Assembly: GCA_003507445.1 (NCBI GenBank) | Contig: DNVR01000019.1 | Span: 142,132 to 206,131 of the forward strand | Length of the DNA: 64,000 nucleotides | Reading direction: 5' to 3' | DNA from: Candidatus Moraniibacteriota bacterium | GTDB lineage: Bacteria; Patescibacteriota; Minisyncoccia; Moranbacterales; GWC2-37-73 | Part shown: in pieces, positions 1-64,000 of the stretch | Numbering within the stretch: position 1 is the stretch's first letter | Layout: every line of letters begins with the position of its first letter | Program-made: the position numbers and the translations under genes | The notes under the pieces: generated by a model | The model's database searches: none | Told to the model about the DNA's origin: nothing | What the model saw: the letters and a program-made list of their open reading frames with translations, nothing else

Positions 1-98
1 CAGTTCAGCATCTGCATGCCCAATTGGTTGTTTCTGCCGGCCAAGAGCCTGTTATTACAAGAGTTGGTTGATAAAAGAAATTCAACGAAGCAAAAAGA

Positions 99-127
99 CC
101 ACCATATTGGTGGTCTTTTTGCATAAT
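99..127. terminator. Bidirectional hairpin aaaaagaccaccatattggtggtcttttt
   Basis: Inverted repeat gaccacca/tggtggtc flanked by A- and T-runs, directly downstream of the minus-strand gene ending at 129. Confidence 0.5.
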
Positions 128-128
128 G

Positions 129-977
129 CTATTTGACCAGAATAAGTTCTATGCCTGCATTTTTAAGAATATCTTCTGCATCAGAAAGGGAATATCCCTC
201 CTGATAATAAACTTTTTTGATCCCAGCTTCAGCCACCAACTTGGCGCAAGTTGGACAAGGAAATGTGGTGACATATAAATGGGTGTTATTTAGGCTTATT
301 CCGTCTTTGGCAGCCTTTCCGATCAAAGATGCTTCCGCATGGATAGAGTTTGATAAGTGATGATTTTCGCCAGCATCAAAGCACATTCTTAAATCTCCAT
401 AAACAGCCATATTTTCCTGTGTTGGGACATGTCGATTGAATGCCGAAAGTATTATTAAACCTTTTTCGTCTGTAACTAGAACACCGATCTGTCTCCACCA
501 ATTGGCACTTTTTTCCTTCAGTTCATCAGTCTTTTTGATAAGTTCTTGGTGAGCCTTTTCATATGTAATTGTTCTGTCACTGGAAATTTCTAATTCCTGG
601 GTTGATACTGGCTTGTTCCATCTTAAAAATACATTTTCAAATTCAACTTTTTTATCGGAAAGGAATTTTTCTGCAAACCAGTGAGACACGTCCTCATCGG
701 GCATAATAATAGAAACATTTTCCAAATCCGTTAGTTTTTTTAGGTTGTCTGAAGTTAGCAGGTCCACCTTTTTAAATATGTTTGATTTTGCAATAAAATC
801 ATAAATCGTCTCTTGATCTATAGTCCTAAGATCTCTTTGCAGATTGACAAACTTATCCCATTTTTCAAGAATGGTATTATCTAGGATATAAAGATGATCT
901 GGATATTTTTTGAATAGTTCCAGATATTTAATATGAATAACAGGAACCAAGGCAATTAATATTTTTTTTTCAGACAT
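129..977 (-). CDS. dCMP/cytidine deaminase-domain protein with uncharacterised ~150-aa N-terminal domain
   Basis: C-terminal HAEASLI ... PCPTCAKLV zinc-binding deaminase motifs (HAE / PCxxC). N-terminal half has no family I recognise. Confidence 0.6.
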   Translation of the reverse strand: MSEKKILIALVPVIHIKYLELFKKYPDHLYILDNTILEKWDKFVNLQRDLRTIDQETIYDFIAKSNIFKKVDLLTSDNLKKLTDLENVSIIMPDEDVSHWFAEKFLSDKKVEFENVFLRWNKPVSTQELEISSDRTITYEKAHQELIKKTDELKEKSANWWRQIGVLVTDEKGLIILSAFNRHVPTQENMAVYGDLRMCFDAGENHHLSNSIHAEASLIGKAAKDGISLNNTHLYVTTFPCPTCAKLVAEAGIKKVYYQEGYSLSDAEDILKNAGIELILVK

Positions 978-987
978 TGTTTTTTTG

Positions 988-1575
988 TTATGCTTTTTTG
1001 TTGTATAAAAATTTCTCTATCACCGTATGTAATTCTTTGGCAAGATCTTCAGCTCCTTTAATGGTCAATAGTCTTATTCTTGCGCTGGTTGAAGTGGTTG
1101 ATTGTGGCTCAAGATTTACAATTTCTTTGCAGTATGGAGTGTGTTGCTCGCATATCTCCTCAAGAAAACTTTTGCCCTTTTTGCTTGAAGCTGTACTTTC
1201 CGAAATAACTAAAACATCGGGCTTTATAGCCCTAATTAATTTTCCATGATCCGTTTTTGATTCTTTCATTACTATCAAATCAACATGCTTTAAGTGGGAT
1301 ATCATCTTGACTCTTTCAGTCTCTGGTACTATCGGGCGAGTCGGTCCTTTGCGATGCTTCACTACTTCATCAGTATCAACTCCAACAATCAATATATCGC
1401 CAAATCCCTTAGCTTTTTGAAGATATTGAGCATGTCCTTCATGTATAAGATCCCACACGCCCTGAGTTAATACAACTTTTAGATTGTTTTTTTTGAGAAG
1501 AGTTGCAATTCTCCCTATATCTTTTGTGGCAATAAGTCTTCCACTTCCCAAAATGCTTGATATTTCAATATCCAT
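988..1575 (-). CDS. Cytidylyltransferase-like nucleotidyltransferase (TagD / RfaE domain II-like)
   Basis: TQGVWDLIHEGHAQYL contains the HxGH motif of the nucleotidyltransferase alpha/beta phosphodiesterase fold. Overall shape resembles glycerol-3-P cytidylyltransferase or heptose-1-P adenylyltransferase. Confidence 0.55.
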   Translation of the reverse strand: MDIEISSILGSGRLIATKDIGRIATLLKKNNLKVVLTQGVWDLIHEGHAQYLQKAKGFGDILIVGVDTDEVVKHRKGPTRPIVPETERVKMISHLKHVDLIVMKESKTDHGKLIRAIKPDVLVISESTASSKKGKSFLEEICEQHTPYCKEIVNLEPQSTTSTSARIRLLTIKGAEDLAKELHTVIEKFLYNKKA

Positions 1576-1737
1576 AAGTCTTACCGTGATTAATTTTTTG
1601 TATAGCTATATTAGCACTCAGATACGATATTGGCAATGTGGTCAAATTTGTACTGGTGTTAGGATAGTTAAAATCTTAGAGAGAGGAGAAATGTCTTTGC
1701 AATGCGTATTTTTGTATGATATTATTAAAAAAGTTAA

Positions 1738-2241
1738 ATGAACAAAAAAGTAATGAATAATCCAAAAATCAGCATAATTTGCGCCATTGCGGAAAATCGG
1801 GCCATTGGAAAAAACAATGACTTGCTTTGGCATATTCCGGAAGATTTTAAGCACTTCAAGGAGAAAACCATGGGACATGTGATTGTGATGGGCCAAAAAA
1901 CCTATGATTCGATCGGCAAACCTCTGCCAAACAGAACGACAATTGTTTTGTCCAGCGACCCAACTGTGAACATCGAAGGGGTAATTATGGCACGAACTTT
2001 TGATGAAGTTTTTGCAAAAGCGCGCGAGCTTGAAAAGGAGGAAGTTTTTATTTGCGGTGGTGGCAGTGTTTATGCGCAAACAATTGGTATGGTGGATAAA
2101 CTTTATCTTACAGTCGTGAAAGGAAATTTTGAAGCAGATGTTTTCTTTCCAAAATATGATGAGTTTAAAAAAGTTGTTAGCCAGAGGAAAAGCAGCGATG
2201 AAAATTTTGAGTATACATTTTTAGAATTAGAAAAGGAATAA
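1738..2241 (+). CDS. folA: Dihydrofolate reductase
   Basis: ISIICAIAENRAIGKNNDLLWHIPEDFKHFKEKTMGHVIVMGQKTYDSIG is the classic DHFR N-terminus. Length 167 aa. Confidence 0.85.
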   Translation: MNKKVMNNPKISIICAIAENRAIGKNNDLLWHIPEDFKHFKEKTMGHVIVMGQKTYDSIGKPLPNRTTIVLSSDPTVNIEGVIMARTFDEVFAKARELEKEEVFICGGGSVYAQTIGMVDKLYLTVVKGNFEADVFFPKYDEFKKVVSQRKSSDENFEYTFLELEKE

Positions 2242-2245
2242 TAAT

Positions 2246-2854
2246 ATGAAAAAAACAAATGAAAATAGGGATATTGAATTTTTTTATGAAATAGGTCAAC
2301 TGCGTCTCATAAATAGGATGTGGAGAAGATTTTTTCAATCAGAAACTTCCAATGTTGCTGAACATACACTCAGGGTTATTTGGGTCGCCCTTGCTTTGGC
2401 AAAGAAAGAAAAAGTTGTAAATGAAGAAAAGGTGTTGAAAATGGCGTTGGTTCATGATATTACAGAGAGCAGAACTGGGGAAGTCGATTACATTTCGCGG
2501 CAATATGCAGACTTGAAAGAGGAACTGGCAATTAATGATATGTTGAATGATACTGTTCTAGAAGAAGATTTTCTTGAGGTATGGAAAGAATATGAAAAAA
2601 GAGAATGTATAGAAGCAAAAATAGTTAAAGATGCTGACAATCTCGATGTTAATTTGGAATTGATGGAGCAGCGAATCCAAACTATTTCTGATAAATTTAT
2701 AAAGCCAAGAGAAGTTCTTGTGAAGCCAAAATTATATACAAAAACTGCAAAAAAATATTGGAGTTTGATTTCCACTGCCGATGTTCATGACTGGCATGTT
2801 CTTGGACGAAATAGATTTAATGAAGGTGATTGGAAAAAGAAATCTAAAAAATAA
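2246..2854 (+). CDS. HD-domain phosphohydrolase (YfbR-like 5'-deoxynucleotidase family)
   Basis: HTLRV...LVHDITESRTGEVD HD motif. Length and layout match YfbR-type nucleotidases. Confidence 0.7.
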   Translation: MKKTNENRDIEFFYEIGQLRLINRMWRRFFQSETSNVAEHTLRVIWVALALAKKEKVVNEEKVLKMALVHDITESRTGEVDYISRQYADLKEELAINDMLNDTVLEEDFLEVWKEYEKRECIEAKIVKDADNLDVNLELMEQRIQTISDKFIKPREVLVKPKLYTKTAKKYWSLISTADVHDWHVLGRNRFNEGDWKKKSKK

Positions 2855-2867
2855 TAACCATAAAATT

Positions 2868-4394
2868 ATGTCAAAATACATTCCTGTCATCGGTATGGAA
2901 GTTCACGTGGAGCTTAAAACTCACTCTAAGATGTTTTGCAATTCTAAAAATGGACTTGGACTTGAGAAAAAGCCAAATATTCATATTTGTCCTGTTTGCA
3001 CAGCTCAACCCGGAACACTTCCGGTGCCAAATCAGCAAGCTATTGAGTTTGTGCAGTTGGCCGGTCTTGCACTGAATTGCGAGCTGAATTTGAAGTCTAA
3101 ATTTGACCGTAAAAACTATTTTTACCCAGATCTTCCAAAGGGTTATCAAATCTCGCAATATGATCAACCACTTTGCGGGCTGGGGCATATGGATATAGAA
3201 GTTGAAAGTCAAAAGTCAAAAGTCATAAAGCGCATTGGGGTTACGCGAATTCATCTCGAGGAGGACACAGGAAAGCTTATTCACCCCGTAAAATCGTCTG
3301 CTGACGATCACGGGGCAGGTCCCGAGTGTGGTTATACTCTGGTGGACTATAACCGCGCTGGAGTGCCTTTAATGGAGCTTGTGACGGAACCTGACATTGA
3401 AAATGGGGAGCAAGCTCGGATATTTTGCACCCGACTTCAGCAAATTTGCCGTTACTTGGGCATTTCTGATGCTGATATGGAAAAAGGCAATATGCGCTGC
3501 GAAGTTAATCTCTCACTGCACAAGGAAAATGAGGAAAAACTTAGTGGAACAAAGGTTGAGGTTAAAAATATCAACTCTTTTAGGTTTGTGGAAAAAGCCA
3601 TTAATTATGAAATTGAGCGTCAAACTGAGGCTTTGGAAAATGGAGAAAAAATTGTTCAGGAAACTCGCGGCTGGGATAGCGTGAAAAATGTGACAGTGTC
3701 GCAAAGAAAAAAAGAATCCGCACACGATTATCGATATTTTCCAGAGCCGGATATTCCTCCAATGGAATTTACTGAGGAATATGTGGAAGGATTAAAAAGA
3801 AAACTTCCTGAGCTTCCTGCTGCGAAAGAAAAAAGATTTGCCGAGGAATATGGCTTGAAAATGGATGATATTTTGATTTTAACTGCCCAGGCTGATTTGG
3901 CTGAATATTTTGAAAATGTTATCAGTGAAATTAAGGAGAAAATTGCATCTCACGAAATCGTGGCAACTGAAGAAAAAGTTATTAAATTGGCTGTGAATTA
4001 TATCATTTCAGAAGTTCGCAAGCATTTGGCAGAGAATAATCACGACATTCGTGATCTCAAAATTTCAGCTGAAAATTATGCTGAGTTTATTGGAATTGTG
4101 GCGGATGGAAAAATAAACTCTTCTGCTGCACAAACCGTGCTCAAAGAAATGTATCACACTGGTGGCGATCCATCTCAAATCATTGAAGAAAAAAATCTTG
4201 GACAAATGGAGGATAGCAACGAATTGGAAATAATTGTGGATAAGGTTCTTTTGGGTAACCAAAAATCAATTGATGATTTTAAAGCTGGGAAAGATAATGC
4301 GCTTAAATTTTTGATGGGGCAAGTGATGAAGGAATCAGGCGGCAAAGCAAACCCACAAGTTGTGATGGAAATTCTTAAGAAAAAATTAATTTAA
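2868..4394 (+). CDS. gatB: Asp-tRNA(Asn)/Glu-tRNA(Gln) amidotransferase subunit B
   Basis: MSKYIPVIGMEVHVELKT... conserved GatB N-terminus and C-terminal YqeY-like tail. True start is ATG at 2868; the ORF-track start at 2781 overlaps the upstream gene. Carries a short in-frame repeat insert (ESQKSKV, 3207-3225). Confidence 0.9.
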   Translation: MSKYIPVIGMEVHVELKTHSKMFCNSKNGLGLEKKPNIHICPVCTAQPGTLPVPNQQAIEFVQLAGLALNCELNLKSKFDRKNYFYPDLPKGYQISQYDQPLCGLGHMDIEVESQKSKVIKRIGVTRIHLEEDTGKLIHPVKSSADDHGAGPECGYTLVDYNRAGVPLMELVTEPDIENGEQARIFCTRLQQICRYLGISDADMEKGNMRCEVNLSLHKENEEKLSGTKVEVKNINSFRFVEKAINYEIERQTEALENGEKIVQETRGWDSVKNVTVSQRKKESAHDYRYFPEPDIPPMEFTEEYVEGLKRKLPELPAAKEKRFAEEYGLKMDDILILTAQADLAEYFENVISEIKEKIASHEIVATEEKVIKLAVNYIISEVRKHLAENNHDIRDLKISAENYAEFIGIVADGKINSSAAQTVLKEMYHTGGDPSQIIEEKNLGQMEDSNELEIIVDKVLLGNQKSIDDFKAGKDNALKFLMGQVMKESGGKANPQVVMEILKKKLI

Positions 4395-4409
4395 TTAATT
4401 AAAAATAAT

Positions 4410-4931
4410 ATGGGAGAAGTTAGATTCATACAAGGATATAATCCTGAAGCAGGAAAAAAGGTTGGAACAAATAGAGATGACTTGGAGTTTCATAAGAATC
4501 AGGCTGCTATCACTGCTGCTTATGAGCAAAAAAAGAAAGAATTGAAAGAGAGAACTGAGGAAACGGCTAGATTAAAAAGGGAAATGGGTGGTTCTGATAT
4601 TTCAATTTCTCCAGAAACAGATGAGGTGCGAGAGGTTATGCATGAAAATTTCAAAGTGTCGTTAGCTTCAGTAGAGACGGATATAAAAGATGCAGTAAAA
4701 TGTGCTAGAGAATTAAAAGAGGATGTAAGCGATAAAGAAGATGCAAATTATGAACTCAAAATTCACTTGCAAGGAATAAGAATTAAGGATTTAGACGGAC
4801 GTCTTCAAAGTCTGCAGGAAATATACAAAAAAGATGAATTCCCAGAATTTCTGGGTAGACTCAAGGATGCGCTTATGATGCTTGATGTTTTAAAAACAAA
4901 TAGTAAATTTGAAAATAAAAAAAGAGCATAG
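4410..4931 (+). CDS. Hypothetical charged coiled-coil protein
   Basis: 173-aa ORF rich in Lys/Glu, no recognisable domain, followed by a terminator. Confidence 0.4.
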   Translation: MGEVRFIQGYNPEAGKKVGTNRDDLEFHKNQAAITAAYEQKKKELKERTEETARLKREMGGSDISISPETDEVREVMHENFKVSLASVETDIKDAVKCARELKEDVSDKEDANYELKIHLQGIRIKDLDGRLQSLQEIYKKDEFPEFLGRLKDALMMLDVLKTNSKFENKKRA

Positions 4932-4949
4932 AAATTTTACTTAAAGAAA

Positions 4950-4981
4950 AAGGCGAACTGTGAATCCAGTTCGCCTTTTTA
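4950..4981. terminator. Rho-independent terminator aaaaaggcgaactg...cagttcgccttttt
   Basis: Perfect stem ggcgaactg/cagttcgcc with A/T flanks, between convergent genes. Confidence 0.6.
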
Positions 4982-4992
4982 TTGAGAAGTTT

Positions 4993-5355
4993 TTATTCCA
5001 TTTGGAGAGTGAATGCCCCGGCGCATTCTCTTCCACTGTCTGTTAAGTACAAAAAAATTTTTGTAGTTTTTGTTATTTTTGTACTTAAATTTGCTGGAAG
5101 AGGGATGGTAAGTTTTAAGTCAGCTTTTGTTTTCAGGATTACTTCCGAAATTGGCAGTTTTGCATTTGATAATGTTGTGCCTATTCCTGATTCAAAAATA
5201 ACCGTTTTCCCATTAGTAAGACGCAAGCAAACACCTTGAATTAACGAAGCGATGTCGACCGCTGGATGCAAATCAATCTTTAGTGCAACCTCTTTTATGG
5301 TAAAGGTTATATTCTTTGCGCATTTGCCGATTGTTGCTCCTATTAAACTTGACAT
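4993..5355 (-). CDS. Hypothetical protein
   Basis: Strong SD (aaaggaggtg) 8 nt upstream of ATG at 5355. No family recognised. The ORF-track GTG start is too close to the SD. Confidence 0.45.
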   Translation of the reverse strand: MSSLIGATIGKCAKNITFTIKEVALKIDLHPAVDIASLIQGVCLRLTNGKTVIFESGIGTTLSNAKLPISEVILKTKADLKLTIPLPANLSTKITKTTKIFLYLTDSGRECAGAFTLQME

Positions 5356-5442
5356 TCTAATCACCTCCTTTCAGGTTGATTTTAAATTGGGAAAAAGCTA
5401 AATTGCCGACCTTTATTTATAGCAGATTTTAAGTATTTGTCA

Positions 5443-5512
5443 ACCCCACACTAACTTTTTCGCTTATTCTGAAATTAGTGCTTTGCACTACGAAAAAGTT
5501 AGTGCGGGGTCA
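5443..5512. repeat. Large near-perfect inverted repeat (19-bp arms ccccacactaactttttcg / cgaaaaagttagtgcgggg) with nested 6-bp IR in the loop
   Basis: Read directly from sequence. Sits in the divergent region between the 4993..5355(-) and 5730..6107(+) genes. Confidence 0.6.
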
Positions 5513-5729
5513 AGGAGTGGATAAGTCAATTTGTATTGGAAATGTGGTGGGTGTATAATGATTTTAATGAGTAAAATAACACAGGAAAAAAACTCAATAA
5601 ATTCAAAAGAAATGTGATTGAGAGTCGCCAGTGATGGTGATTTTTTTTGAGCAAAAAACGGTTCTTTAAAAAGCGCAGTTAACCTATAACAACTTGGGTA
5701 CTGTGATACCCAAGAAAGGGGCGTGAAAG

Positions 5730-6107
5730 ATGAATAAAATAAGCAATATTGTAACAACAGAGTGCAGATGTGACCACTATAGTCTTTGTTTTTCTGCGGG
5801 GGCTGGTTGTACTACAAAATCTTCAATGGCATCATGTGGTACTGCTATTGAAGTTAAAGAGTTGGCAACAAAGTGGCCCTGTCCTGCGGTTAGAAGTGGT
5901 CATTGTGAAATTCCAGATTATCTCGTTTTGGTGAAAAGGGGCGTGCCTTGTGGAGAGGAGAATAAGTGCTTTCTTATTGAATTTTTTAAGGGGCTTATTC
6001 CTCCTCAAGATTTTGTTTCCACAGGCAAGCTTCCTGAAACTTACAAGCGACCACGAGCTAAAAAAAGCAACATCTTAAGAATCCTTAAAGAGGTTGGGAT
6101 GAGGTAA
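5730..6107 (+). CDS. Hypothetical small Cys-rich protein (9 Cys in 125 aa)
   Basis: ORF with upstream agaaagggg SD-like sequence. Cysteine pattern matches no family I know. Confidence 0.4.
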   Translation: MNKISNIVTTECRCDHYSLCFSAGAGCTTKSSMASCGTAIEVKELATKWPCPAVRSGHCEIPDYLVLVKRGVPCGEENKCFLIEFFKGLIPPQDFVSTGKLPETYKRPRAKKSNILRILKEVGMR

Positions 6108-6119
6108 TGTGTTTATTTA

Positions 6120-6148
6120 GAGGTTGACCGTATACGGTCAACCTCTTT
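6120..6148. terminator. Perfect palindrome agaggttgaccgtatacggtcaacctct (bidirectional terminator)
   Basis: Hairpin of about 12 bp between convergent genes 5730..6107 and miaA. Confidence 0.55.
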
Positions 6149-6153
6149 AAAGT

Positions 6154-7083
6154 TTAAAGAAAATTTTTAACTTCTTTTTCAATATCTTCATACTTGTCTA
6201 GCCAGATAATGTCTTTGTTTCGTTTAAGCCAAGTCATTTGGCGCTTGGCAAAATGGATAATGTCAAAATATAAGAGCTTTTTCATCTCATCTAGTCCAAC
6301 CTTATCTTGTAGAAATCTTGATATCCAGCGATATTCCAAGCCAATGCGCTCCAACCATTCGTAAGTCACTCCATTTTTTTGGAGACTTTCCACTTCCTGA
6401 ATCATACCCTCATCAAAACGTTCATTAAGGCGTTTTTGTATTTTTGCATTTAATTCTTCTCGCTCAGTCTTTATCCCAATTTGCAAAAAATCATATTTTT
6501 TAACTGACAACTTACAACTAACAACTGACAACTTTGGAACTTTGCCTAGTGCTTTGCATATTTCAATTGCGCGAATGAGGCGCACGGGGTTTTTTGCATC
6601 AATATTTTTCGCGCGCTCAGGATCAAGTCTTCTCAATTCTTCAAAAAGCTCCTCAGTTGTTTTGCTACGTAACATGCTACGTAGCAGTTCGTCGGGTGCG
6701 ACTTCAGGTATAATTGTGTTATTTGTGATTGAATCAATCCAAAAATTTGTTCCACCACAAATGATTGGTATTTTTCCTCGTCCAATAATTTCTCCAATTA
6801 TTTTTTCAGCATCTTTTTTGAAGTGTGAAATATTATAATCTTCCATTGGCTCCGCCACATCAATCAGATGATGTAAAACATTTTCTGAAACAAATGCTCC
6901 ATGCTCCATACTCCATACTCCATCAACTTTTCCTGAACCAATATCAAGACCCTTATAAACTTGTCGGCTGTCAGCCGAAATTATTTCTCCATTAAATTTT
7001 TGAGCAAGTTTAATAGCAACTCCGGATTTTCCAGAAGCTGTGGGCCCCATAACAACAATGATTTTTGGTGCTTGTGTTTGCAT
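6154..7083 (-). CDS. miaA: tRNA dimethylallyltransferase
   Basis: IIVVMGPTASGKSGVAIKLAQKFNGEIISADSRQVYKGLDIGSGK is a P-loop MiaA signature. Contains in-frame repeat-derived inserts (VVSCKLSV...). Confidence 0.9.
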   Translation of the reverse strand: MQTQAPKIIVVMGPTASGKSGVAIKLAQKFNGEIISADSRQVYKGLDIGSGKVDGVWSMEHGAFVSENVLHHLIDVAEPMEDYNISHFKKDAEKIIGEIIGRGKIPIICGGTNFWIDSITNNTIIPEVAPDELLRSMLRSKTTEELFEELRRLDPERAKNIDAKNPVRLIRAIEICKALGKVPKLSVVSCKLSVKKYDFLQIGIKTEREELNAKIQKRLNERFDEGMIQEVESLQKNGVTYEWLERIGLEYRWISRFLQDKVGLDEMKKLLYFDIIHFAKRQMTWLKRNKDIIWLDKYEDIEKEVKNFL

Positions 7084-7084
7084 A

Positions 7085-8521
7085 TTATTCTGCTCTACCT
7101 TCTAAGTTCCAAATATTGGCTTTAATAATCTTAACCTTCACAAATGTTCCGATTTGAATTTTTTTGTTAGAGACGATCTTTACATTTTTTTGCGTTCTGG
7201 TTTTCCCGAAACATATAAAACTCTTTCTTGACGCGTTGTCAGCAGCAGTTGATTTTACGCGTTCAATTAATACTTCAAAGGTTTTGCCGACATATTTTTT
7301 GTTATTTGCAAAGGCGGTTTTCTTGAGAATTTCATTGAGATAATTTTCTCGACGCGCCTTTTCTTTTTGAGAGACATTGTCTTTCATTTTCCATGCCACT
7401 GTTTCAGGTCGGGGAGAATATTGTCCAAAAAATACCATATCAAATTTCGATTTTTTCATTACCGCGGCCGACTCAAGAAATTGTTTTTTTGTTTCACCGG
7501 GAAAACCCACGATAATGTCGCTGGAAACACTAATCAACACCGATTTTCCACGGATTTTCACGAATGCTTTTCTTATTTTTTTGATTTGCTCTAAATAATG
7601 TTTTTGGGTATATTTTCGATTCATTCTTCGCAAAATTTCATCATCCCCGGCTTGCACTGGCAAATGAATCCATTCACAAACCTTTTTGCATCTTGCCACT
7701 GTTTCAATTAGTTCATCAGTCATATCCTTTGGATGCGAGGAAACAAAACTAATCCAGAATTTTCCCGGAATTGAATTTATTTTTTTTAACAATTTCGAAA
7801 AATTAATTTCTTTCTGAGTATTTTTTGTTGATAGTTGATAGTTGATAGTTGTGGGTGATTTATAGCTATTCACATTTTGTCCAAGTAGTGTGATGCTTTT
7901 GTATCCTTTTGCGACTAGGTCTTTAATCTCTTTGATTATTTCTTCGGCAGGACGAGAAACTTCGCGTCCTCGTGCATTTGGAACAACACAATAACTGCAG
8001 AAATTATTGCACCCAGTCATTATAGGGACATAAGCGGCATAATTGCTACTATATTTTGGATTAATAGAGAGATATGCGATGTTTTCTTTGTTGGTGATTT
8101 TATTTGGTGCCGCAATTTCCAATTTCCAATTTCCAATTTCCAAATAATTTTCAATGATCCAATTTTCAAATTCCCTAATATCTTTAACGGGGAAGAATAA
8201 ATCAACTTTTGATTTCATTCTTTTTTGAACATCGGCGCGGTTGGCGAGGCAACCAGTCATCACAATAACTTTTGACTTTGCATTTTCTTGTTTTGTTCCA
8301 TGCTCTATGTTCCATGTTTTATGCTTTTTGCGTAAGTTGTTAATCATACTGTACGCTCGATTTTCGGCAGTTTGTTTTATTCCACAAGTATTGAAAATTG
8401 TCAAATCAGCTTCTTTGATGTTATCAGTAACAGAAAAATTATGTTGCTCTAAAAAAGCAGCGATTCGCTCGCTGTCGCTAACATTCATCTGACAGCCAAA
8501 TGTTTTGATAAAATATTTCAT
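7085..8521 (-). CDS. miaB: tRNA-i6A37 methylthiotransferase (radical SAM, MiaB-like)
   Basis: MKYFIKTFGCQMNVSDSE MTTase N-terminus, CxxxCxxC radical-SAM region (GCNNFCSYC) and C-terminal TRAM domain. Adjacent to miaA. Carries several in-frame repeat inserts (EIGNWKLEI, TINYQLS, WNIEHGT). Confidence 0.85.
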   Translation of the reverse strand: MKYFIKTFGCQMNVSDSERIAAFLEQHNFSVTDNIKEADLTIFNTCGIKQTAENRAYSMINNLRKKHKTWNIEHGTKQENAKSKVIVMTGCLANRADVQKRMKSKVDLFFPVKDIREFENWIIENYLEIGNWKLEIAAPNKITNKENIAYLSINPKYSSNYAAYVPIMTGCNNFCSYCVVPNARGREVSRPAEEIIKEIKDLVAKGYKSITLLGQNVNSYKSPTTINYQLSTKNTQKEINFSKLLKKINSIPGKFWISFVSSHPKDMTDELIETVARCKKVCEWIHLPVQAGDDEILRRMNRKYTQKHYLEQIKKIRKAFVKIRGKSVLISVSSDIIVGFPGETKKQFLESAAVMKKSKFDMVFFGQYSPRPETVAWKMKDNVSQKEKARRENYLNEILKKTAFANNKKYVGKTFEVLIERVKSTAADNASRKSFICFGKTRTQKNVKIVSNKKIQIGTFVKVKIIKANIWNLEGRAE

Positions 8522-8609
8522 AAATAATCATGCAACATATAACATATAGCAAAATACAATAATTGTAGAAAGGGTAATGGAGCCGCGGTTGCGACTCCAT
8601 TGAGTAAAC

Positions 8610-8876
8610 TCATTTCATTGGGGTTTTCGGGAAAAGCGTAGTTTTTGGAAGTGTCGTTTTTTCTGCCAATGTTGTTTTGGGTAGGGATGTTTTTGGCAAA
8701 ATACTTTTCGTTTTTTCTCTGTGTCCTTTTGGAGCTTTTTTCTTACCAGTTGTTGGAGTGGATGTGTAGCATCTTTCCCCAATTGGTATAGGTTTTCCAT
8801 CTGGCAGGTGCAAGCGACCCTTTTTAAGCGTTATATCACATTGTTCTTCACCATCTAAAAATGTGCCTGTAGACAT
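8610..8876 (-). CDS. Hypothetical small basic protein with LPKTTL repeats
   Basis: Strong SD (ggaggtg) upstream of ATG at 8876. Lys-rich, repetitive C-terminus. Confidence 0.4.
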   Translation of the reverse strand: MSTGTFLDGEEQCDITLKKGRLHLPDGKPIPIGERCYTSTPTTGKKKAPKGHREKTKSILPKTSLPKTTLAEKTTLPKTTLFPKTPMK

Positions 8877-8914
8877 TGGACACCTCCATTATTGAGATAA
8901 AATTAAGGTACTAA

Positions 8915-10675
8915 TTATTTCTTTTCCTTAATTTCTTTTAACATTTTTTCGATGAATTCGTCAACTGGGAGGGTTTGTTGTTCTTTGGTTCCGCGAGTTC
9001 GAATTGCTACTGTTTTGTCATTAACTTCTTTTTCTCCAACCACAATAATATACGGAGTTTTCATTTTTTCAGCCAAGGAAATTCTTTTTCCAAGTGATTC
9101 AGCTTGATCATACATTTCAATTCTGATTTCATTTTCCAATAATTTATTCTTAATTTCTTCGGCATAATCTGCAAATTTTTCAGAAATTGGCAGAACGGCA
9201 ACTTGAACAGGGGAAAGCCAAAGTGGAAATGCTCCAGCAAAGTGTTCGATGAGGAGCATCATAAATCTTTCGTAGGATCCCAAAATTGCTCGATGCACCA
9301 TAACTGGAGAAGATTTTCCTCCTTCGTTATTGGTATATTCCAACTCAAATCTCTTTGGAGTAGCAAAATCAAGTTGTACTGTTGGAATTTGAATTTCTTT
9401 GCCAAGAGAATCTTGAAACATAAAATCTAATTTTGGACCATAAAGCGCAGCTTCTCCTTCGTGCTTAACAGCATTTAGACCCATTTCATCTGAAATGTCC
9501 TGGAGCATTTTTTCGCAAACATCCCAATCAGCAGCTTCGCCAATATATTTTTCTGGATGAGCATAATCTCGCACTGAAAGTGAAACACTGTGATTTTCCC
9601 ACATTCCCAATGAAGTATAAAAATTTTGGATAATTTCTACCATATTTTTTACTTCTTGCTTGACTTGATCGACAGTGCAGAAACTGTGACCATCTTCAAC
9701 TGTGATTGCAATTACACGTTGAAGGCCACCAATTTCTCCGGGCTTTTCATCGCGATATTGCTTTTCACTTTCCATATAACGAATAGGAAGGTCTCGATAT
9801 GAACGAGCTTTGGAAGCAAAAATTTGAGTTTGATGCGGGCATTGCACTGGTTTCATCACATAATTTTGCTTGTAATGTGATGTCACTTGAAAAAGTTCAT
9901 CTCCAAATTTCTGAGCATGTCCTGATTTTTCATATAAATCTATTTTAGCCAAGTGAGGAGTTGAAACTTTTTGAAAACCGTATCCTCGGCAAACTTTTTC
10001 AATATGCTTTTGCAATTCGTCTTTGATAATGGTTCCGTTTGGAGTAAAAAGTGGAAGCCCTGGTCCAACTAAATCTGAAAAACAAAACAAATCTAATTCT
10101 TTGCCAAGTTTTCTATGATCTCTTTTTGCTGCTTCTTCAACAAGGTGGAAATAATTTTTGAGTCCTTCTTTATTTTCAAATACTACTCCATAAATTCTTT
10201 GTAGTTGTTGTTTTTCGGCATCTCCTTTCCAATATGCTCCAGAAATTTTTGTGAGTGCAAAAGCATTGTGCTGAATTTTGCCAGTTGATTCGATGTGTGG
10301 TCCAGAGCAGAGATCCACAAAATGTCCAGATTTATAAATTGTTACAGTTTCATTTCCAGTCTTATGAAGATCATCAATAAGTTCCAGTTTTAAAGTTTGA
10401 TCAAGCTCTTTGAATTTTTCCAATGCCTGCTCAACAGAAACATCAGCTTTTTCAAATGCGTGGTTTGCTTTTATTATTGCTTTCATTTTTTCTTCCAATA
10501 ATGGAAGATCTTCCGGAATCAAAGTTCGTGGAAGCTCAAAATCATAATAAAAACCATTTTCCACAGCCGGTCCAATTCCAAATTTTGCCTCTGGAAACAT
10601 TTCCAAAACAGCAGCAGCTAAGATGTGAGCAGTAGAGTGGCGGAGCAATTCAAGATTTTTCGTGTCGTTTTTCAT
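8915..10675 (-). CDS. thrS: Threonyl-tRNA synthetase (short form lacking N-terminal TGS domain)
   Basis: RHSTAHILAAAVLEMFPEAKFGIGPAVENGFYYDF second-additional-domain motif, class II core motifs and anticodon-binding domain. Length 586 aa. Confidence 0.9.
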   Translation of the reverse strand: MKNDTKNLELLRHSTAHILAAAVLEMFPEAKFGIGPAVENGFYYDFELPRTLIPEDLPLLEEKMKAIIKANHAFEKADVSVEQALEKFKELDQTLKLELIDDLHKTGNETVTIYKSGHFVDLCSGPHIESTGKIQHNAFALTKISGAYWKGDAEKQQLQRIYGVVFENKEGLKNYFHLVEEAAKRDHRKLGKELDLFCFSDLVGPGLPLFTPNGTIIKDELQKHIEKVCRGYGFQKVSTPHLAKIDLYEKSGHAQKFGDELFQVTSHYKQNYVMKPVQCPHQTQIFASKARSYRDLPIRYMESEKQYRDEKPGEIGGLQRVIAITVEDGHSFCTVDQVKQEVKNMVEIIQNFYTSLGMWENHSVSLSVRDYAHPEKYIGEAADWDVCEKMLQDISDEMGLNAVKHEGEAALYGPKLDFMFQDSLGKEIQIPTVQLDFATPKRFELEYTNNEGGKSSPVMVHRAILGSYERFMMLLIEHFAGAFPLWLSPVQVAVLPISEKFADYAEEIKNKLLENEIRIEMYDQAESLGKRISLAEKMKTPYIIVVGEKEVNDKTVAIRTRGTKEQQTLPVDEFIEKMLKEIKEKK

Positions 10676-11126
10676 AAAAATAAAGTTAATGATTTATATA
10701 CTATTTTTAATTCCTAATTCCTAATTTCTAATATCTAATAAAATCTTAATTTCAAATGCCAAAATTTAGTCATTAAAAATTGGAAATTGTTTAGAAATTA
10801 GAAATTAGAAATTAGAAATTTTGATTCTAAATAAAAAAATACTCAAACAATACAGAAGAAACAATTAATGTTTCCGCATCGAGACTCTATCTGACGATAG
10901 GGTGGTTCCACTCGATTTCCCGTATTATTTGGGCACTTTGTGCGCTTATTCGCAAGCAGCTTAACCGGAAGCCTGTGCGCGGGTTGGTAAGCCGCAGCTC
11001 CATTTGATTGTATTTCAAGTATAGATAATTATTATAAAAAGTCAATATCTTTATTCTCCTGTTGCATTTTTTTGATAGTATGTTTGAATGATCGCAGTTG
11101 TTTAAAGTTATTTTGCAAGGGGCATT

Positions 11127-11453
11127 ATGAGTGAGTTAGGTAGTAATGCAATTGGAAGTGTTCTTTTGACTCTGATAAGAGGTGAAATGTCACCTGTGCC
11201 AATGAGCATTGTGACGGAGTGTGGAAAAAGCTTTTTGGGAATGGAATTTTATGAAGGTTCGGGAGAGATAAGGGAGGGAGCTGATGGAGATATTGCTGAA
11301 ATTATTTTTTTAGCGATGGGATTGGATGGTGATAGGGGATATTTTCGCTGGCTGAAGTTTGGAGAAACTGCTCAATTTCAATCGCCCGTGAAATATTACA
11401 AAATCCTCGATATTGCAAGAATGAATATTGGTTATAAACCCCCTGGTTTTTAA
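11127..11453 (+). CDS. Hypothetical protein
   Basis: 108-aa ORF followed by a clear terminator; no domain recognised. Confidence 0.35.
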   Translation: MSELGSNAIGSVLLTLIRGEMSPVPMSIVTECGKSFLGMEFYEGSGEIREGADGDIAEIIFLAMGLDGDRGYFRWLKFGETAQFQSPVKYYKILDIARMNIGYKPPGF

Positions 11454-11472
11454 GTTTTCCTTCTGATATATG

Positions 11473-11518
11473 CCACTTATTTTTCAATTAAAATCTGGAA
11501 AATAAGTGGTTTTTTTTA
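11473..11518. terminator. Rho-independent terminator (ccacttatttt...aaaataagtgg + T8)
   Basis: 11-bp stem followed by tttttttt. Confidence 0.6.
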
Positions 11519-11534
11519 TTAAAATATATTATAT

Positions 11535-11562
11535 ATTACAATATTTCAGTATATTGTAATAT
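11535..11562. promoter_or_regulatory. Perfect 10-bp-arm palindrome attacaatat-N6-atattgtaat (operator-like) upstream of Nudix gene
   Basis: Seen directly. Lies between the terminator and a TTGCAC/TAGAAA promoter-like sequence. Confidence 0.35.
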
Positions 11563-11634
11563 TATTTTAGATATGCTAATTCTGGCATAGTTAGTAAAAA
11601 ATGCTTGCACATTTTTATATGTGTGCTAGAAATT

Positions 11635-12201
11635 ATGTATCCTAATAAAAAGGAGGTGAGTTCATTGAAAAAACAAAAAAGTCTTCCAGAGGCTGGAGTA
11701 GTTTTTGTAAAAGACGAAAATGGACGGTATTTTCTGGCGGAAAAAGTTATAGGTAGAGATGAAAATGAGGAAAAAATTGGAGAAGGTAGGTTAAATGGAC
11801 TTGGTGGCGGACGTAATCTAAAAGAAACTCAAAAAGAAGCCATAATAAGGGAAGCGCTAGAGGAGTATGGTTTTATTTTGCATAAAAAAAGTATACATTT
11901 GAAAGCTATAGTTTTTTGTTGCAATGAAAAAAATGACGGAAGTGTTTTTATATGTAAGCTGTATGTCTTTGTGGCAACCAAGTGGAAAGGAATAATCTCG
12001 GCTTCTGATGAAATGATCAATGGAGAGTGGTTTCTGAAAGAAGATGTTCCATATGATCAAATGATTGTAACCGACAAGGATTGGTTGCCATTTGTCTTTG
12101 ACGGAGAATCGCTCTATGCATGGGTTTTCTTGCGAAATTCACAACGTGAAAAAACCAGGGAAACACAAATTAAGTTCGTGAAAAATCTTTCTTGTACTTG
12201 A
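11635..12201 (+). CDS. Nudix hydrolase
   Basis: GLGGGRNLKETQKEAIIREALEEYGF is a perfect Nudix box (Gx5Ex7REUxEExGU). Alternative TTG start at 11665 sits 7 nt after the AAGGAGGTG SD. Confidence 0.75.
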   Translation: MYPNKKEVSSLKKQKSLPEAGVVFVKDENGRYFLAEKVIGRDENEEKIGEGRLNGLGGGRNLKETQKEAIIREALEEYGFILHKKSIHLKAIVFCCNEKNDGSVFICKLYVFVATKWKGIISASDEMINGEWFLKEDVPYDQMIVTDKDWLPFVFDGESLYAWVFLRNSQREKTRETQIKFVKNLSCT

Positions 12202-12238
12202 ATAAATCCGCATGTTTAAAAAGCATAGCGGATTTTTT

Positions 12239-15200
12239 TTAAGCTAGTTCAGCATTGCCACCGTTAACTATTGTTTTGATTTCGTCCAAAAGCGTTGGGC
12301 TGTGCTCGATGGAAAAAGGTGTTTCAAGTTTATTTTCTTGATGATGTAGAAATACTTTGCATTGTCCAGCGGTGCAAGTGTTGAAAAATTTTGATAAATT
12401 GTGAATTATCTCTGGTGTTGCATTTCGTGGCAGAGTAACTATTAATTTTCTCATTGCTTGTTTGGTTGAATTGTTGTCAATGGTTTGTTGATGATTGCCG
12501 CTGTCTCCACTTGGAGTGGGTGGTTCATTTTTATTATCATCATCTTCATCTTTCACGCCGTAAGTTTTTTTTGTTGCTTCAACGCGCAAATAATTTTCAA
12601 TTTCACCTCGATTGAGTTCCTTGGCTTCATCGACAATTAATTTGTAAACGCCATCCTTATCAGAAAGTCTACCTTCTGCAATAATCATCCTTTCTTCTTC
12701 CCAAACACTTCCAATGCGTTCAAGAACTTTTGGAAAAACCAAAACTTCAATTTTTCCTTTGGTATCTTCAAGCATCACAAAAAGCATGGTCTCTTGTCGT
12801 TTGGTTAAAATCTTTTGAATTTTTTGGATTACTCCACCGACAGCAATTTTTTGTCCAACCAGTTCAGGAGTTAATTTGTCGAGTGAAACTGCGACTTTGT
12901 CGATGTATGCTTGATATTCCTTAACGGGATGTCCACTGACGTAAAGCCCAAGCAATTCCTTTTCCCATTTCAATTGTTGTCTTTTTGAAGCAGGCTCAAC
13001 TTCTAGAAGAGGAACTTGCGGAGTTTCCAAAATAGCCTCTCCAAACAAACTTACTTGGTTTGAATTTTTTGATTTCTGCACACTTTTTGTGAACATCAGA
13101 ATTTGTTCCATACTTTCCACGATTTGATTTCGTTCTCCGAGTTCATCAAGTGCTCCAACTTTTGCCAGAGCGTCGATGGATTTTTTGTTGAGATCTTTTG
13201 TTTCGACGCGTTCCAAGAAATCGCCAAGTGATTTGAATTTTCCATTTCTTTTTCTTTCTTTCACAATCTCACTGGCAATCACGTGACCAACATTTTTAAT
13301 GGCATTAAATCCAAAGCGAATGCTTTCAGTTCCGTCTGCTGCTGTGATCACGGCAAAATCTTCAAAACTTTCGTTTACATTTGGCGCAAGAACTTTAATG
13401 CCCATATCGTGACATTCAGCTGCTTCGATTGCAATGCGATCAATGTTATCCTGATCTGATGTTTGCAGGGCTGCCATAAAAGCAGCAGGGTAATGAGCTT
13501 TGAGATATGCTGTTTGATATCCGATGATGGCATAACAAGCTGCGTGAGAGCGATTGAAACCATAACCAGCAAATGGTTCGATGAAGGAAAAAACTTTTTC
13601 AGCAATTTCTTTTGTGCTTCCATTGGCAATGCAGCCTTCCACGAATTTTATTTTTTGTTCCTTAATCAATTCAAAGATTTTCTTTCCCATTGCTTTTCGA
13701 AGCACATCAGCTTCGCCCATAGTAAATCCTGCCAAATCGCGAGCAATTTGCATAACTTGTTCTTGATATACGGCCACACCATAGGTATTTTTCAAAATTG
13801 GCTCAAGCTTCGGATGAACATATTTTATTTTTCGTCCGTGTTTGCCGGAAATAAAATCAGGAATCCAATCCATCGGTCCTGGACGATACAATGCCACCAT
13901 TGCAATGATATCTTCAATGACTGTTGGTTTTAGCATCTTGAGGTAACGTTTCATTCCGGAACTTTCCAATTGAAAAACTCCAGTCGTTCGCGCTTCTTGC
14001 AAAAGTTCATATGTCTTAGCATCATCAATAGGAATGGTATCAATATCGATGTCGATGCCTTTGGTTTTTTTGACAATGCGGAGTGTGTTTTGGATGATGG
14101 TAAGATTTTTTAATCCCAAAAAGTCCATCTTGAGTAATCCAATTTTTTCCACATAAGAAGATTTGGTTGAAGATGAATATTGAGTCACGGTGCCTTCACG
14201 CGACCCCGTGATGTTTTGAATAGGGGAATAATACGTTACAGGTTCTTTTGTGATTACAACTCCGCAAGCATGCATTCCGGCGTGCCTGATCACACCTTCC
14301 AATCGCATCGCACTATCAATTAATTTTCGAGCATCAGCGCTTCCATTGTAATGGTCTTTAAATTCAGGCACTTCCTCTAGCGCTTTTTTGATGGAAGTGA
14401 ACATCGGAATCATCTGGGAAGTTTTGTTGCAAAAATCATAGGGGATACCCAGCGCTCTGCCAGTGTCTCGAATAGCAGCGCGAGCCGCCATAGTTCCAAA
14501 AGTGATAATTTGCGAAACGTGATCGTTGCCATATTTTTGGCGCACATAGTTTAAAACATCTTCTCGTCTGTCGTCGGCAAAATCCATATCGACATCGGGC
14601 ATTGAAACGCGTTCTGGATTAAGAAATCGTTCGAAAAGCAAATTATATTCAATTGGATCAACATTTGTAATTCCGGTCAGATAGGAAACGAAACTTCCTG
14701 CGGCGCTTCCGCGTCCTGGTCCAACCACAATTCCATTGGCACGTGCCCAGTTAACAAAATCTTGCACAATCAAAAAGTATGATCCATATCCGCATTTTTC
14801 AATAACAGAAAGTTCATAATCCATACGCGTGCGATGAATGTCTGTGATATTTTCGCCATATTTTTTCTTGAGACCTGTTTCGCAAAGTTCAATCAAATAT
14901 GACATATCAGTGTGACCTTCGGGCACATCGAAATGGGGAAGTTGTGTTTCTCCCATTTTTATTTTGAAATCACACTGATCAACCACGAGCTGGGTGTTGG
15001 AAAGCACTTCAGGATTGTCAGGAAAACCAGCTAAGACTTCCTCAGGACTGCGCAGGGATAAATCAAAATCCATCAAATTCATACGATCAGACTCGTATAC
15101 CTTGCGGTTGGTTTGTACACAAAGCAAGATGTCCTGCGCGCTGGCATCTTCTTTGTTGACGTAATGCACGTCATTAGTAGCGACAACTGGGATACCTAGT

Positions 15201-15796
15201 TCCTTGCCTAGTTTAAAAATTCCTTCATTAGCAATTGCTTGATTGGCAAATTTTGCATGACTTTGGACTTCTAGAAAAAAACCATTTTCATCAAAGATAT
15301 CCCTGTATTCCAATGCCAACTCCTTAGCTTTGTCATAATTTCCCATAATTATTTGGGCTGGAATTTCTCCTTCTAAACACGCACTCAGGCCAATTAACCC
15401 TTTGGCATGTTTTCTTAAAAGCTTGCGATCAATACGTGGCTTGTAATAAAAACCATCCAAGTGTGCAACAGAAACAAGTTTCATAAGATTGTGATAACCA
15501 ACCTCGTCTTTTACGAGCAAAATCAAATGGTATCTTTTGCGGTTTTCAGCTGTGGCGTCCTTGGAAGTGTAATCGCCGGCAGTCACATACATTTCGCAGC
15601 CAATGATAGCTTTGATTCCTTTTTCTTTGGCCTTGATAAAAAGTTCCACCGCACCATACATCACGCCATGATCAGTCAGAGCGATTGATTCCATTCCTAA
15701 TTCCTTGGCGCGATCAAGCAGATCATCGACTTTGCCGAGACCATCAAGAAGACTGTAGTGGGAATGGACGTGGAGATGAGTATACTTTAGAGACAT
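12239..15796 (-). CDS. dnaE: DNA polymerase III alpha subunit
   Basis: N-terminal PHP domain (LHVHSHYSLLDGLGK), polymerase core and OB fold. Length 1185 aa. Confidence 0.92.
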   Translation of the reverse strand: MSLKYTHLHVHSHYSLLDGLGKVDDLLDRAKELGMESIALTDHGVMYGAVELFIKAKEKGIKAIIGCEMYVTAGDYTSKDATAENRKRYHLILLVKDEVGYHNLMKLVSVAHLDGFYYKPRIDRKLLRKHAKGLIGLSACLEGEIPAQIIMGNYDKAKELALEYRDIFDENGFFLEVQSHAKFANQAIANEGIFKLGKELGIPVVATNDVHYVNKEDASAQDILLCVQTNRKVYESDRMNLMDFDLSLRSPEEVLAGFPDNPEVLSNTQLVVDQCDFKIKMGETQLPHFDVPEGHTDMSYLIELCETGLKKKYGENITDIHRTRMDYELSVIEKCGYGSYFLIVQDFVNWARANGIVVGPGRGSAAGSFVSYLTGITNVDPIEYNLLFERFLNPERVSMPDVDMDFADDRREDVLNYVRQKYGNDHVSQIITFGTMAARAAIRDTGRALGIPYDFCNKTSQMIPMFTSIKKALEEVPEFKDHYNGSADARKLIDSAMRLEGVIRHAGMHACGVVITKEPVTYYSPIQNITGSREGTVTQYSSSTKSSYVEKIGLLKMDFLGLKNLTIIQNTLRIVKKTKGIDIDIDTIPIDDAKTYELLQEARTTGVFQLESSGMKRYLKMLKPTVIEDIIAMVALYRPGPMDWIPDFISGKHGRKIKYVHPKLEPILKNTYGVAVYQEQVMQIARDLAGFTMGEADVLRKAMGKKIFELIKEQKIKFVEGCIANGSTKEIAEKVFSFIEPFAGYGFNRSHAACYAIIGYQTAYLKAHYPAAFMAALQTSDQDNIDRIAIEAAECHDMGIKVLAPNVNESFEDFAVITAADGTESIRFGFNAIKNVGHVIASEIVKERKRNGKFKSLGDFLERVETKDLNKKSIDALAKVGALDELGERNQIVESMEQILMFTKSVQKSKNSNQVSLFGEAILETPQVPLLEVEPASKRQQLKWEKELLGLYVSGHPVKEYQAYIDKVAVSLDKLTPELVGQKIAVGGVIQKIQKILTKRQETMLFVMLEDTKGKIEVLVFPKVLERIGSVWEEERMIIAEGRLSDKDGVYKLIVDEAKELNRGEIENYLRVEATKKTYGVKDEDDDNKNEPPTPSGDSGNHQQTIDNNSTKQAMRKLIVTLPRNATPEIIHNLSKFFNTCTAGQCKVFLHHQENKLETPFSIEHSPTLLDEIKTIVNGGNAELA

Positions 15797-16334
15797 AAAT
15801 GAATTTGTGATTTAAAAACAGATCTAAATTTCTAATATCTAATTTCCAATATCTAATTAAATTCTAATTTCAAAGTTTTAAACATTAGACATTTGAAATT
15901 TATTGGGAATTAGAAATTAGGAATTAGAAATTAAAAAACCTCACTATAAATAGTGGGCTATAAAATACAGATATTAAAATGTTGAAATTTAATCTTGTTC
16001 ATATGTTTATGTTATCTTCATCTCCCAGGGACAAAGCCATTGGGTTTTGCAAGATATTTTAATAAATCTATGTTAGCATATTTTTTGAAAAAAGAAAACA
16101 TAGTAGTTTAGGACTTACGCTTTTTCTCAACAATTTCTTATTTGGCACGCTTTTGGATGAATACTCAATATCCAAAAGCTCAAAGAGTCGCTGTCGCCGA
16201 CTATTGTCCAAAAAAGAAATGTTTCGAAATGCGTAACTTTTGAAACAGTTCAAAACCTGAAAGTGGATAACTTTTCTTGTAAATATGGTATAATTTAACT
16301 ATTAAGATGGATATTTAAATAGTGGGGTTGTTTA

Positions 16335-16628
16335 ATGTTGGGCATAGATTATAAAAATATGATATTGGGAAAAATTTTTGCCGCAAGTGCTTTAATTGCA
16401 ATAGTTTTAACTTTTTTTGTTGGATACTGGCAAGCTAATTTTCAATTAAATCGGCAAAAGAAGGAAATGGTTGAAATGTCAAAACAGGGAACATTGGGCG
16501 AAATCGAAGCTAGTGGTGGATTTCCTTTAAAGTTTTTTGGTTACGGACTTGCTCAGAAATTTAATGTATTAAATTTTGTGGTAGATATTGTTTTAATGAC
16601 AGTGGTTATTTTTGTGATTCTAAAATAA
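16335..16628 (+). CDS. Hypothetical small membrane protein
   Basis: Two hydrophobic segments; 97 aa. Confidence 0.35.
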   Translation: MLGIDYKNMILGKIFAASALIAIVLTFFVGYWQANFQLNRQKKEMVEMSKQGTLGEIEASGGFPLKFFGYGLAQKFNVLNFVVDIVLMTVVIFVILK

Positions 16629-16765
16629 ATATGAGAACTTTTTGTATCGCTATAATTTTTGTTGTTGCTGTGCAAATTGTTTTCTTTGTGGTATAATTTA
16701 TACGTAAGTTTTAAAAGACTTCAGTTGAATATTGCGCCCTGCACAGTTCAACAAAGTAAACAAAA

Positions 16766-17320
16766 ATGAATAAAAAAATAGCAAGTGAACTTGCAATCGG
16801 AGTGATTTTATTGGCAGCAGTTATTGTCGGAGGAATTTTCTTGGCTCAGGATGTGCGCCAAAGTTTTTTTGGTGGTGCTGCTAAGGGAGAAAATAAACAA
16901 GTGGCTGCGCCAATCAAGCCGGTAGCGCAACCGGAAAAAAAGCAACAGGCAGCTGTTAATGATCCTGAAAATGGAAAATGTGTTGCAAAGCTGTATGAAG
17001 GAGAGGCATCATTGAGAGGCACATATGAATTAACAACAATTCCTGGTTCAACAAAAAAGGATTGGATGTTTAAAATTGTAAAAGAGGATATTGAAAAATT
17101 GCCAGACCCAGCTAAGGAAGAAAAAAATGGAATTATAAGTAGCCTGCTTTTTATTGAAGATTTGACTCCAGCATTAGCTGCAAAACTTAAAAAGGCCACC
17201 GAAGAGAAACCAGAGACAATAACCATAAAAGGATTCTATCTTGATTGTGAAGGTGTTTCAGTTGTCAGCATTGAGCCTGCGCGATTAGCATTGGCAAAAT
17301 ATATTAAAAAAACGAATTAA
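16766..17320 (+). CDS. Hypothetical membrane-anchored/secreted protein
   Basis: N-terminal TM/signal anchor (LAIGVILLAAVIVGGIFLA); no domain recognised. Confidence 0.4.
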   Translation: MNKKIASELAIGVILLAAVIVGGIFLAQDVRQSFFGGAAKGENKQVAAPIKPVAQPEKKQQAAVNDPENGKCVAKLYEGEASLRGTYELTTIPGSTKKDWMFKIVKEDIEKLPDPAKEEKNGIISSLLFIEDLTPALAAKLKKATEEKPETITIKGFYLDCEGVSVVSIEPARLALAKYIKKTN

Positions 17321-17413
17321 CGATGATCCATATTTGTTTTATGAAAAACACTGTCATTTATTGATAGTGTTTTTAAATTTGCATATGCGGCGGGCGGGCG
17401 GTATACTGCTTTT

Positions 17414-18109
17414 ATGGAAACTTCGACTTTTATTTTAGAAAAAGATTTTGCTAATCAGGGATTCACTCATATTATTGGAACTGATGAGGTTGGTCGTGGG
17501 CCGCTTTGTGGTCCTGTTTTGGCGTGCGCTGCAATGTTTAAGGATATTAATTTCGAAATTCCCGCTGATAAACAAAAGCAATTCGATCTTATTCGGGATT
17601 CTAAAAAAGTTTCAGAAAAACAGCGCGAAGAGATTTTTGATTTTATTAATGAGCATTTTTATATTGGCATCGGACTTTGCGACCATATAACAATTGACAG
17701 GATTAATATTTTGGAAGCTAGTTTTTTGTCAATGAAAAAAGCGGTTTCGGATTTGATCCGAAACAAGTCAAAAGTTGAAAGTCAAAAGTTGAAAGTTGAG
17801 GAAAGGATTATAATTCTCGTGGATGGGAATAAGGTTATTCCTAATCTCTCTATGGAGCAATATGCTGTGGTAGGAGGGGATAAATTGGTAAAATCCATTT
17901 CGGCAGCTTCAATTGTGGCAAAAGTGACGCGCGATCGGATGATGCAAGAAATGCACGTTAAATATCCACAATATGGCTTGGATAAGCATAAAGGTTATGG
18001 CACAAAGATGCATATGGACGCTCTGATTAAATATGGACCCTGTGAGATTCATCGAAAATCCTTTGCACCAGTCAAAAAAGCCTTAAACAGGGCAACTCTT
18101 GCCAGATAA
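17414..18109 (+). CDS. rnhB: Ribonuclease HII
   Basis: HIIGTDEVGRGPLCGPVLACAAM matches the RNase HII active-site N-terminus. Carries an in-frame repeat insert (KSKVESQKLKVEE). Confidence 0.88.
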   Translation: METSTFILEKDFANQGFTHIIGTDEVGRGPLCGPVLACAAMFKDINFEIPADKQKQFDLIRDSKKVSEKQREEIFDFINEHFYIGIGLCDHITIDRINILEASFLSMKKAVSDLIRNKSKVESQKLKVEERIIILVDGNKVIPNLSMEQYAVVGGDKLVKSISAASIVAKVTRDRMMQEMHVKYPQYGLDKHKGYGTKMHMDALIKYGPCEIHRKSFAPVKKALNRATLAR

Positions 18110-18230
18110 AAGATTGCGTGTTATCATAATCTTGATATTTTATAATTATATTTTGTGAAGCAAAGGACAAGGAAAAGACTGAAATATGCAGGACTTTTGA
18201 CTTTTGACTTTTGACTTTTGACTTAAACTA

Positions 18231-18428
18231 ATGTCAGTACCAAAACAACGTCACACTAAACAACGACGAGATGCCAAGCGTGATCGCTTTGCAATTGAAA
18301 CTGTAAAAACTCAAACTTGCACAAAATGTGGCAAGGAAAAACTTGCGCACAGAGTTTGCACTCACTGTGGATTTTACAAGGGAAATGAAGTTGTAAACAC
18401 AATCAAAAAAGTAGCAAAAAAGAAATAA
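18231..18428 (+). CDS. rpmF: 50S ribosomal protein L32
   Basis: MSVPKQRHTKQRRDAKR...CTKCGKEKLAHRVCTHCGFYKG is the L32 zinc-ribbon pattern. Confidence 0.85.
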   Translation: MSVPKQRHTKQRRDAKRDRFAIETVKTQTCTKCGKEKLAHRVCTHCGFYKGNEVVNTIKKVAKKK

Positions 18429-18519
18429 AAATAAACAATACGAATTAGTATGCGAATTAAATCCGAATTAAAAACGAATTCGGATAAGATTCGGATATAA
18501 TTTGGATTAATATTCGTAT

Positions 18520-19026
18520 ATGGCGAACAGGCACCTTCAAAGATCAGTAGCAATGCAGGCTCTTTTTGAGTGGGATTTTCAAGGTAAGCATGATGAACAA
18601 ATTTCTGATATTGTGGCGCGCAATGTCTCGGAATTTGCTCCGGGAATTGAGGACTGCGAATTTGTAAAAGCGCTTGCAAAAGGAACGCTTGAAAAACGAG
18701 CAACTATTGATGCACTGATTGAAAAATGTGCTCCTGAATGGCCGTTGGAACAAGTGACGATTATTGATCGCAACATTCTTCGCCTGGGGATATATGAACT
18801 TATGCATGGCAATTATGGTGAAGTTCCTCCAAAAGTTGCCATCAATGAATCTATTGAACTTGCCAAAACTTTTGGCGGCGAAAGTTCTGCCCGCTTTGTA
18901 AATGGTGTGCTGGGCACGATTTATCGCGAAATGGGCGAACCAATGAAAGATGATAGTACAAAAAAACACAAGGAAGTTGTGGAGACTGAGATTACGAAAG
19001 ACGAAAGTGTAAGTGCTGTTGAATAA
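18520..19026 (+). CDS. nusB: Transcription antitermination factor NusB
   Basis: [13 protein letters not shown]...[20 protein letters not shown] resembles NusB. Confidence 0.75.
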
Positions 19027-19162
19027 TAAAATTTTTTAAATATCCAATTTCTAATTACCAATTTCTAATTAATTTCAAATTTCTCAATGTCTAAATTTTG
19101 ACATTAGGGTTTAAATTTTTTATTAGGAATTAGAAATTAGAAATTAGAAATTCTGAATTTCT

Positions 19163-19846
19163 ATGGTTGAATCTTTGGCTAAGAAAATTGGCATTAAATT
19201 TGATAATATTGAGTTGTTGCGTCAGGCAGTGACTCATCGCAGTTATTTGAATGAAAACAGGGATTATGCGCTTGACCACAATGAGCGTTTGGAATTTTTG
19301 GGTGATGCGGTTTTGGAACTTATTATTACTGAGCATTTGTACAATAATTATAAAAATCCAGAAGGGGAACTTACGAGTTGGCGCAGCGCGTTGGTAAATG
19401 GGGAAATGTTGGCAGTTGTTTCTCAAGAAATTGGTGTGGAAAAATATTTATTGATGAGTCGCGGAGAGGCAAAAGATAAGGGACGTGCTCGGCAATATTT
19501 GTTGGCCAATGCATTAGAGGCTATTATTGGCGCAGCATATCTTGATCAAGGTTATGATGTTACAAAAAAATTCGTGCTCAAAAATGTGGCCACAAAACTT
19601 AGTGAAATAATTGAGAAAAAACTATATCTTGATCCCAAGAGTTATTTTCAAGAGAAAGCACAGGAAAACAGTAAAGTAACACCATCATATCGGGTAATGA
19701 AAGAATGGGGACCTGATCATGATAAGCATTTTGTGGTGGGTGTGTATTTGGCAGATGAATTGGTTGCTGAAGGAGAAGGAAATTCAAAACAAGAAGCTCA
19801 GCGTGAAGCCGCCAGACTTGGGTTAGAAGCAAAAAGCTGGATCTAG
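19163..19846 (+). CDS. rnc: Ribonuclease III
   Basis: ERLEFLGDAVLELIITEHLY RNase III signature plus C-terminal dsRBD. Confidence 0.9.
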   Translation: MVESLAKKIGIKFDNIELLRQAVTHRSYLNENRDYALDHNERLEFLGDAVLELIITEHLYNNYKNPEGELTSWRSALVNGEMLAVVSQEIGVEKYLLMSRGEAKDKGRARQYLLANALEAIIGAAYLDQGYDVTKKFVLKNVATKLSEIIEKKLYLDPKSYFQEKAQENSKVTPSYRVMKEWGPDHDKHFVVGVYLADELVAEGEGNSKQEAQREAARLGLEAKSWI

Positions 19847-19971
19847 CCATATAGCACAAAACATATAGCATATATCAAAAAAGCAGAATTTAATTCTGTT
19901 TTTTTGTTTGTCCTTTATTATAAAAAAGAGTATAATTGAGGCGTAAAACAAAACTAATAATACAAAAAAAT

Positions 19972-21564
19972 ATGCTTGATGTAATTATAAAAAACGGGAC
20001 AATTGTTGATGGCTCTGGCAAGCCAATGTATCGCGGGGATGTGGGAATTCGCGAGGGGGTTATTACTGATATTGGAGACTTGCACAATGAGCACGCTGAA
20101 ATTGAAATTGATGCAACAAAGAAATATATAGCCCCTGGATTTATTGATGTTAATAATCATTCCGACACATATTGGCGAATTTTTATTGATCCTGCGCTTG
20201 AGAGCTTATTGTATCAGGGTGTTACTACTATTATTGGTGGAAATTGTGGATCATCGCTTGCGCCATTGGCTAATCATAGTGTTATAAAGTCAATTCAAAA
20301 ATGGACTGATATGAAAAATGTCAGTTTTAATTGGCTCAGTATGAAAGAATTTTTGGCTGAAGTTGAACAGAAAAAAATTGCTTTAAACTTTGCAACTCTG
20401 GTGGGACACGGAACGCTTCGAAGAGGTTTGGTCGGCGATGAAGTTCGCGATATTAGTCCAGCTGAAATGAAAGTGATGAAGAAAATGTTGACACAAGCAA
20501 TGAAAGAAGGCGCGCTTGGTTTTTCAACAGGGCTGGTTTATACTCACGCCAAATTGGCATCTTCTCGAGAAATTGCAGAATTGGCCGAGATTGTGAAAAA
20601 ATATAATGGTGTTTATACAACTCATATTCGCGGAGAAGCGCACGAACTTATTAGAGCGGTAGAAGAGGCAATTCGTGTTGCGCAGATTACAGGAGTCAGG
20701 CTTCAAATCTCACATCTCAAAGTTATGGGAAAGAAAAATTGGCCACTTATGGAAGAAGCTTTGAATTTGATTGAAACAGCTCGTACCAGTGGAATTGATG
20801 TTCACTTTGATGTATACCCATACACATCAACAGGCAGCGTTTTGTATATTTTGCTTCCTGATTGGGTCACGGAGGGTGGTCGCAATATGATGCTTTCGCG
20901 ACTTAAGGATTCAGAAATTCGAAAACGTGTTATCAAAGAAATGAAAGCAAGCGAATATGACTATTCTAAAATAACTATTTCGATTTCAGCTTTGGACAAA
21001 GCGCTTAATCGTAAAAAAATTACTGAAATTGCTGAGGCTCAAGGAAAAAGCGTTGAAGACACAATTATCGATGTTCTTATTGCTAGTGAGGGTCGAGTGG
21101 TAACGATGATGGAGGTGCTTAGCGGAAAAAATGTGGATAAGGGGGTTATAAATCCTTTTTCAATTGTTTCATCAAATGGTTCTGGATATGATATTAAACA
21201 TAGAGAAACTGGTGAAGTTGTGCATCCTCGAAACTTCGGTTCATTCCCGAGAGTGCTTGCTGATTATGTTCGAGAAAGAGGTGTTGTAGGTTGGGAAGAG
21301 GCTATTCGAAAAATGTCAGGATTGCCTGCAGAAAAATTTAATATTGAAAAACGAGGCATTCTTGCAGAAGGAAATTTTGCTGATGTGGTCGTTTTTGATC
21401 CAAAAAAGATTCAAGATCTTGCCACAATTGAAAATCCATATCAATATTCACAAGGCATTGACTGGGTGCTTGTTAATGGGCGTCCTGCAATTAAAAATGG
21501 GAAAATCTTGGAAGAGCGCTCAGGCGTTGTGCTTCGCAGAAAATCATCATTGTTTGAGTTTTAA
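19972..21564 (+). CDS. Amidohydrolase-family N-acyl-D-amino-acid deacylase (D-aminoacylase-like)
   Basis: MLDVIIKNGTIVDGSG...GFIDVNNHSD is the metal-binding amidohydrolase N-terminus. TATAAT box at 19930 supports the ATG at 19972. Confidence 0.7.
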   Translation: MLDVIIKNGTIVDGSGKPMYRGDVGIREGVITDIGDLHNEHAEIEIDATKKYIAPGFIDVNNHSDTYWRIFIDPALESLLYQGVTTIIGGNCGSSLAPLANHSVIKSIQKWTDMKNVSFNWLSMKEFLAEVEQKKIALNFATLVGHGTLRRGLVGDEVRDISPAEMKVMKKMLTQAMKEGALGFSTGLVYTHAKLASSREIAELAEIVKKYNGVYTTHIRGEAHELIRAVEEAIRVAQITGVRLQISHLKVMGKKNWPLMEEALNLIETARTSGIDVHFDVYPYTSTGSVLYILLPDWVTEGGRNMMLSRLKDSEIRKRVIKEMKASEYDYSKITISISALDKALNRKKITEIAEAQGKSVEDTIIDVLIASEGRVVTMMEVLSGKNVDKGVINPFSIVSSNGSGYDIKHRETGEVVHPRNFGSFPRVLADYVRERGVVGWEEAIRKMSGLPAEKFNIEKRGILAEGNFADVVVFDPKKIQDLATIENPYQYSQGIDWVLVNGRPAIKNGKILEERSGVVLRRKSSLFEF

Positions 21565-21670
21565 AAACAATATACAAAACATAATATACAAAATTCAGTA
21601 AGTAGGGTGTTGCTTTACTTCGTTTATTTTTTGGTGTATATTGACTTTTTACTATTGATTATTGAACATT

Positions 21671-23068
21671 ATGGATCTATCTTATTTCAAGAACAAGAAA
21701 ATAACAGTGATGGGCATTGGGCTCCACGGTGGCGGAGTTGGCACGGTGAAATTTTTGGTTGCGCAAGGGGCAAAGGTAATCGCAACTGATTTGCGAACAA
21801 AAGAGCAGCTTAGTGCATCATTAGAAAAACTCAAGGGGCTTAAAAATGTGGAATATGTTTTGGGTCATCATCGGATGGAAGATTTTTCCAAAGTTGATAT
21901 GGTAATCAAAAACCCAGCTGCGAAGTGGTCAGATAAGCATATTAAATTTGCTCTTGAAAATAAAGTTCCGGTTGAAATGGATTCCAGTCTTTTTTTTAAG
22001 ATTTGCAAAAACAAAATAATTGGAGTAACTGGTACCAAGGGAAAAACTACTACTGCCACTCTTATATATGAAATTTTAAAAACAGTAGGAAAAAATCCGA
22101 TAAAAATTGGTATCGGACAAGTTTCAGTGTTGGATAAATTGCTGCTGCTAAAGAAAGATTCAGTGGTGGTTTTCGAACTTTCATCTTGGCGTCTTTCTGC
22201 GTTGGGTCGGGCAAAACTTAGCCCGCACATTGCCGTGTTTAAAAATATTATGCCGGATCATTTGAATTATTATGGAACGATGGAAAAATATTTTCAGGAT
22301 AAAAAATATATTTTCACAAATCAAAAACCCAAGGATTGGTTGGTTGTGAATAATGATGATGAACTTCTCAAGGAGGCAACTAAGGATGTTCCTGCGCAAG
22401 TTGTGCGTTTTTCATACGAGCCTCTTAAGCGTAGCCGAGCGGTGTTTATCGAAGACGAGGCAATATATCTCAACAATGGAATTGATGTTAAAAAACTTAC
22501 TGCAATTAAGGACGTGCTTATTCCAGGTAGGCATAATCTTTCTAATGTGATGGCTGCAATTGGAGCTGTCTATGCGTTGGGATTAAGTGCAATAGAAATC
22601 AAAAAGGCTCTGCCGCAATTGAAAGGCGTTGCTCATCGATTGGAATTTGTGCGCGAGCTTGGAGGCGTGAAATATTACAACGACACCGCGGCAACAATTC
22701 CAGATGCGGCTATTTCTGGTCTTAATGCTTTTGAAAAACCAATTGTTTTGATTGCGGGTGGAACGGATAAAAATTTAGACTTTACTGAGTTTGCAAAAGA
22801 AATTTTAGAAAAAGCAAAAGATATTATTTTATTGAAAGGTAATGCAACAGAAAAAATTCTTGAAAAACTTGGAAAAATTGCTAGTGAGGAATTTTTGCGC
22901 AATATTGAAATTGTCAGTTCGATGGAGGAGGCGACTGCGCTGGCTCAAAAAAAAGCCGAGCAAGGCGACGTTGTTTTGCTTTCACCAGGGGCTGCCAGCT
23001 TCGGACTTTTTGCCAATGAATTTGATCGCGGGGATAAATTTCGAGACGCGGTTAAAAAATTGAAGTAA
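21671..23068 (+). CDS. murD: UDP-N-acetylmuramoylalanine--D-glutamate ligase
   Basis: KKITVMGIGLHGGGVGTVKFL...GVTGTKGKTTT are the Mur ligase ATP-binding motifs. Confidence 0.85.
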   Translation: MDLSYFKNKKITVMGIGLHGGGVGTVKFLVAQGAKVIATDLRTKEQLSASLEKLKGLKNVEYVLGHHRMEDFSKVDMVIKNPAAKWSDKHIKFALENKVPVEMDSSLFFKICKNKIIGVTGTKGKTTTATLIYEILKTVGKNPIKIGIGQVSVLDKLLLLKKDSVVVFELSSWRLSALGRAKLSPHIAVFKNIMPDHLNYYGTMEKYFQDKKYIFTNQKPKDWLVVNNDDELLKEATKDVPAQVVRFSYEPLKRSRAVFIEDEAIYLNNGIDVKKLTAIKDVLIPGRHNLSNVMAAIGAVYALGLSAIEIKKALPQLKGVAHRLEFVRELGGVKYYNDTAATIPDAAISGLNAFEKPIVLIAGGTDKNLDFTEFAKEILEKAKDIILLKGNATEKILEKLGKIASEEFLRNIEIVSSMEEATALAQKKAEQGDVVLLSPGAASFGLFANEFDRGDKFRDAVKKLK

Positions 23069-23121
23069 AATTATTAAGCAAAAGAAGTGCAAAATAGATA
23101 GTGCTTAATTTATGGTTTTAG

Positions 23122-23255
23122 GTCTCAATAGATTGGTGCATTTTTGTTTTGCCTGCTTCCTTTCTCGGCACGCTTCGCAATCGAAGAACTATGATTGCTC
23201 GCTAAGAGTTCGCTGTCGCTCTCTGTTGCCTCGAAAGAAAACAGGCAAAACAAAA
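23122..23255. repeat. Invertible-element copy A: IR ttttgttttgcctg / caggcaaaacaaaa flanking a ~86-bp core
   Basis: Core sequence is the reverse complement of the core at 53381-53466, while the flanks (including 20 bp left of the IR) are co-oriented. Confidence 0.7.
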
Positions 23256-23405
23256 AACAAACCTTCATTTTCAAAATCATAGTTTGATTATGAGTCACAA
23301 AAGGACGCTTAGAATAGAGCGTCTTTTTACTTGAAAAAAAACCTGAGACCTGTATAATTAGTTTGTAGTTAAGTAGGACTTAATTTAGGCTTAAAATAGA
23401 CAAAT

Positions 23406-24671
23406 ATGACTGAATATTTTGAAATACAAGGTGGTAAAACACTTTCAGGAACAATAGATGTTAGGGGGTCAAAAAATGCGACCACGCCTATTTTGGCTGC
23501 CACGCTTTTGACTGATCAAGAGTGTGTTATTTCTAATATACCGCTTATTGAAGATGTGTATCGAATGCTGGAAATCTTGGAAAGTATGAATGTAACTGTT
23601 GTTTGGGAAGGCGAGCGAACAGTGAGAATTTGCGCCAAGGATCTTGAAAGTGAAAAAATAGATTTACAAATTGTGAAAAAACTCCGTTCATCAATTTTGT
23701 TGCTGGGTAGTTTGAGTGCGCGCGCTGACAAATTTAGAATTGCTCATCCCGGTGGTTGCACGATTGGCAAGCGTCCTGTCGGAACACATTTTGACGCGCT
23801 GGAAAAAATGGGTGTAAGCATAACGCAAGATGAAAATTGCTATATTGTTGATGCCAGCTCTCGAAAGGCGGGTAATGTAGTGTTGCGAGAATTTTCAGTT
23901 ACAGCCACAGAAAATGCAATGATGCTGGCTGCGTCACTTCCTGGAAAAACAATCATAAAAATTGCAGCCGCTGAACCTCACGTGGAAGATCTTGGAAGAT
24001 TTTTGATTTCAATGGGAGCGAAAATAACAGGACTTGGAACGCATACATTGGAAATTGTTGGAAATGAAAAACTTTCTGGCGCTGAGCATAAAATAATTCC
24101 TGATGCCAATGAAGCTGCAACGTTTTTGATTATGGGTGTGGCAACCAAAAGTCCGATTACAGTTAATAATGCACGGGAAGAAAATTTGGATATTGTTTTG
24201 GAAAGACTAAGACAATTTGGAGCAGCTTTTGAAATTAAGGAAAATTCAATCACGGTCATTCCACAAGAAAAATTATTTGCGATTGAGAAGATTGACACTC
24301 GCACATATCCCGGAGTGCCTTCTGATGTGCAGCAACCACTTGGGGTTTTGGCGACGCAAGCTGAAGGTGAAACGATGATTTTCGACACAATTTTTGAGGG
24401 ACGGTTTAATTACCTGAGCGAGCTGGAAAAAATGGGAGCGCATTCTAAGATTCTGAATCCTCATCAGGCTGTCATTACTGGACCAGTTCAGCTGAAAGGC
24501 AGTTCAATCAAAAGTTTTGACCTTCGCGCCGGAGCATCGCTTATTATTGCAGCGCTTTGTGCCAAAGGAACCACAACTATTGATGAAATTTATCAAGTTG
24601 ACCGTGGATATGAAAGGATTGAAGAAAGATTGCAAAAATTGGGAGCTGATATTAAAAGGATTAGTAAATAG
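23406..24671 (+). CDS. murA: UDP-N-acetylglucosamine 1-carboxyvinyltransferase
   Basis: MTEYFEIQGGKTLSGTIDVRGSKNAT is the MurA N-terminus. Length 421 aa. Confidence 0.9.
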   Translation: MTEYFEIQGGKTLSGTIDVRGSKNATTPILAATLLTDQECVISNIPLIEDVYRMLEILESMNVTVVWEGERTVRICAKDLESEKIDLQIVKKLRSSILLLGSLSARADKFRIAHPGGCTIGKRPVGTHFDALEKMGVSITQDENCYIVDASSRKAGNVVLREFSVTATENAMMLAASLPGKTIIKIAAAEPHVEDLGRFLISMGAKITGLGTHTLEIVGNEKLSGAEHKIIPDANEAATFLIMGVATKSPITVNNAREENLDIVLERLRQFGAAFEIKENSITVIPQEKLFAIEKIDTRTYPGVPSDVQQPLGVLATQAEGETMIFDTIFEGRFNYLSELEKMGAHSKILNPHQAVITGPVQLKGSSIKSFDLRAGASLIIAALCAKGTTTIDEIYQVDRGYERIEERLQKLGADIKRISK

Positions 24672-24801
24672 TTTTGTTTTCGCGTGTTAATCGTTCGCAT
24701 ACATTTTTATTTTTGTCACGGAGAAATAATTGCAACTTTTGACATAACGCAAATGTGACTTATTTCTAGTGAAAAAATAAAAAGTATGCTCACTCATATT
24801 T

Positions 24802-25248
24802 ATGGAAAAAGAATTTAAAGCTGGAAAACATTATATTGGAGTTGGTGGGGGTGTTTTGATTTTCAATAAGAAGAAAGAAATCTTATTGATGAAGCGTGGA
24901 AAAAATGCGAAAAATGAGGCTGGATGGTGGTCAAAACCAGGTGGAACAATTGAATACGGAGAAAAGGCTATCGCAATGGCAAAAAGAGAAATTAAAGAAG
25001 AACTAGGCATAGAAATAGATATCTGGGGACAACTTCCACATACAGACCATATCATTAAAAAAGAAGGGCAGCATTGGATTGCAATTAATTTTTTGGCGAA
25101 TTTGAAAAAAGGTGAACCAGAAAATATGGAACCACATAAATGTGATAAACTAAAATGGTTTTCATTGGATAATCTGCCTAAGAAAATTGTTAAAAATACA
25201 AAAGAAGGAATTGTGTATTACAAAGAAAAAAAATATATAAAATTATAA
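24802..25248 (+). CDS. Nudix hydrolase
   Basis: GGTIEYGEKAIAMAKREIKEELGI is a Nudix box. Confidence 0.7.
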   Translation: MEKEFKAGKHYIGVGGGVLIFNKKKEILLMKRGKNAKNEAGWWSKPGGTIEYGEKAIAMAKREIKEELGIEIDIWGQLPHTDHIIKKEGQHWIAINFLANLKKGEPENMEPHKCDKLKWFSLDNLPKKIVKNTKEGIVYYKEKKYIKL

Positions 25249-25253
25249 ATCCT

Positions 25254-25580
25254 ATGGAAAAATTTTATAATGCGATTGCGGAATTTCATAAGAAAAATGA
25301 AATGAAGGGCACGAATAATGAGGATATGCAATTTCGTTTAAATTTGATGACGGAGGAATTAGGAGAATTGGCGCAGGCTGTGACGAAAGGAAAATCTAAA
25401 GAGGAGTTTTTGGAAGAGAATGTGGATCTGGTTGTTCTTATTTTGGGTAATTTGATTAGTACTGGAATTACGGTCGAAGAATTTGAGCAGGCGTTTTGGA
25501 AAAAGCATACAAAAATAATGAGCAGGGAAAAAAGAAAATTGGAAAACGGAAATTTTAGAGTGTCAGATTTTAAGGAGTAA
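25254..25580 (+). CDS. MazG-like nucleotide pyrophosphohydrolase (all-alpha NTP-PPase)
   Basis: LMTEELGELAQAV...EELVDLVVLIL EExxE-like MazG motif pattern. Length 108 aa. Confidence 0.5.
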   Translation: MEKFYNAIAEFHKKNEMKGTNNEDMQFRLNLMTEELGELAQAVTKGKSKEEFLEENVDLVVLILGNLISTGITVEEFEQAFWKKHTKIMSREKRKLENGNFRVSDFKE

Positions 25581-25584
25581 AGTG

Positions 25585-25677
25585 TTTGTCATTCTGAACT
25601 TGTTTCATAATCTACTTTCTTTGTATCAGTGAACTTTGAGATAATCGAGATCTTGAAATAAATTCAGGATGACAAAG
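25585..25677. mobile_element. MITE-like element, TIR tttgtcattctgaa / ttcaggatgacaaa
   Basis: 14-bp terminal inverted repeats with one mismatch. Same termini family as 33207, 50108 and 55370. Confidence 0.55.
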
Positions 25678-25742
25678 TTGTGTTTTGAAATTGAGTCATT
25701 GGAAATTGTTTAGAAATTAGTAATTAGAAATTTTTTATACTT

Positions 25743-26750
25743 ATGTTTATACGAAGAATTGGAATAGATTTAGGCACAGCAAACACCTTGGTTTTTATAC
25801 CTGGAAAAGGCATTGTGGTGAATGAGCCATCGGTGGTGGCAGTTTCTCCGATTGAAAATATTGTTTTAGCAGTGGGAAATCAAGCTCGCGAAATGCTTGG
25901 ACGCACACCGGACAACATTGTGGCATCTCGTCCAATGAAGGATGGCGTGATTGCAGATTATCGCGTGACGGAAGCAATGCTAAAATATTTTATTAATAAA
26001 GTGACTGGCAAAGTTCGCATTTTTAAACCTGAGATTATGATCTCAATTCCGGCAGGCGTAACCTCGACTGAACGTCGCGCCGTGATTGATGCGGCTGTGA
26101 AGGCTGGAGCAAAATCAGCGTATGTTGTGAAGGAGCCGCTCTTGGCTGCTATTGGTGCTGGAATTCCGATTCACAACGCCTCTGGTAATATGATTATTAA
26201 CATTGGTGGTGGTACATCTGAAATTGCGGTAATTTCGTTGGGCGGCGTTGTGGCAGCGCACAGTGCACGCGTGGGAGGCAATAAATTCGATCAAGCTATT
26301 TCTGATTATATCAAAAGAAAATATGGTTTGGCAGTTGGTGACAGAACAGCTGAGGATATTAAAAAAGAAATTGGATCTGCAATTGCGCAAGTTAAAGAAG
26401 AACATATGGAAGTGCGCGGACGCGACTTGATGGGTGGATTGCCAAAAACAATTAAAATTTCTTCCAATGAAGTAACCGAGGCTTTGCAAGATGAACTCAG
26501 AGAAGTGATTAATGCCATTAAAAAAGTTTTTCAAGAAACTCCTCCGGAACTGGCTGCTGATATTATGGACAAGGGGATGATCCTTTCGGGTGGTGGAGCG
26601 TTGCTTCGTAATCTTGATCAGTTGATCACGAAAACGATTGGTGTGCCGTGTTATGTGGCTGATGACCCATTGTTCTGTGTGATCAAAGGAATTGGAATCG
26701 CACTTGATAATCTTGAGGTTTATAAGAGGACAATTACTTTATCAAAATAG
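25743..26750 (+). CDS. mreB: Rod shape-determining protein MreB
   Basis: IGIDLGTANTLVF actin-fold phosphate-1 motif; 335 aa. Confidence 0.9.
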   Translation: MFIRRIGIDLGTANTLVFIPGKGIVVNEPSVVAVSPIENIVLAVGNQAREMLGRTPDNIVASRPMKDGVIADYRVTEAMLKYFINKVTGKVRIFKPEIMISIPAGVTSTERRAVIDAAVKAGAKSAYVVKEPLLAAIGAGIPIHNASGNMIINIGGGTSEIAVISLGGVVAAHSARVGGNKFDQAISDYIKRKYGLAVGDRTAEDIKKEIGSAIAQVKEEHMEVRGRDLMGGLPKTIKISSNEVTEALQDELREVINAIKKVFQETPPELAADIMDKGMILSGGGALLRNLDQLITKTIGVPCYVADDPLFCVIKGIGIALDNLEVYKRTITLSK

Positions 26751-26763
26751 CTTCTCGTTTTTT

Positions 26764-26920
26764 CTCATTGAAGAATACAAATTTTTCTGCGAAATTAAAC
26801 TCGAGCTCTATATTTTTTTAGCTAAAATTTTTCGTGGTCACGCGAGTCCCGCGCAAGAAACAAAAAATTTTAGAAAAAATATAGGCTCTCAAACAGTAAT
26901 TTCTCGAAAAATTTGTATTC
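26764..26920. repeat. Nested palindromic intergenic element (outer 20-bp IR ttgaagaatacaaatttttc / gaaaaatttgtattcttcaa, inner 15-bp IR)
   Basis: Seen directly. GC-rich core cgtggtcacgcgagtcccgcgcaag. The ORF-track ORF 26692..26961 overlaps it and is probably spurious. Confidence 0.5.
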
Positions 26921-26944
26921 TTCAATTTCTAATATATTTATGTT

Positions 26945-28147
26945 ATGAAGATTGGAATTGATGCTTCCAGGGCTTTTATAAAAAACAGAACTGGTATTGA
27001 AGAATATTCATATCAAGTCATTGAAAACCTGCGTGATAAATTAAATAATCAGCAGGTTGTTTTATATGTTAAAAAAACTAACAACTTACAACTTACAACT
27101 TACGACGGAGTTGTTAAAATTAATGATTTGGAATTGCCAAAAAGTTGGCGAATAAAGGTCGTTAAATTTCCTAGATTTTGGACACAGCTGGGATTGTCTT
27201 GGGAAATGTTGCTGCGTCCCGTTGATGTCCTTTTTGTTCCTGCGCACACTGTGCCGATTATTCATCCTGAAAATACTGTGGTTGTGATTCACGGTTTGGA
27301 ATATGAATTTTGCCCAAAAGCATATTCTTCTTGGGAAAGAATGTATATGCGCGGAACAATTAAAAAATCTTGCGATTGGGCAAGCAGGATTATTTCTGTT
27401 TCTGAAAATACAAAGAAGGATTTGATGAATTTGTATAAAGTTGATGAGAAAAAAATATCTGTAATTTATGAAGGATATAGCCGCGAGGAGCGGAATTTCC
27501 AATTTCCAATTTCCAATTTCCAATCAAATCCAAATGATCAAATTTCAAAAATTAAAACATCAGAAATTCAATCGAAATTCGAAATTCGAAATTCGAAATT
27601 TCTTTTATTCATCGGTCGTATTGAGGAAAGAAAAAATATTTCCAACATTGTTAAGGCTTTTGAGCTTTTGAAAGAGAGATATAATATTCCGCACAAATTG
27701 GTACTAGCAGGAAAAGCAGGTTATGGCTACGATAATATTAAATTCGAAATTCGAAATTCGAAATTCGAAAATGATGTCGTGGAGCTGGGTTTTGTGAGTG
27801 AGGATGAAAAGTGGGAGCTTTTGAAAAAGGCGGATGTTTTTGTTTTCCCAACTCTGTATGAAGGATTTGGAATCCCAATTTTGGAAGCACAGAGTGTTGG
27901 TTGCTCCGTGGTGGCTTCAAATAATTCATCTATTCCCGAGGTAATCGGCGTAGAGACGCAAAATTTTGCGTCTCTACAGTTGGTTGACCCCCAAAATCCT
28001 CAAGACATCGCAGAAAGCATTTATAAGCTTATCTCGAACGAAAGCCTAAAAAATGCTATAATACAGAAAGGCTTGGAGAATGTGAAAAGGTTCAGTTGGG
28101 ACAAATGTGCACAGGAGATAGCTCAAATATTGTTAAAAAAGAATTAA
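26945..28147 (+). CDS. Glycosyltransferase family 4 (GT-B, RfaB-like)
   Basis: C-terminal GT1/GT4 motif (FVFPTLYEGFGIPILEAQSVGCSVVASN). Contains in-frame heptamer-repeat inserts (NFQFPISNFQ, FEIRNSKF x2). Confidence 0.75.
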   Translation: MKIGIDASRAFIKNRTGIEEYSYQVIENLRDKLNNQQVVLYVKKTNNLQLTTYDGVVKINDLELPKSWRIKVVKFPRFWTQLGLSWEMLLRPVDVLFVPAHTVPIIHPENTVVVIHGLEYEFCPKAYSSWERMYMRGTIKKSCDWASRIISVSENTKKDLMNLYKVDEKKISVIYEGYSREERNFQFPISNFQSNPNDQISKIKTSEIQSKFEIRNSKFLLFIGRIEERKNISNIVKAFELLKERYNIPHKLVLAGKAGYGYDNIKFEIRNSKFENDVVELGFVSEDEKWELLKKADVFVFPTLYEGFGIPILEAQSVGCSVVASNNSSIPEVIGVETQNFASLQLVDPQNPQDIAESIYKLISNESLKNAIIQKGLENVKRFSWDKCAQEIAQILLKKN

Positions 28148-28159
28148 GAATGACTTATT

Positions 28160-29293
28160 ATGAAGAAATTAAAAGTTGCAATTGTCCACGACTTTTTGGT
28201 GCAATGGGGTGGGGCTGAGCGAGTTTTAAAAGAGCTTTCGGATATGTATCCCGAGGCGCCTATTTTCACGTTATTGTATGACAAAGAAAAAATGAAAGGC
28301 TTGCTTGATGAGAGAGATATCAGGCCATCATATTTGCAAAAGTTTCCAACTTTTTTGAAAAAAAGATATCGTTTTCTGTTGCCGTTTTTTCCAGTAATTC
28401 CAGAAACATTTGATCTTCGAGAATATGATTTGGTTATTTCATCTTCTAGTGCTTGGAGCAAGGGGATTGTGACAAAATTAGACACCGTGCATATTGCATA
28501 TCTTCATTCTCCGATGCGTTTCGTTTGGGATTACAATGAAAGATATGTCAAAGAAACTGAGCACAGAAAGATGAATTTTTTGACGAGAATAGTTTTTAAT
28601 TATCTGCGTGTGTGGGACCGCTTGGCAGCAGACAGACCAGATTTTTTGATTGCAAATTCTGTTTATACTCAAAAGCGTATCGAAAAATATTATAGAAGGG
28701 AAAGTAGTGTGATATATCCACCGGTAAACATGGAGCATGGAGCATGGAGCATAGAGCATGAACCTAATACTGAATACCAAATACCAGATACCAAATACTT
28801 TCTCGTTGTTTCTAGATTATCTCCATATAAAAAAGTTGATTTGGTGGTGGAAGCCTTTAATAAGCTCGGACTTCCTTTGGTTGTTATTGGAGCTGGGGAG
28901 CAGGAAAAGTATTTAAGGAAAATTGCCAAAGAAAACGTGCATATTTTGGGTTGGCAAGAAGACTCTGTTGTTTCGCAATATTATCAAAATGCTGAGGCTT
29001 TTATTTTTCCGACGGAAGATGATTTTGGTATTGCGCCAGTGGAAGCGATGCTTGCTGGTGTGCCTGTGATTGCATATCGAAAAGGTGGCGCGCAAGAAAC
29101 GGTGCAAGAAGGAATTACTGGAGAATTTTTTGATGCCCAAACAACTGAGGTTCTTGCTGATGGAGTGAGAAGGTTTTTAGATAATAAGGATAAATATGAC
29201 AAGGATTTGATTAAAAAGCGAGCGCAAGAGTTTTCGAGAGAAAGATTTAGACGTGAGTTTGGGGAATATGTTAAAAAGATAATTTCAAATTAA
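28160..29293 (+). CDS. Glycosyltransferase family 4
   Basis: IAPVEAMLAGVPVIAYRKGGAQETV is a GT4 EX7E-type motif. In-frame repeat insert NMEHGAWSIEHEPNTEYQIPDTKY. Confidence 0.8.
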   Translation: MKKLKVAIVHDFLVQWGGAERVLKELSDMYPEAPIFTLLYDKEKMKGLLDERDIRPSYLQKFPTFLKKRYRFLLPFFPVIPETFDLREYDLVISSSSAWSKGIVTKLDTVHIAYLHSPMRFVWDYNERYVKETEHRKMNFLTRIVFNYLRVWDRLAADRPDFLIANSVYTQKRIEKYYRRESSVIYPPVNMEHGAWSIEHEPNTEYQIPDTKYFLVVSRLSPYKKVDLVVEAFNKLGLPLVVIGAGEQEKYLRKIAKENVHILGWQEDSVVSQYYQNAEAFIFPTEDDFGIAPVEAMLAGVPVIAYRKGGAQETVQEGITGEFFDAQTTEVLADGVRRFLDNKDKYDKDLIKKRAQEFSRERFRREFGEYVKKIISN

Positions 29294-29409
29294 AAATGCC
29301 AAATATCAAATGAATGATTTAATTTCAAAATTAAAAATTATTTTTTAGTCATTTGGATTTTGTAATTTATTTGAAATTTTTAATTTGGAATTTGTTATTT
29401 TTTTATACT

Positions 29410-30354
29410 ATGCAATTCATCGGTAATACAAAATCAGTAAACTTGCTTCAAAAAGCGTTTGAGCACAATGCTCTCGGGCATGCGTATCTTTTTTCTGGGC
29501 CGGAAAAGGTGGGGAAGTTTACTTTGGCAAAAATGTTTGCGCTGAGTGTAATTGCTGGCACTGAATTAAATCTGGATATTGATAATGTTGATAAAAACGC
29601 AATGCTTGATTTGGTGATTGTGGAGCCGGAGATTACTGAAAAAAATGGCATCTCGCGGCAGCGTGACATTTCAATCGAATCAATAAGGGATGCCAAGCTT
29701 AGTCTTAGTCTTTTTCCTTATCACGGAAAATATAAGGTTCTTATTGTTAATGATGCTCATCGTATGACAAATGGTTGTCAAAATGCACTGTTGAAAATTC
29801 TTGAAGAGCCTAATCCGACAACTATTCTTATTTTGATAACCAATGAGGTTGATAGGATTCTGCCTACGATACTTTCACGTTTGCAAGTTGTTAATTTTGG
29901 TTTGGTTGATGATGAGGATATGAACGCTGGTTTTGCAGAAAATTTTTCTTTTCAAAAAGATTGTGTGGAGCTTTCTATTGGCAGACCTGGCTTGGCGCAA
30001 TATTTGAGCGAGCACAACGAGGAAAAACTTTTTAGAACCAACGCTTTGATGGAGCTTGAAAAAATCAGAAAGGGTACATTGAATGAAAAGTTTAAGTTGG
30101 CGGAAGAGCTTTCCAAAGATGCGGTTCGAACTCTTGATAAATTGAATGTTTGGCTTTGGGAAATTAGAAAGATTGCTGTCGACGTAAACCCGCCTCGCGT
30201 CGACGAGCAGTCGTTTCCGCGAGTCGAGGCGGGTCAGGTAGAAAGTAACAGGGCCTGTGCTATCATTGAAAAAATTCAGAAAGCTATGATAGTTTTGAAA
30301 CGGACGAATGCTAACTCGAGACTTATTTTAGAAACTTTGTTTATGGATATGTAG
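29410..30354 (+). CDS. holB: DNA polymerase III delta' subunit (clamp-loader AAA+)
   Basis: NALGHAYLFSGPEKVGKFTLAKMFA P-loop and SRLQ sensor motif. Contains a GC-rich in-frame palindromic insert at 30181-30240. Confidence 0.7.
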   Translation: MQFIGNTKSVNLLQKAFEHNALGHAYLFSGPEKVGKFTLAKMFALSVIAGTELNLDIDNVDKNAMLDLVIVEPEITEKNGISRQRDISIESIRDAKLSLSLFPYHGKYKVLIVNDAHRMTNGCQNALLKILEEPNPTTILILITNEVDRILPTILSRLQVVNFGLVDDEDMNAGFAENFSFQKDCVELSIGRPGLAQYLSEHNEEKLFRTNALMELEKIRKGTLNEKFKLAEELSKDAVRTLDKLNVWLWEIRKIAVDVNPPRVDEQSFPRVEAGQVESNRACAIIEKIQKAMIVLKRTNANSRLILETLFMDM

Positions 30355-30384
30355 TTATTGATTCGTATATAATTAGGATATAAT

Positions 30385-31275
30385 TTGGATATGTCGAGAA
30401 AATATATAAAAAATTGTACGGGAAATGATTGTGAAGAAGAAAAAAAGTCTTCACGATTTTTCTCGGTGTTTATTTTTTATACATTGCTGGTCTGCTTTAT
30501 TGGTGTGACTGGATATGTTGTGTTTTTTTCTCAGCATCTTCAAATTGTAAACATTGCAGTCTCAGGCACAAAAGAACTTAATGGGCAGGAAATTCAGCAG
30601 ATTGTTAGTAATTCGCTGCAAGGAAAATATTTAGGAATAATTCCAAAAAATAATTTTTTGTTTGTTTCACAAAGAAAGTTTGAAAATCTCTTGAATGAAA
30701 AATTTAAAAAAATTCGAACACTGAGTGTGATTAAAAAATTTCCAGACACTGTGAGCATAGAAATCGACGAACGAAAAGCATTGCTGGTTTGGTGTAGCAG
30801 TGAAAAATGTTATTTGCTTGATGAAAATGGCACGGCGTATAGCGAAGCTGATTTTTCATCGCCGGAACTTATGGGCAACAACCTTTTGCAAATAAATGAA
30901 ACCAACAGGAGAGACGTGACGATTGGCGATAAAATAATTGAGCCTGCTTATGAGCAATATGCACTTGCCATCAAAGATTCCTTGGCAGCTCTTGGTTTTG
31001 AGGCAACTGGTCAATATTTCACGCCATCACGAATGGCTGAAGAAATCAATGTGAAAACAACTCAGGAAACAGAATTTTATTTTTCAACTCAATTTTCTTT
31101 GGATTCAGCCATAAGAACATTGGAAACTGTTTTGAAAAAAGAAATTCCTGAGGACAAGAAAGGGGAAATCGCATATATCGATCTTCGCAATGAAAACAAG
31201 GTTTTCTATAAATTCAAAAACACCGACCCGTCCGCAGATGAAAACTCACAAACAGAAAAGGTTGAGGTAAAATAA
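30385..31275 (+). CDS. Cell division protein FtsQ/DivIB-like (TM + POTRA)
   Basis: Single N-terminal TM followed by a POTRA-like region (LQIVNIAVSGTKELNGQEI). Moderate similarity only. Confidence 0.5.
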   Translation: MDMSRKYIKNCTGNDCEEEKKSSRFFSVFIFYTLLVCFIGVTGYVVFFSQHLQIVNIAVSGTKELNGQEIQQIVSNSLQGKYLGIIPKNNFLFVSQRKFENLLNEKFKKIRTLSVIKKFPDTVSIEIDERKALLVWCSSEKCYLLDENGTAYSEADFSSPELMGNNLLQINETNRRDVTIGDKIIEPAYEQYALAIKDSLAALGFEATGQYFTPSRMAEEINVKTTQETEFYFSTQFSLDSAIRTLETVLKKEIPEDKKGEIAYIDLRNENKVFYKFKNTDPSADENSQTEKVEVK

Positions 31276-31324
31276 CTTGTTGCTCTCGAGCGACGGGTTG
31301 AACCAGTCAGTCGTGACTGACGGG

Positions 31325-33172
31325 TTATTCTATTGCAAATGGTACATAATAAATCATAATTGAATTTCCAATCATATCAATTGGCTGGTATTGCTGTGTC
31401 CAAGCGTAATTTGTTGCAGGAGTCTTGTTGACTTTGTCGTATATGCTGGTCTGAAGTGAATTCGTTGAAATGGCATACCAGCCAGCTTCAATTGGGCGTT
31501 TGGAATCCCAACCAGAAACATATTTATCTCCCAGATAATATGCTGGATTTCCTCCACCAAAATAATCCACATTAATCTTTTTTATTTGAGGATTTTCATC
31601 CAAAAATATTTTTAATCTGCCCAAATCCTGCCCCCAGTCAACATTTGAGTCTGTTACATATTTGTATCCGTTTTTGCTGCCACCAATTGATTCATTAAAA
31701 TATGAAACATAGTTGGGATAATTAAAAATTGGTATGATAATAATCCAAGTTATTAAGATGGAAAAAATAATTTGAAGTTGATGTTTTGTGACAAAATGTT
31801 TGTGTCTGAGAAAATCAAAAACTTTTTTAGTTACTAGCAAATATGCTAATGGCATAATCGGAAAGAGGTGTCGAAGGCCAATGTTCAGATTTCCAGTAAT
31901 ACTGAGATATGAATAAAGAGCAATAAAACCAAAGAGGGAATATTGCATCACGCCTGTTTGCAAAAAGCGTTTGAAATTTTTTCCAATACTTTTTTCAGTT
32001 ATTGATCTTTTGAATGTTCTTGTGATTTGTGCTCCAGTATAAATCAGTGAAAAAAGAATCAGCATCAGAAATGGAAGAGTTTCCTTAAGTAGAAATACCA
32101 ATGGAAAATATGCAGGAGATGCCTTGCTGGAAACATTGTTCAAAAAATATGCACCATTTCCTCCAGCGACACGTTTGAACACCATCGTGACACCAAGGAA
32201 ATATTCAGCGTATGGGCGAAGTATTGATGAAGAATTGAAAAAGCTTAAAGCTTTATTAGTGGTCATGCTAAGTGGATTTGGATCGCTAAGCGGAAAGGAA
32301 AAATTTATCTGTCTGGCAATAATTTCTTGCGGCATATTAAACGTGTTTGCGAAATACAAAATCCAGACAATAATCATTGAGATTGCGAAAGCTGCAAGAC
32401 CTTTTATCAAATATGAAAAAAATAATTTTGTGCGCAAAAAATTCTCTTTGATTTCGGTGTCATCGTGAGAGATTTTTTTAATCAGTGGATATCCAAGAAG
32501 AACAAGTCCAAGAATTGGAAAAGCCATTATAGATGAAAATTTTACTGAGCTCACGAGACCCAGAAAAACTCCGCCAATCGCAGCATTTTTCCAAGTTGGA
32601 TTTTTGATGAATTTGAGAAAATAATAAAAAGCAAAAGTTAGAAATGCTGCAATTCCAATGTCAGTTGTAACATAGTGATTGTGTCCCAGGATATTTGGAT
32701 CAAAAGCATATAGGGTCAAAACAAAAAGTCCACCCAAGATCCCAGCAATTTCCTTGCCCCACATAAAAAGAAACAAACCAAGAAGCACTGAGATTAAAAC
32801 AATTGGAAGTCGAGACCAAAAAAGAATTTGATCAGGATTATTGCCAGTTTCATACAAAAGATGTTTTCCGGCAACCCATTGTCCATCATCCCAAATCCTG
32901 TTTAAACCTTCACCCGTCCAAAATTGTTGGGTTGTGTCAAAGTTAAGATTGAGAAATGCCAGTGGAATGCCGATTAAATCTTTGAGTAGCGGTGGATGTT
33001 CAGGATTAAGACGCATATCCTGCTGAGTGATGTAGCTGTATCCTGCAGGAATGTGCGCGACTTCATCAAAAGTGGCTGTGTCATTTTTTGCGTTTAGCAA
33101 AGACACTGTGACAAAAAATGTCATAATAATAAGAACAATCCAGCGGTAATGTTTTTTTAATAATGATTCCAT
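31325..33172 (-). CDS. PMT/ArnT-family membrane glycosyltransferase (GT39/GT83-like)
   Basis: Multiple TM segments and an N-terminal loop DE motif (TFDEVAH) typical of dolichyl/undecaprenyl-phosphate sugar transferases. Confidence 0.75.
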   Translation of the reverse strand: MESLLKKHYRWIVLIIMTFFVTVSLLNAKNDTATFDEVAHIPAGYSYITQQDMRLNPEHPPLLKDLIGIPLAFLNLNFDTTQQFWTGEGLNRIWDDGQWVAGKHLLYETGNNPDQILFWSRLPIVLISVLLGLFLFMWGKEIAGILGGLFVLTLYAFDPNILGHNHYVTTDIGIAAFLTFAFYYFLKFIKNPTWKNAAIGGVFLGLVSSVKFSSIMAFPILGLVLLGYPLIKKISHDDTEIKENFLRTKLFFSYLIKGLAAFAISMIIVWILYFANTFNMPQEIIARQINFSFPLSDPNPLSMTTNKALSFFNSSSILRPYAEYFLGVTMVFKRVAGGNGAYFLNNVSSKASPAYFPLVFLLKETLPFLMLILFSLIYTGAQITRTFKRSITEKSIGKNFKRFLQTGVMQYSLFGFIALYSYLSITGNLNIGLRHLFPIMPLAYLLVTKKVFDFLRHKHFVTKHQLQIIFSILITWIIIIPIFNYPNYVSYFNESIGGSKNGYKYVTDSNVDWGQDLGRLKIFLDENPQIKKINVDYFGGGNPAYYLGDKYVSGWDSKRPIEAGWYAISTNSLQTSIYDKVNKTPATNYAWTQQYQPIDMIGNSIMIYYVPFAIE

Positions 33173-33206
33173 ACTTTTTTATTTTTTTAAATTCAAATTA
33201 ATCTTC

Positions 33207-33328
33207 TTGTCATTCCTGCGTAGGCAGGAATCTAGGATTATGAAATGTGTTTATTAAATTATATTTATCAATAATAGAAATATTGTGTACTAAATCCTGG
33301 ATTCCGGGTCAAGCCCGGAATGACAAAT
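33207..33328. mobile_element. MITE-like element with hairpin-containing TIRs (ttgtcattcc-TGCGTAGGCA-ggaatctagg ... cctggattcc-GGGTCAAGCC-cggaatgacaa)
   Basis: Terminal inverted repeats each contain an internal stem-loop. Same architecture as 55370-55488. Confidence 0.6.
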
Positions 33329-33336
33329 ATGCAGTT

Positions 33337-34899
33337 TTAATTGCTTAGTGTTATGAATATATCCCCAAATTTGTTTTTGTGTTCTTGAAAAGTGAGATTA
33401 GGAATTCTTCCGCGGAGCGAGTTTATTGAATTCCAGTCCCAACCAGTGAAGATTATTTCAATTTTTTCATTGCCTTCAACTTTGATGTTGTTGATTTCGT
33501 GAGGATAAACATAAAAAGTGTTTGGAAGTGTCGGGTTGAGATAATTGATTGTTAGTCTTGGCATAGCGCCTGTAATAATATATTTCTTTTCGCTTTGAGG
33601 AAGAGCTCGAATATAATCAGAGATTGCTCTCGTGTTGGCTTCAAAAACCTGATGCTGTTTTGGGCTATTAGCAAAAAAGACAAAATATTTAATTGGATCA
33701 GCTAGTCCGATAAAAACGAAAACTCCTGTGAGAATGGAGATGGTAAAAATTTTGTAGCTGTGTCCAAATTGATTATATTTTTTTAATATCCAAAGAAAAG
33801 GAAGAATCGAAATCATTATCACTACCGGCAATGTTCCAATGGAGCGCAGTGCGTGAGGATTTCCTTCGTTGGCCAAAAATTCTGGAATAAGCATCGCAAA
33901 AAACCAAGATAAAAGGAAAATATAAACATCCATTTTTTCATCTCGAACACCCTTGTATATTCGCAGCCAAAACAATTGCAAAAATTTAGCAATGATATAT
34001 ATGAATCCGATTAAAAAAGAAATTCCAACGATGGGATTAAGCAGTGGATAAGGTGGATAATTATGTCTCATATTGAGATCGCCCATTACAAAATATTTTT
34101 GCAAACTCAGCCCAAATGTCTTGGCGATTGTTAGTGGAAGATTTCCGCCATTGGTGGCTGAATTGAAAACAGAAATTGCACTTGTGCGTGAAGCATAATG
34201 CTGAGGGTTATAAACGAAAAAATCAAGCAGCATTGGAGTGGCTGTGACTAGCATCGCAAAAGCGAAAACAAGAGTGTGTTTCCAATAGTTTAATAAAAAG
34301 TTTTTGCGAGTGATGATAAGTGAGATGAGCAGCACTACCAAGATCAGTGGGGAAACGCGAAAGGCAATATACGTGTGAACACCAAGTCCATAAATCAAAC
34401 CTGCAATAACAAAATCGTGAAGTTTTTTCGTGCGCAGACCTTTAAAGAGAAAGTAAAAAGAAAAAGAAAGAAGAAATGGAACCATAATAGCCCGAAAGCC
34501 GATGCGCGAAAAGTTGATCGCCCAATATGAAAATGCAGTCAGATATGCGCCAATCAGAGCAGCAGCATAACTTTTGAAAAGTTCTTTGGTAAGGAGAAAA
34601 ACACCCAGAACCGTCAGCGTGCCAAAAATAATCGACCAAAGTTTGAGCGCAAATTCAGTCGGACCAAAAACCTTGATTGAAAGTGCCTGCAGGTTTATAA
34701 ACAATCCTTCGCGACCTTGATTTCCTTCATAAAAAATTTTATATTCCCCAGTCGCATTCGCAAGTTGTGCATCAACGCCATTTTGAGCTTCGTCAGGATA
34801 TATTCCCGCCGGAATGTTTTTGATATTAGTCACTCTCAGCGCAAAAGCCGCAATCAGAATTGCCAGCAGCAGCCCCCAGACGATTTTTTTGTTTTGCAT
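33337..34899 (-). CDS. PMT/ArnT-family membrane glycosyltransferase
   Basis: YPDEAQNG motif in the first loop; 12 or more TM segments. Confidence 0.75.
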   Translation of the reverse strand: MQNKKIVWGLLLAILIAAFALRVTNIKNIPAGIYPDEAQNGVDAQLANATGEYKIFYEGNQGREGLFINLQALSIKVFGPTEFALKLWSIIFGTLTVLGVFLLTKELFKSYAAALIGAYLTAFSYWAINFSRIGFRAIMVPFLLSFSFYFLFKGLRTKKLHDFVIAGLIYGLGVHTYIAFRVSPLILVVLLISLIITRKNFLLNYWKHTLVFAFAMLVTATPMLLDFFVYNPQHYASRTSAISVFNSATNGGNLPLTIAKTFGLSLQKYFVMGDLNMRHNYPPYPLLNPIVGISFLIGFIYIIAKFLQLFWLRIYKGVRDEKMDVYIFLLSWFFAMLIPEFLANEGNPHALRSIGTLPVVIMISILPFLWILKKYNQFGHSYKIFTISILTGVFVFIGLADPIKYFVFFANSPKQHQVFEANTRAISDYIRALPQSEKKYIITGAMPRLTINYLNPTLPNTFYVYPHEINNIKVEGNEKIEIIFTGWDWNSINSLRGRIPNLTFQEHKNKFGDIFITLSN

Positions 34900-35050
34900 T
34901 TTTGTTTCTTGCCCCGTTAAATTCTGCCGTAGGCAGACTATTTAACTGGGGTTGTATTTTTGTGATTGAAATTAGTTTTTGATTCTCAATAGAATTCTCC
35001 CTGTTTCTTTATTAGCTGTATTATACCACCAATTTCAGCTTTCAGCGAGC

Positions 35051-35079
35051 TTGACACAACGTCTTTTTTGTGCTAGAAT
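35051..35079 (+). promoter_or_regulatory. Near-consensus sigma70 promoter TTGACA-N17-TAGAAT
   Basis: Seen directly. Followed by palindromes tatagga-tag-tcctata and aaggcc-aaaaag-ggcctt in the leader before ATG 35187. Confidence 0.6.
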
Positions 35080-35186
35080 GGATGGTTATAGGATAGTCCT
35101 ATAGCAAGGCCAAAAAGGGCCTTAATAAGGGCTCTTTGACAATATAATATGCACACACACTAATAAAGGAAAAGGGGAGGTTTATC

Positions 35187-35954
35187 ATGGCACTGGGAAG
35201 ATTTATGGCGGAAGCATTGGGCGAAGGTGCATTTCTGGGTATACTGAAGCATGCATGGGGATGGGCCGTTAGAATCATTGGCTTTTTGGGTGTTGGTGAA
35301 ATTGCTGGAAAAGCAGTTGGAGAAGAAATAAAAAAACGTCTTATTGACCCAAAAGGTTGGGAAGATGAAAATTATTTTGCTCTTGATTTATCTGAAGCCA
35401 ATGCCACACCCGACCAGAAGAATATGATCAGTAAAGCAATGAAGATGGTTGAGGATGAAGATAAATTAAATGAAACAATGTATGCGAGAAATTTTCGTAT
35501 CCTTGTGACGTTTAACGACATCACTCATCCCAGTAAGCCTGCTGTCCCAGCTGTACCTGCAGTGCTTGCCGTATCTGCTAGGCCAGCTGTTGCAGCTACT
35601 GCTACCACGGCTGCTATTCCTGCAAAACCCGCAATACCAGCTAAGCCAGCAATTCCTGCTGTGCCTGCAACTGTTCGTCCTGGAATTACAATTTTGGAAG
35701 ACCTTGCAAAATGCAATAATGTACTAGAAGTAATTTCTAGAATTATGGCAGTTGGGGTTATGCAGGACACTACTTCAAACTTTGAAAAGTTTCTGAAGTA
35801 TTTCAAAGAAGTGACATTTCCTTCACTAGAAAAAAGTTATGAATCTGTTACAAGGTCAATAACTTGTTCTATTAATGAAGCCGCTACTTCTCTTGAAGAC
35901 GAGGCTGAAAAAAGAAGGAATCGTCCAACATGGAAAAAATGGTTGTTAAATTAA
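35187..35954 (+). CDS. Hypothetical protein with Pro/Ala-rich repeat linker (KPAIPAKPAIPAVPA)
   Basis: Excellent SD (aaggggagg). Amphipathic N-terminus, GC-rich PA-repeat, C-terminal domain of unknown function. Confidence 0.5.
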   Translation: MALGRFMAEALGEGAFLGILKHAWGWAVRIIGFLGVGEIAGKAVGEEIKKRLIDPKGWEDENYFALDLSEANATPDQKNMISKAMKMVEDEDKLNETMYARNFRILVTFNDITHPSKPAVPAVPAVLAVSARPAVAATATTAAIPAKPAIPAKPAIPAVPATVRPGITILEDLAKCNNVLEVISRIMAVGVMQDTTSNFEKFLKYFKEVTFPSLEKSYESVTRSITCSINEAATSLEDEAEKRRNRPTWKKWLLN

Positions 35955-35983
35955 AAACACTAATTAAAAGGGAGGATACGGAT

Positions 35984-36763
35984 ATGCTTGAAGCAATTGG
36001 GAATTTTTTTGGGAGACTTAGGGATTTGAGTCGTGAGGAGCTTGCGGATCTGCGGAAATGTTTAATTGTTGTATGGTCATTGACCATTTTTGGTGTCGTG
36101 GCAATATTGGCAATAAAACCCGCGATTGAAATTTCAGTTTGGATCACGGTTTTTCCCTGGATGTATAGCGCATATCGACTGTATTCAGTCAGGCGGATTA
36201 TTAATGTGCACCTGACAGGGGAAGCACTTGAGTTGGCAAGGGTGCCGGTTGCAGATCCGTCTGAACCGCGCCAGGAAACAGGAGTATTTGATAACGATTT
36301 CATTCGAGGTTATCTGTCAATAATTTCCAATATCTTTCTGGTGCAAACCGCACTTTTCCTGGTACTGCCACTGTATGTCAATTATACATTTGGCGGAATG
36401 ACTGCGGCGATTGTAATCTTGATGTTGATGGTTGTTATTGCTATAGATAACTTCACGTCATTTAAGAGATTGTCGCGGTTCACGGTTAAGGTGGCAGTTG
36501 TTGCATATACTGTGGGGTTAGTATTTGTTTTGTTTCCGCAAACTGGCTTTTATATGAATGAGCTGGTTGGGGACAGAATAAAAATAATCCCAGCTTCGAC
36601 TGCGAAACTCGTCAATGACATTGATGATTTTCAGAAGCAGAAAAAAATTGAGGCTAATGATAAATTCTTGAAAGATGTCGCTGAATACCAGAAACGACAT
36701 CCCAAAGAAGAAATGCCTCAGGCTATAAGAGATGAAATTAAAAAAATAAAAAAGGAAGGGTAG
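35984..36763 (+). CDS. Hypothetical polytopic membrane protein
   Basis: SD aagggagga 7 nt before ATG 35984. 4-5 TM helices then a charged cytoplasmic tail. Confidence 0.5.
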   Translation: MLEAIGNFFGRLRDLSREELADLRKCLIVVWSLTIFGVVAILAIKPAIEISVWITVFPWMYSAYRLYSVRRIINVHLTGEALELARVPVADPSEPRQETGVFDNDFIRGYLSIISNIFLVQTALFLVLPLYVNYTFGGMTAAIVILMLMVVIAIDNFTSFKRLSRFTVKVAVVAYTVGLVFVLFPQTGFYMNELVGDRIKIIPASTAKLVNDIDDFQKQKKIEANDKFLKDVAEYQKRHPKEEMPQAIRDEIKKIKKEG

Positions 36764-36790
36764 GTCACGCCAAAGAGTTGGCGTGAGGAG

Positions 36791-36830
36791 GGGCGCAATA
36801 ATGGAATCATCCATTGTTGCGCCTTTTAAT
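36791..36830 (+). terminator. Strong hairpin (ggcgcaataatgga-atca-tccattgttgcgcc) + T-run, preceded by second hairpin 36764-36788
   Basis: 14-bp stem with one G.U, then ttttaatttt. Lies between the membrane protein and the 771-aa gene. Confidence 0.55.
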
Positions 36831-36906
36831 TTTCCTAAAATTGCTATGGGATAAAAATGAATTTTATGATATAATTTTAGAGTAAATAAAATACTTTTAG
36901 TCTTCT

Positions 36907-39222
36907 ATGGATTTTTTTAAATTTCCTAAAATTTTACGTGAAAAATCTGAACTAGACACGTCTGGTCAAAAGGCTTTTTTGAAATCCGCTGAACCAATGC
37001 GACCACTTTTTGTGAAAAATTTAGACGAAGCTATTGAAGATCAAATCACAGAAAAAGATGTGCCAGTAGATTTAAAAGCCGAAGCTTCTCTTTTGGGTGC
37101 AAAAGATCTTGGAGCTGCAGCTGCATCAGCAATGACCAAAAGACAGGAAAGGATTCGTAAAGATATGGTCGAAAAATATTTTGAAGAAATATTTCACACA
37201 CAAAAAAAAGAATTTCAAGATTTAAAAGATGAAGATAAAAAGGTTATAAATGATGAGAAATCGGATTTTTTGGAAGAAATTAAAAGTTCTTTTAATGCTG
37301 TTACTAATGAGGATGTTGAAAATGGGCTAAGGGATCGATTCTTAAATCAATTGCATGAAATGAAAATTTCAAAGGAGGCAAGGGATTATGTTAGAAAGGT
37401 GTGCGGTGGAATTGAGGTTGATGAGTTCTTGGGAAGAAAAGAGAATAAAGGCCTGGAGGAAATATTTAAAGAAGCTAAAGGTCTCATATTGAAAACAAAT
37501 GAAACAAAAAAGCAATTTCGTGCAAATAACCCAGGTATTAAGCTTGTGCGTGATTTTACTTTTGATTTAGTGGAAAAAATAGATTACTTTATACAGAAAA
37601 TAGATGAAGATATTGATTTTTTTACTGTCGAGGAGGAGGCTTTGTGTAAAAAAGTATTAGGAGCCTCCAAAGGAATCATTAAGGGTAATGGCAAGAAAAC
37701 ATCGATCGTAATGGACGGATTCACGTACAATGCAGATAGCGCCAATGTGGTAATAAATGAGGTAAAGCCAGCAGCAGTTGAAACTGACGCTGAAAAAGAA
37801 GAAAGAATGAAATTTTCCAGAGCTGGTGCTCAAATAACATTGCAACGAGTTGATAAGTGGGAGGATCTTGACGTTGTTGATCCTGCTGAAAAAGGTGAAC
37901 ATAAGGGCGATAAAAATTTTATAGAAAAAACCAAAAAACTTTGGAAAGAATTTGCGGTCCATGGACTTTATAAAGATGGTAAATTGCAGAAGTTTACTGA
38001 TTTAGATGGTAAAGGTTGCTTGGAATTGTTAAAGTTAGCCAAGATAAATATAAAAGATTTAAAATATATTGATCCTGGTACTTTTGAAGAAGGAAGAATT
38101 AATTTAGATACTGGCGGAAAAGATGGTGTGGTGGCTGAGGATTTTGATAAAGAGAATAAAAAAACAGCTTTTATTGATCATCATGGTGAAGAATCATTGG
38201 CTGATTCTTCTGCAACCGCTAAAACGTATCGAATGTTGGTTGACTTGGGGTTATTAGAAAAGAATCCAAAGCTGGATGAAATGGTAAAATTTGTAAATCA
38301 AGTAGATAATGCACAGTATCCTAAGATAGAAACATATTTTGAAAATTCTCATAAGACAATTATTGGCTTGCAAAATTATATTCATGGATCAAAGTTGGTA
38401 AATTTTTTCATGAAAGATAATAATCCTGACCCAACCAGAGAATTGTCTGAAGGTGAATTAAAGAAATATGGCTTTATATATCCTGGTGTTGGTGATAAAA
38501 AGGGAACTATTGTAAACAGGAGTGAAAATCAGAGAAATGTTAAAGAAAAATCAAAAGAAAGTCTTGAAAGAATGGAAAAAGAAGGATTTATAATTACTTC
38601 TGATCGTTATGGAAAAATTGCAGTAAGTATTGAAAATGGAATTGAAAAGAAAAATATCCCAGGTGATATCTTGGCTGTTAAGGCGTTTGGTTGTGACTCT
38701 CTTGTTATTTGGAACCCAAGAGAAAATAAATTTAAAATTTCTACCAATAACGAAATAACCGAAGAATATTCTCAAGGTGTTAAAGTGCGTGGCATAATGT
38801 GGGTAAAAAATAATAGCGATAGTTCAGAACTAACTGTTACGCTTGGGGAGATTTTGAATAAAATGACAGATGGAAAATTGGTGGCTGAAGGAAAATTGAA
38901 AGAATATTTGGAGCAAGAAGTGGCTTTGCCAGTCTCAAATGCGGATGCATTATCAGTTGAAGCGCCAAAAGAAAAAACTCCAGAAGATTTGTTCAAAGAT
39001 CTGATTGTGGAACTCTCTGTTTTTAATGTAGAAAGATATCAATTGTTGTATAATGAAATGATGGATGTGGCTGGGAAAAAGGGAGTAGTTGGAGATGAAA
39101 AAAAGAAGCTAGTTTTGAGTGTGTTGCCCAATGTTGTTGAACGTGATATTGCAAGGCACACAAAAAAAAGAGGCGAGGAGTTAGAAAAGATTTCTGAGTA
39201 TATTTTGAGTCAAATAAAATAA
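36907..39222 (+). CDS. Hypothetical large protein with embedded DHH-phosphoesterase-like motifs
   Basis: FTDLDGKGCLELL (motif I DxDGxxS/C), INLDTGG (motif II) and AFIDHHGEE (motif III DHH) at canonical spacing. Rest unassigned. Confidence 0.5.
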   Translation: MDFFKFPKILREKSELDTSGQKAFLKSAEPMRPLFVKNLDEAIEDQITEKDVPVDLKAEASLLGAKDLGAAAASAMTKRQERIRKDMVEKYFEEIFHTQKKEFQDLKDEDKKVINDEKSDFLEEIKSSFNAVTNEDVENGLRDRFLNQLHEMKISKEARDYVRKVCGGIEVDEFLGRKENKGLEEIFKEAKGLILKTNETKKQFRANNPGIKLVRDFTFDLVEKIDYFIQKIDEDIDFFTVEEEALCKKVLGASKGIIKGNGKKTSIVMDGFTYNADSANVVINEVKPAAVETDAEKEERMKFSRAGAQITLQRVDKWEDLDVVDPAEKGEHKGDKNFIEKTKKLWKEFAVHGLYKDGKLQKFTDLDGKGCLELLKLAKINIKDLKYIDPGTFEEGRINLDTGGKDGVVAEDFDKENKKTAFIDHHGEESLADSSATAKTYRMLVDLGLLEKNPKLDEMVKFVNQVDNAQYPKIETYFENSHKTIIGLQNYIHGSKLVNFFMKDNNPDPTRELSEGELKKYGFIYPGVGDKKGTIVNRSENQRNVKEKSKESLERMEKEGFIITSDRYGKIAVSIENGIEKKNIPGDILAVKAFGCDSLVIWNPRENKFKISTNNEITEEYSQGVKVRGIMWVKNNSDSSELTVTLGEILNKMTDGKLVAEGKLKEYLEQEVALPVSNADALSVEAPKEKTPEDLFKDLIVELSVFNVERYQLLYNEMMDVAGKKGVVGDEKKKLVLSVLPNVVERDIARHTKKRGEELEKISEYILSQIK

Positions 39223-39236
39223 AGTTACAAAACAAA

Positions 39237-41429
39237 ATGGCAGCAGGAACATTGGACGCAACTATATTTAATGATTTGCTTAACAAGCACACAGCACAAA
39301 TAAGTGCTGAGGTTGAAGTTGAAAAAGAAGACAAGAGAATTGCTAAATGGACACAGGAACACAAGGATAAATTGGCAATTGAAACTGAAGTGCTTGGCGA
39401 GCAGCGTGAAAAAGAGAATGAGATGTTCGAAACTGCTGCCAAGAGTCCTAAAAAAGGAATTGAAAAAAAAGATTCTGTTTTTGAGGGTGAGAGAAATTTC
39501 AAAAAATCCACAGATATGGCTGAAGCTGTTGATCCTCAAGAAAAAGCTCTCAGGGAAGCAAGAAAAATTTATGTCGAAACTGAATTCAAAGAACGAAATG
39601 CTCTTAGGGAAGTTAGGGGTTATTTTAGTCGGGCGCTTGGAAAGGAGGATAAGACAGAAACACCAAATATCGCTGCAGCTCGTATGGCTTATGAAAAATT
39701 ACGTAAAGAAAAGATGAATGGCGAGATTGCCAAACTCGAAAGTGGTACGCTCAAAGGAGATGCTTTGAATACTGAGATCAAGAAATTACTCACTTATTAT
39801 AATACTGGAGCTGCACTGGAATTATATAATGATAGAATTGCAGTAAAAACTGCGCAAAAAAAAGAAACCGAGGGAAAAACAAAGCTTAAAAATACTTGGG
39901 ACAAGGTAACGTTAAAGATGGATCAGGTTGCGGAATTTTATAATAAAAAAGTTCATTGGTCTATAAAAATTGGACTTGCTGCAACCTCTTGGTATCTTGG
40001 TGCTGGTGCATTTAAATCTGGAAAAAACATTTGGGGTGCTTTTATGATGGCAACAGCGGGAGGTGCGGCGTTGGATGGTGCGGCACAATTTACTGATAGT
40101 ATTCTTGATGGTAGGGCGGACAAAAAAAATCTTAAAGAAATTTCCAAAGAAGGTGGCGAGGTTGATTTTGAAAAATTGAGAGGAATCTTGAATCAAAAAA
40201 ATGAAGATATTAATAGAAAAGTTAATAAACATGTGATGCGGGCATATTTTAATAAGACGGTTGCAGTTTGTTTGGCAACAGTAATTGGAGTGCAGGCAGT
40301 TGAGGGCATGGCGCATGCTTTTGAAAAAATGACTGCAGCACCTCCCGTGGTTAGCACCGCTCCATCTGTAGATAATTGGCCAACTCCTCCAAGCACTGGT
40401 ATTCCTGTGGATTTAAAACCAGAATCACCTGAATATATAAAATGGGTGGCTGAACATGGTGGGAAGCCTCCAGTTTCAGCTCAAGATGCTGCTGCGCAAG
40501 CAAAAAAAGCTGCTGAAACTGTTGTTGGTGCTTCAAATAAAGCGGTTGAATCCTTAACAATAGAAAAAGGTTCAAGTATTGAAAAAACATTGATCGATCA
40601 TCTCAAGACTCATGGAATAAAAAATCCAGGAGCTGCAGCACATCGCATGTGGCTTGATTATATGCATGACAATAAAGCTGAGATAATTAAAAAAGTTGGA
40701 GACAATGAATATCACAAGATGCTAAAAGATGGAATGGTTAATGTTAAACCTGGAACGCATATTTTTATAAATGAAAATAATCCGTTGGAGATGAAATTGA
40801 GTAATATTGACGGGAAAATCTCACACCTGAATGGGCATCATTCTGTTGGCAGTGGCGGCGTTGAAAATGGGCAAGGTGTGGGCGCTAGTATTAAACCAAC
40901 TGATATTCCAAAGCCGTCAGCAGCTGCGGTGGTAGGAAATGCTGATGTCTTAGGGTACACTGGGGAAACTCAGCAAAATATTTCAACAGCAAAAGAAATG
41001 TTTAAAAGCGCTAATGCTGAATATATTCAAGCAGCCAATGATGCAACAGATCATCCCGCTGGAGGAGGTGGACCATCGGCATCTCAATATGAAGATATGG
41101 GTCGCGCTGATGAGGCGCGCAAATCGGCAGCTTTGACAGTTGAAAATTTAGCCAATGCAAAAGAGAATTGCTTTAAGGATATAAAAGCAGCGACGAATGG
41201 TATATATAAAGCTACTGGATACAAGTGGGATGATATTAAAAACTTGGATTATAGTTCTGCTTATGCTGATGATAAATTGCGTCCAATTATGAAAGAAATG
41301 GCAAAAGAATATAAAAAAGAATTTGGCAATACTAATAATTTTCCTAATAGTAATACCACTTTTGGGAAATGGCTTTACCGTGTAAAAGAGGTTACTATAA
41401 AAAAACGTTTAGGTATAAATATTGAATAA
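39237..41429 (+). CDS. Hypothetical large protein with central hydrophobic segments
   Basis: 730 aa. Charged N-terminal third, 2-3 predicted TM/hydrophobic helices (IGLAATSWYLGAGAF, GAFMMATAGGAALDGAA, VAVCLATVIGVQAV), Gly/Ala-rich C-terminal region. Confidence 0.45.
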   Translation: MAAGTLDATIFNDLLNKHTAQISAEVEVEKEDKRIAKWTQEHKDKLAIETEVLGEQREKENEMFETAAKSPKKGIEKKDSVFEGERNFKKSTDMAEAVDPQEKALREARKIYVETEFKERNALREVRGYFSRALGKEDKTETPNIAAARMAYEKLRKEKMNGEIAKLESGTLKGDALNTEIKKLLTYYNTGAALELYNDRIAVKTAQKKETEGKTKLKNTWDKVTLKMDQVAEFYNKKVHWSIKIGLAATSWYLGAGAFKSGKNIWGAFMMATAGGAALDGAAQFTDSILDGRADKKNLKEISKEGGEVDFEKLRGILNQKNEDINRKVNKHVMRAYFNKTVAVCLATVIGVQAVEGMAHAFEKMTAAPPVVSTAPSVDNWPTPPSTGIPVDLKPESPEYIKWVAEHGGKPPVSAQDAAAQAKKAAETVVGASNKAVESLTIEKGSSIEKTLIDHLKTHGIKNPGAAAHRMWLDYMHDNKAEIIKKVGDNEYHKMLKDGMVNVKPGTHIFINENNPLEMKLSNIDGKISHLNGHHSVGSGGVENGQGVGASIKPTDIPKPSAAAVVGNADVLGYTGETQQNISTAKEMFKSANAEYIQAANDATDHPAGGGGPSASQYEDMGRADEARKSAALTVENLANAKENCFKDIKAATNGIYKATGYKWDDIKNLDYSSAYADDKLRPIMKEMAKEYKKEFGNTNNFPNSNTTFGKWLYRVKEVTIKKRLGINIE

Positions 41430-41452
41430 AAATTAAACTAAATTAAAATTTT

Positions 41453-41767
41453 ATGGAAGAACATAATACTGCGCAAGCAGAAGCGCTGAGTCAATTGATT
41501 AAAGATTTGGGAATCGACACGCTTTCTCAAGACAAACAAAATGAACTCATCATTAAGATGACGGAAGTTTTGCTGAAGAGAATTTTTCTTGAGACAATGG
41601 ATAAGCTTGGAGAAGAGGGTCGCGAGGAATATGAAAAAATGTCCCAAGGCGAAGTCTCTCCATCGCAAGTAGAAGAATTTTTCAAAGAAAGAATTAATGA
41701 TTATGACGAAATGGTGCAGGGGATTATTGAGGAATTTAGGGGAGAGATGATGCAGGCAAACAAATAA
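41453..41767 (+). CDS. Hypothetical small acidic protein
   Basis: 104 aa, helical and acidic; tightly linked to upstream gene. Confidence 0.4.
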   Translation: MEEHNTAQAEALSQLIKDLGIDTLSQDKQNELIIKMTEVLLKRIFLETMDKLGEEGREEYEKMSQGEVSPSQVEEFFKERINDYDEMVQGIIEEFRGEMMQANK

Positions 41768-41866
41768 ACATGTAACATACAACATGTAACATGTAACAAA
41801 AAAATGCGTTGGTATCCTAGGTTGGATGTTATATGCTATATGTTATATGCTATATGGTGAGAATTT

Positions 41867-42304
41867 ATGAAAAGTAACTTAGAGCCGATTGAGGAAAGTG
41901 ATTTGGACTTGGAGGGTAAAATTAAAAATGGAAGTGTGGATTTTTCTCGTGAGGATGCCGTGCCTGTTTCTGCTATTGAACGTGAAGCGATAAAAGAAGT
42001 TAGTGCAGCTGAAAAGGATGCTGCTTATGGCAAAATTCTTTCCAAAGTTCAAACAGTGCAATCTGATGATGAATTGGATCAAACAGTCATTGCGTCTGAT
42101 GCGAAGACTGGTTACGAAAAAATGGATGCTGAGTCGCAGGTTCAGCACTTGGTTGATATTGCAGGGCAAAAAGGTGTTGTGCATGCTGTGAAAGTGGCTC
42201 AACATATGCAAGACAATTATATTCTCGACACTTTTCACGACCGTATGCTCGGCGAAGAACTGCACAATGCATTGGTGGAGAAGGGAATGATAAAGGAAAT
42301 CTAG
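41867..42304 (+). CDS. Hypothetical acidic protein
   Basis: 145-aa ORF, no domain recognised. Confidence 0.4.
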   Translation: MKSNLEPIEESDLDLEGKIKNGSVDFSREDAVPVSAIEREAIKEVSAAEKDAAYGKILSKVQTVQSDDELDQTVIASDAKTGYEKMDAESQVQHLVDIAGQKGVVHAVKVAQHMQDNYILDTFHDRMLGEELHNALVEKGMIKEI

Positions 42305-42475
42305 GATTTCAAGGTCTAAATACTAAAGACTAAAGACTAAATCAAGATTAAATTTAAAAAAGTTTAAAGTATTGCGTTTGTTTATATTTTAAACTTTAGA
42401 TTTGATTTAGTAATTAGACTTCAGACTTTAGAATTAAAAAATATAAACAAAAAATACAAATAAAAAATATTTTTC

Positions 42476-44962
42476 ATGAATACTCTCGACCTCAACACCA
42501 TCCTCATCCCTTTGCTTTGGGTTTTTGCCACACTGACTCTTTTTAGTGGTGCTTTTTTGGTTGTGCGAAGTTTTTTGAATTATCGTGCTCAAATCAATCG
42601 TTCGATGAATATGGACTTGGAAGTTGTGCGAGTGACAAAAATTTTCAAGGAAAAAGGCGAGCGAAGTGAAAATGGCGAAGCTTGGAAAGAAGAAATTGGT
42701 GCGATGGAACAATTGCTCACGACACTTTCTAATATTAAAGAAAAAAAATCACTCTGGGCTCATTTTTTGTATAGCGAGCCATATATGGCACTTGAAATTG
42801 CCAATCCTTGTGGAAATGAGGAAATTTCTTTTTATTTGGCAGTGCCAAAGAAATTTCGTGACAGCATTGAGAAGCAAGTTCATTCATATTTCCCACATGC
42901 TTCTATTGAAAAAATTCCAGATTATACGATTTTTTCACCAGGGAGTTTTACTGCTGCTGCAACACTTGGACTTAAACGTTCATATGCTTTGCCAGTTCTT
43001 ACATATGAAAATATTGATGTTGACCCGCTCAATGAAATTTCAAATGCGCTTAGTAAGCTGCAAACAGAAGGGGAAGGTGCGGCGATTCAGATTGTTTTGC
43101 GTCCTGCGGGAAAAAATTGGCGAAAATTGGGAAGAGGAATTGCACACAAGATGCAACAAGGAAAACAACTTAAGGATGCACATTCAAATTCGATCGCAAT
43201 GGAACTTGGAAAAGGTATGGTGCAAGTGATTCAAAATAAGCCAAAGGAAGAAATTCTGCACAAGGATTCAGTGCAGCTTACTCCGGAAGAACAGGAACTT
43301 GTAAAAAAAATTGAAGCAAAATCTGGCAAGGCTGGATTCAAAGCTAACATTCGTTTGCTTGCATCTGCAATGACTCAACAGAAGGCGGATGAAATTTTGG
43401 CGCATATGGAAAATGCTTTTGCGCAATTTGAAAATCACGACGTCAACCATTTTGTGGTGCAAAAAAGAATTAAATCCAAGAAAATATCTTTTGATTATAT
43501 CTTCAGAAATTTTGATGAAGATCATTCTATCATTTTGTCTACTGAGGAAATTGCCAGTATTTTTCATTTTCCAATTTCTACCACTGAAACACCAAAAATT
43601 AAATGGTTGAAAGCTGGAGCTGCACCACCACCACTTAATATTCCAAAAGAAGGATTGGTTCTTGGATATAATGATTATCGTGGAGTAAAAACCGACATCA
43701 GACTTAGTGATGGAGACAGACGAAGGCATTTGTATACTATCGGTCAAACTGGTGTTGGTAAGTCAAATTTCTTGCAGGAAATGGCCAAACAAGATGCGCG
43801 TGACGGCAAAGGATTTTGCTTTATTGATCCACACGGAGATGCGATTGAAGATATTTTAACTGCCATTCCGAAGGAACGCGCGGAAGATGTGATTGTGTTT
43901 GATCCATCTGATATGGAAAGACCCTTTGGACTTAATATGCTGGAATATGACCCGAGTCATCCCGAGCAAAAAACTTTTGTGATTAATGAAATGATTGGTA
44001 TTTTTGATCAGTTGTATGATTTGAAAGCTACAGGTGGTCCGATGTTTGAACAATATGTGCGAAATGCGATGCTCCTTATTATGGAAGATCCTGAATCAGG
44101 CTCAACGCTGATGGAAATTTCCAAAGTTTTGGCTGATGAAGATTTCCGCAAAATGAAATTGTCCAAGTGTAATAATCCCGTAGTTTCAGATTTTTGGATC
44201 AAGGAAGCTGAGAAAGCTGGTGGGGAAGCAGCACTTGCTAATATGGTTCCGTATATCACTTCCAAGCTTACCACCTTTGTTTCTAATGATATGATGCGTC
44301 CAATCATCGCACAGCAAAAAAGTACAATCAATTTTCGTGAAGTGATGGATTCTGGCAAAATTTTGTTGGTAAAACTTTCCAAAGGAAAGATTGGAGAAAT
44401 CAATGCACATCTTTTGGGAATGGTTATTGTGGGAAAAATTTTAATGAACGCGCTGGCGCGCGGTGATATGCCTGAAGATCAGCGTCGCGATTTTTATCTT
44501 TATTTGGATGAATTTCAAAATGTCACAACTGAATCGATTTCTCAAATTCTTTCTGAAGCGCGAAAATATCGTTTGTGTTTGATTATTGCACATCAATTTA
44601 TTGGGCAACTTAAAGAAGAAATTTCCAAGGCAGTTTTTGGTAACGTTGGTTCGATGGTGGCTCTGCGAGTTGGACCAGAAGATGCAGAGTTTTTGGAAAA
44701 ACAATTCGAACCGATTTTTACTGCCAATGATTTGGTTAATGTGGATAATTATAGTGGCTTTACGCGAATGCTTGTTAATGGGGAACTTTCCAAGCCATTT
44801 AATATTAAATTTTATCCACCAACCAGGGGCAATCAAGAAGCTGCCAATTATCTCAAAGAGCTGTCACGCCTCAAATATGGACGCGACGCTGCTATTGTGA
44901 ACCGTGAAATTATGCAACGCGCCCAATTTGCACGTAGCGCAATGAAAGAGTCAGCTTTCTAA
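42476..44962 (+). CDS. Membrane-anchored TrwB/TraD/VirD4-like (type IV coupling protein family) P-loop ATPase
   Basis: N-terminal TM (LIPLLWVFATLTLFSGAFLVV). Walker A YTIGQTGVGKSNF followed by FIDPHGD (compare TrwB VIVDPNGD). Distant Walker B LYLDEFQNV. Confidence 0.65.
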   Translation: MNTLDLNTILIPLLWVFATLTLFSGAFLVVRSFLNYRAQINRSMNMDLEVVRVTKIFKEKGERSENGEAWKEEIGAMEQLLTTLSNIKEKKSLWAHFLYSEPYMALEIANPCGNEEISFYLAVPKKFRDSIEKQVHSYFPHASIEKIPDYTIFSPGSFTAAATLGLKRSYALPVLTYENIDVDPLNEISNALSKLQTEGEGAAIQIVLRPAGKNWRKLGRGIAHKMQQGKQLKDAHSNSIAMELGKGMVQVIQNKPKEEILHKDSVQLTPEEQELVKKIEAKSGKAGFKANIRLLASAMTQQKADEILAHMENAFAQFENHDVNHFVVQKRIKSKKISFDYIFRNFDEDHSIILSTEEIASIFHFPISTTETPKIKWLKAGAAPPPLNIPKEGLVLGYNDYRGVKTDIRLSDGDRRRHLYTIGQTGVGKSNFLQEMAKQDARDGKGFCFIDPHGDAIEDILTAIPKERAEDVIVFDPSDMERPFGLNMLEYDPSHPEQKTFVINEMIGIFDQLYDLKATGGPMFEQYVRNAMLLIMEDPESGSTLMEISKVLADEDFRKMKLSKCNNPVVSDFWIKEAEKAGGEAALANMVPYITSKLTTFVSNDMMRPIIAQQKSTINFREVMDSGKILLVKLSKGKIGEINAHLLGMVIVGKILMNALARGDMPEDQRRDFYLYLDEFQNVTTESISQILSEARKYRLCLIIAHQFIGQLKEEISKAVFGNVGSMVALRVGPEDAEFLEKQFEPIFTANDLVNVDNYSGFTRMLVNGELSKPFNIKFYPPTRGNQEAANYLKELSRLKYGRDAAIVNREIMQRAQFARSAMKESAF

Positions 44963-45014
44963 AAGGTTTTAGGTGTTAGGTACTAGGTTCTAGGTTTTAG
45001 AAAAATTCATACAG

Positions 45015-45044
45015 CAAAAAACGGCTATCGTTAGCCGTTTTTTG
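45015..45044 (+). terminator. Rho-independent terminator aaaaaacggctatcgttagccgtttttt
   Basis: Stem cggcta/tagccg with A/T flanks after the ATPase gene. Confidence 0.6.
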
Positions 45045-45053
45045 TGTTGTTAT

Positions 45054-45125
45054 TGACTTTTTATCAATTTGGGTGTATAATATAAAGATAGTGTCCACAC
45101 GTTTTAAAAACGTGTGGATTTTTTA
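45054..45125 (+). promoter_or_regulatory. Consensus-like promoter TTGACT-N16-TATAAT immediately followed by hairpin+T-run (tccacacgtttt-aaaaa-cgtgtgga-tttttt)
   Basis: Seen directly. Would give a transcript of about 40 nt; alternatively an antisense/attenuated unit facing the 3' end of the 874-aa gene. Confidence 0.4.
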
Positions 45126-47747
45126 TTGAAGCGTAACTGAAATCAGTCCAGCTAAAGTTGCAATGTATGCGAGTTTGTTTTGTTCGTCGACTGTCAATGA
45201 AAGCGCATCTTTGAAGGCTTCATTGTGGTATTGCACAAGGATGTTCCCGTCTTTGCTATATGAAACTAGGCGCGAGTTTTGTGTGTCTAGTACATAGAGG
45301 TTTTGCAAGTCCGGAGTTGTGTATATTTTATCAAAGTTAATAGGTGTGGTGGATGCTTCAAGTGTGAAATCGACAACTTTTCCTTTGAAGAATTTTAAAA
45401 CTTTATTATCGGAAATCGCATAAATGTTGTCGTCGATTGTTATTTCTGAAACATTTGCAAGAGATGTTGAATCTTTGAGCCAACTTGTTTTTTCGCCAAA
45501 TCCACCGTCTGCGCGTGGGAAGCGATAAATTTGATTGTTTTTTTGATCAAGCACATATAAATATGTTAGATATGTTCCAATTGGACTTCCTGATGAAATG
45601 TTGGATAAATCGATGTTGTTGCTTGCAAACTTTTCTGAAATTGGACTGAAGGAAAGAATTTTGTTGCTGTCCGTGAAGATTAAAACAAGGGACAAGTCTT
45701 TCATATATGTTGCGGAAATAGCAGCTCCGGAGTCAGCAGGAATCGGAAATTCTTTCGGCTCTTTGTTTTGCAAAACAATAACGCTGTTTTTTGTAACCAC
45801 TGTTGGATTGTTGTTTGCGATCAAAGCGGTAACGATATTTGAGTTTGATAAAATTGCTTGAATTTGTGTGTTGAAATCAATATTTTTGTCATTTGCCAAT
45901 GCTCCTATTTGGGTCAAAGGCGCATCTTGAAGTTCAACAATTGTTGGAGCTTTTGGTCTGTTCAAGAAACGCACAATGAAAAGAGGTGCGATAAAAATAA
46001 GGGCTAGTGCAAAAAGAATAAACAGTTTTTGTTTTCCTGAAAAATGTGAAAATAATTTTCCAATTTTTGAAAAATGCGGAGTTATGATGGTTGTTAATTG
46101 ACTTGGCTTTGCAATACCAGACCTTCTTTTTGCTATTGCTCTAATTTTGCTTAGTCCAATTTTTGTGTGCGCAATTAATTTTTTTGATAGTGGTAGTATT
46201 TTTTTAATATTTTCCAAAGCCAACATCTTAAGTTTCGTTGTTTTGGATGTTGTTTCAACATTTTCAAATTGTATTTCTGGCTGGATGAGGATTTCTTCTT
46301 CTAATGTCTCGGTTTCCTTTGCGGTTTTGTTTTTCAGATCAATAACAGCGTTTCCTTGCTGCTCTAGTCTTGCTAAACGAAGTTTTTCTTTGAAGCTTAA
46401 TTGTGAATCTGCAGTTGGTTGGCTCTCTGGTTCTTCTGCGCCGATATCTGCAACTTTAATTTTTGCTGCTGTTTTTTTCTTGGCTATTTCAGCTTTTGCG
46501 AGAATATTTTCTTGTGCAAGATTTTCTTGTTGACGCTTGTTTTCTTCCTCAAGATGAAGTTTGGCAAGTTGCTGCTCCTCGGCGATTTGTTGTTCGCGCT
46601 GAATTTCTTGCAAAACCCTTTCTTCTTCAAGACGTTTTGCCTCTTCGGCTGCAAGAAGCTGTTGTTTTTCTTTTTCAATTCTGCGAAGCTCTCTTCTTTT
46701 TGCTAATTGTTTTTTGTATAAAGAAAAACGTTTTCGAATTTCATTTTTGGTTAAATATGATCCTTGGGAGATTTTTTCTTTGATCATATCCCAATACAAA
46801 TTCATTTGGGGATTGGTGTTCTCATTGTTTTCATTGACCTCGCCCTGAACGTATATGTGCCCGGTTTTTTCATCGGTATATTCTTGTTCAGCATCTGCCG
46901 GCAGTATTGTCATTTCTAATTCATTTTCTTGTGCCAAGGTTTCAGTGTCTTTGGCGCTGGCAAAAGATTGTTGGCTGAAAGCATTGACTGCCTTGGGAGA
47001 TTTTTTGCGAGGCAGTGCCTTGGTTGCTGCAGCAGGAACCACTTCAGTCATTTCGACAACCACCGAAGCAATCATTTCTATTTGGTTTGAAAGTGCGGTT
47101 TTCAAAAATTGCACAAATTTGTCTCCTTCAAATCGTTGGAAATTCTTTTTGATTTCAGCAATTGGCAAAATATGAAAAATATCTGCCGAGGTTATCAGCA
47201 TTCGATCATTTTTTTCAAGGCGTCCGCTGGAAACATTAACAAAAGTCTTGAGTGGGTGTGGCTCAAGGGAATCTGAGGCGAGATCCTCACTTATCTCGGA
47301 AAGACTTTGGTTTCTATATAAAAAGATTTTAGCATCGCCTGAAACACTGAAATGCGCATTGTTTTTTTCTAACACACAAATTGCGGCGTTTATTTTGCCT
47401 AGCCATTCAACGTTCCCGTGTTTGGCTAATTCAGAAAGTGCAATGTTCACTTTGTGTAGGGCACTGTCCAAGCTTTCCGTGACTGGTCTTTTTGGATTTA
47501 TATAATATTCCTTTTTTAAAACAGAGGTTAAAAAGTTCACAACATATGCAGATTCATCGGAGAATTCTTTGACTTCAAAAAAGCCAACAAGCGAGCCGAG
47601 CGGTTGCTGGTAGATGTTTTCTGGTGCGTATTCAAATAATTCCACGTATGGTTTTAGGGAGGAATTGTTGACAACCAAAATTGGGGAAATTGTTTTTTCC
47701 AGTTCTTTTATCACATCTTTGTTTTTATCGGAGTTTCTTGGGGACAT
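45123..47747 (-). CDS. Hypothetical single-pass membrane protein (cytoplasmic domain + Glu/Gln coiled coil + TM + extracytoplasmic beta-repeat domain)
   Basis: TM LFILFALALIFIAPLFIV near aa 560; EEERVLQEIQREQQIAEEQQ coiled coil; C-terminal repeats resembling beta-propeller blades. Confidence 0.5.
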   Translation of the reverse strand: MSPRNSDKNKDVIKELEKTISPILVVNNSSLKPYVELFEYAPENIYQQPLGSLVGFFEVKEFSDESAYVVNFLTSVLKKEYYINPKRPVTESLDSALHKVNIALSELAKHGNVEWLGKINAAICVLEKNNAHFSVSGDAKIFLYRNQSLSEISEDLASDSLEPHPLKTFVNVSSGRLEKNDRMLITSADIFHILPIAEIKKNFQRFEGDKFVQFLKTALSNQIEMIASVVVEMTEVVPAAATKALPRKKSPKAVNAFSQQSFASAKDTETLAQENELEMTILPADAEQEYTDEKTGHIYVQGEVNENNENTNPQMNLYWDMIKEKISQGSYLTKNEIRKRFSLYKKQLAKRRELRRIEKEKQQLLAAEEAKRLEEERVLQEIQREQQIAEEQQLAKLHLEEENKRQQENLAQENILAKAEIAKKKTAAKIKVADIGAEEPESQPTADSQLSFKEKLRLARLEQQGNAVIDLKNKTAKETETLEEEILIQPEIQFENVETTSKTTKLKMLALENIKKILPLSKKLIAHTKIGLSKIRAIAKRRSGIAKPSQLTTIITPHFSKIGKLFSHFSGKQKLFILFALALIFIAPLFIVRFLNRPKAPTIVELQDAPLTQIGALANDKNIDFNTQIQAILSNSNIVTALIANNNPTVVTKNSVIVLQNKEPKEFPIPADSGAAISATYMKDLSLVLIFTDSNKILSFSPISEKFASNNIDLSNISSGSPIGTYLTYLYVLDQKNNQIYRFPRADGGFGEKTSWLKDSTSLANVSEITIDDNIYAISDNKVLKFFKGKVVDFTLEASTTPINFDKIYTTPDLQNLYVLDTQNSRLVSYSKDGNILVQYHNEAFKDALSLTVDEQNKLAYIATLAGLISVTLQ

Positions 47748-47938
47748 TGGTTTTTTTGTGGTATAAAAAAGCCCTCAAGTATCTTTCTATATAATATAGC
47801 AATTTTCATTCAAATGCAATTAGCTCGGGAAGGGCTGTGATTTGAGGTTTACTTTTAATTTTATTGATTGTATAATGGCAATATTGCTGCTTTTAAGAGC
47901 AGGAGAAATACTTAATTTCTATTAATACTGTCAAACTT

Positions 47939-48544
47939 ATGTCGGAAATCCTTGAAGTGCTATTCGGTTCAAAAGCAAAAACCAGAATCCTGAGATTTTT
48001 TTTGCTTAACTCGGAAAAAGAATACAGCGTTGCTGATATTGCAAAGAAAAATATGCTGGCAACAGCTTCTGTGCGAAAAGAGATAGGCGAGCTTAAGAAA
48101 ATAAAATTTTTGGTTGAAAAAACAAAAAAAGGATCAAAATATTATACACTCGATCAAGATTTTTGTTTTTATTCTGAACTCAAAAGTTTGTTTGCAAAAT
48201 CAACTGCTTCGCCTGAATCCAAAAGTTTGTCACGATTGAAAAACATTGGGGATGTGAAACTTGCATTGGTAAGTGGCATTTTTCTTAATTATCCAAAAAG
48301 TAAGGTGGATATGGTTTTGGTTGCAAACAATGTCAGTCGCGGAAAATTGAAAAGTGTTATGAGCAGCTTGGAGGCTGAAATTGGGAAAGAGGTGAGTTTT
48401 GTGTTGATGAATAGTGATGAATTTAAATATCGCTTGGATATGCTTGATCGTTTCTTGTTGGATTTCATCGAAGGATCTCATTTGGAATTAATCGACAAAA
48501 TCCCTGGGCTCAAAAGATTTATTGCTGGTCGTAAAAAATACTAA
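47939..48544 (+). CDS. Winged-helix DNA-binding protein (ArsR/MarR-like N-terminus) with uncharacterised C-terminal domain
   Basis: TRILRFFLLNSEKEYSVADIAKKNMLATASVRKEIGELKKIKFL is an HTH pattern. Confidence 0.45.
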   Translation: MSEILEVLFGSKAKTRILRFFLLNSEKEYSVADIAKKNMLATASVRKEIGELKKIKFLVEKTKKGSKYYTLDQDFCFYSELKSLFAKSTASPESKSLSRLKNIGDVKLALVSGIFLNYPKSKVDMVLVANNVSRGKLKSVMSSLEAEIGKEVSFVLMNSDEFKYRLDMLDRFLLDFIEGSHLELIDKIPGLKRFIAGRKKY

Positions 48545-48594
48545 ATTCTACGAATTACAAATAATTACAAATTTACAAATATACAAAAACAAAT

Positions 48595-49719
48595 ATGTCA
48601 TCAATTTTTGTCGCGATTATTATAATAGGAATCTTGGCCGCTCTTTTGTGGCTTGTTTTTGATTTAAAAATGAAGGTTGTGGCGAGTAGTGATAACAAAG
48701 AAGAGAGAGAAAAGATGACGGCAATTTTGGAGCGCCTTCGGAATTTGAGCGAACAAAATCATCAAATGCGCACCGAAATAGACACAAAATTAACCGAAGC
48801 GCGGCGTTCTTCGAGTGAGCATATGCGCGACACAATTGAGACAGTCAAGGGGATTACGGGTCAATCAGCCAAGCTTATTAGCAATGTAACTGAAAAGCTG
48901 ACTAAGCTTGATGAAACAAATAGGCAAGTGGTTAATTTTTCGGCGCAACTTCAAAATTTGCAGGATATTTTGAAAAACCCAAAACAACGTGGAGTGCTGG
49001 GGGAATATTTTCTAGAAGAAACACTCAAAAACGTGCTGGGACCAAAGTCATATCAAATGCAATATAAATTGGGCAAGAGTGAAAAAACCGATCAAGATTT
49101 GATCGTTGATGCGGTTGTTTTTGTGAAAGACAAAATTGTTCCAATTGATTCAAAGTTTTCACTTGAGAATTATGAAAGAATCTTGAATTGCACTGATAGT
49201 GCAGAGCGTGAAAAATTTGAAAAATTGTTCAAACAGGATTTGAAAAATCGTATTGATGAAACTGCCAAATATATTCGTCCTGAAATGGGAACAATGGATT
49301 TTGCTTTTATGTTTATTCCTTCCGAAGCAATTTATTATGATTTGCTTGTAAACAAGGTTGGTGCAGCTCAAATTAACACGCGCGACTTGATTGAATATGC
49401 TTTTCAGGAAAAGAAAGTCATCATCGTTTCCCCGACATCATTTCTGGCATATTTGCAAACAGTGCTTCAAGGTCTCCGAGCTTTTCAAATTGAGGAAAAT
49501 GCCAAAGAGATTCGCGCCAATGTGGAAAAACTTGGAAAACATATTATTGCATATGAAGACTATTTGAAAAAATTGGGAAATAATCTCGGAACCACAGTAA
49601 ACAGTTTTAACACTGCATATAAAGAGCTTGGAAAAATAGATAAGGATGTCGCGAAAATAACTGAAGGAGAAAAAACAATTGAGCCTCTGGCTTTAGAAAA
49701 ACCACATGAACTTTTTTAA
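48595..49719 (+). CDS. rmuC: DNA recombination protein RmuC
   Basis: N-terminal TM, coiled coil, then QRGVLGEYFLEETLKNVL matching the RmuC xRGxWGExxLE motif. Confidence 0.7.
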   Translation: MSSIFVAIIIIGILAALLWLVFDLKMKVVASSDNKEEREKMTAILERLRNLSEQNHQMRTEIDTKLTEARRSSSEHMRDTIETVKGITGQSAKLISNVTEKLTKLDETNRQVVNFSAQLQNLQDILKNPKQRGVLGEYFLEETLKNVLGPKSYQMQYKLGKSEKTDQDLIVDAVVFVKDKIVPIDSKFSLENYERILNCTDSAEREKFEKLFKQDLKNRIDETAKYIRPEMGTMDFAFMFIPSEAIYYDLLVNKVGAAQINTRDLIEYAFQEKKVIIVSPTSFLAYLQTVLQGLRAFQIEENAKEIRANVEKLGKHIIAYEDYLKKLGNNLGTTVNSFNTAYKELGKIDKDVAKITEGEKTIEPLALEKPHELF

Positions 49720-50101
49720 GATTGAAAATATAAAATTAAAGCTAAAATACTTTTTTTCACAAGAGTTTTTTCGTAGTGCGCTAATTCAGTGGGTTATGAT
49801 CTGTGCATTTTTTGTTAATCTTGCAAATTGGGGTGCGATTGCATATTTCATCAGACCAGTTGATTTTCCTATCATTCTTCACTATAATGTATATTTCGGG
49901 GTGGATGTGATTGGGGCATGGTGGCAAATGTACTTTTTGCCCCTAATTGGATTGGTTATTCTGAGTGTAAATGCGGTATTGGGGTATTTGTTTTATCAGC
50001 AAAAAGAGCGAATAGTAGCCCATTTGTTGATGTTGGCAACCTTTATAGTTCAAATCTGCATCACTATTGCAGTATCAAGCCTGCTGTTGATAAACTACTA
50101 A
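49706..50101 (+). CDS. Hypothetical small membrane protein
   Basis: 3-4 TM helices; overlaps rmuC stop by 14 nt. Confidence 0.35.
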   Translation: MNFFKIENIKLKLKYFFSQEFFRSALIQWVMICAFFVNLANWGAIAYFIRPVDFPIILHYNVYFGVDVIGAWWQMYFLPLIGLVILSVNAVLGYLFYQQKERIVAHLLMLATFIVQICITIAVSSLLLINY

Positions 50102-50107
50102 TAATTA

Positions 50108-50165
50108 TTTGTCATCCTGAACTTGTTTCAGGATCTAGATTCCGGATCAAGTCCGGAATGACACA
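50108..50165. mobile_element. MITE-like element (compact copy): tttgtcatcctgaa...ggatcaagtcc ggaatgaca
   Basis: Shares the left terminus with 25585 and the hairpin/right terminus with 33207/55370 elements. Confidence 0.5.
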
Positions 50166-50171
50166 GCTATT

Positions 50172-51860
50172 ATGTTTTATTTTCCAAGTCCAAAAACAAC
50201 TGATTTGAAAGAACGAAGAGTTCAGCGCACATTGGAAATGATTCCGGGTATTTTGACATGGGTCACTCTTATTGGGATGTTGGTGGCTTCATTTTTGCTG
50301 CCAATTTGGATTGCAGTTTTTATCATAATGTTTGATATTTATTGGATTTATCGTACTATTTTTATTACTTATTATTCCATCGTTGCTTATAATAAACTTC
50401 AAAATGGTAAAATGATTGACTGGTGGGAAAGATGTCAAAATATCGTTCACCCAAAAGAATATGCTCAAACTATATACGACCGTATGGCGCAATTGAAATT
50501 GAGTCTTAGGAAGAACAAGATGACATTCACTGAAAGAAGAACTTTAAAAAGGGAGATTGCAAGACTGGCGGAATATAAAAGGGAAGTTCAATATATTGCA
50601 ACGGAAAAGATTGACGTGCTTGATTGGCGCAAAATTGTGCATGTTGTTCTTTTGCCGACCGCCAATGAACCTGCGGATGTTATTGAACCAGCTATCCAAG
50701 CTGTTGCTGACAGCAATTTCCCAAATCAACAGATTATTATTCTTCTGGCAACAGAGGAACGTGAAAATGAGCAAAACAGATTGGAGAAAGTAAATTATTT
50801 GCAGGATAAATTCAAAGGAGTTTTCAAGGACTTCTTGGTTACTACTCATGAAGTGCAAGATAATGAAATGAAATGCAAGGCATCAAATGCAACTTATGCC
50901 GCCAAGAAATTGATGGTGTATTTGGATGAAAGGGATATTGATTATAAGCGGGTTATTTTTTCAAATTTTGATTGTGACAGTGTGTGTCATCCTCAATATT
51001 TTGCAGCGCTAACTCATGCATATATTACTGATCCTAAGCGTCTGCAACGCTCATATCAGCCTTTGCCGATGTATCACAATAACATCTGGGATACTAATGC
51101 ATTTGTGCGCGTTATTGTGACAGGTTCTTCTTTTTGGCATATGTTTCAAAGCACAAGGGTGCAGATGGTAACTTTTTCATCACACTCTGAACCTTTTGAC
51201 ACATTGGTAAAGGTTAACTTTTGGCCTTTGGATATGATCAGTGAAGATTCGATTATATATTGGAAATGTTATGCTTATTATCACGGAGATTATATGGTAA
51301 GGCCTATTTATTTGCCGATTTCTCTTGATGCAGTTTTGGCTGAAACATATTGGAAAACTATCAAAAATCAATACAAGCAAAAAAGGCGTTGGGCATATGG
51401 AATTGAAAATTTTCCAGTGATTATGCGAGCTCTTTGGCCTGATAAGACAATTTCTTTGTATAGAAAATTTAGAATAGGATTTGAAATGATCGAAGGACAT
51501 CATTCTTGGGCAACGTCAGCCTTCATTTTGGCGCTCTTGGGTTGGCTACCACTCATCTTTGGTGGACCAGCCTTTAACCAAAGCGTGTTGGCTCACAATC
51601 TGCCTTTCGTGACTCGTTATTTGATGACTCTTGCAATGGGTGGATTGGTTATTTCGATGTTTCTTAGTTTTGTGCTTTTGCCACCGCGTCCTGCAAAATA
51701 TGGTAAAAAACGATATATCTATATGTTTTTGCAATGGTTTTTGGCTCCTATTATTGCACCTACACTCGGAGCTATTCCTGCCATTGATTCGCAGACGCGT
51801 ATTTTGTTCAAGCAATATTTTGGAGAATTTTGGGTAACAGACAAAATACGTAAGAAGTAG
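50172..51860 (+). CDS. Membrane glycosyltransferase family 2-like
   Basis: N- and C-terminal TM bundles flanking a GT-A-like domain (VVLLPTANEP...FSNFDCDSV). Confidence 0.55.
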   Translation: MFYFPSPKTTDLKERRVQRTLEMIPGILTWVTLIGMLVASFLLPIWIAVFIIMFDIYWIYRTIFITYYSIVAYNKLQNGKMIDWWERCQNIVHPKEYAQTIYDRMAQLKLSLRKNKMTFTERRTLKREIARLAEYKREVQYIATEKIDVLDWRKIVHVVLLPTANEPADVIEPAIQAVADSNFPNQQIIILLATEERENEQNRLEKVNYLQDKFKGVFKDFLVTTHEVQDNEMKCKASNATYAAKKLMVYLDERDIDYKRVIFSNFDCDSVCHPQYFAALTHAYITDPKRLQRSYQPLPMYHNNIWDTNAFVRVIVTGSSFWHMFQSTRVQMVTFSSHSEPFDTLVKVNFWPLDMISEDSIIYWKCYAYYHGDYMVRPIYLPISLDAVLAETYWKTIKNQYKQKRRWAYGIENFPVIMRALWPDKTISLYRKFRIGFEMIEGHHSWATSAFILALLGWLPLIFGGPAFNQSVLAHNLPFVTRYLMTLAMGGLVISMFLSFVLLPPRPAKYGKKRYIYMFLQWFLAPIIAPTLGAIPAIDSQTRILFKQYFGEFWVTDKIRKK

Positions 51861-51865
51861 TTAAT

Positions 51866-53320
51866 ATGGACTATTCTCTTTATTTAATGCCGATGTTTTC
51901 TTCTTTGCTGATTTCAGTATCGCTGCTTATTTTATTGATTTCATTTGGCCAAAAATATTCAAATGATGATGGTAGGACTTCCAATAGACATATTCATAAA
52001 AAAGGAATTTTGCGTTTTGGTGGGATAGCTTTAATTTTATCCTTTTTGTTTGCAATCTTGTTGGACAAAAATCTTGTCATAGGCGCGCCCTTGCTTGGCG
52101 TGCTTTTTGGTTCTTTGCTAATTTTGGTTTTGGGTGTTATTGATGATTTCAAGCAAATAGTATGGAAAAAACAACTTTTCTTTCAATTTTTGATTGTGAT
52201 TTTTGTGTATATTATGGGTGTGCATCTCGAATATGTGACAAATCCTTTTGGTGGAGTGCTGATGCTTGATGCTGATTGGGGATACGTATTTGGTTTTTTG
52301 ATTTCCACTGTATGGATTATCTTTCTTATGAATGCAATGAATTGGATTGATGGCATTGATGGTGTGGTTGGGGGTGTTGGACTCATTGGAATAATAGCGA
52401 TTTTCTTTTTAAGTTTACGGCCGGAAGTTAATCAGCCTCCTATCGGAATTATTGCGGCTGCTTTTGCAGGCAGTCTTGTTGCATTTTTGTTTTTTAATTT
52501 TTATCCCGCAAAAATTTTAGCCGGGAGTAGCGGCTCGATGTTTATAGGTTTTATTTTGGCGGTTCTGGCGATTTTCGCTGGAGCAAAAATCGCAACCACC
52601 TTGCTTGTGCTGGCCGTGCCCATTATCGATGCGCTCTGGGTTATTGGTGAGCGCTTCAAAGCAGGAGTTTCAATTTTTTCGGGAGATAGAAGACATCTGC
52701 ATTTTAGGCTGCTGGAGCTTGGTTGGTCGCAAAGAAGCATTTGTCTTTTTTATTACACAATAACGGCGTTAGTTGCATTTATAGCACTTAACACGCAAGC
52801 TTTGGAAAAAATGATTGCACTTTTTCTCGTCACGATCGTTGTGCTTGTGTTTTTCGTGATTATTCGCAGAAAAATGGAAATTAAAAAAATAGTGTTATTG
52901 ATTTCGGCGCTTGTTATTTTTGTGTTTGCGATTGGTTATGTGTCAAAAAGGGTATATTCTTTTGCTGGCAATCGAATTGTTGCTGCTAATATTAAAAATA
53001 ATATTTTTTATGCCGAAGTTGTTTCCAGTAGTCAGAAAATGCAAAAAGGACTGGGCGGTAGAGTTGGTATTTGCGAGAATTGTGGTATGCTCTTTGAATT
53101 TCAAAAATCTTCGCAACATGCATTTTGGATGAAAGATATGAAATTTCCTTTGGATATCTTGTGGATTTTGAAAAATGAAATTGTTTATATTGAAAAAAAC
53201 ATCAAACCAGATTTGGTTGGCATTCTTATGCCAAATAGCGATGCAGATAAGGTTTTGGAGCTTAACGCCGGCACGGTGGACGGTCTTGGCATTGAGATTG
53301 GGGACACGGTTACCTTTTAG
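51866..53320 (+). CDS. WecA/MraY-family polyprenyl-phosphate N-acetylhexosamine-1-P transferase fused to C-terminal DUF192-like domain
   Basis: RFGGIALILSF...LVLGVIDDFKQI is the GT4 MraY/WecA signature with Asp-Asp motif; about 10 TM. C-terminal FPLDILWILKNEIVYIEKN...NAGTVDGLGIEIGDTV resembles DUF192. Confidence 0.6.
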   Translation: MDYSLYLMPMFSSLLISVSLLILLISFGQKYSNDDGRTSNRHIHKKGILRFGGIALILSFLFAILLDKNLVIGAPLLGVLFGSLLILVLGVIDDFKQIVWKKQLFFQFLIVIFVYIMGVHLEYVTNPFGGVLMLDADWGYVFGFLISTVWIIFLMNAMNWIDGIDGVVGGVGLIGIIAIFFLSLRPEVNQPPIGIIAAAFAGSLVAFLFFNFYPAKILAGSSGSMFIGFILAVLAIFAGAKIATTLLVLAVPIIDALWVIGERFKAGVSIFSGDRRHLHFRLLELGWSQRSICLFYYTITALVAFIALNTQALEKMIALFLVTIVVLVFFVIIRRKMEIKKIVLLISALVIFVFAIGYVSKRVYSFAGNRIVAANIKNNIFYAEVVSSSQKMQKGLGGRVGICENCGMLFEFQKSSQHAFWMKDMKFPLDILWILKNEIVYIEKNIKPDLVGILMPNSDADKVLELNAGTVDGLGIEIGDTVTF

Positions 53321-53346
53321 CTGCTAAACACAATTTATGCTTCTAA

Positions 53347-53480
53347 GTCTCAATAGATTGGTGCATTTTTGTTTTGCCTGTTTTCTTTTGAGGCAACAGA
53401 GAGCGACAGCGAACTCTTAGCGAGCAATCATAGTTCTTCGATTGCGAAGCGTGCCGAGAAGGGAAGCAGGCAAAACAAAA
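53347..53480. repeat. Invertible-element copy B (same flanks as 23122-23255, core inverted)
   Basis: Identical 33-bp left flank+IR and 14-bp right IR. Core equals the reverse complement of copy A core with 2 mismatches. Confidence 0.7.
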
Positions 53481-53546
53481 GCTCCTTTTTTTGAGCTATA
53501 ACTTTAGTGTGGTTTTTTTTGGGAAAACAAGAAAAATAGGCAACAT

Positions 53547-53572
53547 AAAACCCCGCTTTTGCGGGGTTTTAT
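53547..53572. terminator. Bidirectional terminator aaaaccccgcttttgcggggtttt
   Basis: Perfect stem ccccgc/gcgggg with A/T runs, between convergent genes. Confidence 0.6.
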
Positions 53573-53637
53573 GTTTTTAACTTCTTTTCCGGAAAAGAAC
53601 AGTTTTGTGAAACAAATATTTTCTTAAATTTTTTCAC

Positions 53638-54246
53638 TTAGAGTGAAGAAACTCGAGCTGAATATTTTTGAAGATTTTTCAACTGGTTTTCATTAAGTGT
53701 CTTGGATGCAGCAATTGCTTTTTGGATCAAATCTTTTGAAAATTCTACATTTGTTCCAACGCGAACGCCACCTTTATGTCCAACAGCTTTTCTTAGGTAA
53801 TCTTCGATGTAGATCTTGTGTTCTTTTGTCAAAGTTGAATCCTGGTTTTTTTCGAGATAATTCGCAGTTGCTCTACGAGCAAGAACAGTCAATCCGTCAC
53901 CTCTACCTGCAGTTTCAACGAATGAAACCTCGGTTTCTTTGCTTGTTTGAGCAGGAGAAACAGCTGGTTTGGTGTCTTTGTTTTCTGTTACTTTTGCTTC
54001 TTCTGTTTTGTCAGCAACTTTTTCTTCGTCAGTGGTTGCGTCGCTTTCTTCAGTTGCTTGCTGCTGATCAGCTACGATAGGAGAATCTGTTCTTTTTGAA
54101 TATGAATAAATTCCTCCGGCAATGATAATAACGATTGCAACACTGATGATAATGCGAAGATTATCTTGAAACCATCTTTTTAGTTGTTCAGACTTCTCTT
54201 CTTGGGTTTCTGTTTCTGGTGTGTATTCTTCCATATGTGATTTCAC
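53638..54246 (-). CDS. Hypothetical membrane-anchored protein
   Basis: SD aaggaaggtga upstream. Single TM (IIISVAIVIIIAGGIYSY), acidic Thr/Glu-rich linker, conserved-looking C-terminal domain. Confidence 0.45.
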   Translation of the reverse strand: MKSHMEEYTPETETQEEKSEQLKRWFQDNLRIIISVAIVIIIAGGIYSYSKRTDSPIVADQQQATEESDATTDEEKVADKTEEAKVTENKDTKPAVSPAQTSKETEVSFVETAGRGDGLTVLARRATANYLEKNQDSTLTKEHKIYIEDYLRKAVGHKGGVRVGTNVEFSKDLIQKAIAASKTLNENQLKNLQKYSARVSSL

Positions 54247-54299
54247 CTTCCTTTCTAGTTTAATCCCGCGTCCAGTGAGGATGCGGGAATTGAATGATT

Positions 54300-55080
54300 A
54301 ATTGTCAAAGGGCGCTTTCGTTGAAGCTTTATCCGCCTCTGGCGATTTCAATCGCTTTAGGAGACAAATTCTTCCTTTAGTCTTTTCATTGTATCTTAGC
54401 CAAATTTGAGCGTCAACTAGACAAAAAGCCTGTTTTTTGGCGTAATAAAGCATAAAACATATAGCGTACAACATGCAACAAACAACAAACAACATTGTAA
54501 CCCCAGTTAAATATTGTGGAGTACCACAATTTAACAGGATAAATATATAACAAAAAATAATATAAATTGATGTAAAATTATTGGTTTATAATTTATAACA
54601 AAGTTTAAATAAAATATTTTTTTATAAAAATATGAGAGATTGAAAAATACAAAAAGTTAAAAAATAATTTTTTCAAAAAAAAGTCTGCGTAGAAAATATT
54701 TTTTAGAAATTTTATTTCAAGATAGATGTATAAATATAATGTGAGATAAGATAGTGGATATGGTGTTAAAATGTTTTTTAAAATTTAAAAGTTAAAATTT
54801 AAAATTTTGTGATGCTGTGGATAACTTTTTTGCATTGCTTTTTAAAAAATATCCACTATAATTAAGGTAATGGAAAAAAGATTTTTTGAAAATATTTTTT
54901 CTGTGAAATAAAAACATTAAAAGCAAAAATTAAAAATTAAAAATATTTGTTTTCTGAAAAAGTATTTAGAACTTTAGACTTTGGCCCGCACCTTTTCTGA
55001 TGATTGCAATTGAAATCAAAAGAGATGGTGCGGGACAAACGAGTCTTGCTAGATATTCGTATAAGAGCAAATTTACGAAA
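54300..55080. promoter_or_regulatory. AT-rich ORF-free region with clustered DnaA-box matches (candidate oriC or DnaA-regulated region)
   Basis: TGTGGATAA at 54816-54824 (9/9 to reverse complement of TTATCCACA), TAGTGGATA at 54752-54760, TATCCACTA at 54850-54858, weaker TTATCCGCC at 54328. Long A/T tracts 54540-54720. Confidence 0.4.
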
Positions 55081-55094
55081 GGAGGTGTTTTACC

Positions 55095-55265
55095 ATGGCA
55101 GTTAAAAAAGCAAAAAAGAAAGTTGCAAAAAAAGTAGTTAAAAAAGTTGCAAAGAAAGCTGTAAAAAAAGCAGTTAAAACTGTAAAAAAAGCAGTTAAAA
55201 AAGCAGCTCCAAAAAAAGCTGTAAAGAAAGTTGCAAAAAGAAAAGTAGCAAAGAAACGAAAATAG
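55095..55265 (+). CDS. Lysine/alanine-rich histone-like small basic protein (Hc1/H1-like KKAVKK repeats), 56 aa
   Basis: Strong SD aaaggaggtg 7 nt upstream of ATG; terminator downstream. Not in ORF track (<60 aa). The antisense ORF 55073..55303 is an artefact. Confidence 0.6.
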   Translation: MAVKKAKKKVAKKVVKKVAKKAVKKAVKTVKKAVKKAAPKKAVKKVAKRKVAKKRK

Positions 55266-55327
55266 TTTTCTTTTGATACATGTTTTTTATTTTTTGGCTT
55301 CATTGAAAGCCTAAATATATCAACAAA

Positions 55328-55358
55328 CTAAAACCCGCCAATTTGGCGGGTTTTAGTT
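55328..55358 (+). terminator. Rho-independent terminator aaaacccgccaatttggcgggtttt
   Basis: Stem cccgcc/ggcggg + T-run. Confidence 0.6.
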
Positions 55359-55369
55359 TTGAGGAAAAG

Positions 55370-55488
55370 TTGTCATTCCGGACTTGATCCGGAATTCAGG
55401 ATTAGCACGTTAAACTTTAAATAATATTTTTCTCAATTTTAAATCCGTAGTTCAAATCCTGGATTCCCGCCTACGCGGGAATGATAAT
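55370..55488. mobile_element. MITE-like element (ttgtcattcc-GGACTTGATCC-ggaattcagg ... cctggattcc-CGCCTACGCG-ggaatgataa)
   Basis: Same architecture as 33207-33328; internal hairpin stems differ by compensatory changes. Confidence 0.6.
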
Positions 55489-55495
55489 GAATTTT

Positions 55496-56386
55496 TTATT
55501 TAATTTCTATTTTACACACTCTCCATTTACCAGCTAAGTCTTTTTTGAATTCTGGCTTGGTTTTTGGGAAAATGCTTTTGATAAGTTTTGCGAGTGGTTG
55601 TTTTTGCTCGGGACTGATCTCTAAAAAACATGTGACATGTGACAATTGACAATTGGCAAGAAAATCCTGGAGTTGTTCTAATAATTTGCGGTAATGTTGC
55701 AGTCCGGCTTCTGGACTGTAAAGTGCAGATTTTGGTTCGAATTTTTTGACATCAATTGGAGCTGAAGAATAAATTTCTTTTGAGAGATAGGGAAGATTAG
55801 CCACGATTACTATCGTGGAATTTCCAATTTCCAATTTCCAATTTCCAATAAATGGTTCAAGTAAACTTCCGTGGAGGAATTTGATTTTTTTATCAACGCC
55901 ATTCGCGGCAGCATTTTTCTTGGCAATGGTTAATGCTTCCTTGCTGATGTCGATTCCAAAGTATTCAACTTTGTCATTCCCGCGGAGGCGGGAATCCAGG
56001 TTTGCGATGGAGATAATAATATTTCCAGATCCTGTCCCAATGTCAACAATTCCTAAATTGGAAATTGGAAATTGGAAATTGGAAATTTCGTTGAGCACCA
56101 GCTCAACGAGTAGTTCCGTTTCTGGTCTTGGGACGAGAGTGTGTTTATTTACGATAAAATCCAATCCATAAAATTCCTTATGACCAAGGATGTAGGCGAT
56201 AGGCTCTCCTTTGAGGCGACGATTAATTTGAAATTTGAAATTTGAAATTTGAAATTTTGTTAATTTATATTCTGGATATGTTAAAACAAACTCCCTTGTT
56301 TTACCAAGAGAGTTTGCTATTAGGATTTCTAAATCCAAATAGTCTAGTTTATTTGTATATTTTTGGATAATTTCTGAAATTGTCAT
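55496..56386 (-). CDS. prmC: Release factor glutamine N5-methyltransferase PrmC/HemK
   Basis: VDIGTGSGNIIISIA SAM motif I and VANLPY (NPPY-like) motif IV. Adjacent to prfA. Carries several in-frame inserts derived from heptamer repeats and a MITE half-site (LDSRLRGNDK). Confidence 0.8.
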   Translation of the reverse strand: MTISEIIQKYTNKLDYLDLEILIANSLGKTREFVLTYPEYKLTKFQISNFKFQINRRLKGEPIAYILGHKEFYGLDFIVNKHTLVPRPETELLVELVLNEISNFQFPISNLGIVDIGTGSGNIIISIANLDSRLRGNDKVEYFGIDISKEALTIAKKNAAANGVDKKIKFLHGSLLEPFIGNWKLEIGNSTIVIVANLPYLSKEIYSSAPIDVKKFEPKSALYSPEAGLQHYRKLLEQLQDFLANCQLSHVTCFLEISPEQKQPLAKLIKSIFPKTKPEFKKDLAGKWRVCKIEIK

Positions 56387-56418
56387 TTTGAAATTGAGAT
56401 TTTATTAGACATTAGAAA

Positions 56419-57492
56419 TTAGGAATTAGACATTTTTAACCTCGTGTCTTCTTCTCGGATAGCTTCAATAATAGGGTCGATGTTTCCATCCAAAATTCCT
56501 TCCATATTGCTCCAAGATTGTTTGATGCGATGGTCAGTAATGCGATCTTGTGGATAATTGTAAGTTCTGATTTTTTCAGAGCGGTCGCCGGTTCCAACTT
56601 GGCTTTTGCGAGCATCTCCCAATTCTTTGGCCTTTCTTTCTTCTTCGGCTTGCAAAAGACGAGAGCGCAAAACTTTCATAGCCTTGTCTTTGTTTTTGAG
56701 TTGTGATTTTTCATCTTGGCAGGAAACAACCACGCCAGTTGGAATATGCGTAATACGCACGGCACTTTTGGTTGTGTTTACTGATTGTCCTCCAGGACCG
56801 GATGAACAAAAAGTGTCGATTCGCAAATCGTTTTCACTGATAACCAAATCAACCTCTTCAGCTTCAGCGAGAACAGCCACGGTTGCAGTTGAAGTATGGA
56901 TTCGTCCTTGTTTCTCTGTTTCAGGAATTCTTTGCACTCGATGCACTCCAGATTCGAATTTCATTTTTTGATAAACTGGATTTGTTGGGGTTCCGCTAAT
57001 TTCGAAAACAACTTCCTTGAAGCCTCCTAATTCTGTGCGATTTGAATTTAACACATCCAGCTTCCAATTGTTTTTCTCGGCAAATTTGGAATACATACGA
57101 AAAAGGCTGGCAGCAAAAAGAGCAGATTCATCTCCGCCTGCACCACCACGAATTTCCACAATAATGTTTTTGTCATCATTTGGATCTTTTGGCAAAAGCA
57201 TTATTTCAAGTTCTTTTTCAATCTCAGCTTTTCTTTTTGCTAATTCAATGTTTTCAGTTGTTGCCATTTCTTTCATTTCTGCGTCGTCGTCGGTGTTCAT
57301 AATTTCAGCATTGCCTTTCATTTCTTGCTCAATTTTTTCATATTCATTGATTTTCTGCATCAATCCTTGAAGTTCACTTTGGCGTTTGCCAAGCTGTGCC
57401 ATTTTTTTTGCATCATTAAAAATCTCCGGAGAACTTAGCTCGGCCGTGATTTCGTTATATTCCTTTTTAATTGCATCTAATTGTGATTTCAT
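56419..57492 (-). CDS. prfA: Peptide chain release factor 1
   Basis: [23 protein letters not shown] motif and the PxT-type RF1 decoding region. Confidence 0.92.
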
Positions 57493-57553
57493 TGATTTTT
57501 TGTTACAATACAGCTATAATTTTAGCTTTAAAAAAGGGAAAAGTCAAACACTT

Positions 57554-57802
57554 ATGAAAAATAAAAAAATGTTAAATTCCTTAACGCAGTTTGCTCTGCC
57601 AGTTTTAACATTGGGTGGACAATTTGCTATTGCAATTAAATTTCCAAAATACGGTTTATTGTTGGCACTGGCTTCACAACCATTTTGGCTGTATTCATCT
57701 TGGAAGGCTTACAGAGAAGCTGGGCAAATTGGCATATTTATTAACACAGTGTTTTTTTGTTTAATAACTTTGTTTGGTGTTGTGAATTACTGGGTATTTT
57801 AA
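57554..57802 (+). CDS. Hypothetical small membrane protein
   Basis: About 83 aa with 2-3 TM helices, followed by a hairpin terminator. Confidence 0.35.
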   Translation: MKNKKMLNSLTQFALPVLTLGGQFAIAIKFPKYGLLLALASQPFWLYSSWKAYREAGQIGIFINTVFFCLITLFGVVNYWVF

Positions 57803-57849
57803 AAAGGAGTCCTTTCGGACCCCTTTTTAATTTCAAGAAGATGTTTGTC

Positions 57850-58095
57850 TTATTTTTTAACTCGTGCTTTTTTTGGTGCAACTTTCTTGGCAGCAGCCTT
57901 TTCAGCAAGTTTTTTGAAGCGATCAACACGTCCTGTTGTGTCGAGGACTTTCTTTTTACCAGTATAAAAAGGATGACAAGCTGAGCAGATTTCAACGTTC
58001 ATTTCTTTCAATGTTGAACCTGTTTGCAGTGTTGCTCCACAAGAGCAAATTATTTTTGCATCGCTGTGATATTCGGGGTGGATTTTCTTTTTCAT
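57850..58095 (-). CDS. rpmE: 50S ribosomal protein L31
   Basis: [10 protein letters not shown]...[13 protein letters not shown]...[11 protein letters not shown] is the L31 zinc-ribbon. Confidence 0.85.
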
Positions 58096-58187
58096 AAGGT
58101 CTACAAAATTACAAATAATTACAAAAATACAAAATTACAAATAATTCAAGAATTTGTACTCAGAAAGCCTAACATAGTAAGAGAAAA

Positions 58188-58216
58188 TTGACAAGGGGTG
58201 GGTCCTGCGCTATACT
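58188..58216 (+). promoter_or_regulatory. sigma70 promoter TTGACA-N17-TATACT for rpsB-tsf with ~200-nt leader
   Basis: Seen directly. The long leader may hold the S2 autoregulatory structure known in other bacteria. Confidence 0.5.
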
Positions 58217-58422
58217 GAGTCTTGTACCTGCCCAGTTAAATTTATTAGTATTTAACAGGGTTACTAATTAACAAAAAGCATACTTTTTCTGGTCAGTCCT
58301 GTCTCAAAAAAATGAGATTTCTGGCTAATAAAAGGGAAAAAGTAGGTGGTCGCTCTGCGACATAAAGGAAACTCGCGCTGGAAAGCCTCATTTTTGGGGA
58401 GATTTAGCTAGGGTAAAAAAAT

Positions 58423-59175
58423 ATGCAAAACAACGAAACTGCTGTAGCAGTAGAAGAAAAAGAAGGGCGAGAAAGCTATTTCGCTTCTCTTGATGTGTCT
58501 AAAATTGAGCAAAGTCTTGAGGAAATGATGAAGGCTGGTGTGCATTTTGGTCATCAAAAAGCTCGCCGAAACCCAAAAATGGATGAATATATCTTTACAA
58601 CTCGTAAAGGAATCAACATTATTGATCTTCAAAAGACTCAGGAAAAAATCCAAGAAGCGCTTGATTTTCTTGTCGGTGTGAAGAAAAGCGGTAAAGCAAT
58701 TCTTTTTGTTGGAACAAAAATTCAAGCTAAGGAACTTGTGAGAGATTTGGCAGGAGCTTTGCAAATGCCATTTGTTAGTGAAAGATGGCTTGGTGGAACA
58801 TTTACAAATTTTAAGGTTATTCGCGGACGAACTCGATATTTGGTTGACAGTGAGGGAATGCTTGCTCGTGGTGAATTCAAGAAATATACAAAGTTTGAGC
58901 AAATGAAAAAAATGGAAGAATTGGAAAAGATGGAAAAAAGAATGGGTGGAATCAAAAATATGGCAGATCTTCCCGGAGTAGTTTTTGCTGCAAGTATTAA
59001 AGAAGATAACCTAGCAATTACTGAAGCTAAGAAAATGGGTATTCCTGTGATTGCAATTGCTGATACAAACGTGGATCCATCTCAAATTGATTTTCCAATT
59101 CCTGCAAATGATGATGCAATTTCATCTCTCAGACTTATCCTTTCTTATGTTTATAAGTCAATCAAAGAAGCATAA
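58423..59175 (+). CDS. rpsB: 30S ribosomal protein S2
   Basis: MMKAGVHFGHQKARRNPKMDEYIF conserved S2 N-terminus. Confidence 0.92.
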   Translation: MQNNETAVAVEEKEGRESYFASLDVSKIEQSLEEMMKAGVHFGHQKARRNPKMDEYIFTTRKGINIIDLQKTQEKIQEALDFLVGVKKSGKAILFVGTKIQAKELVRDLAGALQMPFVSERWLGGTFTNFKVIRGRTRYLVDSEGMLARGEFKKYTKFEQMKKMEELEKMEKRMGGIKNMADLPGVVFAASIKEDNLAITEAKKMGIPVIAIADTNVDPSQIDFPIPANDDAISSLRLILSYVYKSIKEA

Positions 59176-59307
59176 TATTTCATAATTACTAATTACCAAT
59201 TACTAATTTCTAACAAAAACAAAAATAAAAAATGTCTAATTGTTTGAAATTTGACATTGAAAATTTTATTAGATATTAGAAATTAGATATTAGAAATTTT
59301 TAAACCT

Positions 59308-59883
59308 ATGTTTGAACTAGTAAAAAAAATTAGAGAGCGTACTGGAGCTGGAATGGTTGCAATTAAAAAAGCTGTTGATGAAGCTGGTGGTGATGAGGAA
59401 AAGGCAATCGAAATTCTTCGCAAGCAGGGAGAAAGCAAGGCTGCCAAAAAAGCAGATCGCGTCACAAAGGAGGGCGTTGTTGTTTCTTATGTGCATTCAA
59501 ATAAGGTTGGTGCTTTGGTTAAATTGCTTTGCGAAACTGACTTTGTTGCTCGCAATGAGGAATTTGTTGCGCTTGCCAAAGACATCGCAATGCATATTAC
59601 AGCAATGAGTCCAAAGTTTATCAAACCGGAAGATGTGCCAACTGAATTGATTGAAAAAGAGAAGGAAATTTGGCGTGCACTTTTGGAAACTGAGAAAAAG
59701 CCCGCAGAAATGATTGAGAAAATTATGGCAGGGAAAGAAAAGAAGTTCAGAGAAGAGTCAGCACTTTTAACTCAATCTTTCGTTAAAAATCCAGAGATCA
59801 CAGTTAATGAATTGATTGTGGAAGCTATTGGAAAAATGGGAGAAAAAATTGAAGTTAGTGAAATTTCAAGAATTGAATTATAA
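59308..59883 (+). CDS. tsf: Elongation factor Ts (short form)
   Basis: VKKIRERTGAGMVAIKKAVDEAGGDEEKAIEILRKQG is the UBA-like EF-Ts N-terminus. Confidence 0.88.
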   Translation: MFELVKKIRERTGAGMVAIKKAVDEAGGDEEKAIEILRKQGESKAAKKADRVTKEGVVVSYVHSNKVGALVKLLCETDFVARNEEFVALAKDIAMHITAMSPKFIKPEDVPTELIEKEKEIWRALLETEKKPAEMIEKIMAGKEKKFREESALLTQSFVKNPEITVNELIVEAIGKMGEKIEVSEISRIEL

Positions 59884-59961
59884 ATTGAAGTATAATTTTT
59901 TGTACAATAAAGCAAGCATTTTGTTGTGAGTCGTAAGTTGTTAGTTGTAAGTCAATTTATG

Positions 59962-60735
59962 TATAGATATTCAGTTCGTGTGTATAGCTGGGAACCGGCG
60001 CGTCAATGCAAGAGTGAAAATGAATTTCAAACTGGCGACACCATTGTCGTAAAGGAGGATTTGGCTACTGAAATTGCATATATCGAAGATGGCGAAGGGG
60101 TTGTGATGAAAGAAAGAAACACTACGATTGTTCGTAAGGCAACGCAGCGAGATTTGGATATGCTTGCAAAGAATGAAGAAAAAAAAGGAGAAATTTTGAA
60201 ATTGAGCAAAATAGAAATCAAGCGCTTGTCGCTGAATATGAAACTGGTGGATGTGCATATTAGTCTTGATGGAAGTAATGCCGTTATTCTTTTTACTGCT
60301 GATGAGCGAGTTGATTTTCGCGAGTTGGTAAAAAATCTTTCCAAAATCTTTCATCGCTCCGTGCGAATGCATCAAGTTGGTTCGCGCGATGAAGCGAGAA
60401 AACTTGGAGGATGTGGAGTTTGCGGCAGAGATCTTTGTTGTTTGCGTTTTCCAGGGAGCTTGCCTAGCATTTCAATTGATATGGCTCGCGTGCAACAAGT
60501 TGCACACAGGGGAAGTGAAAGAATCTCTGGGGTTTGTGGGCGACTCATGTGTTGTCTTTCATATGAAGCTGCTCAATATCAGCAAATGATGGTTGGAATG
60601 CCTGAAGTTCGAAGTCATGTGAAAATTCGCGAAGGCAAAGGCGAGGTTATCGAATTGAATGTATTGACAGGAGATGTTAAGATAAGGATGGCTGACGGAA
60701 CGATTATGGTTGTGAAGAAAGAGGCACTCATCTAA
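59962..60735 (+). CDS. PSP1 C-terminal domain protein (YaaT/RicT-like)
   Basis: Cys clusters GGCGVCGRDLCCLRF and SGVCGRLMCCLSYE typical of the PSP1/RicT domain. Confidence 0.6.
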   Translation, partial: YRYSVRVYSWEPARQCKSENEFQTGDTIVVKEDLATEIAYIEDGEGVVMKERNTTIVRKATQRDLDMLAKNEEKKGEILKLSKIEIKRLSLNMKLVDVHISLDGSNAVILFTADERVDFRELVKNLSKIFHRSVRMHQVGSRDEARKLGGCGVCGRDLCCLRFPGSLPSISIDMARVQQVAHRGSERISGVCGRLMCCLSYEAAQYQQMMVGMPEVRSHVKIREGKGEVIELNVLTGDVKIRMADGTIMVVKKEALI

Positions 60736-60763
60736 ATTTCTTCCTAATTTTTTCAAAATAATT

Positions 60764-61444
60764 TTGAATCAAATGTTAAACTATATCTTACCACCAATAA
60801 TAATTGTTATCAGCATTTCTATTTTGATAATGTTTCTTTTTCGTAAAGCTGCGCAGATTCCAGCGGGAGAATTTATTGCAGATGAACAAAGAAATGAAAA
60901 TGAAAAAAAGAGTTTCAAGTTGTTTCAAGCAGTTGGACAATTGGGATTGAAAATATTGGAAAGATTGATGCATCATTCAAAATTGTTGTCACTTAAGTTT
61001 CACAATGTTAGCAATGCTTGGTTCCAAACAATTCGTGAAAAAAGACAACGAAGTGTACAATTGCAAAAAGAAGAGCAGGAGAAAAAAGTTTTGCTTAATA
61101 CTGAATTCCAACAGACTGATGAAGTGAAGGACAGTGAGGCTGTGAATGTTCAATATAAAAGTAATGTTGTGGAAGAAGTGAGAACATCCAGACCAATGGT
61201 TAAAGATGCCGTAACAATGCCTAGGCAAAAAATGGTAAAAGAAAAAAATCAATTGGAAGAAGCATTGATCAAACGAATTGCTGTAAACCCTCGTGACATA
61301 GAAGCATACGAAAGATTGGGGGATTATTATTTGGAAGGAGACAATTTTCAAGATTCACTGGAATGTTTCAAGCAAGTCCTGCGTTTGAGCCCTGCTCATC
61401 ACAAAGCACGTCTTAGAATCAGGAGACTTGAAAGAATGAAATAG
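60764..61444 (+). CDS. Hypothetical membrane-anchored protein with C-terminal TPR-like helical repeat
   Basis: N-terminal TM (ILPPIIIVISISILIMFLF); C-terminal RLGDYYLEGDNFQDSLECFKQVLRLSPAHHKA resembles a TPR. Confidence 0.4.
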   Translation: MNQMLNYILPPIIIVISISILIMFLFRKAAQIPAGEFIADEQRNENEKKSFKLFQAVGQLGLKILERLMHHSKLLSLKFHNVSNAWFQTIREKRQRSVQLQKEEQEKKVLLNTEFQQTDEVKDSEAVNVQYKSNVVEEVRTSRPMVKDAVTMPRQKMVKEKNQLEEALIKRIAVNPRDIEAYERLGDYYLEGDNFQDSLECFKQVLRLSPAHHKARLRIRRLERMK

Positions 61445-61467
61445 ATAGTGTAAGATTGGAAGATATT

Positions 61468-61539
61468 GCCACCCTAGCTCAACGGTAGAGCTACTGTTTT
61501 GTAAACAGTAGGTTATCGGTTCAAATCCGGTGGGTGGCT
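61468..61539 (+). tRNA. tRNA-Thr (anticodon TGT)
   Basis: Acceptor gccaccc/gggtggc, D-arm agctcaacggtagagc, anticodon loop ttTGTaa, T-loop ggttcaaatcc. Confidence 0.8.
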
Positions 61540-61577
61540 CAAGATGGATAGAGGAATATAAGAGTAGTTTTTAAAAT

Positions 61578-61660
61578 GGGCGGATGGCAGAGCGGTCAAA
61601 TGCTCCGCACTGTAAATGCGGCGCCTTCGGGCTACGGGGGTTCGAATCCCTCTCCTCCCA
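61578..61660 (+). tRNA. tRNA-Tyr (anticodon GTA), long variable arm
   Basis: Anticodon stem ccgca/tgcgg with loop ctGTAaa, long variable arm gcgccttcgggc, T-loop ttcgaat. One acceptor-stem mismatch. Confidence 0.75.
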
Positions 61661-61698
61661 CAGTATAAAACAAAAGAGAAAAATTGCAGAAGTAAAAC

Positions 61699-61970
61699 GC
61701 CGTTGTAGCTCAGTTGGTAGAGCACATCCTTGGTAAACTCCCTGCCCACCATTTAGGAAACTGAATGGCGAATCCCGAATAACGGTTAAAGGCCTTGCAT
61801 TGGGTTCAGACCGTGGCGTGAATAATTTTTTTCGCCCGAACGACTGACAAGGGGAGCTAAGTCCGATGGATATGCTTAATATACAGTCTAATCCTCTACA
61901 ATAGATGCAATATAAAAAATAGAGGTGCAAATGAGGGATGAGGTCACCGGTCCGATTCCGGTCAACGGCT
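61699..61970 (+). tRNA. tRNA-Thr (anticodon GGT) interrupted by ~199-nt intervening sequence (candidate group I intron, 61735-61933)
   Basis: 5' half gccgttgtagctcagttggtagagcacatccttGGT is canonical through the anticodon. The complementary 3' half (ag)ggatg-aggtc-accggtccgattccggt-caacggc-t lies about 200 nt downstream. The acceptor halves are perfectly complementary. Confidence 0.55.
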
Positions 61971-62073
61971 CAGGTTTGAATAAATTAATTATCATATAAC
62001 ATAAAACATATAGCATATAACATGGGATGCAGGGTTGCTCCATGATCAATGCTCCATGTTCCATGAAAATATT

Positions 62074-62238
62074 ATGGCGACAAAGACAAAGGAAAATCTA
62101 GTGAAACTAAAGTGCAGCGAATGCAAAGAAATCAACTATTACACTTCACGTAACAAAAAGAAGATCAAAGAAAAACTTGAACTGAACAAATTCTGCAATC
62201 ATTGCAGAAAACACACTGAACACAAGGAAATGAAGTAG
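62074..62238 (+). CDS. rpmG: 50S ribosomal protein L33
   Basis: MATKTKENLVKLKCSECKEINYYTSRNKK...LELNKFCNHCRKHTEHKE is the L33 zinc-ribbon. The ORF-track 5' extension is a heptamer-repeat block. Confidence 0.8.
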   Translation: MATKTKENLVKLKCSECKEINYYTSRNKKKIKEKLELNKFCNHCRKHTEHKEMK

Positions 62239-62304
62239 TCAATTTACCCGCTTTATGGCGGGTAAATAATTTTAAATTTGAAATTCCACGCCTAGCGTGG
62301 GCAT

Positions 62305-62375
62305 GCGGGCGTCGTATAGTGGTAGTACGTCGGTCTCCAAAACCGTTGGCGTGGGTTCGATTCCTGCCGCCCGTG
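62305..62375 (+). tRNA. tRNA-Trp (anticodon CCA)
   Basis: Anticodon loop ctCCAaa matches tRNA-Trp arm CGGTCTCCAAAACCG. T-loop ttcgatt. rpmG-tRNA-Trp linkage is a conserved arrangement. Confidence 0.8.
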
Positions 62376-62388
62376 CAGATAAATTTAA

Positions 62389-62418
62389 AAAGCACCTATT
62401 TTTTAATAGGTGCTTTTT
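62389..62418 (+). terminator. Rho-independent terminator aaaaagcacctatt-ttttaa-taggtgcttttt
   Basis: Perfect 10-bp stem. Confidence 0.6.
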
Positions 62419-62706
62419 AAATTTATTCTTCTTGGACACGGCAGGAATCGAAGGGTATTTCAAAAATGCAAACGATTTTGCATTTTTGAAAACCCCGGCT
62501 CTGGAGGAGGAATTTCTCTGCGTACTCGCGAGAAATTTCGGGGGAAGAGGATTCCTGCACCCCGTGCAAAAATAGCTTAAAAACGCTTAAATAAAGCGTT
62601 TTTTGCGTTTTATATTTGACAAAATAAATTAATTGACATACAATTCAATGTTACTAAAATTAGTGTATAATAGATTTTTCAATTTTAGTATTGAAAGGAG
62701 AAAGAA

Positions 62707-62907
62707 ATGAAGAGAAAAGTAACATTCAGAAGGTACGCCTTGCCGAGTCCAGGAGAGGAAGATGAGAGGGGAGATTTCATCGATTCCTTCAGTGAGGAAA
62801 TTGAAGGGGTGAATCTCATGGACATCGGTGAAAAAGCAGATGAGAGAGCTGAACAGCTTTCGAAAGAATGGAAAGAGGATGTGCAAGTTTTTGAAATTCT
62901 CGTATGA
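62707..62907 (+). CDS. Hypothetical small acidic protein (66 aa)
   Basis: SD aaaggag; TTGACA-N17-TACAAT promoter upstream. Locally higher GC and different codon usage than surroundings. Confidence 0.4.
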   Translation: MKRKVTFRRYALPSPGEEDERGDFIDSFSEEIEGVNLMDIGEKADERAEQLSKEWKEDVQVFEILV

Positions 62908-62959
62908 GTTGTAGTTCATTTCAGCGGACATAAGTCCATCAAAAAGGAGGAGGTACGGT

Positions 62960-63259
62960 ATGAAAAATCAGAATGGCTACACTCTTGTTGAGTTACTGAT
63001 TGTTCTGGTTATTGTGTTCATTGTTTGTGGCTACGGACTCATTGGTGCAGGGGTTATGGGGAATGCATGGTTTACTGAGAAAGGGGTTTTAAAGAAAATC
63101 CAGGCAAATCATCCTAAGATAACAAAACTCATTGACACAGAGAGAAACATGTTTCGGTATTCGGTTATTACCGTAGAGGAGAATGATCAAAGAAAGCAGT
63201 ACGACCTTGATTCTAATGTTCTCTTTAATTACAAAATCCTGAATCATGGAAGTAAATAG
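62960..63259 (+). CDS. Prepilin-type N-terminal cleavage/methylation domain protein (type IV pilin/pseudopilin-like)
   Basis: SD aaaaggaggagg. N-terminus NGYTLVELLIVLVIVFIV matches the class III signal motif G/FTLIELLIV. Confidence 0.65.
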   Translation: MKNQNGYTLVELLIVLVIVFIVCGYGLIGAGVMGNAWFTEKGVLKKIQANHPKITKLIDTERNMFRYSVITVEENDQRKQYDLDSNVLFNYKILNHGSK

Positions 63260-63534
63260 TGTCCAAAAGTGATTCAAAAAAGTGCATCTTGGTATTGCCA
63301 GGCTCTGCACTTTTTTAATTGTTCAAATTTGCTGTAATAAGGCTTGAGCACGTTGTAATCTGACATCAATTCTGTCCCAATTTTCCAAAATTTGCTGTCA
63401 GTGGTATTTTCTTCAGAGGCGGGAAGGCACAGTCTTGTGCGGTTATAAAAAATCTTTGGCTAACTTTTTTGAATAGGGTAATGTGTGAGATTGAAACTGT
63501 GCTATGATGTTAGTATAAGTTTTAAAATAATTTT

Positions 63535-63930
63535 ATGAATTCATACAATTGGTATTCGCAGCTCATCAAGCCTGTTTGGTCTCCGCCAGCTTTTCTTTTC
63601 GGACCGGTTTGGACATTTCTATATGTTTTGATTGCTGTATCTTTTGGAAAAGTTTTTTGGATGTTTTGGAAAAAGGAAATAGCATTTGCTGTGGCTTTGC
63701 CATTTTTGCTCAATCTTGTTTTTAATTTCGCTTTTACTCCGCTTCAATTTGGGCTTAAGAATAATCTTTTGGCAGCAGTTGATATTTTGCTTGTGCTGGG
63801 AACTCTTGTTTGGGCAATGATTGCGATTTATCCGCATTCACGCTGGATTGCATATATTCAAATCCCATATTTGCTTTGGGTTTCGTTCGCAACAATTTTA
63901 CAGCTGACGATTACTTATTTAAACAGGTAG
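63535..63930 (+). CDS. TspO/MBR family tryptophan-rich sensory protein (short)
   Basis: W-rich pattern WYSQLIKPVWSPPAFLFGPVWTFLY... and 4-5 TM helices. Confidence 0.65.
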   Translation: MNSYNWYSQLIKPVWSPPAFLFGPVWTFLYVLIAVSFGKVFWMFWKKEIAFAVALPFLLNLVFNFAFTPLQFGLKNNLLAAVDILLVLGTLVWAMIAIYPHSRWIAYIQIPYLLWVSFATILQLTITYLNR

Positions 63931-64000
63931 TGAAAATATAAAGTTCAAAAGCGTCTTTGTGCGTGAGAAAATACAAAAAAAGAATTACGTATTAAATTGC

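Follow-up and report, generated by a model that had tools for sequence, protein, structure and literature searches.

Heptanucleotide repeats are classic in cyanobacteria, where they are known as STRRs. Heptamer repeats are also an over-represented class in prokaryotes, their excess having been ascribed to polymerase slippage (Mrazek 2007, as cited in PMC4692102). In Beggiatoa, TAACTGA repeats precede start codons that lack a ribosome-binding site, and their copy numbers fall steadily (2 > 3 > 4 > 5; PMC4679880), while the Coxiella intervening sequence carries 3+1 heptamers at an RNase III cleavage site (PMC4990558).

The window analyzed here is a 64-kb stretch of DNA from a Candidatus Moranbacteria (Patescibacteria/CPR) genome, for which dozens of heptamer arrays had been proposed. 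These arrays proved to be real: TRF detected 42 period-7 arrays of at least 2.8 copies, against a mean of 0.4 in 20 dinucleotide-preserving shuffles of the window, and there were 14 perfect heptamer arrays of at least 3 copies where 0 were expected. At periods 5, 6 and 8-15 the window had no perfect array reaching 3 copies, leaving 7 as the only enriched period. Across 1.3 Mb of related CPR loci, period-7 arrays (223) again outnumbered those of period 8 (83), 9 (46) and 6 (41), and 60 of the 80 loci carried at least one. AAATT-core units predominate among these loci; in the window, AATTTCC is found at four loci and ATTAGAA at six. The original prediction had taken the phenomenon to be undescribed, which does not hold, as heptamer repeats were already known and a Nostoc plasmid control displayed the same arrays of ~4.5 units, with inverted pairs flanking genes. 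The Moranbacteria arrays, also heptamers of ~4 units that form inverted pairs, were therefore classed as STRR-type heptanucleotide repeats. What is new is the presence of such repeats in another phylum (CPR) and in a coding context; unlike the cyanobacterial heptamer repeats, they often overwrite coding sequence.

Nearly all of the predicted positions were confirmed (Table 1). The exceptions were 48550 and 58102, where TTACAAA words occur at irregular 8-10 nt spacing and were rejected as heptamer arrays. The identities of gatB, miaA, miaB, rnhB, prmC and two GT4 genes, in which about half of the arrays lie in frame, were borne out by Pfam, and NFQFPISNFQ and IGNWKLEIGN do represent the two strands of one unit. 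The arrays are not assembly artefacts: independent assemblies made from several samples match the window at 100% identity, and some arrays are kept, with the same unit number, in a species at about 88% nucleotide identity.

Table 1. Heptamer arrays of the window, with the position originally predicted and the state of the site in the closest species (L006) and other relatives.
Positions	Unit and copies	Predicted	Location	L006 and other relatives
3205..3230	AAAGTCA x3.6	3207	In frame in gatB (ESQKSKV)	Missing from L006 (unrelated sequence, 9 nt shorter)
6502..6533	AACTGAC/ACAACTT x4.6	6510	In frame in miaA	Kept in L006 with point differences
6894..6923	CTCCATR x4	6898	In frame in miaA (WSMEHG)	Same 4 units in L006
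7827..7851	GTTGATA x3.6, 4th unit mutated	7826	In frame, miaB loop 2 (TINYQLS)	9-nt-period array in L006; different heptamer arrays in other CPR
8113..8143	CAATTTC x4.4, 31 nt, perfect	8115	In frame, miaB linker (LEIGNWKLEI)	Identical in L006; NRAAATT x4 at same site in many Moranbacteria
8294..8323	TGTTCCA TGCTCTA TGTTCCA TGTTTTA TG, decayed	8290	In miaB (KHKTWNIEHG)	Window-specific
10708..10740	TAATTCC/CTAATAT		Upstream of thrS; left arm, hairpin with 10791-10820, z = -4.5	
10791..10820	TTAGAAA x4.3, 30 nt, perfect	10795	Right arm, pairs with 10708..10740	
15822..15857	ATCTAAT/TTTCTAA x5		Left arm, 25 nt upstream of dnaE start; hairpin z = -6.7	
15908..15937	AATTAGA x4.3	15905	Right arm, pairs with 15822..15857	
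17765..17799	AAGTCAA/AAGTTGA, period 14 x2.3 = period 7 x4.1	17768	In frame in rnhB (KVESQKLKVE)	Missing from L006
18192..18224	GACTTTT x4.7, 33 nt, perfect	18195	Ends 7 nt upstream of rpmF start	TTGGAAA x4 at another place in the L006 spacer instead
19034..19083	TTTCTAA-type, decayed		Left arm, begins 7 nt past nusB stop; hairpin z = -3.6	
19122..19152	ATTAGAA x4.4	19125	Right arm, ends 10 nt upstream of rnc start	Missing from L006
19848..19874	CATATAG x3.9		Begins 1 nt past rnc stop	
25710..25732	TTAGAAA x3.3	25707	Ends 10 nt upstream of mreB start	
27076..27103	AACTTAC x4.0	27077	In frame, first GT4 gene (NNLQLTTY)	
27494..27524	AATTTCC x4.4, perfect	27494	In frame, first GT4 gene (NFQFPISNFQ)	
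27572..27600	TCGAAAT x4.1, perfect	27583	In frame, first GT4 gene (SKFEIRNSKF)	
27740..27770	AAATTCG x4.4, perfect	27741	In frame, first GT4 gene	
28729..28760	CATGGAG x4.6	28728	In frame, second GT4 gene (MEHGAWSIEH)	
28762..28798	ACCAAAT x5.3, 80% match		In frame, second GT4 gene	
29351..29400	ATTTGNA, decayed		Upstream of holB	
41767..41798	AACATGT x4.6	41769	Left arm of inverted pair; hairpin z = -3.8	
41826..41856	ATGTTAT/ATGCTAT, period 14 x2.2 = 31 nt	41828	Ends 10 nt upstream of ORF 41867	
42316..42341	CTAAAGA x3.7	42327	Begins 11 nt past a stop codon	
44964..45000	AGGTTTT x5.3	44963	Begins 1 nt past stop of VirD4-like gene	
54468..54494	ACAACAA x3.9		Intergenic	
54777..54807	TTTAAAA x4.4		Intergenic	
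54906..54944	AAATTAA x5.6, 73% match		Intergenic	
55640..55659	TGACAAT x2.9 + ACATGTG x2.4		In frame, prmC site 5 (LANCQLSHVT)	
55819..55849	AATTTCC x4.4, perfect	55826	In frame, prmC site 4 (IGNWKLEIGN); low-pLDDT loop	
56055..56087	AAATTGG x4.7, perfect	56057	In frame, prmC site 2 (EISNFQFPISN); low-pLDDT loop	
56225..56257	AATTTGA x4.7, perfect	56228	In frame, prmC site 1 (KFQISNFKFQI)	
56404..56434	ATTAGAA x4.4	56409	Overlaps prfA stop; 17 nt upstream of prmC start	
59183..59213	TAATTAC x4.4	59178	Left arm, begins 7 nt past rpsB stop; hairpin z = -2.9	
59267..59298	ATTAGAT/ATTAGAA, period 14 x2.2	59268	Right arm, ends 9 nt upstream of tsf start	
59923..59952	GTTGTAA x4.3, 78% match		Downstream of tsf	
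61993..62023	CATATAA x4.4		Intergenic, past tRNA genes	
62039..62066	TCCATGA x4.0	62040	Ends 7 nt upstream of probable rpmG start (about 62074)	

Arrays favour a size of four units and a further 1-6 nt (29-34 bp), the commonest length being 31. Perfect ones fall mainly at 29-33 nt, with none beyond, in the window and across the related CPR loci (1.3 Mb), and extend to 34 nt at metagenome loci; when the AATTTCC family, which was the one searched for, was set aside, the only longer metagenome arrays were of 73 and 84 nt, both on one 60% GC contig. In 2.2 Mb scanned with TRF, integer copy numbers of three, four, five and six occurred 136, 280, 32 and 5 times, respectively, and seven or more 10 times. 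Selection for multiples of 3 nt had been suggested as the filter behind these arrays; however, the size mode was the same inside ORFs (19, 43 and 3 arrays of three, four and five copies) and outside them (14, 22 and 2), and frame selection alone is therefore not what sets array size. A metagenome scan with AATTTCC x3 as the query gave 78 arrays on contigs of <45% GC, most commonly 30 nt long, of which 68 consisted of four full units then AA and none had five or more full units. Viral contigs were without the (AATTTCC)4AA form. The phase was nearly fixed, with 27 of the 30 length-30 arrays beginning with AATTTCC, and the same AT-rich units were also found in genomes of 55-64% GC.

On balance, we lean towards the interpretation that the arrays are products of out-of-register (7-nt) slipped-strand synthesis or repair, largely non-adaptive and kept where constraint is low. 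An event would start at a local seed, where a heptamer runs on into its own first 2-5 nt, and the seed unit would then be copied over roughly the next 21 nt, or at times inserted instead. A mutated unit of an existing array may in turn serve to rewrite that array, which would account for orthologous perfect arrays whose units are related yet not identical while phase and length stay the same. After formation, arrays would decay mainly by point substitution, and those beyond four units could still slip by +/-7 nt. They would survive in spacers, protein loops and tolerant helices, filling spacers from the stop codon until about 7-10 nt short of the following start codon, while in proteins only net length changes divisible by three would survive. 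Slipped-register synthesis is the most likely generator. Enrichment, size mode, spread among relatives, hot spots, use of seeds, replacement at constant length, unit turnover and +/-7 polymorphism are observed, whereas the molecular mechanism and the reasons for period 7 and the four-unit focal size are inferred. The points counted for slipped synthesis are the period-7 specificity, the size mode, the AATTTCC scan, the earlier attribution of heptamer excess to slippage, the absence of conserved flanks, the higher density at low constraint, the LeuRS seed overwrite, PrmC site-1 replacement, unit turnover (with a 47-nt identical prmC run) and ATACAAG slippage described below, and substitution decay, variation within arrays being mostly isolated internal substitutions (198 ABAA and AABA against 8 AABB). 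Note, however, that stepwise slippage would predict a monotonic fall in copy number, which is the Beggiatoa profile, and not a mode at 4, a dip at 3 and a near-ceiling at 5; moreover, ordinary slippage shifts length by 7 nt, whereas many events here keep length.

Ortholog comparison showed the coding arrays to be lineage-specific and in frame, as they are lacking from Bacteroides MiaB and Thermotoga HemK and several are missing from L006. Their description as insertions stands for miaB 8294..8323, which is an exact, clean insertion of 30 nt (10 aa), but not for many others, which replace native sequence at constant length, starting from a local seed. The PrmC site-1 segment is a constant 21-22 aa in 108 homologs, even in the roughly 20 that have an array-encoded peptide there (at least 3/5 i/i+7 identities), so this is replacement and not insertion: the segment aligns without gaps to a Thermotoga HemK helix, is predicted helical (pLDDT about 95), and the array replaces the native helix with length unchanged. 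In LeuRS, Kaiserbacteria-type genes without an array have GAA TTT CCA ATy (EFPI) at the site. Array-bearing orthologs have AATTTCC x4.6 from the EFPI point on and identical total length, the array having overwritten 18-21 nt downstream of the native seed in the LeuRS hairpin.

An alternative interpretation of the arrays is that a few ~30-bp cassettes, for example (AATTTCC)4AA, spread within and between Parcubacteria genomes as minute mobile or copy-paste elements, through ectopic gene conversion or an integrase-like activity, in the manner of very small dispersed Nostoc repeats or in-frame Rickettsia palindromic elements. If dispersed arrays acted as donors in conversion, length would naturally be kept. 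In addition, the fixed AATTTCC phase and the AT-rich units at 55-64% GC are not obviously expected from random seeds and fit a templated or copy-paste origin better, the same fixed-phase 30-mer being present at >120 metagenome loci of 28-64% GC, including a 55% GC Kaiserbacteria LeuRS. The clean miaB insertion, the repeated use of AATTTCC and ATTAGAA in the window, the predominance of AAATT cores and a 47-nt identical run spanning the array in a pair of prmC genes 67.7% identical overall point the same way. Nevertheless, we consider this origin unlikely: the arrays of the AATTTCC scan showed neither a conserved flank nor a terminal inverted repeat nor a target-site duplication, four-unit arrays are made by dozens of units unrelated to one another (such as CGTGGAG, CTCGATG and ACGGACA), the LeuRS array arises from a seed native to the gene, and no enzyme associated with the arrays was identified. 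Rickettsia palindromic elements, to which a resemblance had been drawn, share only the in-frame location.

Coding arrays arise repeatedly at shared hot spots, where the unit of the entire array turns over; at a single site, different species have AAATTTC, AAATCTC, AAAATTG or AAAATTT in an unchanged phase and length. The process looks ongoing, as had been proposed, given this turnover between species and the presence in a related Moranbacteria population of 5-, 4- and 3-unit alleles (77, at least 22 and 4 contigs, respectively) of an ATACAAG array in prmC, with identical surroundings. Copy-number variation was seen in a relative but not in the window, where no variation was detected at the arrays, either among 10-16 contigs or in comparison with a strain at 99.84% identity, which counts against slipped-strand synthesis. 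The 5-unit allele leaves prmC intact and the 4- and 3-unit alleles are frameshifted, splitting it into 110 + 185 aa. It could be that such arrays are classical contingency loci, hypermutable on/off switches under selection, yet this is highly improbable when every sampled contig has the window's arrays unvaried and in frame, unit number is unchanged in a species at 88% identity, the host genes are core housekeeping genes and not surface or restriction genes, and four-unit arrays look stable.

Arrays account for 9.1% of intergenic bases versus 1.2% of coding bases; array density is 266 per Mb outside ORFs versus 53 per Mb inside, and spacers are 5-7 times denser in arrays than coding DNA. Spacer arrays are often inverted pairs adjoining stop and start codons, and the resulting hairpins beat shuffles in folding (z = -2.9 to -6.7). 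At rpmF, rpmG, rnc, mreB, tsf and ORF 41867, arrays stop 7-10 nt ahead of the ATG, with no AGGAGG between array and ATG, although the organism uses AGGAGG elsewhere, for example at 55075. This placement is shared with the Beggiatoa TAACTGA repeats and, together with hairpin pairing, could reflect function and not neutrality. Intergenic arrays would then be cis-elements, with inverted pairs as dsRNA stems for RNase III processing, transcript stability or termination and A/U-rich sense arrays close ahead of start codons as Shine-Dalgarno-independent translation leaders, the coding copies being by-products; the Beggiatoa repeats (PMC4679880), the Coxiella heptamers (PMC4990558) and the gene-flanking inverted pairs of Nostoc point the same way. 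Such a role is nonetheless doubtful. In L006, those in front of rnc and rpmF are missing or replaced and hence dispensable, the units are highly diverse and in both orientations, arrays adjoin stop codons too, as expected from simple filling of unconstrained spacer, and function does not explain the coding copies. The array assigned to a 5' extension of rpmG is present, but it lies upstream of the likely start, and the long ORF (62297-62575) is spurious because it overlaps tRNA-Trp.

The occurrence of heptanucleotide tandem arrays was quantified with Tandem Repeats Finder (TRF), using 20 dinucleotide-preserving shuffles of the window as the control. Period-7 arrays of at least 2.8 copies numbered 42 in the 64-kb window, against a mean of 0.4 in the shuffles, bearing out the excess over shuffled sequence expected from the original prediction. 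All periods other than 7 gave 1-3 TRF rows each, without enrichment. Perfect period-7 arrays of at least three copies numbered 14, with 0 expected, and no perfect array of at least three copies was present in the window at periods 5, 6, or 8-15. Nearly all of the coordinates and repeat words first listed were right, the exceptions being two attacaa sites (Table), and the gene identities were confirmed by Pfam for gatB, miaA, miaB, thrS, dnaE, rnhB, nusB, rnc, mreB, the two GT4 genes, holB, prmC, prfA, rpsB, and tsf. An assembly artefact was ruled out: the window DNA was 100% identical across independent assemblies from several samples (MEGAHIT, scaffold-based, and NCBI), a further assembly was gap-free and 99.84% identical, some arrays were conserved across species, and an array length far below read length and k-mer size also counts against such an artefact. 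An Rfam scan of the window returned three tRNAs and nothing else, and the arrays match no known RNA family. The existence of the heptamer arrays is thus confirmed.

The size of the arrays was narrowly distributed. Perfect arrays clustered at 29-33 nt, with none longer, in the window and 1.3 Mb of related CPR loci; they reached 34 nt in metagenome loci, where, leaving aside the AATTTCC family used for the search, the sole longer perfect arrays (73 and 84 nt) lay on one 60% GC contig. Indel-free period-7 arrays over 2.2 Mb held three whole copies in 136 cases, four in 280, five in 32, six in 5, and seven or more in 10. Some window arrays had a period of 14 with 2.2 copies, again giving ~ 31 nt. 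An exact 30-nt cassette for every unit was considered and rejected: it was true of AATTTCC (mode 30), while the modal length across the other units was 31, with a general range of 29-34, and what stays constant is therefore a tract of four units and a few nt more, not an exact 30-mer. The arrays had been attributed originally to an insertion or amplification process filtered for multiples of 3 nt, an interpretation that was partly supported overall. The filter itself was not upheld as the source of array size, as the same copy mode was observed inside long ORFs (19, 43, and 3 arrays of three, four, and five whole copies) and outside them (14, 22, and 2), and arrays of 30-31 nt were still built from units that carry stop codons on both strands, such as ATTAGAA. 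Variation within arrays consisted mostly of isolated substitutions (198 cases), which argues that arrays are born perfect and decay afterwards. Directional error propagation, in which one-pass reiterative copying would leave stepwise U1U1U2U2 patterns of unit versions, was rejected, only 8 cases of this AABB type being found.

The distribution of the arrays was also followed beyond the window. TRF analysis of 80 related CPR loci (1.3 Mb) returned 223 period-7 arrays, versus 83 of period 8, 46 of period 9, and 41 of period 6. At least one period-7 array was present in 60 of the 80 loci, where units with an AAATT core were dominant. The window contained over 20 distinct units, occurring in either orientation, including the families AATTTCC (4 loci), ATTAGAA (6), AAATTCG (2), and AAAAGTC (3). 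A metagenome scan for three copies of AATTTCC returned 123 arrays, among which a length of 30 was commonest and 68 had the form of four full units with a trailing AA; where contig GC was below 45%, 0 of 78 had five or more full units. None of 11 viral AATTTCC matches, 24-39 nt in length, had the four-units-plus-AA form. The one high-GC metagenome locus with a taxonomic assignment was a Kaiserbacteria genome of 55% GC, in which an AATTTCC array lay inside the LeuRS gene, and the trait therefore spans Parcubacteria whatever the base composition.

The placement of the arrays relative to genes was then considered. Arrays covered 9.1% of intergenic bases versus 1.2% of coding bases, and their density was 266 per Mb outside ORFs versus 53 per Mb inside; the density was thus 5-7 times higher outside ORFs, yet, counted one by one, around half of the arrays lay inside them. 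In a typical spacer the stop codon was followed by 1-7 nt, a left array, a stretch containing a TTGACA word and a small hairpin, then the array in reverse complement, and 7-10 nt leading to the ATG. This inverted-pair layout was found at nusB-rnc and rpsB-tsf, at the ORF at 41867, and upstream of mreB, rpmF, and rpmG, and the regions folded far better than shuffles (z -2.9 to -6.7). The distance from array to start was 7 nt for rpmF and rpmG, 9 nt for tsf, and 10 nt for rnc, mreB, and the ORF at 41867. No AGGAGG was present between these arrays and the ATG, a motif that the organism uses elsewhere. A function of the spacer arrays would suit this layout but would not account for the arrays inside ORFs; it is considered unlikely, and would in any case be compatible with an origin by slipped-register synthesis. 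A repeat class distinct from the heptamers, with a period of 11, was observed directly upstream of nusB (Table).

In-frame arrays of the window lay in gatB, miaA, miaB, rnhB, prmC, and the GT4 genes, the others being in spacers. Lineage-specific in-frame insertion, as originally envisaged, was clear for one miaB array, a clean window-specific insertion of 30 nt (10 aa), whereas the arrays of LeuRS and of PrmC site 1 proved to be replacements without length change. The other two miaB arrays fell in two variable loops, and the same MiaB loops carried CGTGGAG x4.4, AAATCCG x4.4, CAAACTA x4.1, and AATTTCC x4.4 in different CPR lineages and were short native loops in Bacteroides. Between the window and its closest species, L006 (~ 88% identity), net differences at arrays were +9, +6, -6, and +30 nt, and three arrays were kept with equal unit number. 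Exceptional conservation of a miaB array between the two was considered and rejected, the region being among the most conserved, but not unique. A stretch between thrS and dnaE that is missing from the syntenic L006 region may have arisen by insertion or be an islet that varies among strains (Table).

In LeuRS the state before and after array formation could be compared. Array-free orthologs of the Kaiserbacteria type read GAA TTT CCA ATy (EFPI), and in the array-bearing orthologs AATTTCC x4.6 ran from the EFPI point, the native frame being resumed at an in-phase ATT with the same total length. Because the array begins at the native EFPI seed and length is unchanged, a local seed has spread across 18-21 nt of what was native sequence. 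As a separate observation, in the LeuRS of Kaiserbacteria-type Parcubacteria (L096, L206-L208) the editing domain is followed by an inserted NUDIX domain, a feature conserved across more than 100 homologs.

PrmC displayed five array hot spots. At site 1 the array peptide KFQISNFKFQI aligned gap-free with a helix of HemK, the Thermotoga homolog, and the segment was predicted to be helical (pLDDT ~ 95). The length of this site was constant (21-22 aa) among 108 homologs, 20 of which had array-type peptides (at least three of five i/i+7 identities), the rest having a native non-periodic helix. In the DNA, four-unit arrays of the same phase and length were present at site 1 in five species with different units: AAATTTC in the window and L209, AAATCTC in L211, AAAATTG in L210, and AAAATTT in L212. 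The remaining PrmC arrays lay in low-confidence loops (pLDDT ~ 70) that were 4-7 residues longer than in HemK. The window and L209 prmC genes were 67.7% identical overall, and 53% at third codon positions, and despite this a 47-nt identical run spanned the array. Such a run, like the recurrence of one unit at many loci, might be expected if arrays were of copy-paste or gene-conversion origin. However, the flank profile of the 68 four-unit AATTTCC arrays held no conserved position outside the array and none of the hallmarks of MITE, REP, or SDR elements (conserved ends, terminal inverted repeats, or target-site duplication); this origin is regarded as improbable.

At the level of assembled contigs, the window arrays were invariant across all sampled contigs and protein clusters. 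In a related, well-sampled Moranbacteria species (L212, L228, L229, and L230), a prmC array of ATACAAG occurred in 5-, 4-, and 3-unit forms. The 5-unit form (77 contigs) encoded an intact 298-aa protein, the 4-unit form (at least 22 contigs) carried a frameshift splitting prmC into 110 + 185 aa, and the 3-unit form was seen in 4 contigs; both shorter alleles encoded the N-domain (110 or 126 aa) and the 185-aa methyltransferase as distinct ORFs. Only one other variable site was present in 897 nt. Natural populations therefore do undergo slippage in a 7-nt register, at any rate in arrays of more than four units, and the ±7 alleles show that such tracts can also serve as frameshift switches. Compared with contingency loci, polymorphism is thus absent for the window arrays in assembled contigs and clear for the 5-unit array of a relative, and the window arrays are not placed to switch variable surface or restriction genes.

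The descriptive facts are established, whereas how the arrays arise, why the period is 7, and why four units are favored is inferred. The arrays are probably, though far from certainly, STRR-type mini-arrays produced by slipped-register (7-nt) synthesis or repair at local seeds, with a focal size of ~ 4 units, and tolerated under low constraint. DNA synthesis or repair in a slipped register would start from a local seed, and could insert sequence, overwrite it without altering its length, and rewrite existing arrays. Simple slippage does not fit with the valley at 3 units, the near-cap at 5, the preservation of length, the fixed phase of AATTTCC arrays, and the AT-rich units in GC-rich genomes. 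A further reading, in which Parcubacteria possess a length-measuring templated overwrite that takes a local 7-nt seed and writes ~ 3 further copies over the adjacent ~ 21 nt, usually length-neutrally, is doubtful. If true, this overwrite would act on any DNA, coding or not, and would rewrite arrays, leading to concerted unit turnover. It would then represent a mutational mechanism of its own, which might depend on a replication or repair enzyme specific to the lineage; short stretches of essential proteins would be reshaped by it continually, and the heptamer excess in cyanobacteria and other bacteria might have this cause.

The arrays had not at first been recognized as a described phenomenon, but they belong to the known heptanucleotide STRR-like repeats. 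A cyanobacterial source of the window, which the repeats suggest at first sight, was rejected, the DNA coming from a Candidatus Moranbacteria MAG. STRR (short tandemly repeated repetitive) heptanucleotide sequences were reportedly described by Mazel and colleagues in 1990 (a paper cited in PMC4692102) from heterocystous cyanobacteria. STRRs lie mainly between genes, where the present arrays are denser too, though by number they are split about evenly between ORFs and spacers. Both sets consist of tandem 7-nt units in several families dispersed over many loci, and such dispersal was seen here for the four window families and, with AATTTCC, at more than 120 metagenome loci. As a control, 200 kb of Nostoc punctiforme pNPUN01 (L213-L216) was analyzed and contained 21 period-7 arrays, with copies clustering at 4.3-4.9 (window mode 4.4) and inverted pairs flanking genes as in the window; neither the size mode nor the pairing is therefore unique to CPR. 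Unlike STRRs, the present arrays are hosted by Candidatus Moranbacteria (Patescibacteria/CPR), their units are AT-rich with an AAATT core rather than G/C-rich, and about half are in frame in housekeeping genes, at recurrent hot spots and often as length-preserving replacements. Nostoc also has very small dispersed repeats (SDR) of fixed sequence, which Elhai and colleagues are said to have reported in 2008 as inserted into heptamer arrays. The 2008 paper is among the references of PMC3116915. SDRs look mobile and are below 30 nt, and small palindromes likewise interrupt heptamer arrays here (L210 and L211), but no fixed sequence characterizes the heptamer arrays. Rickettsia palindromic elements (RPE) are palindromic, ~ 100-150 bp long, and have a conserved family sequence. 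The resemblance to RPEs noted originally holds for in-frame location in conserved genes, with lineage-specific foreign peptides tolerated in surface regions, and for nothing else: the arrays span ~ 31 bp, consist of highly diverse units in direct repetition, and often replace rather than add.

Over-representation of heptamer repeats in many prokaryotes, with polymerase slippage as the suggested cause, was described by Mrazek 2007 as relayed in PMC4692102. That account shares the period-7-specific excess and ties slippage to the DNA length held at the polymerase active site; as relayed there, it does not cover CPR genomes or describe a four-unit focal size, coding overwrites, or unit turnover. 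TAACTGA direct repeats of Beggiatoaceae, Cyanobacteria, and Bacteroidetes (MacGregor 2015, PMC4679880) similarly lie a few nt upstream of start codons without a Shine-Dalgarno sequence, as observed here, with occasional in-ORF copies in the stop-free orientation. There, however, one dominant unit is used in the 'forward' orientation, the copies within ORFs are peripheral, most of them belonging to hypothetical proteins, and Beggiatoa copy numbers fall monotonically (68, 40, 19, 2, and 1 for 2-6 copies). The Coxiella 23S intervening sequence (IVS) has 3+1 heptamers at an RNase III cleavage site (PMC4990558). In pNPUN01, inverted heptamer-array pairs were observed to flank three genes for 'four helix bundle protein' (S23p-like, as in the 23S rRNA IVS), establishing a link between cyanobacterial STRRs, IVS-like cassettes, and the Coxiella heptamers; no such gene adjoined the arrays of the window.

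New here are the phylum, the AT-rich unit families, the frequent in-frame replacement in essential proteins at hot spots, the concerted unit turnover, and the natural frameshift polymorphism. To our knowledge, no cause of heptanucleotide tandem repeats has gained acceptance in the ~ 35 years since they became known. In these CPR genomes the arrays are dense, their size is sharply set at four units, and many lie within well-understood enzymes, and as CPR orthologs give the 'before' and 'after' of each event, the birth of an array can be reconstructed. Segments of ~ 10 residues in MiaB, PrmC, LeuRS, and GatB have been repeatedly replaced by peptides set by DNA repeat structure, not protein function. 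A search of the CPR literature on heptamer or tandem repeats found no description of such arrays, nor of array-driven protein novelty or lineage-specific 'insertions' in CPR. In practice, the arrays create spurious ORF extensions, can mislead alignment and annotation, and offer strain markers.

Features of the window with their positions
Feature	Position	Strand	Remarks
TTACAAA words	48550, 58102		first listed as attacaa arrays; irregular spacing of 8-10 nt
Array upstream of rpmG	62039-62066		
rpmG start	~62074		most likely start, directly after the array
92-aa GTG ORF	62297-62575		spurious, because it overlaps tRNA-Trp
tRNA-Trp	62305-62376		
Period-11 repeats	18437-18520		AATTCGGATAA-like, ~4 copies, twice; inverted symmetry
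Stretch missing from L006	11046-12238		1,193 nt
ORF in this stretch	11127-11453		no Pfam match
ORF in this stretch	11605-12201		
Palindromic element	50128-50170		
Palindromic element	55364-55405		
Palindromic element	55455-55490		intergenic
Palindromic element	55966-56000	minus	inside prmC
Small, very lysine/alanine-rich ORF (MAVKKAKKKVAKKVVKKV...)	55087-55265	plus	12-, 21-, and 36-nt periodic repeats; strong AGGAGG upstream
VirD4/TraG-like coupling-protein homolog	42476-44962		weak Pfam matches
874-aa ORF	45123-47747		no Pfam match; adjoins the VirD4/TraG-like gene
Type IV pilin-like protein	62960-63259		N-terminal methylation motif

Two families of ~ 30-nt palindromic elements were also observed, CTGGATTCCCGC-N4-GCGGGAATGA and GTCATTCCGGA-N5-TCCGGAAT (Table). 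The prmC palindrome is in frame and encodes NLDSRLRGNDK in a low-pLDDT loop, a peptide common to several Moranbacteria PrmC proteins. Related palindromes are those interrupting the arrays of L210 (at PrmC site 4) and L211 (at site 2), and another is in frame in the MiaB of L010. Compared with the heptamer arrays, these small palindromes come closer to REP or Rickettsia palindromic elements.

The product of the small lysine/alanine-rich ORF looks like a histone-H1-like or basic nucleoid protein. The VirD4/TraG-like, 874-aa, and pilin-like proteins may belong to a machinery for DNA uptake or secretion.

Follow-up and report, generated by a model that had tools for sequence, protein, structure and literature searches.

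MITEs are recognized by their small size, non-coding sequence, TIRs, target duplications, dispersed copies, and empty sites, and their termini are usually better conserved than their centre. The target duplicated by the Correia elements (CREE) is TA. REPINs depend on RAYT and have conserved stems and variable loops. Invertons usually have a dedicated recombinase nearby, carry a promoter or a coding part in the inverted segment, adjoin a regulated gene, and are present in both orientations in a population. The terminal hairpins of parvoviruses and poxviruses exist in flip and flop forms, which arise in every replication round and are equimolar.

The CREE of Neisseria, the described system closest to the loci reported here, are MITEs that carry inverted repeats and a directional, conserved core, duplicate their target, and form hairpins sensitive to RNase III (PMC2649163). 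Inversion of CREE has been reported (Elbeyioglu et al. 2017, as cited in a passage of PMC10969869). Small hairpin-loop inversions of chloroplasts, in which the loop flips between short inverted repeats without a dedicated recombinase, are described in a passage of PMC12371153 (citing Kelchner & Wendel 1996), which gives their typical size as 4–50 bp.

In this study, we analysed a 64-kb stretch of DNA (the window), in which a short segment is found at two loci in opposite orientations. The original prediction regarded this segment as a phase-variable inverton of the fim/hin type. Our analysis led us to conclude that the two copies belong to a new MITE-like family of Moranbacteria from groundwater. 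Both loci are probably nested palindromes of this family, whose core flipped occasionally, without any program, between the inner repeats and then became fixed at the locus. In the following, the two loci in the window are called copy A (winA) and copy B (winB), and L-numbers denote loci in other assemblies or genomes.

The arrangement of the two copies is as predicted. Direct reading confirmed two loci in which a core is inverted between identical inverted repeats, and a base-by-base comparison showed that the 86-nt core of copy B is the reverse complement of that of copy A with two mismatches (Table 1). A repeat search of the window detected an inverted repeat of 115 nt with 98% identity (23142–23256 and 53366–53480) and a direct repeat with 88% identity (23107–23170 and 53332–53395). 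When the two cores were read in the same direction, 48 of the 86 positions differed, and therefore the core is not self-complementary, in agreement with the prediction. The left sequence common to both copies reaches approximately 49 nt, and the 19-mer GTCTCAATAGATTGGTGCA occurs exactly twice in the 64-kb window, compared to an expectation of 0.03. The GC content of the core was predicted to be about 50% against a background of about 33%; the former agrees with the measured value (48.8%), whereas the window itself has 36.7%. Domain matches agree with the proposed gene context: MurD and EPSP_synthase (MurA) genes border copy A, and the neighbours of copy B are a Glycos_transf_4 + DUF192 gene (the WecA-like gene), a convergent ORF of 198–202 aa, and a bidirectional terminator.

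The repeated unit is larger than the proposed length of about 134 bp. Alignment of 18 copies on the core revealed an element of 186–200 nt (about 190–200 nt for the real unit in the window) with the order outer TIR, arm, inner repeat and stem, core, mirror stem and repeat, second arm, and outer TIR. The consensus of the outer TIR is GGGTCAYACGCAAYWYATGGTT on the left and AACCATRWRTTGCGYRTGAYCC on the right, and GGTCACACGCAA... and ...TTGCGTGTGATC are present at both ends in nine copies. The inner inverted repeat is perfect over 14–15 nt and runs on into an imperfect stem of about 30 bp, which encloses the asymmetric core of about 50% GC. The element has no Pfam or Rfam content and is thus regarded as non-coding. 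Two ORFs, 23112–23282 (+) and 23125–23298 (−), cross copy A, and the possibility of a small protein was rejected because the frame of the core differs between subfamilies. The positions of the features are summarized in Table 1.

Table 1. Features of the two element copies, their surroundings, and the family 2 copy in the window
Feature	Position	Strand	Remarks
Putative left target-site duplication of copy A (CAAAATAG)	23090..23097	.	Tentative; 5/8 identical to CAAAAGGA
Copy A of the MITE-like element, ~200 nt (Y arm, core A, X arm)	23098..23297	+	Missing from the murD–murA spacer of the closest relatives
Copy A outer TIR left, degenerate (ATAGTGCTTAATTTATGGTT)	23098..23117	+	Aligns with GGGTCATACTCAATTTATGGTT / GTGCGTAATTTATGGTT of other copies
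Copy A arm Y, the "left flank" of the original prediction (GTCTCAATAGATTGGTGCA at 23122–23140)	23118..23141	+	Within the element at the unrelated loci L036, L076, L078, L079, and L014
Copy A inner inverted repeat left (TTTTGTTTTGCCTG)	23142..23155	+	Direct reading
Copy A core, 86 nt, "A" orientation	23156..23241	+	Central ~56–64 nt near-invariant in 18/18 copies
Copy A inner inverted repeat right (CAGGCAAAACAAAA)	23242..23255	+	Direct reading
Copy A arm X (AACAAACCTTCATTTTCAAA)	23256..23275	+	Homologous to the right arms of L036, L078, and subfamily 1
Copy A outer TIR right (ATCATAGTTTGATTATGAGTCA)	23276..23297	+	Aligns with AACCATAAATTGAGTATGACC of other copies
Putative right target-site duplication of copy A (CAAAAGGA)	23298..23305	.	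Tentative
Terminator-like hairpin and T run, downstream of copy A	23302..23329	+	Conserved in element-free relatives
murA promoter-like site, outside the element	23331–23358		Conserved in element-free relatives
Copy B of the element, ~187 nt (Y arm, core B, X' arm)	53326..53512	+	Missing in L095/L096
Copy B outer TIR left (AAACACAATTTATGCTTC)	53326..53343	+	Alignment of copies
Copy B arm Y	53344..53366	+	Comparison with copy A
Copy B inner inverted repeat left (TTTTGTTTTGCCTG)	53367..53380	+	Direct reading
Copy B core, 86 nt, reverse complement of core A with 2 mismatches	53381..53466	-	Base comparison
Copy B inner inverted repeat right (CAGGCAAAACAAAA)	53467..53480	+	Direct reading
Copy B arm X' (GCTCCTTTTTTT), diverged from arm X	53481..53492	+	Closest to the X arm of L081
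Copy B outer TIR right (GAGCTATAACTTTAGTGTGG)	53493..53512	+	Reverse complement CCACACTAAAGTTATAGCTC matches the TIR consensus GGTCACACGCAATACATGGTTC
Bidirectional intrinsic terminator of the convergent genes; copy B lies upstream	53542..53575	.	Sequence
Family 2 copy, related and shorter (GGCACGCTT, hairpin, AAGAGTCGCTGTCGC)	16107..16244	+	Covariance-model match and sequence

Homologous copies were found in related genomes, for which a search with the same inverted repeats had been proposed. One genome per species was scanned for the inner repeats with the spacing found in the window (IR-gap-IR), and of the 62 loci obtained, only two contain the same core: L014 in Moranbacteria GW2011_GWE2_36_40 and L036 in Parcubacteria GW2011_GWC1_36_108. 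The remaining matches arose by chance inside genes or belong to an unrelated repeat of Lachnospiraceae, whose 115-nt matches carry GTTTTGCCTG coincidentally. L014 and L036 are not orthologues of locus A, since they are non-syntenic with the window, and the "outer flank" that they share with it is arm X of the element. A metagenome scan with an exact core 22-mer added 19 loci. After same-locus duplicates are considered (L036 = L075 and L082; L014 = L073 and L086; L081 = L083), the two scans together provided 18 distinct copies with outer TIRs and arms in Moranbacteria and Parcubacteria genomes and metagenomes. At L084, the module has no recognisable outer TIRs. The copies are divided into subfamily 1 (nine loci), whose inner repeat is GCTTTGCCTG and whose arms are short on the left and long on the right, and subfamily 2, the window type, with the arms Y and X. 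The genes beside the copies are unrelated housekeeping genes: murD/murA, glmM-type mutase, scpA, fmt, rhodanese, methyltransferase, and ABC transporter genes. BLAST searches of plasmids and phages found no copy of the element, and the 55 matches of a relaxed core pattern in viral contigs all arose by chance in phage DNA of high GC content. A covariance model built on the module found no further copies of this family (family 1) and picked up a second, shorter one (family 2), in the window, at L036 (6575–6705), at L070 (7035–7165), and as a variant at L072. The element family occurs, with a low number of copies, in Candidatus Moranbacteria and related Patescibacteria.

By its MurD homologues, the window belongs to Candidatus Moranbacteria. 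Comparison of filled and empty sites provided insight into the origin of both copies. At locus A, the closest two relatives (MurD 96 and 95% identical) have a murD–murA spacer of 138 nt, compared to 337 nt in the window, without the element; they retain the terminator hairpin and also the murA promoter that lie to the right of copy A. The empty site in L090 has one CAAAAAGA, and the window has CAAAATAG and CAAAAGGA on either side of copy A. More distant relatives have a CAP-domain gene at locus A and also lack the element. At locus B of a relative with 92% identity (L095/L096), the stop codon is followed by about 22 nt and then by the same terminator, with no element between them. The element was therefore inserted recently at both window loci, between a stop codon and a terminator.

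The ends of the copies bear traces of target duplication. The 8-mers flanking nine copies, namely those with both outer repeats located (eight of subfamily 1 and L081, the window copies not being among them), agreed at 6.2 of 8 positions on average; permuted pairs agreed at 4.45 ± 0.35, and none of 2000 permutations reached 6.2. In L070 (ATAATTTG) and L077 (AGAAAAAG), the flanking 8-mers are identical at all eight positions. The small size, non-coding sequence, TIRs, duplications of about 8 bp, dispersed copies, and empty sites led us to regard the element as MITE-like. The TIRs are degenerate in copy A and recognisable though degenerate in copy B, and the putative target duplications of both window copies are degenerate, that of copy B being indistinct. 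Neither in the window nor in the fetched loci did we find an autonomous parent IS or a transposase bearing these TIRs. The lack of a parent in these sequences and the degenerate ends of the window copies (agreement of 5/8 at copy A) count against a MITE-like origin.

The orientation of the core was compared with that of the arms in all 18 copies. When the copies are oriented by the core, arm Y lies on the left in copy A, L036, L076, L078, and L079, and its reverse complement lies on the right in copy B and L014. In L081, which has no arm Y, the long and the short arm have changed sides in comparison with the measured copies of subfamily 1 (8/9). Consequently, the core is inverted relative to the asymmetric arms at three of the 18 loci (copy B, L014, and L081), and the arm Y sequences of copies A and B are identical at 19 of 19 positions. 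At the level of sequence, this comparison shows that the opposite core orientations correspond to inversion of the segment between the inner repeats, which took place in two or three lineages of the family at least. The inversion put forward in the original prediction thus holds in that the core is truly inverted relative to asymmetric neighbouring sequence, and more than once in the family. What is not supported is the notion of a fim/hin-type switch at fixed chromosomal flanks, as the "flank" is an arm of the mobile element and not host DNA.

Judged by the module, each flipped copy is closest to unflipped ones, indicating that flips recur; the distribution would need at least two independent flips, or recombination. 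The asymmetric mismatches of the stem move together with the core, and hence the switch point lies inside the perfect repeat of 14–15 nt. All flips are confined to the subfamily with uninterrupted inner repeats. None of the nine copies of subfamily 1, which often carry a mismatch in the middle of the inner repeat, is flipped. We worked through crossover between copies on paper as the source of the flip and rejected it: the products would be Y...Y or X...X chimeras or the unchanged state, and never Y–core B–X. Inversion within one element is therefore the simplest route.

The orientation could alternatively have been set at mobilisation, either because the IR-core-IR module is a guest in a palindromic carrier or because a hairpin or single-strand intermediate gives "flip" and "flop" forms. 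Such an origin would account for the fact that the window copies are recent and differ in their outer parts, with a near-identical Y arm, repeat, and core, and it would suit an element that is a long hairpin; the module of L084, without recognisable outer TIRs, also resembles a guest. Nevertheless, no carrier-only copy (TIR or arms without the core) was found in 252 kb of Patescibacteria DNA, and family 2 holds a homologous core inside its own stem, so that the core is ancestral to the superfamily and not a guest. Nested insertion of the module into a carrier palindrome was rejected on these two grounds. If the orientation were randomised, the single state of all nine subfamily 1 copies would be unexpected (two-sided binomial p of about 0.004 by our own arithmetic). 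We thus regard an orientation set at mobilisation as clearly unlikely, and inversion within an inserted element as the probable event.

In order to evaluate the proposed switch, the orientation at each locus was compared among independent assemblies. Locus A was in the "A" state in three of three (L088, L089, and L001; NCBI MAG, JGI 3300001242, and Logan SRR6487546) and locus B in the "B" state in four of four (L002, L004, L005, and L006), as read from consensus assemblies, which are blind to a minority of flipped molecules. The orientations at L014, L036, and L081 were each constant over two or three assemblies, and the diverged orthologous pair L036/L076, whose proteins are 93–99% identical, shares one core state. 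The Logan contigs break at the element (L001 and L003); this was considered as a sign of heterogeneity and is explained by the two-copy repeat.

The components expected of a switch were also searched for. The original prediction had suggested testing the core for promoter activity; a sequence scan found no sigma-70-like site in it on either strand, and the sole candidate in the vicinity is that of murA, which lies beyond the element. Of the 49 ORFs called in the window, 40 were scanned, and none of these matched a recombinase or transposase family of Pfam; several ORFs outside that scan have precomputed housekeeping matches, such as MurD, MurA, MreB, and RmuC. No recombinase or transposase was matched in ten neighbouring ORFs scanned at L084, L085, L014, L036, and L070. 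Copy B is flanked by convergent genes and precedes the terminator that they share, and hence there is nothing there to switch; copy A is followed by a terminator hairpin. A switch of the fim/hin type is unlikely. The original prediction had itself named a single fixed orientation per locus, also across strains, and the absence of a recombinase as outcomes that speak against an active switch, and these are the outcomes obtained, as far as the assemblies and the 64 kb, part of a contig of 296 kb, reach.

Spelled out, the idea of the original prediction is that the core is turned frequently between the 14-nt repeats by a serine or tyrosine recombinase whose gene lies elsewhere in the genome, resulting in phase variation of a promoter, a terminator, or an RNA strand. 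The perfect inverted repeats enclosing an asymmetric, unusually conserved, and GC-richer core speak for such an enzyme, both orientations are present in one genome and in different lineages, and every flip occurred in the subfamily with intact repeats. Against this stand the constant orientation at each locus over all independent assemblies and samples, the agreement of the diverged orthologues L036 and L076, the lack of promoter-like hexamers in the core, and the lack of a recombinase in the scanned ORFs of the window and beside the other copies scanned. The positions of copy B amid convergent genes and of copy A before a terminator, with murA retaining its own promoter, point in the same direction. 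Moreover, the insertion is recent and close relatives lack it, so that the element is not a conserved regulatory locus. Frequent, programmed inversion is very unlikely in our estimation.

The conservation of the core suggests a role beyond that of a MITE centre. Within subfamily 1, the outer repeats share a pairwise identity of 87%, the arms 94–95%, the inner stem 96–97%, and the core 98%, an increase that is inflated in part by the selection of metagenome copies with an exact core 22-mer. A core more conserved than the TIRs is unusual for a plain MITE; it hints at a function of the core and counts against a plain MITE-like reading, as does the fully compensated hairpin of family 2, which suggests selection on the core. 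The termini of family 2 are related (GGACTTACGCAAT...), and its homologous core consists of GGCACGCTT, a hairpin, and then AAGAGTCGCTGTCGC, with AGAGTCGCTGTCGC also kept. Common to both families is the order GGCACGCTT, a variable but always paired hairpin, AGAGTYCGCTGTCGC, and GCC. All six pairs of the central hairpin differ between the families and still pair (TTGGAT/ATCCAA vs GCAATC/GATTGC), and within family 1, covariation was seen at the stem pairs 7/110 and 24/93. From this compensation, the covarying stem pairs, and the core conservation, we conclude that selection probably acts on the structure of the core, either as DNA or as RNA. The RNA of the element folds with −44 to −65 kcal/mol and z-scores of −2.8 to −6.4. 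A wobble bias (30 C-A vs 14 G-T mismatches) was considered as a sign of the RNA strand and discarded, because it is dominated by one inherited mismatch.

These results raise the question of whether purifying selection maintains the core as a functional structured RNA or as a DNA module that binds protein, such as a 3'UTR processing or stability element or a site for a transposase or host factor, with the mobile element as its vehicle and the orientation setting the expressed strand. The greater identity of the core than of the TIRs, the retention of its motifs in family 2 with six compensated pairs, and the covarying stem pairs would be explained in this way. Both differences between the window cores preserve G-U pairing on one strand, and both window copies lie in 3'UTRs ahead of terminators. 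On the other hand, searches of Rfam 15 with both families, at gathering and permissive thresholds, gave only sub-threshold microRNA-precursor and leader matches typical of long hairpins. Relative to host transcription, the strand of the core varies among copies (A in copy A, L014, L036, L074, and L080; B in copy B, L070, and L072), the conservation figure is inflated by the 22-mer selection, and covariation in palindromic DNA cannot tell RNA hairpins from DNA hairpins. A functional core carried by the mobile element as its vehicle is therefore rather unlikely as the overall explanation. Even less credible than programmed inversion in general is a portable inverton, in which the conserved core of about 60 nt would be a new Patescibacteria module (a structured RNA or a recombination or transposition site) flipped deliberately by an unlinked recombinase to choose the strand of the 3'UTR. 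If it were true, the strand expressed in the 3'UTR of a host gene would be chosen by a flip, and the inverton itself would be mobile.

The reading that we prefer, a MITE-like element with an occasional, unprogrammed flip, may proceed as follows. The element would be transposed in trans by a transposase of the DDE type, as suggested by the TIRs and the target duplications of about 8 bp. After insertion, it would sit in a 3'UTR and be co-transcribed as a long hairpin, which, by analogy with Correia and ERIC elements, may be a substrate of RNase III; an RNase III is encoded in the window at 19163–19846. Rarely, intramolecular recombination or replication template switching across the inner-repeat hairpin would flip the core, and the flipped state would then be inherited and fixed at the locus. 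By analogy with the proposal for the chloroplast inversions and with the reported inversion of Correia elements, we infer that the flip may take place by recombination or template switching between the perfect inner repeats.

The mobile elements of the Candidate Phyla Radiation are barely described, and our literature search for MITEs in this group found no description. The present family provides a concrete case with filled and empty sites, which makes it usable as a marker of recent genome change in streamlined bacteria with very small genomes. It also gives a caution for inverton searches by sequence alone, in which a "fixed flank" may be a mobile palindrome travelling with the core. The conservation of the core over the termini, together with the hairpin compensated between the families, is the one feature that could repay experiments.

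Comparison with known systems places the family among small mobile palindromes. Like the invertons of E. coli (fimS), Salmonella (hin), and Bacteroides, it has a segment between short inverted repeats (perfect over 14–15 nt) in both orientations; unlike them, it showed no recombinase in the window ORFs scanned, no promoter in the core, and no coexisting orientations in the consensus assemblies. The small inversions of chloroplasts share the recurrent flip and a state that is fixed in a lineage and homoplasious between lineages, and differ in that the segment here is 86 bp long and lies inside a bacterial mobile element. In the flip and flop forms of parvoviruses and poxviruses, the asymmetric centre of a palindrome likewise exists in two reverse-complementary forms, whereas here each locus has one stable state, and all nine copies of subfamily 1 have a single one. 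ERIC/IRU, RPE, RUP, and REPIN elements are also small, non-coding, hairpin-forming, and intergenic, often in co-transcribed UTRs; they have no sequence relation to the present family, in which the centre is the most conserved part. The family is nearest in behaviour to the Correia elements. It differs from CREE in sequence, TIRs, core, and phylum, lacks the 26-bp Correia repeat termini, and is thus an analogue and not a member. The duplication is about 8 bp and not TA, no promoter-like sites were found in the element, and the copy number is much lower. A second, inner pair of repeats bounds the flip here, so that the arms stay and only the core turns. What CREE/NEMIS and the present family have in common is the form of a non-coding MITE of about 100–200 bp with TIRs, a conserved directional core, target duplication, presence or absence between strains, and hairpin transcripts, which are predicted for the present family.

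A second family of palindromic elements, about 135 nt long and shorter than the element described here, was found by the covariance model in the window and at three loci fetched from other genomes or metagenomes (table below). Its termini are related to those of the longer element (GGACTTACGCAAT...), and the cores of the two families are homologous. The central hairpin stem of the second family is entirely unlike that of the longer element in sequence, yet it is fully compensated.

In two further fetched loci, L084 (8492-8607) and L085 (9777-9892), the longer element lies immediately 3' of a recG - glmM-type mutase gene pair. The proteins of the two genomes are only 36-70% identical, yet the element adjoins the same gene pair in both; the L084 copy has no recognisable outer repeats. 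Either the insertion is old and its core has been conserved to a remarkable degree, or the element has inserted at this site more than once.

The one-genome-per-species scan for inner repeats at element spacing also returned a 115-nt repeat family from Lachnospiraceae of the human and mouse gut, with motifs of the GTTTTGCCTG / GTTTCCGTG type. This family was rejected as a chance match to the pattern, bearing no relation to the element.

Coordinates of the additional repeats
Feature	Locus	Coordinates
Second palindromic family	window	16107-16244
Second palindromic family	L036	6575-6705
Second palindromic family	L070	7035-7165
Second palindromic family	L072	7645-7760
7-nt arrays (examples)	window	8113-8143, 10791-10820, 18192-18224, 19122-19152
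7-nt arrays (examples)	window	27494-27524, 27572-27600, 27740-27770
7-nt arrays (examples)	window	55819-55849, 56055-56087, 56225-56257, 59268-59298, 61993-62023
Hairpin repeats	window	33293-33326, 55370-55403, 55455-55487, 55971-56003
Hairpin repeats, additional	window	25580-25676, 50103-50142
115-nt Lachnospiraceae repeat	L008, L010, L012, L015-L020, L023 and about 20 more loci	

The window carries other repeats as well. Tandem arrays with a 7-nt unit occur at more than 25 sites, and nearly all are about 31 nt long (about 4.4 copies), a uniform length despite differing units (AATTTCC, TTAGAAA, GACTTTT, TCGAAAT, AACTGAC, ATGCTAT, and others). They are frequently paired, directly or inverted, at a spacing of 140-240 nt. 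Three of them (27494-27770) lie in frame in a GT4 glycosyltransferase ORF (26945-28147), where they translate as NFQFPISNFQ (once) and SKFEIRNSKF (twice), located both within and between Pfam domains; the array at 8113-8143 is contained in a MiaB-like ORF (7085-8521). A further intergenic family consists of hairpin repeats of the types TTGTCATTCCGG...CCGGAATGACAA and TTTGTCATCCTGAA...TTCAGGATGACAAA. A small ORF region (55098-55252) contains a Lys/Ala-rich coding repeat, (AAAAAAGCTGTA)n, with periods of 12 and 36 nt.

Among the protein-coding genes, 42476-44962 encodes a VirD4/TraG-like coupling protein, and the very large ORFs around it (36907-39222, 39237-41429, and 45123-47747) gave no Pfam match; the region 36907-47747 possibly serves secretion or DNA transfer. 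The gene at 51866-53320 encodes a 484-aa WecA-like Glycos_transf_4 protein with DUF192 fused at its C-terminus, a fusion present in only a minority of its homologues, most of which are about 345 aa long and lack DUF192.

Follow-up and report, generated by a model that had tools for sequence, protein, structure and literature searches.

Hairpin repeats known as NTS or dRS3 are already established as targets of small GIY-YIG single-strand nucleases (Ssn). Of the two strands, SsnA cleaves just the forward one, and it does so on ssDNA, being inactive on dsDNA and RNA; the C past the palindrome is critical for its binding, and its cleavage is sensitive to the three bases 5' of the palindrome (Chenal et al., Nat Commun 2025, PMC11893778). 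For cognate ssDNA cleavage of the forward strand, the published cases are limited to the enzymes of Neisseria and Wolbachia, and the dRS3/NTS/'Ssn-related motif' (SRM) hairpin is abundant in Rickettsia, Wolbachia and Neisseria, Rickettsia being listed among the genera richest in SRMs (PMC11893778). That survey used RefSeq representative genomes, with stress on Pseudomonadati and symbionts, and its main text makes no mention of Patescibacteria (PMC11893778). Another example of a related arrangement is the NIME, in which a 20-bp ATTCCCNNNNNNNNGGGAAT repeat surrounds RS spacers of 50–150 bp, usually in arrays, and which was thought to be Neisseria-specific (PMC1797815).

The window analysed here is a 64-kb stretch from a Candidatus Moranbacteria MAG, an ultra-small groundwater bacterium, with a GC content of 36.7%. 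It holds nine oriented hairpins that follow the pattern YGTCAT-TCC-[3 bp]-loop-[3 bp]-GGA-AT-C-YAGGAT, eight of which are paired into four inverted doublets of 58–122 bp, while the remaining one stands solo and in frame in prmC. Each of the four doublets follows a stop codon at a distance of 4–8 nt. These elements are probably (about 70%) paired copies of an oriented DNA hairpin that belongs with dRS3, NTS or the 'Ssn-related motif', and gene-less relatives of hairpin-ssn-hairpin units.

Hairpin doublets in the window

The elements, which as wholes carry no strand, and their hairpins are located as follows; bits and E values are those of the covariance model described below.

Element A, 25585..25677: decayed doublet of the ATCCTGAA-type variant hairpin, upstream of mreB
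Element B, 33207..33328: pair of inverted hairpins around an AT-rich spacer of ~50 nt; the genes on both sides are PMT_2
B left hairpin, 33205..33240, + strand: TGTCATTCC-TGC-GTAG-GCA-GGAATCTAGGATT; 51.2 bits, E 2e-12
B right hairpin, 33292..33328, - strand: TGTCATTCC-GGG-CTTGA-CCC-GGAATCCAGGATT; 47.9 bits, E 1.8e-11
Element C, 50108..50165: minimal doublet of two adjacent hairpins, filling the 70-nt gap between 49706..50101 and 50172..51860
C left hairpin, 50107..50136, + strand: variant palindrome TGTCAT-CCTGAA-CTTGT-TTCAGG-ATCTAG; perfect 8-bp stem (structural scan)
C right hairpin, 50131..50166, - strand: TGTCATTCC-GGA-CTTGA-TCC-GGAATCTAGATCC; 21 bits, E 0.0014; perfect stem
Element D, 55370..55488: doublet 7 nt 3' of the prmC stop codon
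D left hairpin, 55368..55404, + strand: TGTCATTCC-GGA-CTTGA-TCC-GGAAT-T-CAGGATT; 31.9 bits, E 9e-7
D right hairpin, 55454..55489, - strand: TATCATTCC-CGC-GTAG-GCG-GGAATCCAGGATT; 46 bits, E 6.8e-11
Solo hairpin in prmC, 55969..56004, + strand (gene on -): TGTCATTCC-CGC-GGAG-GCG-GGAATCCAGG; 44.2 bits, E 2.3e-10

By using the terminus string TTTGTCATTCC as a probe of the window with at most one mismatch, eight matches were obtained against 3.2 expected, and 1 of 100 shuffles reached eight; the string by itself is weak evidence for a family. A structural pattern (GTC, an 8-bp stem beginning AT, a loop of 3–6 nt and C) gave 7 matches against 0.12 in shuffles, which is far beyond chance, and a covariance model trained solely on hairpins of other genomes and then run on the window matched six sites at 21–51 bits. 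The inverted-repeat family proposed in the earlier note is thus real, and the four intergenic elements that it had listed were all found, at its coordinates and with its stems.

Element B and the reverse complement of D have an identical arrangement, and paired changes separate them in both hairpins (CCTGC/GCAGG versus CCCGC/GCGGG; CCGGG/CCCGG versus CCGGA/TCCGG), as expected from the earlier proposal that each terminus is a hairpin with compensatory stem change. No alignment above chance was obtained between their spacers. The right end of B lies 8 nt from the stop codon (33337–33339) of the minus-strand gene 33337..34899, and D adjoins a separate bidirectional terminator-like hairpin at 55325–55359. 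Folded as ssDNA, B reaches -20.3 kcal/mol (z -5.2), D -21.3 kcal/mol (z -4.7) and C -13.9 kcal/mol (z -4.6). Element C is separated by 6 nt from a stop codon on one side and by 6 nt from the next start codon on the other.

A variant palindrome, ATCCTGAA-CTTGT-TTCAGGAT, forms the left arm of C and both arms of A. With the ATTCC-type covariance model, the C left hairpin scored only 10.2 bits (E 2.1, not significant), and A gave no match across 25585–25677. Element A begins 4 nt past the stop of gene 25254..25580, its arms (25588–25612 on the plus and 25649–25673 on the minus strand) were both recovered by the structural scan, each with a single stem mismatch, and it folds chiefly as a single long hairpin (z -2.5); it had been counted as an ordinary copy of the family, and it keeps its place there as a decayed copy of the variant hairpin type. 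In a WWE3 genome (L026), the variant palindrome seen in C likewise has an ATTCC-type hairpin as its partner.

Inside prmC, the reading frame across 55970–56000 encodes ...ANLDSRLRGNDKVEY... (LDSRLRGNDK in frame, 30 nt), so that the half-element described there earlier was recovered in the translation. It lies in a hypervariable loop of PrmC, and in the predicted structure the insert corresponds to the end of helix 122–135 and the loop before strand 140–146, where the pLDDT dips to 68. The prmC of a related contig (L140) carries at the same codon position a full in-frame doublet of 72 nt, to whose right half the window hairpin is homologous. The copy in the window is probably the remaining half of a doublet that was once inserted in frame in a tolerant surface loop. 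A further hairpin, at 54262–54291, had been described as related and as overlapping a Shine-Dalgarno sequence. It exists (54264–54289, -11 kcal/mol, z -6.4), but instead of overlapping the GGAAGG Shine-Dalgarno that belongs to the called 198-aa gene, it lies ~13 nt upstream of this sequence; having neither the GTCAT head nor the C past the palindrome, and no match with the covariance model, it was rejected as a family member.

Motif anatomy and relation to described repeats

Each hairpin consists of a 5' head YGTCAT, an 8-bp stem, then C, and then YAGGAT(T). The outer five stem pairs (ATTCC/GGAAT) are nearly fixed, the inner three vary provided that pairing holds, and the loops are of the class G-N-A-R or CTTGA. 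Two hairpins face each other across 0–60 nt of unconserved spacer, and the forward motif therefore stands at the 5' end of the element on either DNA strand.

When the pattern GTCATTCC-N10/11-GGAATCYAGGAT was scanned across genomes, at least 119 genome stretches matched, against ~4 expected by chance from simple arithmetic. The hosts among the matches listed comprise Proteobacteria, Nitrospirota, Planctomycetota, Chloroflexota, Acidobacteriota and at least ten CPR lineages, and the host GC of the motif-bearing stretches among them ranges from 26 to 71%; seventeen viral contigs also carry the motif. A likeness to VIPAxAGIQ/SFPRRRES-type repeats had been suggested, and it is correct: GTC ATT CCC GCG AAG GCG GGA ATC CAG reads VIPAKAGIQ, and the motif is the dRS3/NTS/SRM hairpin of the literature (PMC11893778). 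The family is no speciality of intracellular bacteria, being spread over many phyla.

In the three free stem pairs, 288 of 297 cells are Watson–Crick, against 193 ± 5 with shuffled partners, which is strong covariation. Cells changed on both sides numbered 78 (18.6 ± 3.0 in partner shuffles of these pairs), and the covariation score was 0.235 against 0.065 in shuffles, none of 500 being as high. G-T pairs are the commonest stem exception. Across 118 hairpins the loop and stem-top positions vary freely and covary, and 56 of the 99 loops of the 10-nt class are GNRA tetraloops. Among the convergent hairpin pairs of other genomes, 48 of 69 span 57–117 bp and resemble the window doublets; a second size class, of 384–435 bp, carries ssn.

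The closest described repeat is the NTS/SRM recognised by SsnA (Chenal et al., Nat Commun 2025, PMC11893778). Shared features are the oriented hairpin YGTCATTCC...GGAATC-YRG with its conserved C past the palindrome, the mostly extragenic position, the wide phylogenetic spread, and a hairpin-ssn-hairpin architecture in relatives, including a Moranbacteria MAG. The elements of an NTS-like hairpin sensu lato (5' YGTCAT, ATTCC(C)...(G)GGAAT, C then YRG) are present, with two copies deviating at one key base each: in the D left hairpin a T (55396) replaces the conserved C past the palindrome, and the head of the D right hairpin (55485) reads ATCAT, not GTCAT. Both positions are reported as important, and the deviations count against the explanation preferred here. 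The published operational patterns are narrower, namely NTS with at most one mismatch, or the SRM string HGTCWYN(0-2)YYVSBRHN(0-5)WNVSBRGN(0-2)RNCYNB (PMC11893778). Against the 28-nt NTS consensus CGTCATTCCCGCGMAVGCGGGAATCYRG, the three window hairpins scored have 2–4 mismatches: two in the prmC solo hairpin (the best in the window), three in the D right and four in the B left hairpin. No window hairpin thus falls within the one mismatch allowed in Neisseria, and the SRM string has zero matches in the window. It fails because the window hairpins differ in their stem tops and loops (TGC/GCA, GGG/CCC, CTTGA loop), the failures sitting at loop and stem-top positions (G past the stem, T in the stem). 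The two strings are read here as search heuristics that are too narrow, not as family-defining, and strict membership is weakened accordingly. Further differences are the host, a CPR/Patescibacteria MAG, the second palindrome type (ATCCTGAA) mixed in, the absence of ssn from the 84 kb covered here, and one intragenic copy, whereas in N. meningitidis only 2% of NTS copies lie inside genes (PMC11893778).

Other systems share part of this architecture. The exact ATTCCC-N8-GGGAAT form of dRS3 is found at 55463–55482 and 55976–55995 only, and single dRS3-spacer-dRS3 units with unrelated, AT-richer spacers correspond to the NIME subunit (PMC1797815); the window, however, holds isolated doublets and no arrays, and most copies read ATTCC-N10/11-GGAAT, the sixth position being T or G (ATTCCT, ATTCCG). 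With REPINs (Bertels and Rainey; PMC3116915; bioRxiv 10.1101/2021.07.10.451892), the doublets share two inverted hairpins around a short spacer, a size of ~100 bp, an extragenic position, conserved termini with drifting spacers, and long persistence, whereas the gene that accompanies the hairpins is a GIY-YIG nuclease and not a Y1/HUH transposase. Rickettsia palindromic elements (RPEs; reviewed in PMC10969869) are alike in their insertion mode, in frame in housekeeping genes with the peptide in a tolerated surface region, but measure ~150 bp and are defined in Rickettsia, while the coding insertion here is 30 nt, and 72 nt in a relative. The 'peel and paste' elements IS200/IS605 likewise have sub-terminal hairpins recognised as ssDNA, a small unit, and end structure kept over duplex sequence. 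They differ in enzyme class, the GIY-YIG enzyme having no covalent intermediate, and in cleaving both ends on one strand, whereas the ends here are inverted with the forward motif on opposite strands.

Association with ssn and rival explanations

GIY-YIG ORFs (PF01541, E 1e-17) lie between inverted hairpins in four of the compared contigs: L129, from another Moranbacteria MAG; L079, from Saccharibacteria; L118, from Gracilibacteria; and L117, which has two hairpin-ssn-hairpin units. A Bdellovibrionales MAG is among the genomes with hairpin-flanked GIY-YIG genes. In the second Moranbacteria MAG, an ssn of ~100 aa is flanked by the hairpins GTCATTCCCGCGTAGGCGGGAATCCAG, whose body is the same as that of the window's 55459 hairpin, and GTCATTCCTGCGTAGGCAGGAATCCAGGAT, one base off the window's 33208 hairpin. 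Through tblastn, ssn homologues were found in 8 of the 119 8-kb stretches listed. By our own count, the Tyr/Tyr/Glu spacing of the homologues (Y10, Y21, E68) equals that of the residues mutated in SsnA (Y6, Y17, E64). Their assignment to cd10448 rests on the Pfam GIY-YIG match, protein size, residue spacing and flanking hairpins; PDB and NCBIfam searches with the Moranbacteria homologue returned no solved relative and no curated family name.

The 64-kb window has no ssn, intact or decayed, by tblastn, and within ~10 kb beyond each end neither a further hairpin (covariance model) nor a GIY-YIG gene (Pfam of called genes) was found; no RAYT or transposase occurs in the window or 10 kb past either end. 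As the window elements share the termini of the ssn units but lack the gene, these elements of 58–122 bp look, from their sequence, like gene-less, non-autonomous (MITE- or REPIN-like) versions of the hairpin-ssn-hairpin unit. None of the 17 viral motif-bearing stretches has ssn, so that evidence of a phage vector is lacking.

In a ~75%-identical allele of the gene pair around B (L127), B is absent and the intergenic space is 19 nt against 161 nt, though an allele this divergent defines neither an empty site nor a target duplication; D is absent at the same position in L140. Within the same population, no presence/absence polymorphism was found: the contigs with prmC and D (L001–L006) all carry the elements, A is present in nine of nine strain contigs examined, and B is carried by all same-population contigs examined. 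Near-identical strains therefore give no sign of recent movement.

Could the doublets instead be REPINs that owe their copying to a REP-associated tyrosine (HUH/Y1) transposase reading ssDNA hairpins? A REPIN-RAYT system was proposed by Bertels and Rainey for the same sequence in Neisseria, where ATTCCCGCGCAGGCGGGAATC is treated as the REP of the RAYT NMAA_0235 (bioRxiv 10.1101/2021.07.10.451892). The architecture is exactly alike (two inverted hairpins, a short unconserved spacer, ~60–120 bp, extragenic), the window doublets are two inverted REP-like hairpins able to fold as one long hairpin, and an HUH enzyme cuts and rejoins DNA, which a GIY-YIG nuclease does not. However, searches with E. 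coli RayT (tblastn and phmmer, E up to 1), a single distant query of limited sensitivity, found no homologue in the window or in the motif-bearing stretches, which add up to ~1 Mb and come from over 100 genomes, whereas ssn occurs in eight of the same stretches listed, directly flanked by hairpins; the Pfam matches of called genes in the window and flanks include no Y1_Tnp family. This origin is considered unlikely. No greater weight is given to an RNA-level element (terminator, mRNA stabiliser, processing site or small RNA), in which selection on an RNA fold would explain the covariation. For three of the four elements, the neighbouring genes run in the same direction with tiny intergenic spaces, so that transcription of these elements is probable; the GNRA tetraloops and G-T pairs would suit an RNA, and there is sub-threshold Rfam similarity to FtrB of Francisella (20 bits) and WsnRNA46 of Wolbachia (19 bits). 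These scores are far under the gathering scores of 65–66 bits, and in the window nothing reached a gathering score except three tRNAs. A terminator scan of 49500–56500 recovered no element hairpin, and none has a T-run directly 3'; the classical terminators, at 53542–53575 and, beside D, at 55325–55359, are separate from the elements. The elements also face either way with respect to transcription and form inverted pairs, the motif, asymmetric in itself (5' YGTCAT, 3' C), is conserved across phyla with the gene of a DNA-binding nuclease, and SsnA does not bind RNA (PMC11893778). Of the selected RNA or DNA structure that had been argued from the stems, the covariation stands; the RNA half does not agree with the published biochemistry, in which the hairpin is read as ssDNA (PMC11893778).

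The term MITE-like, used in the earlier note, fits insofar as an inverted-repeat element family is present, and the ~35-bp terminal inverted repeats, small size, several copies and intergenic position would all suit classical MITEs, deletion derivatives of a DDE-transposase IS whose repeats are bound as dsDNA. In that usual sense it is very improbable: target-site duplications, read directly, surround none of the four copies, and compensatory change within a repeat arm is unexpected if the arm is read as duplex DNA. The sole long class among the 69 convergent pairs (384–435 bp) encloses only the ~100-aa GIY-YIG gene and no transposase, and ORF clustering over all stretches listed yielded no transposase family. 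It is just as improbable that the repeats are at bottom recombination targets, as published for Neisseria, where dRS3 is the integration site of filamentous phages via an IS110-like transposase (PMC1797815; PMC11893778). The motif does occur on the 17 viral contigs, but none of these carries ssn, no recombinase or phage gene adjoins any window copy, and such a role explains the use of sites, neither their origin nor the doublet form. Such use could go together with the main explanation, to which it is no true alternative.

Proposed mechanism and the hairpin-ssn-hairpin unit

For the Ssn-recognised doublets preferred here, the mechanism is drawn by analogy with the enzymes of Neisseria, N. elongata, N. 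wadsworthii and Wolbachia. During ssDNA phases (replication, repair, DNA uptake) each hairpin would fold, and a cognate Ssn would bind the stem and the C past it and nick the element at its outer edge, a few nt 5' of the head. The elements may have been helped by Ssn in trans as they spread, may be kept because their hairpins are still recognised, and may influence how single-stranded DNA, incoming DNA for instance, is handled. To our knowledge, copying or movement of these repeats by Ssn has never been demonstrated, and an enzyme that makes one nick per strand, at the 5' edge of the element, neither excises nor pastes DNA unaided.

These findings place Ssn-associated hairpin repeats in the Candidate Phyla Radiation, whose members are ultra-small, DNA-scavenging episymbionts with genomes of ~1 Mb and few recognised mobile elements. 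The repeats make up nearly all of some intergenic spaces and, like the RPEs of Rickettsia, add peptides to essential proteins. The cross-phylum set also represents a natural mutagenesis map of what the nuclease tolerates, in which five pairs are fixed, three covary and the loops fall into two classes, and this map helps in choosing new ssDNA-cutting specificities.

A bolder and rather doubtful extension is that the hairpin-ssn-hairpin unit is itself an autonomous mobile element of an unrecognised class, in which the ~100-aa GIY-YIG enzyme would nick its own 5' edges and host replication or repair would complete the copying, the doublets in CPR genomes being its non-autonomous offspring. If true, such offspring would have colonised even minimal CPR genomes, settling directly behind stop codons and, as in PrmC, within loops of essential proteins without breaking the frame. 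The unit is discrete, measures ~385–435 bp and can be multi-copy, and it thus offers a concrete test case for a transposon-like life cycle driven by a GIY-YIG nuclease. One ssn, in Yonathbacteria (L100), has three in-frame stops. The two units of L117 are alike from ~4 nt before GTCAT to ~5 nt past ATGAC and no further, with hairpins that are 100% identical and ssn genes that are ~85% identical.

Paired hairpins and their fold

The earlier note had described four palindromic elements, with each terminus of the two longer copies folded as a hairpin, and all four were recovered at their positions with both termini forming individual hairpins. The window has a G+C content of 36.7% over 64 kb, and contig DOKX01000004.1 of GCA_003510165.1 contains an identical stretch; this assembly is a groundwater MAG, and its proteins are labelled Candidatus Moranbacteria by NCBI. 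The features are:

25585-25677, palindromic element A
33207-33328, palindromic element B
50108-50165, palindromic element C
55370-55488, palindromic element D
55969-56004, solo hairpin within prmC

The end of the clearest copies reads TTGTCATTCC-(3 nt)-loop-(3 nt)-GGAATC-YAGGATT, in which ATTCC plus 3 nt pairs with 3 nt plus GGAAT. By itself, the terminus 11-mer is weakly enriched in the window (8 matches vs 3.2 expected). A structural scan for GTC, an 8-bp stem beginning AT, a loop of 3-6 nt and C returned 7 sites vs 0.12 in shuffled sequence. When all window positions were scored with a covariance model trained exclusively on hairpins of other genomes, six sites matched (21-51 bits, E 2e-12 to 1.4e-3), and this model found no further hairpins in 20 kb added at the window's two ends. 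Folded as ssDNA, the three best-preserved doublets gave z values of -4.6 to -5.2 vs shuffles. The left arm of element C and both arms of element A use a different palindrome, ATCCTGAA-CTTGT-TTCAGGAT; element A has one mismatch per stem and is a decayed copy. Judged from coordinates, a stop codon lies 4-8 nt from one end of every intergenic element (4/4), and element C takes up nearly all of a 70-nt intergenic space. The compensatory stem differences previously claimed are evident when B is set against the reverse complement of D, since the arrangement is the same and paired changes occur in both hairpins; the similarity of their spacers does not exceed that of shuffled sequence.

A further hairpin, put forward at 54262-54291 as related and overlapping a Shine-Dalgarno sequence, is real and stable (54264-54289), but it lacks the GTCAT head, the trailing C and a model match, so that it was not counted as a member. 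Its position is 5' of the Shine-Dalgarno sequence and does not include it. At 42284-42312, at the 3' end of ORF 41867-42304, GGGAATGATAAAGGAAATCTAGGATT resembles a right terminus fused to the tail that follows the hairpin in a left terminus, and may be a scar left by deletion of a doublet.

One genome per bacterial species (596 Gb) was scanned with the pattern GTCATTCC-N10/11-GGAATCYAGGAT, which leaves stem top and loop free, and at least 119 stretches were obtained vs about 4 by chance, by our own arithmetic. Among the matches listed, host G+C ranges from 26% to 71%. Hosts outside the CPR include alpha-, beta-, gamma- and deltaproteobacteria, Neisseria, Nitrospirota, Planctomycetota, Acidobacteriota, Dehalococcoidia, Elusimicrobia and Omnitrophota, and CPR hosts include Paceibacterota, Moranbacteria, Falkowbacteria, WWE3, Gracilibacteria, Saccharibacteria, Peribacteria, Doudnabacteria, Yonathbacteria and Magasanikbacteria. 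Across the 118 distinct hairpins in these listed matches, the three unconstrained stem positions were Watson-Crick in 288/297 cells vs 193 +/- 5 with 3' partners shuffled, and pair counting gave 78 both-side changes vs 18.6 +/- 3.0, a value that no shuffle reached. The selected secondary structure inferred in the earlier note is therefore borne out on independent hairpins from other genomes. Loops of these 118 hairpins are G-N-A-R (GAAA, GAAG, GCAG, others) or CTTGA, and T or C stands directly 5' of GTCAT in 113/118. Convergent hairpin pairs elsewhere span 57-117 bp in 48/69 cases, the size range of the window elements, and a separate class of 384-435 bp carries ssn.

Insertion sites and the hairpin within prmC

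No presence/absence difference was seen, the elements being carried by all near-identical strains examined. In L127, a contig of another assembly, a ~75%-identical allele of the PMT_2 gene pair has 19 nt vs the window's 161 nt including element B. Positions 1-5780 of L127 keep the gene order of window 29746-34901 at ~70-76% identity, and from 35017 on the two are 100% identical, a sharp recombination mosaic of co-occurring strains. Element D is missing after prmC in the related contig L140. There, at 1536-1720, another long palindrome, AGTTCGTATACTTTTTATTTTTGCAC...GTGCAAAAATAAAAAGTATACGAACT, lies 3' of prmC at the position of D. Relatives thus have different palindromic elements in one and the same intergenic slot.

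Within prmC (55496-56386, minus strand), the half-element was confirmed to be in frame, as 55969-56004 reads CTG GAT TCC CGC CTC CGC GGG AAT GAC AAA on the coding strand, encoding LDSRLRGNDK. This peptide falls in a hypervariable segment of the PrmC alignment, between the GxGxG strand-helix and the following strand. Comparison with orthologues, proposed earlier, revealed variable insertions at this site: two orthologues, ~66% identical, share the peptide, an 80%-identical one has an unrelated repeat-derived peptide, and the homologue P0004 has a 24-codon insertion that in DNA is a complete doublet, GTCATTCCGGACTTGATCCGGAATCCAG...CTGGATTCCAGCCTCCACGGGGATGAC. The right half of this doublet is homologous to the solo hairpin, and the window copy is thus best explained as an in-frame doublet of which one half survives. 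In the AlphaFold model (mean pLDDT 82.6), residues 131-140 close helix 122-135 and continue into the loop that leads to strand 140-146, where pLDDT falls to 68 vs about 90 either side, which fits a tolerated surface insertion.

The published motif, its nuclease and the possible copying of the elements

The window hairpins are identical in kind to the NTS/dRS3 motif. In Neisseria, dRS3 (ATTCCCN8GGGAAT) borders 50-150-bp spacers in 'neisserial intergenic mosaic elements' (PMC1797815), and a REPIN built on the same hairpin was ascribed to RAYT (bioRxiv 10.1101/2021.07.10.451892). The 28-nt 'Neisseria transformation sequence' is CGTCATTCCCGCGMAVGCGGGAATCYRG, within a wider class of 'Ssn-related motifs'; the motif is typically found on both sides of ssn genes, and motif-rich genomes include Rickettsia, Wolbachia and Neisseria (PMC11893778). 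The window hairpins show 2-4 mismatches to this consensus and do not satisfy the narrow search strings of that study. The elements belong to an already described kind of repeat and not to a new system; what is new here is the host lineage, the stem and loop variants and the coding insertion.

Clustering of all ORFs from the motif-bearing stretches listed yielded a sole small recurrent family, a ~95-100-aa GIY-YIG protein (PF01541, E about 1e-17), and no transposase family. By tblastn it was found in 8/119 of these stretches, and intact ssn homologues are located between inverted hairpins:

L079, Saccharibacteria: hairpin 5682-5717, gene to 6057, inverted hairpin 6074-6105
L117, Bdellovibrionales: two hairpin-ssn-hairpin units, 2.5 kb apart
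L118, Gracilibacteria: four tandem hairpins, gene, inverted hairpin
L100, Yonathbacteria: 812-1081, ssn pseudogene with three in-frame stops

The two L117 units have identical hairpins and genes ~85% identical, and are alike from ~4 nt 5' of GTCAT to ~5 nt past ATGAC with no likeness beyond, a pattern that suggests a discrete, copied unit with constrained ends. In L129, another Moranbacteria MAG, the GIY-YIG homologue P0205 has two flanking hairpins. The first, TGTCATTCCCGCGTAGGCGGGAATCCAG, shares its hairpin body with the window hairpin at 55459; the second is the inverse of GTCATTCCTGCGTAGGCAGGAATCCAGGAT and differs by a single base from that at 33208. Database searches returned thousands of ssn homologues; Patescibacteria contribute many of them, and many of the contigs that carry them are very short. 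No ssn was detected in the 64-kb window by tblastn, nor any GIY-YIG, Y1 or DDE transposase Pfam match in the called genes of the flanks and most of the window. In L100 the upstream hairpin is still perfect, and ssn appears to be decaying beside a preserved motif. The four L118 hairpins (4997-5167, 45-nt period), directly upstream of ssn, are array-like and reminiscent of Neisseria NIME arrays.

SsnA, a 94-aa single-domain GIY-YIG protein, binds and cuts the motif as single-stranded DNA only and on the forward strand only, being inactive on duplex DNA and on RNA; binding depends critically on the C that follows the palindrome, and cutting is influenced by bases 5' of the palindrome (PMC11893778). 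The hairpin and doublet anatomy, the covariation and the hairpin-ssn-hairpin units in relatives are demonstrated here. From the published biochemistry of homologues, the hairpin would be recognised as single-stranded DNA and nicked a few nucleotides 5' of its head. As the hairpins are inverted, the forward motif stands at the element's 5' end on each strand, so that nicks are predicted at the two outer edges, one per strand; these sites coincide with the limits of similarity between the L117 copies. Gene-less doublets may be copied with Ssn acting in trans, and may be kept because they would still be recognised. To our knowledge, GIY-YIG nucleases have no strand-transfer chemistry, and replication or repair would therefore have to finish any copying. 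For DNA-scavenging CPR bacteria, one may plausibly speculate that the hairpins affect single-stranded DNA entering the cell, as in Neisseria transformation. Of more interest is the possibility that hairpin-ssn-hairpin units are themselves genuine mobile elements, belonging to a new class.

A REPIN-RAYT system agrees with the shape of the doublets, but it is an improbable source, as the hairpin-associated gene is GIY-YIG and not RAYT, and no homologue of E. coli RayT was found in the window or in any motif-bearing stretch listed. We are equally doubtful of a role at the RNA level: although three elements probably share transcripts with adjacent genes and GNRA occurs in 56/99 loops of the 10-nt class, T-runs are missing at the hairpins, the elements occur in either orientation and the partner protein shows no binding to RNA. 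The finding of the earlier note is real and its interpretation largely correct. A DDE-type MITE is unlikely, as target duplications were not seen and no parent IS was found. Use of the hairpins as recombinase targets is compatible with recognition by Ssn and not an alternative to it.

At 33187-33347, sub-threshold Rfam similarity was noted to Francisella sRNA B (RF02748, 20 bits) and Wolbachia sRNA 46 (RF02625, 19 bits), and the string CGCGGGAATGAC is also present in a Francisella sRNA paper. Some described small RNAs may be merely transcribed copies of the hairpin repeat.

Other repeats of the window

A second, unrelated family consists of intergenic palindromes of tandem 7-nt units, (AATTTCY)n ... 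(RGAAATT)n:

10709-10820, second-family palindrome
15826-15938, second-family palindrome
19036-19152, second-family palindrome
25683-25732, second-family palindrome
27491-27600, second-family palindrome
56368-56442, second-family palindrome
59181-59298, second-family palindrome
42315-42432, palindrome with another tandem unit

Those of the second family often stop ~10 nt 5' of a start codon (mreB 25743, 19163, 59308), and may have a role in promoters or 5' UTRs, or represent another mobile repeat. A 115-nt sequence occurs twice, inverted, at 98% identity and 30 kb apart (23142-23256 and 53366-53480), is edged by its own inverted repeat, TTTTTGTTTTGCCTG...CAGGCAAAACAAAAA, and may be a further small mobile element or else a non-coding RNA that was duplicated. 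At 55086-55253, a 12-nt tandem repeat of at least 9 units encodes a Lys/Ala-rich (AKKAVKK)n protein, convergent with prmC. In prmC itself, heptamer repeats of the second family lie in frame four times (56227-56264, 56058-56095, 55816-55855 and ~55630-55660), giving FQISNFKFQI, ISNFQFPISN, IGNWKLEIGNS and CQLSHVTC, with reduced pLDDT in the model. The corresponding loops of orthologues hold other repeat-derived peptides (YKIQDTRY, ENCKLKIENS, CSMFHVSC), and PrmC loops in Moranbacteria look like hot spots of in-frame repeat insertion.
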